DNA from: Burkholderiaceae bacterium
GTDB lineage: Bacteria > Pseudomonadota > Gammaproteobacteria > Burkholderiales > Burkholderiaceae_E
Assembly: GCA_035540315.1 (NCBI GenBank)
Contig: DATLGW010000287.1
Span: 1 to 29,286, forward strand
Direction of reading: 5' to 3'
Length of the DNA stretch: 29,286 nucleotides
This document shows, piece after piece, positions 1 to 29,286 of this stretch; the first letter of the stretch is position 1; each line of letters opens with the position of its first letter. Position numbers and translations under genes: made by a program. The notes beneath the pieces were generated by a model. The model ran no database searches. It was not told where the DNA came from and saw only the letters and a program-made list of their open reading frames with translations.

Positions 1-666
1 GGCGAACACGAACGCCGCCAGCCGCAGCAGATACACGTTCAGGCCGATCAGCGCCGCACGCGTGTCGTTCTCCCGGATCGCCACCAGCGCGCGTCCGAAC
101 GGGCTGCCGACGACGCGGTACTTCAGGTAGAAGCATGCGGCAACGCAGACCAGGATGAAGAAGTACTGGATCGTCGGATCGGTCAGCCCGTATTCTTCGT
201 CGCCCCAGGTCAGCATCGGCGGCAGCGAGAACGTGGTGCCGTCGTCGCCGCCGGTCAGCGGCTTCATCGTCATCGCGAGGAAATAGAAGATCAGCGAGAA
301 AACGACGGTGATGATCGCGAAGTAATGCCAGGTCAGCCGTACCGCGAACACGCCCGCGATCGCCGCCATCGCGATCGCCAGCACGATGCCGAAGCCGAAC
401 GCCGGCCAGAACGACAGCCCCAGCTTGGCAATGCCGATCGCGACCCCGTACATCCCCATGCCGAAATACAGCGCCTGCCCGAACGACAGCAGGCCGACGT
501 AGCCGAACAGCAGGTTCACGCTCGCGGCCAACAGCGACCAGATCAGGATCTCGCTGATGATCACGACCCAGAACTGATCGGCAACGATCGGAACGACCCA
601 CGGGACGGTCGCCAGGAACGCGGCGAACAGCGCCAGCAGCGCGAGCTCGAGCCGCGTCCACTTCAC
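1..666 (-). CDS. livM: Branched-chain amino acid ABC transporter permease, LivM-type (runs off the left edge)
   Basis: Manual translation from GTG at 666 (GTGA overlap with the livH stop): MKWTRLELALL...NLLFGYVGLLSFGQALYFG...LTGGDDG...SPFGRALVAIREND. These are typical LivM motifs. Not in the ORF track because it is truncated. Confidence 0.9.
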   Translation of the reverse strand, partial: MKWTRLELALLALFAAFLATVPWVVPIVADQFWVVIISEILIWSLLAASVNLLFGYVGLLSFGQALYFGMGMYGVAIGIAKLGLSFWPAFGFGIVLAIAMAAIAGVFAVRLTWHYFAIITVVFSLIFYFLAMTMKPLTGGDDGTTFSLPPMLTWGDEEYGLTDPTIQYFFILVCVAACFYLKYRVVGSPFGRALVAIRENDTRAALIGLNVYLLRLAAFVFA

Positions 667-1523
667 CGCGTCGCCCCCTTGAACAGGCCCTGCGGCCGAA
701 ACAGCAGCACCGCGCTCATCAGCACCAGCGACGTGATCCGCGCCACCGTCGGATCGGCGAAGCTTGCGATCACGCCCTCCATGAACGCCAGCAGCACCGC
801 GGCTGCCGCCGTCCCAGGCAGGTTGCCGAGCCCGCCGATGATCACCGCCATGAAGCAGGCGGGGAGGATGTCGACGCCGGCGCGGAAATCGACGGTCGTG
901 ATCGGCGCGGCGACCACCCCGCCCAGCACCGCGAGCGACGTGCCGATCGCGAACGTCAACAGGTAGATCCGCTGCGCCGGAATGCCCATCGCGATCGCCG
1001 TGTCCGGGTCGTGGCGCACCGCGCGCATCCAGGTGCCGGTCTTCGTGTACTTCAGGAACGCGAAGAAGGCGGCGAGCGCGACGATCGACACCGCGGCGGC
1101 GAACGGCCGGTACAGCTCGTACTCGATGCCGAACAGCGGGATCGTCCCCTCGATCGGCGACAGGATCCGCCGCGGCGTCGGACCGAACGTCGCCCGCACG
1201 CTCTCCTGCAGGATCAGCGACAGCCCGAAGGTCGCGACGATCGACAGCGCGGCGGCATTGCGGATCGGCCGGATCACCGTGCGCTCCATCAGGATCCCGA
1301 GCACGAACCCGATCAGCGGCACGACCAGGAATCCGATCCAGTAGTTGCCGGTGTAATACAGCGTGAACCACGCGAGCACGGTGCCGACCATGAAGAAGTC
1401 GCCGTGCGCGATGTTGATGATGTCGAGCAGGCCGAAGATGATCGACAGGCCCAGCGCGATCAGCGCGATGATCAGCCCCCAGACCAGGCCGTTGATCGCG
1501 AGCGGCAGCAGAACGTCAGGCAT
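663..1523 (-). CDS. livH: Branched-chain amino acid ABC transporter permease, LivH-type
   Basis: ALGLSIIFGLLDIINIAHGDF, GTWMRAV and IIGGLGNLPG motifs; hydrophobic; AGGAG RBS at 1535-1539 (minus strand). Confidence 0.92.
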   Translation of the reverse strand: MPDVLLPLAINGLVWGLIIALIALGLSIIFGLLDIINIAHGDFFMVGTVLAWFTLYYTGNYWIGFLVVPLIGFVLGILMERTVIRPIRNAAALSIVATFGLSLILQESVRATFGPTPRRILSPIEGTIPLFGIEYELYRPFAAAVSIVALAAFFAFLKYTKTGTWMRAVRHDPDTAIAMGIPAQRIYLLTFAIGTSLAVLGGVVAAPITTVDFRAGVDILPACFMAVIIGGLGNLPGTAAAAVLLAFMEGVIASFADPTVARITSLVLMSAVLLFRPQGLFKGATR

Positions 1524-1545
1524 CGCGGCGCGGTCTCCTCAATAC

Positions 1546-1610
1546 AGCCGAAAAATCTACTGCAGCGCTCAGGCGTGCGGAAAGCCGAAAATCTGCAACG
1601 GCGCTTGCAG
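1546..1610. promoter_or_regulatory. Putative operator/promoter region of the liv operon
   Basis: Direct repeat AGCCGAAAA(A)TCT at 1546-1558 and 1583-1594; palindrome CTGCAA-cggcgc-TTGCAG at 1593-1610; imperfect dyad TGCGGA-N10-TCTGCA. Confidence 0.45.
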
Positions 1611-1615
1611 GAATC

Positions 1616-2545
1616 CTAGGACGCCCACGGGCCGTTCAGGTAGCTGCGATCGGCCTCCAGCAACTCCTTCAGGTACGACACGACGGCCTTGATCCGCGTC
1701 GCGTACTGCAGATCTTCGTGCACGCTGAGGAAGATGTCGCGATGCACGACGACCTCGCGCTCGAGCACCGGCCGCAGCGCCGGCTCCTTTTCCACCGCGA
1801 ACCGCGGCAGCAGGACCAGGCCCGCTCCGGACGCTGCGGCAGTCATCTGCGCGATCATGCTGTTGGAGCGGAAGAACATCTGCGGCTCGGCGATCACCTC
1901 CTCCAGCCACCGGACCGTGCTCACCTGGATCATGTCCTCCAGATAGCCGGTGAACCGGTGGTTCTTCAGGTCGTCCACGGAAGCCGGCTCGCCGAGCTCG
2001 CGGAAATACGCGTCGGATCCGTAAAGCGACAGCGTGAAGCTGCCGGCGCGCTCGCAGCGCATCCTCGGCCCGGTGACCTCGAAGAAGCTGAGAAACAGAT
2101 CGGCCTCACGGCGGCTGACGTTGACCTGCCGAGCCGAGGTCACCAGCTCCAGCTTCAGCAGCGGATACCGCTTCATCAGCGGCAGCAGCCGGCGCGCCAG
2201 GTACAGCGACCCGATGCCTTCCATCATCGCGATCCGCACCGTGCCCGACGGCTCGTCGGCGCCGCCGGTCAGCGTTTCGCGCAGCCCGATCACGCCGCGC
2301 TCGGCCGTCTCCACGTGAGGCAGGATCGTCGCCGCGAGCTCGGTCGGCTTCAGCCCGGAGCGGTGGCGCTCGAACAGCGCACCGCCCAGGCACATCTCCA
2401 GCTGCGACAGCCGCCGGCTGACGGTCGAGTGATCCAGCTTCAGCGCGCGCGCGGCCTCGGTGAGGCTGCCGACCCGCGCGATCGCCAGAAAGACCCTGAG
2501 GTCATCCCAGTCCAGATCGCCCAAAGCGATCTTCTTCGTCGTCAT
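1616..2545 (-). CDS. LysR-family transcriptional regulator
   Basis: N-terminal HTH DWDDLRVFLAIARVGSLTEAARALKLDHSTVSRRLSQLE followed by a substrate-binding domain; 309 aa; divergent from the nitrilase. Confidence 0.95.
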   Translation of the reverse strand: MTTKKIALGDLDWDDLRVFLAIARVGSLTEAARALKLDHSTVSRRLSQLEMCLGGALFERHRSGLKPTELAATILPHVETAERGVIGLRETLTGGADEPSGTVRIAMMEGIGSLYLARRLLPLMKRYPLLKLELVTSARQVNVSRREADLFLSFFEVTGPRMRCERAGSFTLSLYGSDAYFRELGEPASVDDLKNHRFTGYLEDMIQVSTVRWLEEVIAEPQMFFRSNSMIAQMTAAASGAGLVLLPRFAVEKEPALRPVLEREVVVHRDIFLSVHEDLQYATRIKAVVSYLKELLEADRSYLNGPWAS

Positions 2546-2568
2546 CGGTCATCCGATTCACGCGCCTG

Positions 2569-2584
2569 CGCACACCACCGTGCG
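2569..2584. promoter_or_regulatory. Candidate LysR binding dyad
   Basis: CGCAC-accacc-GTGCG inverted repeat in the LysR/nitrilase divergent intergenic region. Confidence 0.35.
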
Positions 2585-2664
2585 AAATTGTCCGTTGAGG
2601 CCCCGACCGCCGGAACTATAAGCTAGCTGATCGCGCTCAACCACCCGACACGCGAGAAGCAGCC

Positions 2665-3750
2665 ATGAGCTTCCTCCCAAAGGTCAGGACCGCCGCGGTC
2701 CACGCCTCTCCCGTCTTCCTGGACAAGCAGGCCACCGCCGAAAAGGCCGTCGGGCTGATCGCCGAGGCGGCTCGCGCAGGCGCCGAACTGGTGGTGTTCC
2801 CGGAATCGTACATTCCGGCGTTTCCGGTCTGGGCCGCATTGTCGGCCCCGATCTACAACCACGACCTGTTCGCGTCGATGGTCGAGAACAGCCTGATGGT
2901 GCCGGGACCCGAGATCGCGCTGATCGCGGCGGAGGCTCGCCGGCGCCGCGTCTTCGTGTCGATGGGGATCAGCGAACGCAGCCCGATCAGCGTCGGGTGC
3001 ATCTGGAACTCGAACCTGCTGATCGACGACGAGGGCCGCCTGCTGAACCATCACCGCAAGCTGGTGCCCACATTCTTCGAGAAGCTGATCTGGGCACCCG
3101 GCGACGGCGCGGGGCTGGTCGTCTCCGACACCCGTCTGGGCAGGATCGGCGCGCTGATCTGCGGGGAGAACACCAACCCGCTGGCCCGTTACGCGCTGAT
3201 GGCCCAGGGCGAGCAGATCCACATCTCCACCTGGCCCCCGGTGTGGCCGACGCGGAACCCGCAAGCAGGCGGCAATTACGACAACGTCGCCGCCAACCGC
3301 ACGCGCGCGGCAGCCCACTCGTTCGAAGCCAAGGCGTTCACGATCATCTGCGCCGGGTACATGGACAAGCGGATGCGCGATTTCCTCGTGGACCGGCAGC
3401 CCGAGGCCGCTGCGATCCTGGACAACACGCCGCGCGCCGCGTCGCTGGTCGTCGATCCGACCGGAGCGCAGGTCGGCAACACGCTGCAGAACGACGAAGG
3501 GATCGTATATGCCGACCTCGACCTGAACGCCTGCATCGAACCCAAGCAGTTCCACGACGTCGTCGGGTATTACAATCGATTCGACGTGTTCGATCTGAAG
3601 GTCACGCGCTCGCGCATTCAGCCTGCGACCCTGATCGACGCCGAGCGGCCGGCAGCGCCCGACCTGATCGATACCGCACGGCACTCAGAGTCGAAGGAAG
3701 CGCGTGCAGCCGCTCCGACCGCGATCGCACCCGAAGCGACCGCTTCGTAA
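2665..3750 (+). CDS. Nitrilase (carbon-nitrogen hydrolase family)
   Basis: Glu-Lys-Cys triad motifs FPES, HRKLVPT and LICGENTNPLARYAL; C-terminal DVVGYYNRFDVF motif typical of nitrilases. Confidence 0.9.
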   Translation: MSFLPKVRTAAVHASPVFLDKQATAEKAVGLIAEAARAGAELVVFPESYIPAFPVWAALSAPIYNHDLFASMVENSLMVPGPEIALIAAEARRRRVFVSMGISERSPISVGCIWNSNLLIDDEGRLLNHHRKLVPTFFEKLIWAPGDGAGLVVSDTRLGRIGALICGENTNPLARYALMAQGEQIHISTWPPVWPTRNPQAGGNYDNVAANRTRAAAHSFEAKAFTIICAGYMDKRMRDFLVDRQPEAAAILDNTPRAASLVVDPTGAQVGNTLQNDEGIVYADLDLNACIEPKQFHDVVGYYNRFDVFDLKVTRSRIQPATLIDAERPAAPDLIDTARHSESKEARAAAPTAIAPEATAS

Positions 3751-3777
3751 GTTCGACTGCAGTACCCGAGTCACCCG

Positions 3778-5154
3778 ATGAGCAGCGAATCACCTGGTCT
3801 GGCGGTGAGCGATGCCGCCCTGTCCCGCAGCTCCTGGACGTCCGACGTCATCGAGCGGTTTCTGCGCGCGCTGAGCCGGGGCAAGCGGCCGGCCGAAAGC
3901 CCGCAGCTGGTCGAGATGGCCGAAGCGCTGCTGTCGATCCGCGGCGAGGCGTCGGGCGTCGCGCTGGCCGCGCAACTGCTCGAGGCCTATGCGTCGGCCG
4001 ACGACACCGCGAAGCTGGCGTTCCTGGCGCAGCTGGTGGAATCCTTCGGTCCCGACACGACGCTGCTGGACCGCAGAATCGAGGCCTACCGCGCCGATCC
4101 TTCGGCGCAGTCGGCAGTGGCGCTGCACGCGGCGGCCGAGCCGCGGCGCCAGGAGCTGATCCGCCGGATGAACCTTGCACCGAACGGCACCGTGCGGCTG
4201 GTGCGGATGCGCGAGGACGTGCTGCGCCACCAGCCCGCGCATCCGGCGCTCGCTGCGGTCGATGCCGACTTCGTGCACCTGTTCTCGTCCTGGTTCAACC
4301 GCGGTTTCCTCCAGCTGCAGCGCATCGACTGGATGACCCCGGCGGAGATCCTCGAACGGATCATCCGCTACGAAGCCGTTCACGCGATCTCCAGCTGGGA
4401 CGATCTGCGACGGCGGCTCGCACCGCCGGACCGCCGGTGCTTCGCGTTCTTTCACCCGGCGCTGCAACACGACCCGCTGATCTTCGTCGAGGTCGCGCTG
4501 ACCGCGGAGATCCCGCAGGCGATCGCGCCGCTGCTCGCCGACGAACGAACACCCCTCGATCCGACTCGGGCAACGACCGCTATCTTCTACTCGATCTCCA
4601 CCTGCCATGCCGGCTTGCGCGGCGTCACGTTCGGCAGCTTCCTGATCAAGCAGGTGGCCGAAGAGCTGTCGCGCGAGTTCCCGTCGATCGAGAACTACGC
4701 GACGCTGTCGCCGATCCCCCGCTTCGTGCGCTGGCTGCGCACGCAATTTGGCGCCGACGGCACGAGCCTGCTCGACCCGGCGGCGCGCGAGCAGCTGCAG
4801 CCGCTGGCGGATCCCGCGTTCGCCGCCGATCGCGAGGTCCTCGAGACGGCGAAACCGGCGCTGACGCGCGCACTGCTCTTTTACCTGTTCGATGCGAAGG
4901 ACGCCAACGGCCGGCCCGTCGACAGCGTCGCCCGCTTCCATCTGGGCAACGGGGCACAGCTCGAATGCATCCATTGGCTGGCGGACGCGTCGGAGAAGGG
5001 GCTGTCGCAGTCGCTCGGGTTCATGGTCAGCTACCGGTACGAGCTGAGCCAGATCGAGCGCAATCACGAGGCATTCGCGAGCCAGGGGGTGATTGCGGCG
5101 GCTGCGCCATTGCGGCGCAGTCTGAAGGCAGCGCAGCGGTTGGCCGCGGGCTGA
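3778..5154 (+). CDS. Malonyl-CoA decarboxylase
   Basis: SSWFNRGFL, IIRYEAVH, FFHPAL..DPLIFVEVALT, AIFYSIS, TLSPIP and VARFHLGNGA motifs of the MCD family. The exact start is uncertain. Confidence 0.93.
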   Translation: MSSESPGLAVSDAALSRSSWTSDVIERFLRALSRGKRPAESPQLVEMAEALLSIRGEASGVALAAQLLEAYASADDTAKLAFLAQLVESFGPDTTLLDRRIEAYRADPSAQSAVALHAAAEPRRQELIRRMNLAPNGTVRLVRMREDVLRHQPAHPALAAVDADFVHLFSSWFNRGFLQLQRIDWMTPAEILERIIRYEAVHAISSWDDLRRRLAPPDRRCFAFFHPALQHDPLIFVEVALTAEIPQAIAPLLADERTPLDPTRATTAIFYSISTCHAGLRGVTFGSFLIKQVAEELSREFPSIENYATLSPIPRFVRWLRTQFGADGTSLLDPAAREQLQPLADPAFAADREVLETAKPALTRALLFYLFDAKDANGRPVDSVARFHLGNGAQLECIHWLADASEKGLSQSLGFMVSYRYELSQIERNHEAFASQGVIAAAAPLRRSLKAAQRLAAG

Positions 5155-5193
5155 GGAGCGCGCGTCGACTTATTTCGTCGCGCCGGCTGCGCG

Positions 5194-5673
5194 TCAGCTC
5201 CCGAGCCGGCCGTCGTAGCGCCAGGCCCGCAGCTTCGACGCCCGGAGCCTGCGCGCGTGCGGATGCCGCGGGTTGATCAGCACATTGGGCTCCTCCGGCA
5301 CGACGACCGACGGCACGACCAGCAGCGCGGTCGCCTCCGACTGCAGCCATGCGTCGCCGAGATCGAGCGAGACCTTGCCTTCCGGGATCGCGTCCCAGCC
5401 GACCGGCAGGTCGCCCTGAGACCGCACCTGTCGCGCAGCCCAGACGCCGTCGGGCACGTCGATGCGCACGAGGAACCGGTTCAGCGGCAGCCCACCGGCG
5501 TTCAGATGGACGACCGTCTCCAGGCAGGCAAGCGCGATCGACGATGCCGCATAGACGACCGGGCGTCCGGGCCGATTCCAGCGACCGCCGGTCGTCTCCG
5601 CGCCCTTGCCGCTCAGATCGTGCGCCTCGTACTCACGGGCGTCGATCGCGATCCGCCACAACGAAACGGTCAC
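5194..5673 (-). CDS. RES-domain toxin (MbcT/ParT-like)
   Basis: LWRI (R), GGRWN, VVYAASSIALACLE (E), LLVVPSVVVPEE (S) and NVLINP.HP motifs; directly downstream of an Xre antitoxin. Confidence 0.92.
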   Translation of the reverse strand: MTVSLWRIAIDAREYEAHDLSGKGAETTGGRWNRPGRPVVYAASSIALACLETVVHLNAGGLPLNRFLVRIDVPDGVWAARQVRSQGDLPVGWDAIPEGKVSLDLGDAWLQSEATALLVVPSVVVPEEPNVLINPRHPHARRLRASKLRAWRYDGRLGS

Positions 5674-5682
5674 GTCGTGAGG

Positions 5683-6207
5683 TCAGGAGTAGGTTCCGCT
5701 GCGGAAACGCGCGACCAGATCCGCTACCAATGCCTGCCCCTCGGCGGTGTCCATCAGCTCGGCCGGCCGGCGCCCTCCCAGCGCCGGCAGCGGCTGCTCG
5801 ATCCATCGCGCGACCCACGCTGCGGCGTCGAAACCCGCCGGGTTCCCGGACTCCTCGACCATCGACTGGACTTGGCCGACCAGCCGCGCCATCCCCACCA
5901 CGCGCGAGCTCTCGTCGGCCGACAGCGGCTTGTTCTCGCGCGCCTTGCGATCGATCGTCGCGCGCGCGAGGCCCAGCGTGCCGGCGAGTTTTTCCTTGGG
6001 CAGCGACATGCGCTTCGCGAGGATCTCGACGACGTTCGCCGGAACCCCTTGCTTGATCAGCGATACCCGCTCCATCGGCTCGGCGCGGTACAGGCGGACG
6101 AAGTCGGTGACGGCGGCGGAGGAAGCCCGTGCAGCCGATAGCTTGGCGGCCTCACCCGCAGCGGGCCTGCGGCGTGCAGCGGCAGAAGCGATGGTGGATT
6201 TTGGCAT
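5683..6207 (-). CDS. Xre/MbcA/ParS-family antitoxin
   Basis: N-terminal HTH-like region (GLARATIDRK...LSADESSR) and C-terminal W...PLPALGGRRPAELMDTAEGQALV motif. Confidence 0.92.
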   Translation of the reverse strand: MPKSTIASAAARRRPAAGEAAKLSAARASSAAVTDFVRLYRAEPMERVSLIKQGVPANVVEILAKRMSLPKEKLAGTLGLARATIDRKARENKPLSADESSRVVGMARLVGQVQSMVEESGNPAGFDAAAWVARWIEQPLPALGGRRPAELMDTAEGQALVADLVARFRSGTYS

Positions 6208-6217
6208 GAGCGATTCT

Positions 6218-6246
6218 TTGAGCGTTCATTTTAGCTCAAATGAGCG
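6218..6246. promoter_or_regulatory. Putative autoregulatory operator of the Xre-RES operon
   Basis: Interleaved inverted repeats TTGAGC-N10-GCTCAA (6218-6239) and TCATTT-N6-AAATGA (6226-6243); TGAGCG occurs at 6207, 6219 and 6241. Confidence 0.55.
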
Positions 6247-6412
6247 TCCGCGACGGATCATAAATCGGGGCGGCCCAGAGGATGAAGTCCGTCCGGTGCA
6301 GCCCCCACTCGGCGTGTCTCGGACGACTGCCGAGAAAGCGGCGCTTTTCCGTCGATCTTCATCGCGCAAGGATGCGACCCTGCTGCATGCCAAAGTCCGC
6401 TGGAGTCTGCAA

Positions 6413-6628
6413 ATGGTCGCGTTCTCGTCGCCCGCTGATGTCGATGCCTACTACGTCCGACACGGAATCATGCGACTGCGCGTCCTGCAGCGCCGGCGCG
6501 ACAAGCTCGATCCGGTGACGGCGGAACTCGTCAGCGACTGGCTCGCGCGTTACGATGGCCCGCCGACTCACCGGGCCAGCCTGCCGGCGCCCCGCACGCA
6601 ACCCGAGCGGCAGCGGCGCACCGCCTGA
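6413..6628 (+). CDS. Hypothetical protein, 71 aa
   Basis: ATG at 6413 preceded by TGGAG (6401-6405); MVAFSSPADVDAYYVRHGIMRLRVLQRRRDKLDPVTAELVSDWLARYD... reads like an amphipathic helical protein. This is the 3' part of track ORF 5747..6628. Confidence 0.55.
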   Translation: MVAFSSPADVDAYYVRHGIMRLRVLQRRRDKLDPVTAELVSDWLARYDGPPTHRASLPAPRTQPERQRRTA

Positions 6629-6769
6629 GCGTTCAGAACGGTCGAGGCCGGCGCGGCTCGCCGATCTCGTATTCGAGCGCCGAGCAGCGCCGTCATCGAA
6701 GTCTTCGCCGAAGCTCGGTCTTTGATTCTATGATGATCGCTCGTTTCGCCGTGACATCAGTCAACTCGG

Positions 6770-7090
6770 ATGAAGAACCTGTTCGTCGGCCTGCCAAGCC
6801 GCTCCGACGCCGAACGCTTCGACTTGCTGCTGTCGGCGCCGAACCTGCGCATCGAGCGGATCGTGTCGACCGGCCAGGCGACACCGGCTGGCGAGTGGTA
6901 CGACCAGGAATGGTCCGAATGGGTTGTGGTCCTGTCGGGCGCCGCCGGGTTGCGGATCGAAGGCGATGCCGAGGTCCACGTGCTCGGTCCCGGCGACCAT
7001 GTCCATCTGCCGGCGCACCGGCGACACCGCGTCGAATGGACTTCAGCCGCGGAACCCACGGTGTGGCTTGCGGTGCATCATCGGGAGTAG
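6770..7090 (+). CDS. Cupin-domain protein
   Basis: RIERIVSTGQATPAGEWYDQ..EWVVVLSGAA.L and LGPGDHVHLPAHRRHRVEWT cupin motifs. Confidence 0.88.
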   Translation: MKNLFVGLPSRSDAERFDLLLSAPNLRIERIVSTGQATPAGEWYDQEWSEWVVVLSGAAGLRIEGDAEVHVLGPGDHVHLPAHRRHRVEWTSAAEPTVWLAVHHRE

Positions 7091-7188
7091 CTCCTGCGCG
7101 TGGACTCGGTGCGCACCGTCATTCGCGGCGGTCCATCTGACGCGCGCGGCTCTGCCGATCTCCTTTTCACCCGCGCCCCAGCAATCAG

Positions 7189-7365
7189 AACCACGTTCCG
7201 GCTGCCGGCACGCTCGTGCAAGTCGTCGACGTTCTGCGTCACCACCACGAGTCCGGCCTTGAGCCGCTCCAGGTCGGCCAGCGCCCGGTGGCCGGCATTA
7301 GGCTGCGCCTGCTCCACCATCGCGATGCGCCACTGGTACCAGCCCCACACCAGGTCCTGGTCCGC
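7189..7365 (-). pseudogene. Internal fragment of an NAD-dependent deacylase (sirtuin, CobB-like)
   Basis: ADQDLVWGWYQWR...AQPNAGHRALADLE...VVVTQNVDDLHERAGSRNV is the sirtuin core. The N-terminal GAGxS motif is missing (in-frame TGA at 7395-7393) and the sequence diverges before the catalytic HG. Confidence 0.85.
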
Positions 7366-7529
7366 CGATCGCCGCAGCCGCTCGCTTCGCGTTCATCAGG
7401 TGTTGCTCAGATCATCGCCGGTATGCCACCGGATACCGGAACGTCGTTCGGTGCAACCGATTCTACGGTCCGGCCAGCCGGTGTGTCCGGGATGTCATAC
7501 TGCACCGGACATCGGAATCGGAGACGATC

Positions 7530-8234
7530 ATGCCCACGGAAAAGATTGCGATCGTCACCGCCGGCGGGTCCGGCATGGGTGCGGCCGCCGCGCGCAAATT
7601 GGCGCAGGACGGCTATCGCGTCGCCATCTTGTCCTCCTCGGGCAGAGGCGAAGCGCTGGCTCGCGAGCTAGGGGGCGTCGGCGTTACCGGTTCGAACCTC
7701 GTGGCGGCCGATATCCAGCGGCTGGTTGAACTCACCCTGGAGAAATGGGGGCGGATCGACGCGCTGGTCAATTCCGCCGCGCACGGGCCGCGCGCCCAGA
7801 TCCTTCAGATCAGCGACGAGGACTGGCACAAGGGAATGGAGGTGTATTTCCTCAGCGCCGTCCGGCCGATCCGACTGGTCACGCCCATCATGGAGGCGCA
7901 GCGCAGCGGTGCGATCGTCAACATCTCGACCGCGTGGGTGACGCAGCCTTCCGCGATGTTTCCGACTTCGGCTGCCTTCAGAGCCAGCCTGGGGACGTTC
8001 GTCAAGATCTTCGCGGACGAGTACGCAGGCAAGGGCATCCGCATCAACAACGTGCTGCCGGGCTGGATCGACAGCCTGCCTGCCACCGCCGAGCGCCGCG
8101 ATAGCGTGCCGATGGGGCGCTACGGTACCACCGAAGAGATCGCAGCCACCGTGGCTTTTCTGTTGTCCGAAGGCGCGGGGTACATCACCGGCCAGAACAT
8201 CCGCGTCGATGGTGGGCTGATCCGATCGGTCTGA
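7530..8234 (+). CDS. Short-chain dehydrogenase/reductase (SDR)
   Basis: TAGGSGMG cofactor motif, GRIDALVNSA, IVNIS, GIRINNVLPG and GYITGQNIRVDGG; the YxxxK position reads SAAFR. Confidence 0.92.
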   Translation: MPTEKIAIVTAGGSGMGAAAARKLAQDGYRVAILSSSGRGEALARELGGVGVTGSNLVAADIQRLVELTLEKWGRIDALVNSAAHGPRAQILQISDEDWHKGMEVYFLSAVRPIRLVTPIMEAQRSGAIVNISTAWVTQPSAMFPTSAAFRASLGTFVKIFADEYAGKGIRINNVLPGWIDSLPATAERRDSVPMGRYGTTEEIAATVAFLLSEGAGYITGQNIRVDGGLIRSV

Positions 8235-8352
8235 GCGGCATTTCTTTCTGCGCGCGGCGCCGCTCGACGCTTCGGATGGCACGCAATCATGGCCACGGAC
8301 AAAGTGGCAGTCTTCACGCGGCGCAATCACAGCGGCCCGGTGCAGAAGTCTT

Positions 8353-8928
8353 CTACTGCGGGGACTGTCCTGGGAAGCCCGGACGCTCAGCCGACTTCAG
8401 CGCGACTGCCTGCACTGCGACGCCGATCGTATCCGTGTTGAACCACGCCTCGCCGTCCTGGATCGAGCAGTTCAGCCGCAGGTTGCGAGCCGCCATCCGC
8501 TGCAGCTCGTCGGTCGTCGCAGTCGGCAGCGCCAGCACGGTCAGGTTTTCGAGTCTCGAAAGCGGCACCCGGGACCGTGCCCACCACTGCTCGACCCGGC
8601 TGCCGCCGTAGCCGAGCACGACGACCCGCTCGGCCCGGCCGCACGCGCGCCTGATGAGCTTATCGTCCGGAAGACCGACGTCGATCCATAGCCGGATGGC
8701 CCCCGTCAGGTCCCGGCTCCAAAGATCCGGCTCGTCATGGGTCGAGAGGCCGTTGCCGAAGACGAGCTGCGGGTCGGCATGCAGCGCGAAAGCGACCAGG
8801 CGCACCATCAGCCGCTCCTCGGTCTCGGACGGATGTCGCGCCAAGGTCAGCACGTGCTCGGCGTAGTAGCCGCGGTCCATGTCGGAAACCACGAGCTCCG
8901 CCTTGTAGATCGTCGATCGAAGCGCCAT
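8353..8928 (-). CDS. yaeQ: YaeQ-family protein
   Basis: MALRSTIYKAEL..SDMDRGYY...LARHPSETEERLMVRL...DEPDLW...WIDVGLPD signature. Confidence 0.93.
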   Translation of the reverse strand: MALRSTIYKAELVVSDMDRGYYAEHVLTLARHPSETEERLMVRLVAFALHADPQLVFGNGLSTHDEPDLWSRDLTGAIRLWIDVGLPDDKLIRRACGRAERVVVLGYGGSRVEQWWARSRVPLSRLENLTVLALPTATTDELQRMAARNLRLNCSIQDGEAWFNTDTIGVAVQAVALKSAERPGFPGQSPQ

Positions 8929-9017
8929 GGCCGATTATCGCCTGCCACGTAGCGAATGATCCGATGCCGTTCGATTTCCTGATGATCGTTCGGCCGCCGA
9001 GCTGCCACCGGCCACCG

Positions 9018-9386
9018 CTACGCCGCGTGGCTGTCCGACACCGGCTGACCGAACTTCAGCAGGTTGCCGTGCGGGTCGATCACGTACATCTCGCGCATCC
9101 CCCAAGGCTGGTCGACCGGAGCCGCGAGTTCCAGCCCGCTGCGCCGGATCTGCGCAGCAAGCGCATCGAGGTCGGCGACGCGGACGTAGCAGGACGTGTT
9201 CTGCGCGATGTGCCGCTCCGTGCAGAACCAGTAATGGATCTCGCAGCCGTCGCGCTCGACGATCGCGTAACCGCCCGGCATCAGCAGCCGGGACGTGAAT
9301 CCGAGGTGGTTCGTCATGAACGCCACCGACGCTTCGATGTCGAGCGACGCGAGCACGGGAATCGTAGAGAGCAGTTTCGCGGACAT
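9018..9386 (-). CDS. VOC/glyoxalase-bleomycin-binding family protein
   Basis: IPVL...EASVAF...LGF, YVRVADLDAL and DQPWGMREMYVIDPHGNLLKFGQ; AGGA RBS favours ATG 9386 over 9392. Confidence 0.85.
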   Translation of the reverse strand: MSAKLLSTIPVLASLDIEASVAFMTNHLGFTSRLLMPGGYAIVERDGCEIHYWFCTERHIAQNTSCYVRVADLDALAAQIRRSGLELAAPVDQPWGMREMYVIDPHGNLLKFGQPVSDSHAA

Positions 9387-9405
9387 CGGCATCCTGTTCT
9401 CGCCG

Positions 9406-10683
9406 TCAGCCGGCCGCCAGCATCCCGTTCGCGATCCGTTCCGCCGTGCCCACGGAATCGGTCAAGCCCAGATGTCCGTGGCCGGCAGCGATCCACAGCC
9501 CAGGCTGACGCTTCGCGGGCCCGACGATCGGCACCGAGTCCGGCATGCACGGCCGATGACCCATCCAGCGGGTCGAAGGCACGCCGTCGAACCCTTCGAA
9601 CGTCTCGCGCGCGATCCGGTCCAGCAGGTCCGAGCGCCGCGGATCGGGCAGTCGCCTGAGGCCGCCGATCTCGACGGTGCCGCCGACGCGAACGCCGTCC
9701 TCCATCGGCGTGACGAACACCTTGCGATCTGCCAGCACGACGGTGCGCGAGACCGCCTGCGGCCCGCCGTGGTACTGAACGTGATAGCCGCGCTGGCTCT
9801 GCAGCCCGAGCCGCAGGCCCAGCGGCCACAGCAGGCGATCGGTCCCCATGCCGGCCGCCACGACCACGTGATCGAAGTCCTGGGAGCCGCCTTCGTGATG
9901 CAGGCGCCAGCGCGACTCGGGCAGCGGCCGGATCGCACGGACCCGTTGTCGCTGCACGCGGCCGGCGCGAGCGACGAACGCCGCAGCGATCGCCTGCACG
10001 TAGCGGAACGGATTGCGGATCGTCGCATGATCGGCGAGGAACACGCCGACCTGGTAGCGCGGACCGATCCGCGGCTCCAGTTCGAGGATGCCGGCGCGGT
10101 CGAGCTCGTCGAAGCGGAACCCGTAGCGCTTGCGCAGCGCCCAGCCCGCGGCGTCCTTTGCGAGCGCGCGCCGGTCCGGATACACGTAAAGATGCCCCCG
10201 ACGCAGGAACACCTCCGGCACGCCGACTTCGCGCGCGAGCGACTCGTGCTTGTCCATCGCACCCGCGTGCAGCGACGCCAGCGCGCGCGCCGCCTGCTCC
10301 ACCTGCGGGGGGCGGCTCGATGCGACGAACCGCATCAGCCAGGGCAGCGCGAACGGCAGGTGACCCAACGGCAGATACAGCGGACCGCGCGGATCGAGCA
10401 GCATCGACGGCACCGAGCTCAGCACGCCCGGCATCGCCAGCGGCACGACCGAGCTCTCGCTGATCGCGCCGGAGTTGCCGTAGCTGCAGCCGCGGCCGGG
10501 CTCGTCGCGATCGACAAGCGTGACGGCAGCGCCGCGCTTTCGCAGCTCGTAGGCGATGCAGCAGCCGACGATGCCGGCGCCGATGACTGCGACTTCGCCG
10601 AGCCGGTCGACGCGACCCGGGTCGTGCGCGTCGGACCGGGTCTCTGATACGTCAGGTCGGCTTTCGCTTGTCGCAGACGACAC
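9406..10683 (-). CDS. FAD-dependent oxidoreductase, D-amino acid dehydrogenase (DAO/DadA-like) family
   Basis: VAVIGAGIVG, GCSYGNSG, QRGYH, RVGGTVE, WMGHRPCMPDSVPIVG and GHGHLGLT motifs; GTG start preceded by AAGGA, overlapping the upstream gene by 32 nt. Confidence 0.9.
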   Translation of the reverse strand: MSSATSESRPDVSETRSDAHDPGRVDRLGEVAVIGAGIVGCCIAYELRKRGAAVTLVDRDEPGRGCSYGNSGAISESSVVPLAMPGVLSSVPSMLLDPRGPLYLPLGHLPFALPWLMRFVASSRPPQVEQAARALASLHAGAMDKHESLAREVGVPEVFLRRGHLYVYPDRRALAKDAAGWALRKRYGFRFDELDRAGILELEPRIGPRYQVGVFLADHATIRNPFRYVQAIAAAFVARAGRVQRQRVRAIRPLPESRWRLHHEGGSQDFDHVVVAAGMGTDRLLWPLGLRLGLQSQRGYHVQYHGGPQAVSRTVVLADRKVFVTPMEDGVRVGGTVEIGGLRRLPDPRRSDLLDRIARETFEGFDGVPSTRWMGHRPCMPDSVPIVGPAKRQPGLWIAAGHGHLGLTDSVGTAERIANGMLAAG

Positions 10684-11866
10684 GTCCGTCCTTGATCACC
10701 AGCTGCAGCCGACGCAGGTTGTTGATGTTCTCCAGCGGGTTCGCGCCGACGACGATCAGGTCGGCGATCTTGCCCTTCTCGACGGTGCCGAGCTCCTCGC
10801 CCATGCCGCAGATCGCCGCGCCGTGGCGAGTTGCCGCCACCAGCGTCTGCCAGGGCGTCGCGCCGCTGCGCGTCCACAGCCCCATCTCGAGCAGCGCCGC
10901 ATCCTTCAGCGGCCGGATGTCCGAGCCGAGCGCCATCTTCACGCCCGCCTTCACCGCCTTCGCGAACCACTCGGTATGCGTGTCCGACGCCGCCTCGGCG
11001 CGGCAGCACAACGCATGCGACAGGTTGCGCTGCTTGGTCCAGCTAGCCTCCCATTCGTTCGTCGCCTGCTTCGGCGTCAGGTGGCTGATCGCCAGCGTCG
11101 GCACGAGCCAGGTGCCGTGCTGCAGGAACAGCTCGATGCACTCGTCGTCCATGATGTAGCCGTGCTCGACGCTGTGCGCGCCCAGCCGGATCGCCGCCTT
11201 CACCGCCTCCGGGTTCGTCGCATGCGCCATCACCTTGAACTCGCGCCGGTGGCAGATCTCGAATGCCGCCTTGAGCTCGTCCTGCAGCAGGAACGAATGC
11301 GTGTGCAGATCCCACGGCGGCCCCATGATGCCGCCCGACAGGTTCAGCTTGATGTGGTCGACGCCGTTCTTGATCTGCTCGCGGATCGCCTTGACGAACC
11401 CGTACGGCCCGTCGCACTCGAGCGCGTGGCCCGACGTCAGGAAGTGGCCGCCGGTGGTGGTGAGGAAATGGCCGCTCGCGAAAAGTCGCGGCCCGACGTA
11501 CTGCCCCGACTCGAACGCCCGCTTCCACGCGACGTCCATGTAGTGATGCGCGCCCGCGCAGCGAAAGCCGACGATGCCCGATTCGGTCAGCGCCGCCATC
11601 AGCCGATGCCCGAACAGCGTCACCTGGTCGGCGATCGGCATGTCGGCGAGCGACTGGAAATAATCCGGGTGGATGTGGACGTCCCACAGGCCGGGCAACA
11701 GATACGCGCCGTTCAGATCGATCACGTGATCGCCCGGTTCGGGCGCGCGACCGCCGCCGGCCGCGACCTCGCTGATACGGCCGTTCTCGATGACGACGGT
11801 GGATTTCGGCTTCGGCGCCGGATCGATCGCGTCGATCAGCGTCGCGTCGACGAGGAAAGTTCGCAT
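10652..11866 (-). CDS. Metal-dependent amidohydrolase (TIM-barrel, prolidase-like subgroup)
   Basis: PGLWDVHIH (HxH), HIKL (carbamylated Lys position), MAHA, EHG and LGSD motifs, plus C-terminal GTVEKGKIADLIVV. ATG 11866 preferred over TTG 11899. Confidence 0.9.
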   Translation of the reverse strand: MRTFLVDATLIDAIDPAPKPKSTVVIENGRISEVAAGGGRAPEPGDHVIDLNGAYLLPGLWDVHIHPDYFQSLADMPIADQVTLFGHRLMAALTESGIVGFRCAGAHHYMDVAWKRAFESGQYVGPRLFASGHFLTTTGGHFLTSGHALECDGPYGFVKAIREQIKNGVDHIKLNLSGGIMGPPWDLHTHSFLLQDELKAAFEICHRREFKVMAHATNPEAVKAAIRLGAHSVEHGYIMDDECIELFLQHGTWLVPTLAISHLTPKQATNEWEASWTKQRNLSHALCCRAEAASDTHTEWFAKAVKAGVKMALGSDIRPLKDAALLEMGLWTRSGATPWQTLVAATRHGAAICGMGEELGTVEKGKIADLIVVGANPLENINNLRRLQLVIKDGRVVCDKRKPT

Positions 11867-11888
11867 CAGCGGCTCGTTCGGCAGGCCT

Positions 11889-12863
11889 TCATTCCGCAAC
11901 GATGCCGACCTTTTCGGCCAGCTTCGTCCACTTCGCGACCTCGTTCTGAATGAACCGGCCGAACTCCTGCGGCGACGTCGGCGACGGCCTCACGCCGCGA
12001 TCCTCGAACGACTTGCGCAGCTCGGGCGACTGCAGCGCCGCGACTGTCTCCTTGTGCAGCCGCTCGATGATCGGCTGCGGCGTCTTCGCCGGCGCGAGCA
12101 GACCGAACCAGGTGCCGCCGACCAGCGCCGGAAAGCCGGCCTCGGCCATCGTCGGCACGTTCGGCGCGCCCGGCAGGCGCTCTTGCGCCGTCACCGCGAG
12201 CGCCTTGAGCCGCCCGGCAGCGACGTGCGCGAGCGTCGCCGGCGGCGTGTCGAACGTGTACTGGATCTGGCCGCCGATCAGGTCGGTGATCGACGGACCG
12301 CTGCCCTTGTACGGCACATGCACCGCCTGCACCTGCGCGGTGACCTTGAAGAGCTCGCCGAACAGATGGTTCGACGTGTTGTTGCCGAAGGAAGAATAGT
12401 TCAGCTTGTTCGGATTCGCGCGCGCATGGGCGATGAACTCCGCGAGCGTGTTCGCCGGCACGCTCGGGTGCGTGACCAGCAGGAACGGCACCTGCCCCAC
12501 CAGCGTGATCGGCTGCAGATCCTTCACCGGATCGTAGGGCATCGCCTTGACCGTCACCGGCGCGATCGACACCTCGGGCGACGCGGCGAGCAGGATCGTG
12601 TAGCCGTCGGGCTCGGCGCGCACCACCGACGATGCGCCGACCGTTCCCCCCGCACCCGAGCGGTTCTCGACGATCACTTGCTGCCCGAGGCTCTTGCTCA
12701 GGCGCTCGGCGAGCAAGCGGCCGGAGACGTCGGTGCTGCCGCCGGGCGGGTACGCGATCACCATGCGGATCGGCTTCGTGGGCCAGGCACTCGCTTGGGC
12801 GAAGCACAGCGCAGGTGCGAGCGCTGCGAGCAGGACGAGAAGGGATTTGCGGAGCCCGTTCAT
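11889..12863 (-). CDS. Bug/TctC tripartite tricarboxylate transporter substrate-binding protein
   Basis: Signal peptide, WPTKPIRMVIAYPPGGSTD, VENRSGAGG, VPYKGSGP and W.GLLAPAKTP motifs. Confidence 0.95.
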   Translation of the reverse strand: MNGLRKSLLVLLAALAPALCFAQASAWPTKPIRMVIAYPPGGSTDVSGRLLAERLSKSLGQQVIVENRSGAGGTVGASSVVRAEPDGYTILLAASPEVSIAPVTVKAMPYDPVKDLQPITLVGQVPFLLVTHPSVPANTLAEFIAHARANPNKLNYSSFGNNTSNHLFGELFKVTAQVQAVHVPYKGSGPSITDLIGGQIQYTFDTPPATLAHVAAGRLKALAVTAQERLPGAPNVPTMAEAGFPALVGGTWFGLLAPAKTPQPIIERLHKETVAALQSPELRKSFEDRGVRPSPTSPQEFGRFIQNEVAKWTKLAEKVGIVAE

Positions 12864-12938
12864 CGGGTCTTTCCTTTCGTGTGAGGTGTGTGGCTGGATC
12901 AGGAGCGGCGCGAGCCATGGAGGCTGCGCGAACCCTGG

Positions 12939-12951
12939 CGCAGGTTGACTT
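12939..12951 (+). repeat. 13-bp direct repeat, copy 1 (CGCAGGTTGACTT)
   Basis: Identical to 13888-13900; contains a TTGACT -35-like hexamer. Confidence 0.5.
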
Positions 12952-13027
12952 TATTCAATAGCATTTCCTCGTGCAACAACCTCCGTGGAGCGCCCCGACA
13001 GATGACCCCGCTTGACAGGAGCCCACG

Positions 13028-13897
13028 ATGCCGCGACCGCTGATCGTCGCGGCCGCGCAGACCGGCAGCGTCGCCGAAGGCGGCGCTGCCGCCGTCGCCG
13101 AGGTCGCGCACGGCATGCTGGACGAGGCCGGCCGCGCCGGCGTGCGGCTGCTGACGTTCTGCGAGCTGTTCCTCGCGCCGTTCTTTCCGAACCGGCTCGA
13201 AGAGGACTTCGACCGCTGGTTCATGACCGTCGACGATCCGCTTGTCCGAGGCCTGCAGGACAAGGCGAAGCGGCTCGGGATCGCGCTGGTGCTGCCGATC
13301 GCCGAGCGCTCGAACGCCGGCTACTTCAACAGCGCAATGGTGCTCGACGAAAACGGCGCGCTCGCCGGCATCTACCGCAAGACCCACATCCCCGCCTACT
13401 TCCCGACCGCCGGCGAAGGCGGCACCGGCAGCTTCGAGAAGATGTACTTCACGCCGGGCAGCACGCTCGACGTCTACGCCGTCGCAGGCACGCGTATCGG
13501 CATCCAGATCTGCAACGATCGGCTGTATCCGGAGGCGTCGCGCGTGCTGGCGCTGAAGGGCGCGGAGTTGATCGCGATGCCGATCAGCTTCTCGACCTAT
13601 GCCGATCCCACACACCGCGCATCGATCTGGGAGGTGCCGCTGCGCGCGCGGGCATACGAGAACGGCGTGTTCGTGGTGGCGTGCAATCGCGTGGGGGTCG
13701 AGGGGCCGCGGCACCATCTGGGGCGCAGCCTGGTCGTGGATCCGCGGGGGATGATCGTGCGGGAGGCGGGGACGGAGAAGGTGGAGTTGCTGGTGGTGCA
13801 GCTCGATCTGGACGATGTGGCCAAGGCGCGCAAGAAGTTTCCTTGGTGGCGGGATCGGCGGCCGGACTTGTATGGGTCACTGGGGAACGCAGGTTGA
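13028..13897 (+). CDS. Nitrilase-superfamily amidase (N-carbamoyl-amino-acid / N-carbamoylputrescine amidase-like)
   Basis: Triad motifs CELF, YRKTHIP and ICNDRLYPE; NRVGVEG and RDRRPDLY; AGGAG RBS at 13017-13021. Confidence 0.88.
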   Translation: MPRPLIVAAAQTGSVAEGGAAAVAEVAHGMLDEAGRAGVRLLTFCELFLAPFFPNRLEEDFDRWFMTVDDPLVRGLQDKAKRLGIALVLPIAERSNAGYFNSAMVLDENGALAGIYRKTHIPAYFPTAGEGGTGSFEKMYFTPGSTLDVYAVAGTRIGIQICNDRLYPEASRVLALKGAELIAMPISFSTYADPTHRASIWEVPLRARAYENGVFVVACNRVGVEGPRHHLGRSLVVDPRGMIVREAGTEKVELLVVQLDLDDVAKARKKFPWWRDRRPDLYGSLGNAG

Positions 13898-13900
13898 CTT
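13888..13900 (+). repeat. 13-bp direct repeat, copy 2 (CGCAGGTTGACTT)
   Basis: Includes the amidase TGA stop; identical to 12939-12951. Confidence 0.5.
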
Positions 13901-13909
13901 GCGAGAGCG

Positions 13910-14404
13910 ATGGCTCAATCCGACCGACCACCGCCCGACGCGACCTGGCTCGAACTGAAGATTCCGCCGCCCGCCGTGGTGGCGATCGCGGCCGCAGCGA
14001 TGTGGCTGCTGCCGGCGGTGGCGACGACACCGCGCCTCGGTCCGCTGCACGCGTGGTGGGCTGCTGCGCTCGCAGCGGCGGGCGCAGCGGTCGCGCTGGC
14101 CGGTGTGATCGAGTTTCGGCGCGCGCACACGACGATCGACCCGAGGCGCCCGTCGGCCGCGTCGGCCCTGGTCGTACAAGGCATCTATCGGTACACGCGC
14201 AACCCGATGTACCTCGGCATGCTGATCGTGCTGCTCGGGTGGGCGGTGTACCTGGCGAAGCTGTCGGCGTTCCTGGCGCTGCCGCTGTTCGTCTGGTACC
14301 TGACCGTCTTCCAGATCCGCCCCGAGGAACGGGCGCTGCGCGAGCGATTCGGCGCCGAGTTCGATGCCTATGCCGCGCGCGTACGGCGCTGGGTGGGTCG
14401 CTGA
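13910..14404 (+). CDS. Isoprenylcysteine carboxyl methyltransferase / phospholipid methyltransferase family membrane protein
   Basis: LVVQGIYRYTRNPMYLG and IRPEERAL...FGAEFDAYAARVRRW motifs; hydrophobic segments. Confidence 0.9.
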   Translation: MAQSDRPPPDATWLELKIPPPAVVAIAAAAMWLLPAVATTPRLGPLHAWWAAALAAAGAAVALAGVIEFRRAHTTIDPRRPSAASALVVQGIYRYTRNPMYLGMLIVLLGWAVYLAKLSAFLALPLFVWYLTVFQIRPEERALRERFGAEFDAYAARVRRWVGR

Positions 14405-14649
14405 ACATCAAGGATCAGGAAGCGCACCAGCTTGCGCAGGCGCTTGCGAAGGCAACCGGAGAAACCATGACGCAAGCGGTCAAAAAGGCCCTGCAGGAGC
14501 GGCTCCAGCGCGTTCGCAGCCAGCGCCGCGATTCACGCGTCGTTGCGGCAGACTTGCTCGCAATCGGTCGACGGTGCGCGCGAAGCGCCAAGAAGCGTCC
14601 TCTCGATCACACCGCCATCCTCTACGACGATCGAGGAATACCGCGGTGA
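14398..14649 (+). pseudogene. vapB: VapB-type antitoxin (LNIKD family) lacking a canonical start codon
   Basis: SLNIKDQEAHQLAQALAKATGETMTQAV...LYDDRGIPR*; the codon before TCG CTG AAC is GGG rather than ATG; GTGA overlap with vapC. Confidence 0.75.
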
Positions 14650-14852
14650 TCGTCGACACTTCGGCGGTGCTCGCCATCCTGTTCGACGCGCACGTGGCCC
14701 GTCAGGCGTATGCCGAGTTTGGAAAAGGCCGGCACCGTGCCGGACTCGACTTCGGTGATTGCTTCGCCTACGCACTGGCCAAGACGACAGGGGAGAAGCT
14801 GCTGTTCAAGGGCGATGACTTCCGCAAGACGGATGTCGAGTCGGCGCTCTGA
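14646..14852 (+). pseudogene. vapC: VapC PIN-domain toxin with a large in-frame internal deletion (68 aa left)
   Basis: MIVDTSAVLAILF is joined directly to DAHVARQAYAEFGKGRHRAGLDFGDCFAYALAK..GEKLLFKGDDF. PIN toxins of this type are typically about 130 aa. Confidence 0.85.
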
Positions 14853-14967
14853 GCGCGAGGCGCAAGCGGAATAGGTCTGCCCGATCAGCCGTTGCGAGCC
14901 GCCGGATCGAACGGCGGGCAGCTGGTACCGGCGGCGATACGGGGCGGGACTGCACCTCGATGCAGCG

Positions 14968-16137
14968 TCATCCGGCCGCCAGCATGGCAGCCAGCTCCTC
15001 GAGCCCGATGGCCTCTACGTTCTCGCCCCTCCGGTAGCGTTCAGCCCCGGAGTAGACGATGAATGCGCGCTGTGGTTTCAGATCCTCGCAGGCGTAGTGG
15101 AACCCCTTGTCGAGTGTCGGAGCGCGGCCCCGCTTTATCTCCACGGCCCACAGCTTGCCGCCGGGCATCTCCAGCACCAGATCGACCTCGGCGCCGGCAG
15201 ACGTGCGGTAGAAGTACGCCGGAGTACGTTCCGGTGCCGCGCCGAGAAGATTTTCGATGACGAACCCTTCCCAGCTTCCGCCGACGACCGGGTGGCCCAG
15301 CACCGCTTCGCGATCGTCGAGCCGCAGCAGCGTGTGCACGATCCCACTGTCGCGCACGTAGACCTTCGGCGATTTCACCAGCCGCTTGCCGACGTTGGCG
15401 TGCAAAGGCGGCAGCCGTCGCACCAGCAGCAGGTCCACCAGCAGATCGAGATAGCGGGCGACGGTCTTGCCATCGACACCCAAGCCGCGTGCCAGCTGCG
15501 CCGCATTCAGCGTCGTGCCCTGCAGATGCGCAAGCATGGTCCAGAAGCGGCGCAGCGCTTCCGCCGGCACGCGCGGCCCGAGCTGCGGGATGTCTCGCTC
15601 CAGATAGGTCCGAATGAAATTTGCGCGCCAGATCGCGCTGGCCTCGTCTGAACCGGCAAGGTAGCTGTCGGGGAATCCGCCCCGGACCCAGAGCTTGTCC
15701 GGCGAGTCATCGTCGACTTCGAGCACGTTGAACGGCCCCAATTCGACATACGCGATGCGGCCGGCGAGCGTTTCGCCGGACTGTCTGATCAAGTCCACCG
15801 ACGCCGAGCCCAGCAGCAGGAACCGCCCGGCGCGGCGATTGCGGCGGCGCCCCTTGTCGATCAGGCCGCGCAGGGTCTGGAACAGCTCCGGCATGCGCTG
15901 GACTTCATCCAGGATGACCAGCGTGTTTTCGTGAGCCGACAGATACAGCGCCGCATCAGCCAGCTTCTCGCGATCCGCCACGTCCTCGAGATCGAGATAG
16001 ACGCTGGACCGCACTGCGGCGATCTGTTCGGCCAGCGTCGTTTTTCCCGCCTGCCGAGGCCCGAGCACCGCCACCGCCGGGAATTGGTCCAACCGGGCGC
16101 GGACGATCTGCTGCTTGTGGCGAGGGACGATCAACAT
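14968..16137 (-). CDS. AAA+ ATPase with DUF4143 domain
   Basis: GPRQAGKTT Walker A, ILDEVQ Walker B, FLLLGSAS, RGGFP, YLERDI, VKSPKVYVRDSG and YFYRTSAGAEVDLVL...AVEIK (PD-(D/E)XK-like tail). ATG 16137 or 16161. Confidence 0.92.
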   Translation of the reverse strand: MLIVPRHKQQIVRARLDQFPAVAVLGPRQAGKTTLAEQIAAVRSSVYLDLEDVADREKLADAALYLSAHENTLVILDEVQRMPELFQTLRGLIDKGRRRNRRAGRFLLLGSASVDLIRQSGETLAGRIAYVELGPFNVLEVDDDSPDKLWVRGGFPDSYLAGSDEASAIWRANFIRTYLERDIPQLGPRVPAEALRRFWTMLAHLQGTTLNAAQLARGLGVDGKTVARYLDLLVDLLLVRRLPPLHANVGKRLVKSPKVYVRDSGIVHTLLRLDDREAVLGHPVVGGSWEGFVIENLLGAAPERTPAYFYRTSAGAEVDLVLEMPGGKLWAVEIKRGRAPTLDKGFHYACEDLKPQRAFIVYSGAERYRRGENVEAIGLEELAAMLAAG

Positions 16138-16173
16138 TGCAATTATGGACTTCAAAGCCATAAATGCAATGTT
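16133..16173. promoter_or_regulatory. AT-rich inverted repeat covering the AAA-DUF4143 start codon
   Basis: AACATTGCAATTATGG-acttcaaag-CCATAAATGCAATGTT: 16-bp arms with one mismatch. Confidence 0.7.
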
Positions 16174-16260
16174 TGAGGCAGTCCCCGCGGGTGCGTCGGG
16201 TACGATTCCCCGACACCGTCGAGCCCCCTGTCACAACCCGCCAACGCCGCCCTGCAACGG

Positions 16261-18801
16261 ATGCCTGCCGCAACCGCACCAAGCCCCCGCCCGGTCAACG
16301 CTGCTCGTGCTAAAGCCGCCGAGCCGCGGGTATCGCGCACACGCCCGTCCGCTGAACTGTCGATCGAGGAATGGCAGATCCGCCTGCGCAAGCAGTTCGG
16401 TCGTGACCAGAACTTCAAGCTCGAGAACCTCGGTACGGACCCGGTGTTCTCCGAATTCGCCGTCACGAATCCCGCGACCGGTGGCCGCTACCGTGTCGCG
16501 GTCCGCGGCCCCGGGCTCGGCGAGAACTACTGCTCGTGCCCGGACTTCGCGACGAACGAGTTGGGCACCTGCAAGCACGTCGAGTTCACGCTGGCAAGGC
16601 TTGCGCGCCGGCGCGGCAAGGAACTCACGCGCAGCTATCTGCCGCCCTACAGCGAGATCCATCTGCACTACGGCAGCGCACGAAACGTACGCTTCCGCGC
16701 CGGCAGCACGTGTCCGCCCGGGCTGATGGCGAAGGCCGCGCGGATTTTCGACCAGTCCAGTGGTTGGACGCTGCCGTCCGACCGGGTGGCGGAACTGCCG
16801 CGGTTTCTTGCGGACGCTCGCAAGTTCGGGCACGAGGTCCGCTGCTATGACGACGTCCTCGCTTTCACCGCCGAAGTCCGCGATGCACAGAACCGCCGCC
16901 GGGTGCTCGACGCCGCGTACCCGAATTCCAAGAAGCTGCTGTTGAAGGGGCTGCTCGCGGTCGATCTGTACCCTTACCAGGCGCAAGGGGCGTTGTTCGC
17001 AGTCCGCGCCGGCCGCGCGCTACTCGCCGACGAGATGGGGCTCGGCAAGACGGTGCAGGCGATCGCTGCGGCCGAGCTGATGCACCGTCATTTCGGGGTC
17101 GAGCGCGTGCTGGTCGTGTGCCCGACCTCGATCAAGCACCAGTGGCAGCGCGAGTTCGCCCGCTGCGCTCGGCACGAGCCGCAGGTGATCGGCGGGCCGC
17201 GCGCCGCGCGGCAACAGCAATACCGTGACCCGGTGCCGATCAAGATCACGAACTACGACACGCTCGCACGCGACCGCGACCTGATCGGCGCTTGGGCGCC
17301 CGATCTCGTCATCGTCGACGAGGCGCAGCGCGTGAAGAACTGGAATACGGTTGCCGCCCGGGCGCTGCGGCGCATCGACAGCGCGTATGCGCTGGTGCTG
17401 ACCGGCACGCCGCTCGAGAACCGGCTCGAGGAGCTGCTGTCGATCGTGCAGTTCATCGACCGTCACCGATTGGGCCCGACCTGGCGGTTGCTGCACGAGC
17501 ACCAGGTGCGGGACGAGTCCGGCCGCGTGGTCGGCTACCGCGATCTCGACCGGATCGGCGCGAGCCTCGCCCCGATCATGCTGCGCCGGCGAAAGACCGA
17601 GGTGCTCGACCAGTTGCCGCCGCGGATCGAGAACACGCTGTTCGTGCCGATGACCCCGCAGCAGCGGGTCCACCACGACGAGAATGCGGAGACGGTCAGT
17701 CGAATCGTGTCGCGCTGGCGCAGGACCGGGTATCTGTCCGACGCCGACCAGCGCATCCTCACCTGCGCGCTGCAGAACATGCGGATGTCGTGCAACAGCA
17801 CGTACCTGCTCGATCATCGGACCGATCACGGCACGAAGGCCGACGAACTCGCGACGCTGCTGGCGGAGCTGTTCGAGGAGCCCGGCGCGAAGGCCGTCGT
17901 CTTCAGCCAATGGCACCGGATGCACGAGCTGATCGCGCGGCGACTCGAAGCCAACGGCTGGGGCTACGTGCTGTTCAGCGGCGATGTGCCAGGCGAGCAG
18001 CGCGGCGCGCTGGTCGATCGCTTCCGCGATGATCCCGGCTGTCGCGTCTTCCTGTCGACCGATGCGGGCGGCGTCGGGCTGAACCTGCAGCACAGCGCAG
18101 CCACGATCGTGAACATGGACCTGCCGTGGAACCCGGCTGTGCTCGAGCAGCGGATCGGCCGCGTCTACCGGCTCGGGCAGCAGCGCACGGTGCAGGTGGT
18201 GAACTTCGTGTCGCAGGGGACGATCGAGCAGGGCATGCTGTCGCTGCTCGCGTTCAAGAAGTCGCTGTTCGCCGGCGTGCTCGACGGCGGCGACAGCGAG
18301 ATCTTTCTGCAGGGAACGCGGCTGTCGAAGTTCATGAACGGCTTGGAGAAGGCGCTGGCGCGTGCGGGGCAACCGGAGGAAGTCTCAGTCGCCGAAACGG
18401 CAGCCGAGCGCAACCCTGCCGAGGGGGACGAAGTCGCCCCGGTCGCTGATGCGGATGCAGCCGACGCAGGCTCAGCGCCTGCGGATGCCAGCGGGACCGA
18501 GAACACCTCCCCGCAACGGACATCGGACGGCGCAACGAGTGTGAATCCGTGGGCGCCGCTGATCGAAGCCGGGCTGCAGGTCGTGCACGCGCTCTCGGCA
18601 GCGGCTCGGGAGGACAAGCGCGCCGCCGACGGCGCCGAGCCGAACGGCAGCCGCCCGGCCGATGACCCCACGCCCTGGATCGAAACCGACGCGCGAACGG
18701 GCAAGGCGTATCTGAAGCTTCCGGTTCCCGAGCCGGCGGCCGTGCAACGACTCGCGGACGCGCTGCTGGGATTGCTGCAACTGGGATCAGGGAGGAAGTA
18801 G
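16261..18801 (+). CDS. SNF2-family (SF2) helicase/ATPase with N-terminal SWIM zinc finger
   Basis: YCSCPDF...TCKH (SWIM CxC-xn-CxH), LADEMGLGKT, IVDEAQ, LTGTPLEN, STDAGGVGLNLQ, DLPWNPAVLEQRIGRVYRLGQ; acidic linker and short C-terminal domain. Confidence 0.93.
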   Translation: MPAATAPSPRPVNAARAKAAEPRVSRTRPSAELSIEEWQIRLRKQFGRDQNFKLENLGTDPVFSEFAVTNPATGGRYRVAVRGPGLGENYCSCPDFATNELGTCKHVEFTLARLARRRGKELTRSYLPPYSEIHLHYGSARNVRFRAGSTCPPGLMAKAARIFDQSSGWTLPSDRVAELPRFLADARKFGHEVRCYDDVLAFTAEVRDAQNRRRVLDAAYPNSKKLLLKGLLAVDLYPYQAQGALFAVRAGRALLADEMGLGKTVQAIAAAELMHRHFGVERVLVVCPTSIKHQWQREFARCARHEPQVIGGPRAARQQQYRDPVPIKITNYDTLARDRDLIGAWAPDLVIVDEAQRVKNWNTVAARALRRIDSAYALVLTGTPLENRLEELLSIVQFIDRHRLGPTWRLLHEHQVRDESGRVVGYRDLDRIGASLAPIMLRRRKTEVLDQLPPRIENTLFVPMTPQQRVHHDENAETVSRIVSRWRRTGYLSDADQRILTCALQNMRMSCNSTYLLDHRTDHGTKADELATLLAELFEEPGAKAVVFSQWHRMHELIARRLEANGWGYVLFSGDVPGEQRGALVDRFRDDPGCRVFLSTDAGGVGLNLQHSAATIVNMDLPWNPAVLEQRIGRVYRLGQQRTVQVVNFVSQGTIEQGMLSLLAFKKSLFAGVLDGGDSEIFLQGTRLSKFMNGLEKALARAGQPEEVSVAETAAERNPAEGDEVAPVADADAADAGSAPADASGTENTSPQRTSDGATSVNPWAPLIEAGLQVVHALSAAAREDKRAADGAEPNGSRPADDPTPWIETDARTGKAYLKLPVPEPAAVQRLADALLGLLQLGSGRK

Positions 18802-18815
18802 GTGCGAAACGATGA

Positions 18816-19135
18816 CATGAGCGCGGGCCATGCGCTGCTGCAAACGGGTGTGGCGTCATCGGCGTGCTGTCGTTCGCAGATGCCCGCCCGCGGGGTGCGT
18901 CGGAGAAAAATTACAACGAGGCCGACCAGTTCCTGGTCTCCGATCTCGTTTCGGCGGTCCGATTTGCACGTGGCGATCTTCGCTTCCACGCCGACTACAT
19001 CCGGGGCCGGCGGCTGAAGACCGAACTTGTCATCCGCGCAAACGGGACCGCGACACTCTGGGTCGGGGCAAGTCTACCCCTCGATGGATCGCGCGATTCA
19101 AGGGCGAGAGGATCGCGCGCGTGGTCCGGCAATGA
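18816..19135 (+). pseudogene. Frameshifted remnant of a hypothetical gene downstream of the SNF2 helicase
   Basis: Frame A gives VLSFADARPRGASEKNYNEADQFLVSDL...LRFHADYIRGRRLKTELVIRANGTATL; frame B continues TLGRGKSTPRWIARFKGERIARVVRQ* (stop at 19135). The switch is near 19050-19060. The protein-like reading is my impression, not a database match. Confidence 0.5.
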
Positions 19136-19211
19136 TTGTCCGCGACCGCGAAGTCGCAAATGTCGTCACGCTATTCCGGCGCCGCGTCGTTCGTGCCGCC
19201 CCATATCGAAG

Positions 19212-19495
19212 ATGGAGACTCTGCGTAAGCGGATGGAACGGCAGCGGCCAATGGTGTCGACACGTCACGCATGCCGCAGAATGTCATCGAAGATCTAAAA
19301 AGCGTGGCTCCGCTGAAAGGGTTCTCAGGCTATCAAGTCCTGCTGCGTGCGTATGTCGGCGCCGGCCTGCGAGAGGATCTCGAGCAGTTCGAAGAGTCCG
19401 CGGTCGAGCGGCTGATTCAGCGACTGCGGGAAAGTGGAGTTCCGGAAGAGACATTACGCAGAGCCGCCTCGGAGACACGCGGAAGGAAACGCTGA
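19212..19495 (+). pseudogene. CopG/RHH-like putative antitoxin with a 1-nt frameshift
   Basis: METLRKRMERQRPMVS (ATG 19212) and MPQNVIEDLKSVAPLKGFSGYQVLLRAYVGAGLREDLE (ATG 19271) are 59 nt apart; one added base near 19260 restores a single ORF. Confidence 0.65.
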
Positions 19496-19594
19496 GTGTC
19501 ACCAGCTTGTCCGCGCGCGGTCCCGACAGCTCCTGCTCCTCGATCCGCCCGCTGTGAAGCAGATGACCGAAGACAGGGCCCAACGTCAGCTCTG

Positions 19595-19606
19595 ATGCGT
19601 ACGCAT
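19595..19606. promoter_or_regulatory. Perfect 12-bp palindrome upstream of the second vapB
   Basis: ATGCGTACGCAT; TATGAT -10-like hexamer at 19617-19622. Confidence 0.5.
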
Positions 19607-19644
19607 ATCGCTGATTTATGATGCGGAAGCAGCGGAACGATACC

Positions 19645-19883
19645 GTGCGGACCACCATCGACATCGACGAGGATGCTTTGCTCGCAGCCAAGCAGATCGC
19701 GGCGCGCGAGCGGATCCCGCTTGGGCGAGCCGTCTCTCGCTTGATCCGCCAGGTGCAGAGGCCGACGTGCGCCGGAAGCCCGAGCCGCAGCCGCTGCGCG
19801 GACGGTTCGCACTGCTGCCGCGCCGCGAAGAGGCGATCACGCCCGAGCACGTACGGAACCTGATGGAGCGCGCAGGCATCTGA
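19645..19883 (+). pseudogene. vapB: VapB-type RHH antitoxin (MRTTIDIDED family), frameshifted
   Basis: GTG 19645 gives RTTIDIDEDALLAAKQIAARERIPLGRAVSRLIRQ; a second frame gives ...RGRFALLPRREEAITPEHVRNLMERAGI* (TGA 19881-19883). One extra G at CAGGTG (about 19752) restores the ORF. Confidence 0.8.
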
Positions 19884-19924
19884 TGCGGGCGCTACTGGAC
19901 GTCAACGTCTGGGCCGTCCTTTAG
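19883..19924 (+). pseudogene. vapC: 5' stub (13 codons) of a VapC PIN toxin
   Basis: TGATG coupling to vapB; MRALLDVNVWAVL* matches the LLDVNV PIN N-terminus; ends at the convergent jetD stop. Confidence 0.75.
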
Positions 19925-21096
19925 TCTACGGCCCGACTCAGCGACTGCATCGCTTCGTCCCACGGGATCCGCTCCTGCTCCAGCCGCACGTTGTGAGCGC
20001 CCCACGCGTGGCTGCGAAGCCCGTCATACGCCGAGCGTTCATGCGGCTCGAGACGCGACGGCTCGATCGCGCTCTGCACGGGCTCCTCCGACCAAAGCGT
20101 TCGATGACGCACCAGCGTCGCCGCGTCCATCAGGATCGAGCGCATCTGCGGCAAAACCTCCCGCGCGCGGTCGAGGATCACGAATCCGTGCGTGTCGACG
20201 TCGCCCCAGTAGATCGCTGCGGCTTCACGCAGCCACGCAACCGCGCGCAGCGCCCCGACCGCATTGCCCAGCCGCATGAACGCGACGGCTCCCGCGAGCT
20301 GGGGCAGTGCCAGCCCCGTCTCCAGATTCTCGACGACGATCGCCAGGGACGGCGCGATCGGAAGCCGCGCGACCTCGTCGACCGGGAGCTCGATGTCGTG
20401 CACGCCGCCGACCCGGCTGCGAAGCTGCGGGCACAGCAGCCGCATCCGAAGGCGGTGAGCCGGGCGCCTCAACCCGCAGACGGCGTACAGATCGCCGTCG
20501 CCGCAGCGGCCCAGCGCTGCGCGCACCAGCTCGGTCACCAGGCCCTTGCGGTTCTCGACCCATTTCGTGTCGAGGCCGGGCACCGGCAGCTGTCGCAGAT
20601 ACAGGTTCGACTCCGGATGGCGGTCCAGCCAGTCGAGGAGCGCGACCAGGCGCTCGAAATCGGAATCGCCGTAGTCGGCAAGAACGTCGAAATGCCGCGC
20701 GAGCACCGACGCCTCCGAGGCCAGCGACGGCCACCGGTCGACCATCCGTTCGTAGCGCTCGGCGGCGAGCGCCCACCGCGGCGCCTGACCTGCGACGGCG
20801 GCGATCTCCGCGGCCGAACGCAAGTCCAGGCTCGCCGGAAGCCGCTGACGACCCAGCCGCGGCCATTGCCGTTCCTCCCACCGCAGCTCGCCCGGCCCCG
20901 TCCATTCGCTCCACGCCGCGATCCACGCGCGAAACGCCGCCGGGTCGCGCGCGACCTCGTTCTCGGTGGGCGATCCGATCGCAACCCTCCACGGCCACTG
21001 ACCCTCGCCTGCCAGCCAATGCCGATGCCGGCTGGCGAAACGGCGCACCAGCAGCGCGCGCAGATCCTCAGGAAGCAGCAGTCGGTTGCGGCTCAT
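19921..21096 (-). CDS. jetD: Wadjet JetD (DUF3322 + DUF2220 Toprim nuclease)
   Basis: LYLRQLPVPGLDTKWVE, VENLE, YWGDVDTHGF (DxD) and RLEQERIPW motifs; last gene of a four-gene operon. Confidence 0.95.
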   Translation of the reverse strand: MSRNRLLLPEDLRALLVRRFASRHRHWLAGEGQWPWRVAIGSPTENEVARDPAAFRAWIAAWSEWTGPGELRWEERQWPRLGRQRLPASLDLRSAAEIAAVAGQAPRWALAAERYERMVDRWPSLASEASVLARHFDVLADYGDSDFERLVALLDWLDRHPESNLYLRQLPVPGLDTKWVENRKGLVTELVRAALGRCGDGDLYAVCGLRRPAHRLRMRLLCPQLRSRVGGVHDIELPVDEVARLPIAPSLAIVVENLETGLALPQLAGAVAFMRLGNAVGALRAVAWLREAAAIYWGDVDTHGFVILDRAREVLPQMRSILMDAATLVRHRTLWSEEPVQSAIEPSRLEPHERSAYDGLRSHAWGAHNVRLEQERIPWDEAMQSLSRAVD

Positions 21097-24000
21097 TCGT
21101 CTGTCGCGGATCTTCCGCGTGCTGCGGATCGGTCGTCTGCGCCGGCAACTTCAGCCGCTGCTGCTGCGCGTCGTACTCGATCATCAGCGCCGACGAGTGG
21201 CGGCGGTCGCGGATGTGGACGTAACACGCGCCGCCGATGAAGGGCTCGAGCGTCATCACCGACTTCAGCGGCGTGGCGACGATCATCTGAAAGCCGAACT
21301 CCTTGAAGATGTTCATTGCGATCGCGGTGAACTCGGCATCGGCCTTGTCGAAAGCCTCATCCAGCACGACGGTCGCGTACGCGGGCAGCGCGCGGTATGC
21401 GCCGCCCAACTGGTAGCGCAGCGCCGCTGCCAGGCACGTCGCGGTGAGCTTCTGTCGCTGTCCGCCGGACTTGCCCGCGCCGCTGCGGTAGATCTCCTGC
21501 TCCACGCCGTTCGAGTCGAGCTCGCGCGCGACGAACTCCACGTGCTGGCGCACGTCGAGCACCTGCGCGCGCCAGTGGCGATCGATGCCGTCCTGGCTCG
21601 ACAGGCGTCGCACCAGTTCGCTCAGGATCGAGAACCGGTGCTCGTCCCGGCCGGCGTCGTCGCTGAACGAGTGGCTCAGCGCGTCCTTGAGCGTCGTGCG
21701 GAACACGCGCACGTCGGCGAGCGGCCGCTCGATCGCGTCGATCACCAGGTGCGTTCCCGGGCCGAACTCCGCCGACTGCAGACTCTCGTTCACCAGCTCG
21801 AGCCGCTCGAGGATCGCGCGGCGCTCCTGGTCGAGCCGGCTCGACAGCATCGTCAGGTTCTGGTCGCTCTGCTCGCGCAGCAGGACCTTGAAACGGGTCT
21901 CGAAGCGCGGCAGCCCGTCGGTCTGCAGGCGACGCAGCTTCGCGAAGAAGTCGTCGGCGCTCTCGATCGTCGCATCCAGCCCGCCGCTCTCGGTGGGCCA
22001 GCGCCGGTTGAAGTCGGCGAACCGCGATTCGATCGTCGAGCGCAGCCGTCCCTGTTCCTCGACCAGGCGAGCTTTCTCGGCGCCCAGCTCGCGCACGACC
22101 TGCGTGGTAACCTGATCAATCGACTCCAGCGTGATTGCGCGGCCGGCTCGTGCGTAGCGCTCGGTGAGCCGCTCGCGCTGCAGTGGCGTCAGCGCGATCC
22201 CGACGATCTCCCGCGGCACCGCGTCCAGGCGCTTGCGCAGCTGCTCGATGTCGCGCTCGATCGCAGCGGCCGCCACCCCGGCCCGCTTGCTGTCGTCCCG
22301 CGCGCGATCGTACGCCGACTGCCGATCCGCGATGTCCGCGTCCAGCCGCGCCAGATCCGGTCGCGACGCCTTCTCCGACTGGATTCGCTGCGACAGTGCG
22401 GCAATCTTGCCGGCGGCGGACGCGACGTCGATCTCCGACCACGTCAGGTTGGCCAGCGACTGGCACGCGAGCAGCTGGGCGCGTTGCCGATCCTCGTCCG
22501 CCTTCGCGGCTTCGATCTGCCGCTTCAGCGACTCGATCTCGTTCGCCAGCTCGAGCGCGCGTTCCTCGAACAACGCCCGCTTGCTGCGGTTGTCGAAGCC
22601 CAGCACCCAGCGGCTGCGGTCGTCGACGCGTCCGCGGTCGTCCTTCTCGTGTCGCGACGGCCCGTGCTTGACCTGGCCCTGCAGCGTCACCGCCATCCGC
22701 GCGTTGCGGAACGCCTGCAGCGATTCGGTGCACTCATAGTCGAAGCGATCCCGAAGCTGGTCGCGAAGCCATTCCGCGTGCGGCCCCGCCGCGACCTTGA
22801 GCTTGCGGGCCAGGGAGTTCGCCGGCAAGGCGGCGCCCTGACCGGGCGCACGAGCGGCAGCCGCCGCACGCCCGCCGTCCGACGATGCGCGAGCGCCGGG
22901 CTGCTGCGGCATCACGCGCAGGTAGACGAGGCGCTCGCCGAGGTGGCGCTCGTTCAGGTGCGAAGACACCGCCGCGTAGTGGCGGTCGTCGACCAGCAGC
23001 GACAGCGCGAATCCGCGCAGCACCCGCTCGATCGCGCCTTGCCATCGGCGCTCGTCCTCATGCACATCGAGCAGCTCGGCGACGAAAGGCAGCCGGTCTT
23101 CGCCGATCCCGATCGCCGCGGCGAGCGCCGCACGCAGCTCGAGCATCCGCGCGTCGACATTCGAGCGCTGCCGCTCCATTGCCGCAATCTCGGCGCGGGC
23201 CTGCTGGAACTGCTCGCTCGCATCGCGCAGCCGACCCTTCAGCTCGTCCTTGCGCGCTTCGAGCGCGCCGGCGGCTTCGTTCGCGTCGGCGAGTTGCTGG
23301 CGCGCCGTTCCCGCGAGCCGCACGAACGGCTGCGCCGCGTCCGGCAGCGTCCAGCCCATCGTGCGGCACGCGTCGGCAGCCCGGTGACGCCGCTGCAGCC
23401 GCGCGAGCTTGTCCTCCTCGGCCTCGGCCGCCTGCTTCTGCAGCTGCTCGATCAACCCGCCGCCCATGCCGTGCCGCCGGTCCTGCAGCTCGCGCAGCGT
23501 CTGGAACAGCTGCTCCTCGAGCCCCGCCAGCCGCTGCGCCTCCTGGCGCGCGCCCTCGGCCTGGTCCTGCAGCTCCGACAGCCGCGCCTGCAGCAGCGAT
23601 TCGCGCTGTCGTTCGCGGAAGGCCTCGACCCCCGCCAGCGTCTCGTCGAGCTCGAGCTGAACGCCGCGCGCGCGCTCGAGCGCATCGGCTGCGTCGCGCG
23701 CAGGCTCGAGCGTCTCGATCTGCTGGCGCGCCGCGACCACCGCCTGGTGCGCCGAGTTCAGCTCGCCGAATTCCGCCACCAGGCGGTCCGCCACCTCGAA
23801 GGTCTGCGGCACGTCGAGCATGAAGTCGCGCAGGAAGGTGTTCAGGTCGCCGAGATTCTTCGCCGACTGCGTCTTGTGCAGCAGCCGCAGCGCGAGTTCG
23901 TTGTCGATGCCGAGCAGCCGCCGGAACCGTTCCTGATAGCCGCTGAACTCGTCGTGAACGAACGCATCGGGCAGCTCCCGCTTGAGTCGCCGCACGTCGA

Positions 24001-24538
24001 AGTCGGCCTTCGCGAAGAATTCGAGATTGCGAATATCGATTTCGCGCTCGAGCACGAGGTAGATGCGCTTGACGTCGGTGCTGGCCGTCGATCGGCCGCG
24101 GATCCACAGCAGCTGCGCGAGAACCACGACACGGCCGTGTCGGTTGCGGTACGTCTCTGCGATTGCCGACCAGGTCGTGCCGCTGCGCAGGTATTGCGAC
24201 AGGTACTCGCCCGATTCGCCCGTCTGCTGCGCCCAGGCGCCGCGGACATAGGTGACCAGGCTGCGGTCTCTGCCGTGCCGTTCGGCCTCGCGAGCGGCGA
24301 CGTTGAAATCGACCCACCGCGGCGGCGTCAGCAATGCGGCGTGCGCATCGAGAATCGTCGACTTGCCCGATCCCGACGGACCGACGAAGAGGAAGCCGCT
24401 CTCGGCGATCGGAAAATCGAAGACATCCGAGAACGTGCCCCAGTGATAGGTCTGGATCCGCGCGAGCCTGAACTGCTCGGCCGCGGCATCCAGGTCGACG
24501 CAAAGTTGGCGCTGCTCCGACGTCAGGTCGTTCTTCAA
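21068..24538 (-). CDS. jetC: Wadjet JetC (SMC/MukB-like ATPase)
   Basis: HWGTF, Walker A GPSGSGKST, long coiled coils, signature KSGGQ, Walker B VVLDEAF; TTG start with a TTGA overlap. Confidence 0.96.
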   Translation of the reverse strand: MKNDLTSEQRQLCVDLDAAAEQFRLARIQTYHWGTFSDVFDFPIAESGFLFVGPSGSGKSTILDAHAALLTPPRWVDFNVAAREAERHGRDRSLVTYVRGAWAQQTGESGEYLSQYLRSGTTWSAIAETYRNRHGRVVVLAQLLWIRGRSTASTDVKRIYLVLEREIDIRNLEFFAKADFDVRRLKRELPDAFVHDEFSGYQERFRRLLGIDNELALRLLHKTQSAKNLGDLNTFLRDFMLDVPQTFEVADRLVAEFGELNSAHQAVVAARQQIETLEPARDAADALERARGVQLELDETLAGVEAFRERQRESLLQARLSELQDQAEGARQEAQRLAGLEEQLFQTLRELQDRRHGMGGGLIEQLQKQAAEAEEDKLARLQRRHRAADACRTMGWTLPDAAQPFVRLAGTARQQLADANEAAGALEARKDELKGRLRDASEQFQQARAEIAAMERQRSNVDARMLELRAALAAAIGIGEDRLPFVAELLDVHEDERRWQGAIERVLRGFALSLLVDDRHYAAVSSHLNERHLGERLVYLRVMPQQPGARASSDGGRAAAAARAPGQGAALPANSLARKLKVAAGPHAEWLRDQLRDRFDYECTESLQAFRNARMAVTLQGQVKHGPSRHEKDDRGRVDDRSRWVLGFDNRSKRALFEERALELANEIESLKRQIEAAKADEDRQRAQLLACQSLANLTWSEIDVASAAGKIAALSQRIQSEKASRPDLARLDADIADRQSAYDRARDDSKRAGVAAAAIERDIEQLRKRLDAVPREIVGIALTPLQRERLTERYARAGRAITLESIDQVTTQVVRELGAEKARLVEEQGRLRSTIESRFADFNRRWPTESGGLDATIESADDFFAKLRRLQTDGLPRFETRFKVLLREQSDQNLTMLSSRLDQERRAILERLELVNESLQSAEFGPGTHLVIDAIERPLADVRVFRTTLKDALSHSFSDDAGRDEHRFSILSELVRRLSSQDGIDRHWRAQVLDVRQHVEFVARELDSNGVEQEIYRSGAGKSGGQRQKLTATCLAAALRYQLGGAYRALPAYATVVLDEAFDKADAEFTAIAMNIFKEFGFQMIVATPLKSVMTLEPFIGGACYVHIRDRRHSSALMIEYDAQQQRLKLPAQTTDPQHAEDPRQTNEPQPTAAS

Positions 24539-25275
24539 CGGACGCGCTCGCCGTCAGTGAGATCGTCCGCGGTAAGCTCGTCGTCCGGGGGCTCGTCGTC
24601 CGGCGACTCGTCCTCCTCCGGCTCGTCACCGTCGTCCGCCGGCCCCTCGTCGTCGTCGCGGCCCGGCAGCTTCGCATACGCGCCCGCCAGCGCCTGTATC
24701 TGCTCGGCCGAGAACAGCAGCTTCAGCGTCGGCGACACCTCGTAGCGGCCGTCGCTGCCGCGGATCTTGCGCAGCAGCCCGAGGCGCTTGGCCTTCTCGA
24801 TCGCGTTCTCCGCGTGGCGCGCGAACTTCGCGTGATCGACGTCGGCCTGGCGGCGGAACAGCGCAAGGTGCTCTTGCATCTCCAGCAGCGACAGCACCGC
24901 GCGCTCGCCCTGCACGTCCGCCTGGGTCAGTCGCTGGCGCAACATCAGCAGCAGCACCGAATCCAGGAAAGTCAGCTGTGCGCGACGCAGCAGCACCGGA
25001 ACGTCCAGATCGCCCTCGCTCGCGATCTGCCGCGTGAACGCCACCTGCTGGTCGCGGTCGATCACCAGCTCCAGGAACAGCTCGTGCAGCCGTGACCGGA
25101 CGACCGACTCGTCGCGCACCAGCACCGGCCACAGCCGCGACTGCCGGCGCGCGTCGATCGACGGGCCGAGCAGCAACTGAACCAGAACCCGCCGCGTGTC
25201 GATCGGCAGCTGCCCCTCGTCGCCTGCGAACGCGGCGCTCGCCGACCCGGCCACTTCACTCGGCCAGCTCTGCAT
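24535..25275 (-). CDS. jetB: Wadjet JetB (DUF4194, MukE-like)
   Basis: LVQLLLGPSID, SRLHELFLELVID, VAFTRQ, LTFLDSVLLL.LRQ and EVSPTLKLLF motifs; lies between jetA and jetC. Confidence 0.93.
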   Translation of the reverse strand: MQSWPSEVAGSASAAFAGDEGQLPIDTRRVLVQLLLGPSIDARRQSRLWPVLVRDESVVRSRLHELFLELVIDRDQQVAFTRQIASEGDLDVPVLLRRAQLTFLDSVLLLMLRQRLTQADVQGERAVLSLLEMQEHLALFRRQADVDHAKFARHAENAIEKAKRLGLLRKIRGSDGRYEVSPTLKLLFSAEQIQALAGAYAKLPGRDDDEGPADDGDEPEEDESPDDEPPDDELTADDLTDGERVR

Positions 25276-26719
25276 AACGCTCCCTCAGGAAGTAGATCAT
25301 CGGAACCCGCGCACGCCGCTCGCTGCCGTCGGCGCCCTGCCACGCGACGATCTCGGTCTCATCGCTCAATTGCCCATGCCGCGCACCCAGCGCCACGTAG
25401 CCGACCACGCTGCCCAGCCCCTGTTCGGCCGGGAACGCCTGCAGCAGCTGCGCGATCGAGGTCTGGCTGCACTGCGCCAGCATCGCGCGGATGTGCTGCC
25501 TGAGCGTGCGAAAGTCGATCTCGGACTGGCGCACCAGCTCGCCCACCACGTCCAGCCCGATCTCGGCCGGCGCGGCATCGTGCATCCCCGGCGAATCCAG
25601 GCGCAATGCGGGATCGTACATGACCCACTGCGACACCGACCGCAGCTGGCTGCTGGTCAGCGTCAACCACAGGTCGAGCGGTCGAGTCGGCCGGCCAGCG
25701 TCGCGCGCCTCGAGCGCAGCGCGCTGCGCATCCCGCAGCAACGAATGCAGTCGGCGCTGCTCGAGGTATTCGCGGCTCTGCACGAAACGCTTCAGGCTGC
25801 GCGCGAAGTGCTGCAGCACGTCGTGCACGCTGCCGCCCTCGTCGAGCAGCACCGCAGTCAGCCGCAACAGGAATCGGCGCTCGCGCGGCTGCAGGCTGCG
25901 GGAGAACGGCCGCGACATCACGTCCGACAGCGACCCTTCCAGCGTCGACGACTGTTCCGGATCCGTCAGCAGCCGCCAGAACGCCGCGAAGGTGCGGCCA
26001 GCGTCGCTGTCGGCGATCAGATCGACACCCGCGAACAGCGCATCGAGCACCTCGCCGCGGGCGCCGTCACTGTCGATCAGGCTCTCGCGCAGCTGGCGAT
26101 TCAGCTTGTCGAATTCGTCACGCACGCGCCGGAAGTCGCCGGCCAGCTCGTCGGCGAGAGCGATGATCTCGCGCGCTCGCTCCAGCGCCCGGTCGTCCGG
26201 CAGCGAGCGGACGACCCCCGCCTGGACGGCCTGGATCTCGCGGTCGATCCGCTCGCGCTCGGTTGCCAGCGCCGCGAGCCGCGTGTCGGGGTTGGTGTCC
26301 GTTTCCTCTGCCAATCGCGCCAGCTGCCGGATCACCGTCGCAAGCCGGCTCTCGGTCGCCGCCACGCGCGGCGCCTCCAGCGTCGCGGCGAACCTGATCG
26401 CCTGGGCAGCCTCGGACGTCAGCTCGTATTCCTCCTCGCTGGCCCCGGGCCGAAAGTGCCGGGTCAGCCACCCCTGCCCCAGCCAGTCGGCGACGTACGC
26501 CTGCGCGGGCTGCGGCAAGTCTTCCCCGACCGCGCGCAGCTGATCCAGCTCGCGTCCGAGCCGCTCGTGCAGCACCGAGCTCGGCAGCGTCTTCTCTCCG
26601 TCCGCCAGCAACGCCTGCAGCAGCGCGAGGATCGCCGGTGCCTTGTCGGCGGCGAGCAGGCGCCACAGCGGCCGGCTTCGGTGCTTTCGAAGAATGTTGA
26701 CGGTGCGCGTGGCGGTCAT
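25256..26719 (-). CDS. jetA: Wadjet JetA (DUF3375, MukF-like)
   Basis: WRLLAADKAP, YVADWLGQGWL, ATESRL, SDAGRTFAAFW and SLKRFVQSREYLEQRRL motifs. ATG 26719 preferred; the track ORF starts at GTG 26779. Confidence 0.93.
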   Translation of the reverse strand: MTATRTVNILRKHRSRPLWRLLAADKAPAILALLQALLADGEKTLPSSVLHERLGRELDQLRAVGEDLPQPAQAYVADWLGQGWLTRHFRPGASEEEYELTSEAAQAIRFAATLEAPRVAATESRLATVIRQLARLAEETDTNPDTRLAALATERERIDREIQAVQAGVVRSLPDDRALERAREIIALADELAGDFRRVRDEFDKLNRQLRESLIDSDGARGEVLDALFAGVDLIADSDAGRTFAAFWRLLTDPEQSSTLEGSLSDVMSRPFSRSLQPRERRFLLRLTAVLLDEGGSVHDVLQHFARSLKRFVQSREYLEQRRLHSLLRDAQRAALEARDAGRPTRPLDLWLTLTSSQLRSVSQWVMYDPALRLDSPGMHDAAPAEIGLDVVGELVRQSEIDFRTLRQHIRAMLAQCSQTSIAQLLQAFPAEQGLGSVVGYVALGARHGQLSDETEIVAWQGADGSERRARVPMIYFLRERYAELAE

Positions 26720-26808
26720 GCGGGCAATGGTAGGACGAGGCGTTTCCGTCGGTCCAATTGTGGGCTGATACGGGCTCACCGGACGAGCTCGAACGGCAGT
26801 ACGGCTGC

Positions 26809-26837
26809 TTGCTTTCTATCCGTCAGTGACGTATAGT
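26809..26837 (+). promoter_or_regulatory. Sigma70-type promoter of higBA, probably giving a leaderless mRNA
   Basis: TTGCTT (26809-26814) - 17 nt - TATAGT (26832-26837) - 7 nt - ATG 26845; no SD; palindrome TGAC-gtata-GTCA overlaps the -10. Confidence 0.6.
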
Positions 26838-26844
26838 CATCCGC

Positions 26845-27159
26845 ATGTATACGCTCATCGAGACGCCCACTTTCGTCGCTGATGCGAACGAGCTGTGGAC
26901 TGAAGATGAGAGGCTGGAGTTCTTCGAATGCCTAGCAAACAATCCGGATGCCGGGGACGTCATCCCGGGAAGCGGCGGATGCCGCAAGGTACGCTGGTCG
27001 CGCGCGGGGTCCGGGAAGCGAGGCGGAGCTCGGGTCATCTACTTCACGCGGCTCGCCGCCGGGGAGATCTGGCTCCTGTTGGCGTACGCGAATTCCGTTC
27101 GAGATGATATTCCTGCTCATCTGCTCAACGCAATTCGTGAGGAGATCGAAGATGGGTAA
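26845..27159 (+). CDS. higB: RelE/ParE-superfamily toxin (HigB-like)
   Basis: IETPTF, NPDAGDVIPGSGGCRKVRW, GKRGGARVIY and LLLAYA motifs; toxin-first gene order. Confidence 0.9.
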   Translation: MYTLIETPTFVADANELWTEDERLEFFECLANNPDAGDVIPGSGGCRKVRWSRAGSGKRGGARVIYFTRLAAGEIWLLLAYANSVRDDIPAHLLNAIREEIEDG

Positions 27160-27451
27160 CCGCACCCCCAAGAAATCGGCAGGTGAAGCGCTGGGGCTCA
27201 AGCTGCTGAAATCGGTCCGTGAAATGAAGGCGGGTCAGGCGGCTCGCGTGACGGAGGTCGCGCCCAACGAAGTTGCTCTGGCCCGGCATAGATCGGGGCT
27301 CTCGCAAAGCGAATTCGCGGACGCCCTGGGAATCTCCAAGCGCACTCTTCAAGAGTGGGAGCAAGGTCGGCGCTCCCCATCGGGTGCGGCGCAAACCCTG
27401 ATTCGCATCGCCCAGCGCCATCCCGAAGTGGTAAGGGAGGCGCTAGAGTAA
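27152..27451 (+). CDS. higA: HTH (Xre) antitoxin, HigA-like
   Basis: ATG 27152 overlaps the toxin end; ARHRSGLSQSEFADALGISKRTLQEWEQGRRSPSGAAQTLI is an HTH_3 signature. Confidence 0.92.
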   Translation: MGNRTPKKSAGEALGLKLLKSVREMKAGQAARVTEVAPNEVALARHRSGLSQSEFADALGISKRTLQEWEQGRRSPSGAAQTLIRIAQRHPEVVREALE

Positions 27452-27522
27452 GCATCACGGCGTACACCGGAACCGCGCGCCCTGGGCGATGCCGCCTTTG
27501 CCGCAAGACGCTGAATCGCGCG

Positions 27523-27930
27523 CTACGACTGCCTCCGCGGCCTGCCGCCCTTGGCGCCGTTGCGCCGCGCCGCGGCAGCCTTGGCCTCGGATCGGCGAGC
27601 GCCACCGATCCTGCCGATCTGGGACATCCATTGCCGGGTACCCGACAACCCGCGGACAAGCGCGGGAACGTAGAGATCCGCGTCGAGCTGGGGCCAGTGC
27701 AATCCCAGGCCCGTGGGGGAAATCCGGATATCCCGCAACTTCGTCGCCGGCGCATTCGCGAGTCCTTGCGCCTGCGCGACGGGGAATGAGAAAGCCCAGT
27801 CGGTATCCAGCTCGACCAGAACCCTGCCTCTGGAGTACTTAGCGGCAATCGCCTTTGGGCTGCGTTGCAGCACACGGCGCCCGCGCGCGTTCGCTTTGCG
27901 GAACTCGCTGTCGGTGGGACGATCAGCCAT
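27523..27930 (-). CDS. DUF2442-domain protein (predicted antitoxin) with basic C-terminal tail
   Basis: ISPTGLGLHWPQLDADLYVPAL motif; tail SEAKAAAARRNGAKGGRPRR. Confidence 0.85.
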   Translation of the reverse strand: MADRPTDSEFRKANARGRRVLQRSPKAIAAKYSRGRVLVELDTDWAFSFPVAQAQGLANAPATKLRDIRISPTGLGLHWPQLDADLYVPALVRGLSGTRQWMSQIGRIGGARRSEAKAAAARRNGAKGGRPRRQS

Positions 27931-28168
27931 GTATCTCGCCCCAGCGACCGCACAACAGCGGCAGCCGGCCTCGAACCTGATGGCTTGCGGACGCTATTTC
28001 TCGTTCCGAGAAGCCGAAGTTGTCCCGCAACCGCACCCGCCCCAGAGCGCACAGTAGCTCGAAAACCGCCTCCGCGTGCGGCGCGATGACGTGCACGTGC
28101 GGGGGTCGATGGTCGTTCGAATAAATCACGACTCGCCAGCCCTGCTGCGTTCTGAAGATCGTCGCCAA
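27923..28168 (-). CDS. DUF4160-domain protein (HicA-like predicted toxin)
   Basis: VVIYSNDHRPPHVHV motif; TTG start at 28168 (track ORF starts at 28204); 8-nt overlap with DUF2442. Confidence 0.85.
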   Translation of the reverse strand: MATIFRTQQGWRVVIYSNDHRPPHVHVIAPHAEAVFELLCALGRVRLRDNFGFSEREIASASHQVRGRLPLLCGRWGEIHG

Positions 28169-28271
28169 TGATAACCCAACCGCGCTTCGGTTGTCATCTT
28201 GCAACGATCCTGCCGCCTCGGTGGGTGATGCGAAATTGTTCTGTCGCGCTAGCGCCGGTTTCCGGGAGGGC

Positions 28272-28300
28272 TTGACGTGTAATTATGAATCCCATAGCGT
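28272..28300 (+). promoter_or_regulatory. Candidate sigma70 promoter of the SMP-30 gene
   Basis: TTGACG (28272-28277) - 17 nt - TAGCGT (28295-28300); short palindromes CGTATACG and CGTAC-ga-GTACG just downstream. Confidence 0.45.
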
Positions 28301-28353
28301 ATACGTCTGCGTACGAGTACGGTGTCGGCGTGAGCTATGATTCGGTCATACTG

Positions 28354-29286
28354 ATGACGGTCCCTGCCGGCGCGGGGTTGAACCGCCCCGAGTGCCTCCT
28401 CGCCACCCGCCGCGGCGACCTCTACGCCGCCGACTTCCGCGGCGGCGTCGCCCACCTGCACCCCGACGCCACCACCACCCTCTACCTCGGCACCAAACCC
28501 GACGGCGCTCCGCTGAAGCCCAACGGCATCGCCCTCCGCCCCGACAACTCCTTCCTCATCGCCGACCTCTCCCCCGAATCCGGCGGCGTCTTCAACCTCT
28601 TCCGCGACGGCCGCGTCGAAGTCATTCTCGACCACCTCGACGGCAAGCCGCTGCCCCCGACGAACTTCGTCACCCAGGACTACGCCGGCCGCATCTGGGC
28701 CACCGTCAGCACCCGCCTCGTCCCCCGCGCGCTCGGCTACCGCAAGACCTGCAACGACGGCTTCATCGTCCTGATCGACGATCGAGGACCGCGCATCGTC
28801 GCCGACGGCTTGGGCTACACGAACGAGTGCGCGATCGATCCGCAGCACCGCTGGCTGTACGTGAACGAGACGTTCGGGCGCCGAATGTCGCGCTTCAAGT
28901 TGCTCGCCGACGGGCTGAGCCAACGCGAAACCGTCACCGAGTTCGGCGCCGGTACGTTCCCCGACGGCCTTGCGTTCGATGCGGCAGGCGCGCTGTGGGT
29001 CACGAGCATCGTCAGCAACCGCGTGATCCGCGTGTTGCCGGAGACGGGCGAGCAGCAGCTGATCCTGGAGGACTCTGACGCGGAGCACCTGGCCTGGGTC
29101 GAGCAGGCCTACCAGGCGGGCGAACTCGGCCGCCCGCACCTGGACACGGTCAAGAGCAAGACGCTGCGCAACATCTCGAGCCTCGCGTTCGGCGGCCCGG
29201 ATCTGCGCACCGCGTACCTCGGCTGCCTGCTCGGCGATTCGATCGCAACGTTTCGCACCGACGTTCCTGGCGCGCCGCCGGTGCAC
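28354..29286 (+). CDS. SMP-30/gluconolactonase/LRE-family beta-propeller (runs off the right edge)
   Basis: Manual translation: GLNRPECLL, KPNGIAL, PTNFV, DGLGYTNE, LYVNET, FPDGLAFD and SSLAFGGPDLRTAYL. ATG 28354 or GTG 28330. Not in the ORF track because it is truncated. Confidence 0.92.
   Translation, partial: MTVPAGAGLNRPECLLATRRGDLYAADFRGGVAHLHPDATTTLYLGTKPDGAPLKPNGIALRPDNSFLIADLSPESGGVFNLFRDGRVEVILDHLDGKPLPPTNFVTQDYAGRIWATVSTRLVPRALGYRKTCNDGFIVLIDDRGPRIVADGLGYTNECAIDPQHRWLYVNETFGRRMSRFKLLADGLSQRETVTEFGAGTFPDGLAFDAAGALWVTSIVSNRVIRVLPETGEQQLILEDSDAEHLAWVEQAYQAGELGRPHLDTVKSKTLRNISSLAFGGPDLRTAYLGCLLGDSIATFRTDVPGAPPVH

Follow-up and report, generated by a model that had tools for sequence, protein, structure and literature searches.

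Why do the two genes that flank a bacterial defence island carry opposite G/C skews, each reaching up to the island's edge? The question is raised by the window analysed here, a stretch of 29,286 nucleotides from the fragmented metagenome-assembled genome (4.64 Mb) of a soil bacterium of the Burkholderiaceae, in which the pattern occurs at a single locus. The paired anomaly is real in its direction, extent, lineage restriction, reach into amino acids, abutment to synteny breaks and rank in the genome. Its cause, whether border repair, transcription or RNA selection, is not settled. The reading tentatively preferred here, at rather less than an even chance, is a local, strand-specific loss of G or C that would be tied to the two junctions and masked by strong pressure on third-position G+C content (GC3).

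Two opposed tracts beside a defence island

The features of the locus are as follows.

13028-13897, + strand: carbon-nitrogen hydrolase (the amidase), left flanking gene, 289 aa; Pfam CN_hydrolase, E = 3e-50
13301-13510, + strand: C3-rich (G-poor) mid-amidase tract, whose skew runs counter to that of the 3' tract; z = -4.8 in 60-codon windows
13616-13885 (best segment 13667-13885), + strand: 3'-terminal amidase tract, rich in G3 and poor in C; raw skew +0.31 to +0.355
13898-28353, unstranded: defence island (anti-plasmid/anti-phage) of ~14 kb, from Pfam and PADLOC matches
13910-14404: PEMT-like gene
14364-14852: PIN gene
14968-16161, - strand: DUF4143 ATPase
16261-18801, + strand: SNF2 gene
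19921-21096, - strand: Wadjet jetD
21068-24538, - strand: Wadjet jetC
24535-25275, - strand: Wadjet jetB
25256-26779, - strand: Wadjet jetA
26948-27451, + strand: HTH/MqsA-like gene
27523-27930, - strand: DUF2442 gene
28354-29286, + strand: SMP-30/gluconolactonase-like gene (SGL), right flanking gene, truncated by the contig end; Pfam SGL, E = 2.6e-20
28384-28770, + strand: 129-codon tract saturated in C3 and poor in G, the genome's most extreme; G3/C3/A3/T3 = 14/110/3/2
28811-28842, unstranded: inner edge of the SGL tract, where a metagenome contig has the window allele to the left and second-haplotype alleles to the right

No integrase was found in the island (13898-28353), and a 420-nt spacer separates its genes from SGL. 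Between 28375 and 28800, each group of 20 SGL codons holds 0-3 G3 and 15-19 C3. The C3 excess stays level along the tract and stops abruptly, and the tract has a raw skew of -0.36 to -0.40, a GC3 of 96%, A3 of ~2% (3/129) and a + strand that is 46.5% C and 23.7% G. It starts at the first orthologue-conserved residues (RPEC), orthologue alignments beginning near residue 28 of the longer SGL open reading frame. Its codons are not the "optimal" ones, because the highly expressed genes of this genome favour G3 in fourfold boxes. The base content of the amidase 3' tract is the reverse, G-rich and C-poor on the + strand: codons 13628-13897 have 12-17 G3 per 20, and the 73 third positions of 13667-13885 comprise 49 G, 14 C, 9 T and 1 A, a modest rise in T3 that the SGL tract does not share. 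The raw skew of the amidase tract comes partly from conserved residues (+0.22 and +0.28 at codon positions 1 and 2; orthologues +0.02 to +0.22), and the mid-amidase tract reaches a G3/C3 of 11/43 in the 58 codons of 13316-13489. On the island side of both junctions no skew was found: the PEMT-like and DUF2442 genes are unskewed, and the fractions of G and C in the spacer (28050-28374) are 0.305 and 0.28.

A sequence-only reading of this DNA had noticed the pattern from hand counts, and all five counts proved exact (13741-13800, G32/C9; 13381-13440, C26/G16; 28441-28500, C33/G11; 29041-29100, G24/C17; 5071-5150, G36/C22). The mirror-image polarity that it described is also borne out, the + strand being C-poor to the left of the island and the - strand to the right. 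However, the segment chosen as the within-gene comparator (13381-13440), although correctly counted, lies in the mid-amidase tract and is itself an outlier in the opposite direction. The weaker version suggested for the 3' end of the malonyl-CoA decarboxylase gene falls short of significance (z = +0.9 to +2.0). As a separate observation, the whole contig shows an unusual gradient from 5'-C3 to 3'-G3, a hint of a cause unrelated to the island.

Assembly artefacts were considered and rejected. Over 13111-13944 the window is matched exactly by an independent contig from JGI (L045); Logan contigs of run X1 agree with it fully across 12500-13784 and 26343-28002, and no differences between X1 and the window are listed for 28180-28810, which includes the SGL tract. 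A second haplotype, from other soil runs, is likewise C3-saturated where it overlaps the SGL tract, and within the saturated stretch the two haplotypes have 0 synonymous and 4-5 nonsynonymous differences. The haplotype switch at 28811-28842 is weak evidence, since it spans 32 identical bases in which a k=31 assembler could change paths.

Rank in the genome and restriction to one lineage

When raw GC skew was scanned over the whole 4.64-Mb assembly in 300-nt windows, only three regions reached |skew| >= 0.30: the amidase 3' end (+0.31), the SGL 5' end (-0.40) and the EF-Tu gene. The first two have opposite signs, lie 14.5 kb apart at the two island borders, and place first, and second or third, among all regions of the assembly. 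At the codon level, observed G3-C3 in 100-codon windows was set against the value that genome codon usage predicts for the given amino acids. By this measure the SGL tract (z = -9.1) is the lowest among 91,527 windows and the amidase end (z = +4.3) lies at the 99.97th percentile, an outcome that is unchanged when the next base is considered and that agrees with the frame-free raw skew. Amino-acid composition, a refuting explanation that the earlier reading had named, leaves both signals in place, although it accounts for part of the raw skew of the amidase. The best-scoring segments of the two tracts are 28384-28770 (129 codons) and 13667-13885 (73 codons). The SGL segment scores 53; the next segments score up to 27 and have nonsense-looking translations, and the best Pfam-confirmed gene scores ~21. 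The rarity of such skews holds for raw skew but not for the codon-level signal of the amidase tract, whose score of 14.6 resembles those of the EamA, rpoN, cobQ, ABC-ATPase and fba genes; comparable tracts occur in ordinary core genes (rpoN, leuA-adjacent, cobQ and fba).

Among relatives with usable DNA, none is nearer than ~82% (SGL) or ~83% (amidase) amino-acid identity. Amidase orthologues of ~75% identity come from Variovorax, Ramlibacter and Rhodoferax, and the nearest SGL relatives are 81-83% identical. Both tracts are lineage-specific. In orthologues of 75-83% amino-acid identity, third-position skew is -0.25 to -0.01 in the amidase, as compared to +0.50 in the window, and -0.14 to -0.36 in SGL, as compared to -0.77. 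On the left, synteny breaks at the amidase stop codon, where relatives have an IclR gene, and on the right the SGL tract begins where orthologue homology begins. Each tract is restricted to conserved coding DNA and ends at the island edge. A mosaic or horizontally acquired segment was rejected as the source: both SGL halves share their nearest homologues and G+C is normal, the same test on the amidase being of low resolution.

The comparative predictions of the sequence-only reading fared less well. The two flanking genes were proposed to be a conserved variable-site pair, but they are neighbours in no relative examined (closest 75-83% identical, which makes this a weak test), where the arrangement is instead amidase-IclR, with TctC or FmdA before SGL. 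Neither an empty site nor alternative cargo was seen among these relatives, no mirror-image tract pair occurs at the Wadjet loci of 12 relatives, and dS, expected to be elevated near the junction, is not.

Substitutions and the candidate causes

The changes found only in the window are directional. At codon positions 1 and 2 of the SGL tract they comprise G>C 6, G>A 2, G>T 1 and C>G 0; G is removed in 9 of the 11 changes (p = 6e-4), and their rate is 3.9 times that of the rest of the gene. Third-position changes in the amidase tract comprise C>G 6, C>T 2, C>A 1 and G>C 1, with C>G at 7 and C>T at 4 for the amidase. Twofold codons in the amidase end in T in 12 of 24 cases (5.2 expected), while those in the SGL tract end in T in 0 of 31 (6.5 expected) and in A in 3 of 8 (1.2 expected). 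The shift had been called largely synonymous; it does fall mainly on third positions, but because positions 1 and 2 also shift, the description needs qualifying. Four near-invariant SGL residues, V14, G38, G64 and G72, are replaced by residues present in 0-8% of 119 homologues (G38A and G64N in 0/119, V14L in <1%), and the glycines lost are 92-99% conserved. The rarity of these replacements points to new mutations under mutation pressure rather than to imported alleles or selection on the protein. On sequence grounds, the substitutions look like the result of a directional DNA-level pressure, with G lost even at near-invariant Gly and Val codons.

The preferred reading is that one base has long been lost from one strand over a few hundred bases of conserved coding DNA beside each junction. 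At the start of SGL the + strand would lose G, and hence the - strand C, while at the end of the amidase the + strand would lose C. With a genome GC3 of ~0.9, silent sites are pushed hard toward G or C, so that fourfold sites would mostly exchange the lost base for its G/C partner, A or T coming in only when the code allows nothing else. The shared cause may lie in break repair or recombination at the borders of the island, in which the strand with its 3' end toward the island would be exposed or resynthesised again and again. This would keep the geometry of the earlier proposal but not its simple cytosine deamination, which fits poorly with a GC3 of 96% in SGL, with T3 rising in the amidase only, and with G:C>C:G changes being commoner than G:C>A:T. 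A junction-linked loss is favoured because two of the three top-skew regions lie at island borders with opposite signs, because the tracts end where orthologue homology ends while the orthologues are unskewed, and because G is lost at SGL positions 1 and 2, where near-invariant residues are replaced, and the twofold codons follow the same rule; the non-optimal SGL codons and the C3-saturated second haplotype also speak for it. Against it stand the missing A/T enrichment in SGL, the unraised dS, the relatives without a neighbour pair, empty site, other cargo or paired tracts, the opposite mid-amidase tract, the comparable tracts in core genes, the contig gradient and the single locus. In addition, the island side and spacer are unskewed, so this reading has to assume further that the cargo is young or undergoes replacement. 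That integrase-less island borders in general bear a lasting strand-polar footprint in their native flanks, with C lost on one strand of each side in 3'-tail polarity, turned into a G<->C swap by GC3 pressure, left by recurrent break repair or recombination and readable from one genome, is doubtful.

Several other causes were weighed. It is fairly unlikely that the two tracts are unrelated, SGL being a one-off and the amidase the tail of codon heterogeneity combined with a G-rich amino-acid stretch, so that the mirror arrangement would be chance singled out post hoc from many windows. The ordinary codon score of the amidase, the contribution of conserved residues to its raw skew, its opposite tract and the other Wadjet loci without an analogue fit this view; yet both tracts are lineage-specific, and the chance that a single 29-kb contig would hold two of the three top regions, opposite in sign and both terminating at a junction, is roughly estimated at well under 1%. 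A transcription-linked asymmetry, in which the non-template strand loses G within a few hundred bases of the start of a transcription unit, is distinctly less probable. SGL would be its extreme case, and the first genes of transcription units on the contig are C3-rich at their starts (by hand average, mean z of the first 50 codons ~-1.9 for 13 first genes and ~-0.3 for 9 operon-internal genes), with a small genome-wide effect of the same sign (divergent first genes -0.30, internal -0.09). However, that genome-wide effect is tiny, it is C, not G, that the non-template strand loses in classical transcription-associated bias, orthologues that are likewise first genes have no tract, and the operon-internal DAO gene has one. 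For the amidase tract, the left end of the island would further have to contain a promoter firing outward and antisense, and no antisense promoter was found.

Selection on RNA is unlikely. The outward transcripts, sense and rightward for SGL and antisense and leftward for the amidase, would be kept C-rich, G-poor and unstructured as Rho-loading (rut)-like RNAs that insulate neighbours or couple SGL transcription to translation. The predicted folding of SGL sense RNA is exceptionally weak (MFE -121.5 vs -189 ± 17 for 300 random gene segments), as is that of amidase antisense RNA (-68 vs -122 ± 14); 0/300 samples have a weaker fold in either case, and folding of the opposite strands is normal. 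The island ends have no convincing intrinsic terminators, and the haplotypes' lack of synonymous differences is also consistent with such selection. These RNAs match the accepted rut signature of C-rich, G-poor, unstructured RNA (PMC6144790, PMC6407284). Nevertheless, the SGL tract is translated, which normally protects RNA against Rho, its ~400 nt go far beyond what a rut site requires, and replacement of conserved glycines is hardly expected. Moreover, the first untranslated DNA past the island's outward-facing genes is unskewed, and the Wadjet loci of the 12 relatives have no comparable pair. Biased heteroduplex repair is very improbable. As MutS fails to recognise C.C mismatches, ends-out cargo exchange, repeated via the flanking genes, would enrich C on the invading 3' strands. 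This predicts the observed polarity and a dominant G:C<->C:G swap without GC loss, its sign suits 3'-tail invasion by a linear donor, and the tracts start where homology starts; in addition, C-C mismatches are left uncorrected by mismatch repair (PMC5416779) and C-G<->G-C markers transform with high efficiency (PMC3375284). Such repair only sorts existing alleles, yet G38A, G64N and V14L are absent or nearly so from homologues. Both halves of each gene share nearest relatives, within the low resolution of the amidase test, and the T/A bias at twofold codons is left over.

Significance and comparison with known systems

If the tracts are a footprint of repair or recombination, they would provide a new single-genome marker of defence-cargo swapping without site-specific recombinases, and an example of a local DNA-level force that overrides protein constraint, conserved glycines having been lost. 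If selection for G-poor RNA made them instead, they would amount to Rho-type insulators of unusual length within the coding sequence of a high-GC bacterium. On either reading, the SGL tract offers a clean natural example of a gene segment recoded almost completely at synonymous sites.

In kataegis, known from yeast and cancer, strand-coordinated mutation clusters form beside resected double-strand breaks. There, C is the base changed on the strand that points its 3' end at the break, and changes on the other side are G-coordinated, over hundreds of bases; the same C-to-G switch, expected of resection-linked mutation, is found across the island. In contrast, known clusters are sparse, arise in single events and consist mainly of C>T and C>G changes within specific contexts, whereas here silent sites are near-saturated and kept over evolutionary time, G+C is preserved, the organism is a bacterium and the break is only proposed. 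A C>T-dominated spectrum with A/T enrichment is not seen in the tracts, though strong GC3 pressure could mask part of it, and the effect is not strongest beside the break and in unconstrained DNA, as the spacer and the PEMT-like and DUF2442 genes illustrate. Integration hotspots between conserved core genes, with their compositionally deviant islands, offer a second comparison. Here too a defence island, in which no integrase was found, lies between metabolic genes with synteny breaking exactly at the gene ends; however, it is the native flanks and not the cargo that deviate, and the flanks form no conserved pair in the available relatives.

Position-dependent codon usage at gene starts reportedly acts genome-wide over some 10-30 codons. 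A 5' codon ramp of this kind was rejected, the tracts being 129 and 73 codons long and one of them lying at a 3' end; the genome-wide residual here is ~-0.02 per codon, and the SGL tract has ~-0.7 per codon over its 129 codons. The feature shared with such usage (Hockenberry et al. 2014, PMC4069614) is a set of unusual 5'-end codons that gives less RNA structure. With Rho rut sites the tracts share C-rich, G-poor outward transcripts of very little predicted structure over at least 70 nt, but they differ in their length, in the position of the SGL tract inside a reading frame and in the lost glycines. GC-biased gene conversion and mismatch-repair marker effects (PMC3375284) also provide a directional, selection-like force at the DNA level that can oppose protein constraint. 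That known bias sets strong (G/C) against weak (A/T) bases and is strand-symmetric, while the one described here sets G against C and is strand-polar.

Gene content around the defence island

The contig is the longest of the 913 contigs in this metagenome-assembled genome (4.64 Mb, 69% G+C), and its nearest protein matches are Comamonadaceae-like Burkholderiales. Mis-binning was rejected, the tetranucleotide distance of the contig being ordinary (rank 39 of 146). The genes that bear on the skew, and the defence island (13898-28353) between the two flanking genes, are arranged as follows. No integrase was seen in the island.

Flanking genes and island genes, left to right
13028-13897, + strand: carbon-nitrogen hydrolase (amidase), left flanking gene
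island, left to right: PEMT-like methyltransferase, PIN, DUF4143 ATPase (PADLOC candidate PDC-S01), SNF2 helicase
19921-26779, minus strand: type I Wadjet operon, complete (jetABCD)
island, right of Wadjet: HTH/MqsA-like, DUF2442
28354 to off the contig end, + strand: SMP-30/gluconolactonase-like gene (SGL), right flanking gene, with the ATG at 28354 as its true start

An independent JGI contig (L045) is the same as positions 10453-13944 apart from a 64-nt deletion (13047-13110) at the amidase 5' end. Logan contigs from the best-matching soil metagenome run, X1, match exactly at 12500-13784 and 26343-28002, and no differences are listed for X1 in the SGL tract. Judging from L045 and the X1 contigs, the skewed tracts are not assembly artefacts. 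The deletion in L045 is a frameshift in the amidase, whose product is called there at 267 aa, and is due either to strain variation or to misassembly. In three soil runs, the summed contig depth over the amidase core (13060-13619) is about 5-10x that of neighboring bins, and therefore other abundant organisms probably share DNA at least 90% identical to this conserved core.

Extent and boundaries of the skewed tracts

The sequence-only reading described a mirror-image G/C skew in the two flanking genes. This observation is confirmed, and the skew proves to be more pronounced than that reading could know. All five of its hand base counts were exact on recount, and the skew does sit at third codon positions. 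Codons 28375-28800 of SGL contain 0-3 third-position G (G3) and 15-19 third-position C (C3) per 20 codons, and the last 90 amidase codons contain 12-17 G3 per 20. The top-scoring segments are 28384-28770 in SGL (129 codons, G3/C3/A3/T3 = 14/110/3/2) and 13667-13885 in the amidase (73 codons, 49/14/1/9). For a crude whole-assembly gene set of 3122 ORFs, G3-C3 in 100-codon windows was set against the value predicted by the encoded protein and the codon usage of the genome. The SGL tract had the lowest value among 91,527 windows (z = -9.1), and the amidase 3' end was at the 99.97th percentile (z = +4.3). Because these values remain after conditioning on the protein and are unchanged when the next base is allowed for, amino-acid composition was rejected as the cause. 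A frame-free scan with 300-nt windows found |GC skew| >= 0.30 in just three regions of the assembly: the amidase (13626-13925, +0.31), SGL (28351-28775, -0.40), and the EF-Tu gene (+0.30). The codon-level score of the amidase tract, 14.6, is matched in ordinary genes: one for an EamA transporter beside leuA, rpoN (at its 3' end, ahead of hpf), cobQ, and genes for an ABC ATPase and a class I aldolase. The mid-gene baseline used previously for the amidase was counted exactly but lies inside a C3-rich tract of opposite sign (13301-13510), and a weaker skew proposed at the 3' end of the malonyl-CoA decarboxylase (MCD) gene falls short of significance. Overlapping ORFs at 28392-29078 (+) and 28249-29286 (-) were dismissed as by-products of NNC codons, with low-complexity Arg/Pro or Gly/Ala/Val products.

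The claimed coincidence with the island junctions also stands. The amidase tract runs up to the stop codon of that gene, and the SGL tract starts at 28384, with the first residues conserved in SGL orthologues (RPEC). DNA on the island side is unskewed in PEMT, DUF2442, and the 420-nt spacer (G 0.305, C 0.28). In three relatives (loci L047, L049, and L050) an IclR regulator gene begins 4-12 nt after the amidase, while the sequence at 13898-13910 lacks it and leads instead into the PEMT-like gene and the island. Therefore, the left border would reflect replacement or rearrangement and not a simple insertion. No inverted repeat shared by the two flanks, no palindrome of note at the right junction, and no match to Rfam families was found. 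The contig contains 7 copies of GCTGGTGG, the Chi octamer of E. coli, where shuffles predict 1.2, but they lie on both strands, one of them within the amidase tract and none within that of SGL, and this candidate motif was rejected.

Among 40 contigs, this one has the strongest gradient within genes from 5' C3 to 3' G3 (1.83 vs 0.22 genome-wide); a second method gave 1.78 +/- 0.49. Once corrected for 40 tests, the gradient is borderline. Over all 22 genes, the first 50 codons are C3-rich (mean z -1.1) and the last 50 are G3-rich (+0.8), a pattern followed by most genes in the left part (1-13900). Further tracts lie at 2599-2778, 10456-10650, and 12681-12860. Neither the remainder of the genome nor the tested loci of relatives showed this type of gradient, and a general 5'-to-3' gradient, being too weak genome-wide and in relatives G007 and G011, was rejected as the cause. 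The strong C3-rich tract at the rpoN 3' end (contig C380, 4003-4131; locus L088), directly before hpf in a core gene pair, has a polarity that is the reverse of the contig-wide trend.

Lineage specificity and direction of change

At the same codons, orthologues with 75-83% amino-acid identity are balanced at third positions, with skews of -0.25 to -0.01 in the amidase, vs +0.50 here, and of -0.14 to -0.36 in SGL, vs -0.77 here. Both tracts are specific to this lineage. The shift was thought to be largely synonymous, and third positions do dominate, but SGL codon positions 1 and 2 also lose G (skew +0.05 at position 1 and -0.11 at position 2, where orthologues have +0.15 to +0.23 and +0.01 to +0.12). 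Scored at sites near-unanimous among orthologues, the changes unique to this SGL tract are six G>C, two G>A, and one each of G>T, C>A, and T>C. G is removed in 9 of the 11 (p = 6e-4), at 3.9x the rate found elsewhere in the gene. V14L, G38A, G64N, and G72S hit near-invariant residues, and 0-8% of 119 homologues carry the residue found here. Unique third-position changes in the amidase tract are six C>G, two C>T, one C>A, and one G>C. Twofold codons of the amidase tract end in T at 12/24 vs 5.2 expected (p = 0.002); those of the SGL tract end in T at 0/31 vs 6.5 expected (p = 7e-4) and in A at 3/8 vs 1.2 expected. Translationally optimal codons were rejected as the cause because the translation factor genes for EF-Tu and EF-G favor G3 in fourfold boxes, so that the SGL tract is not one of 'optimal' codons. 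A foreign or mosaic origin of SGL was likewise rejected, both gene halves sharing their nearest homologues.

A second SGL haplotype, ~93% identical, turns up in further soil metagenomes (28627-29005; runs X2, X4, and X1) and is likewise C3-saturated at 28627-28780. There the haplotypes differ by 0 synonymous and 4-5 nonsynonymous changes, and just downstream by 10 and 6 (Fisher p = 0.09). One X1 contig switches haplotype within 28811-28842, at the inner edge of the SGL tract. Because these are 32 identical bases, the switch is possibly a product of a k=31 assembler, and this 'recombinant' was given little weight. A patch at 28843-28985 in X1 with second-haplotype alleles flanked by identical stretches reflects either mosaicism or a change of path in the assembler.

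Relatives and possible causes of the asymmetry

The sequence-only reading attributed the skew to long-term cytosine deamination at a conserved cargo-exchange hotspot, which is not supported, and several of its predictions fail. The amidase and SGL are neighbors in no relative examined. Instead, the amidase belongs to a conserved TctC-DAO-amidohydrolase-TctC/amidase-IclR cluster, and SGL is the first gene of an SGL-GntR-dehydrogenase-DctPQM cluster whose upstream neighbors vary. Neither an empty site nor alternative cargo was found among relatives, the nearest with usable DNA being ~82-83% identical, and protein searches and a metagenome scan found no SGL relative above 83% amino-acid identity. 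At the Wadjet loci of 12 family members there was no consistent mirror pair. The sole strong tract (-0.36), beside the Wadjet locus of relative G106, lies in a low-GC foreign gene and was set aside as a different phenomenon. This segment (locus L101, 14800-16000) is ~2.5 kb from the Wadjet operon, has ~50% G+C and a GC skew of -0.32 to -0.36, contains one minus-strand gene, and resembles a foreign low-GC insert beside a defence locus. The expected rise in synonymous divergence near the junction is absent, the SGL halves being alike (34% vs 33% of conserved codons) against the 82% orthologues, a comparison in which synonymous sites may be near saturation. Deamination predicts a rise in A/T, but GC3 of the SGL tract is 96% and G:C>C:G changes exceed G:C>A:T. 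ImuC/DnaE2 as a source of the G:C>C:G changes was rejected as without support in a published account.

The earlier interpretation is thus partly supported: polarity, junction coincidence, and a directional pressure at the DNA level hold. Most simply described, the + strand lost C at the left tract and G at the right tract, the polarity originally claimed, with the replacement base at silent sites presumably set by the genome's strong G/C preference. The leading but tentative explanation, possible without being probable, is mutation or repair that acts asymmetrically on the two strands and is tied to the junctions. A coincidence of unrelated anomalies seems rather unlikely. A strand asymmetry linked to transcription is less likely still, even though the first genes of transcription units in the contig tend toward C3-rich starts (mean z ~-1.9 vs ~-0.3 for operon-internal genes, both hand averages). 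Heteroduplex sorting, in which C.C mismatches, invisible to MutS (PMC5416779), enrich C on invading 3' strands, would match in sign and would give a G<->C swap, but it cannot create the novel SGL residues seen against 119 homologues and is very improbable.

Selection for G-poor RNAs running outward from the island is also unlikely. RNA-level selection would hardly be expected to remove invariant glycines, the SGL tract is translated, which argues against a Rho-type outward RNA, and 400 nt is excessive for Rho loading. In its favor, the SGL sense RNA has a minimum free energy (MFE) of -121.5 vs -189 +/- 17 and the amidase antisense RNA -68 vs -122 +/- 14. Folding weaker than that of either outward RNA occurred in 0 of 300 random gene segments. 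Folding of the opposite strands is normal. In being extraordinarily unstructured, the outward RNAs of both tracts resemble Rho-loading regions.
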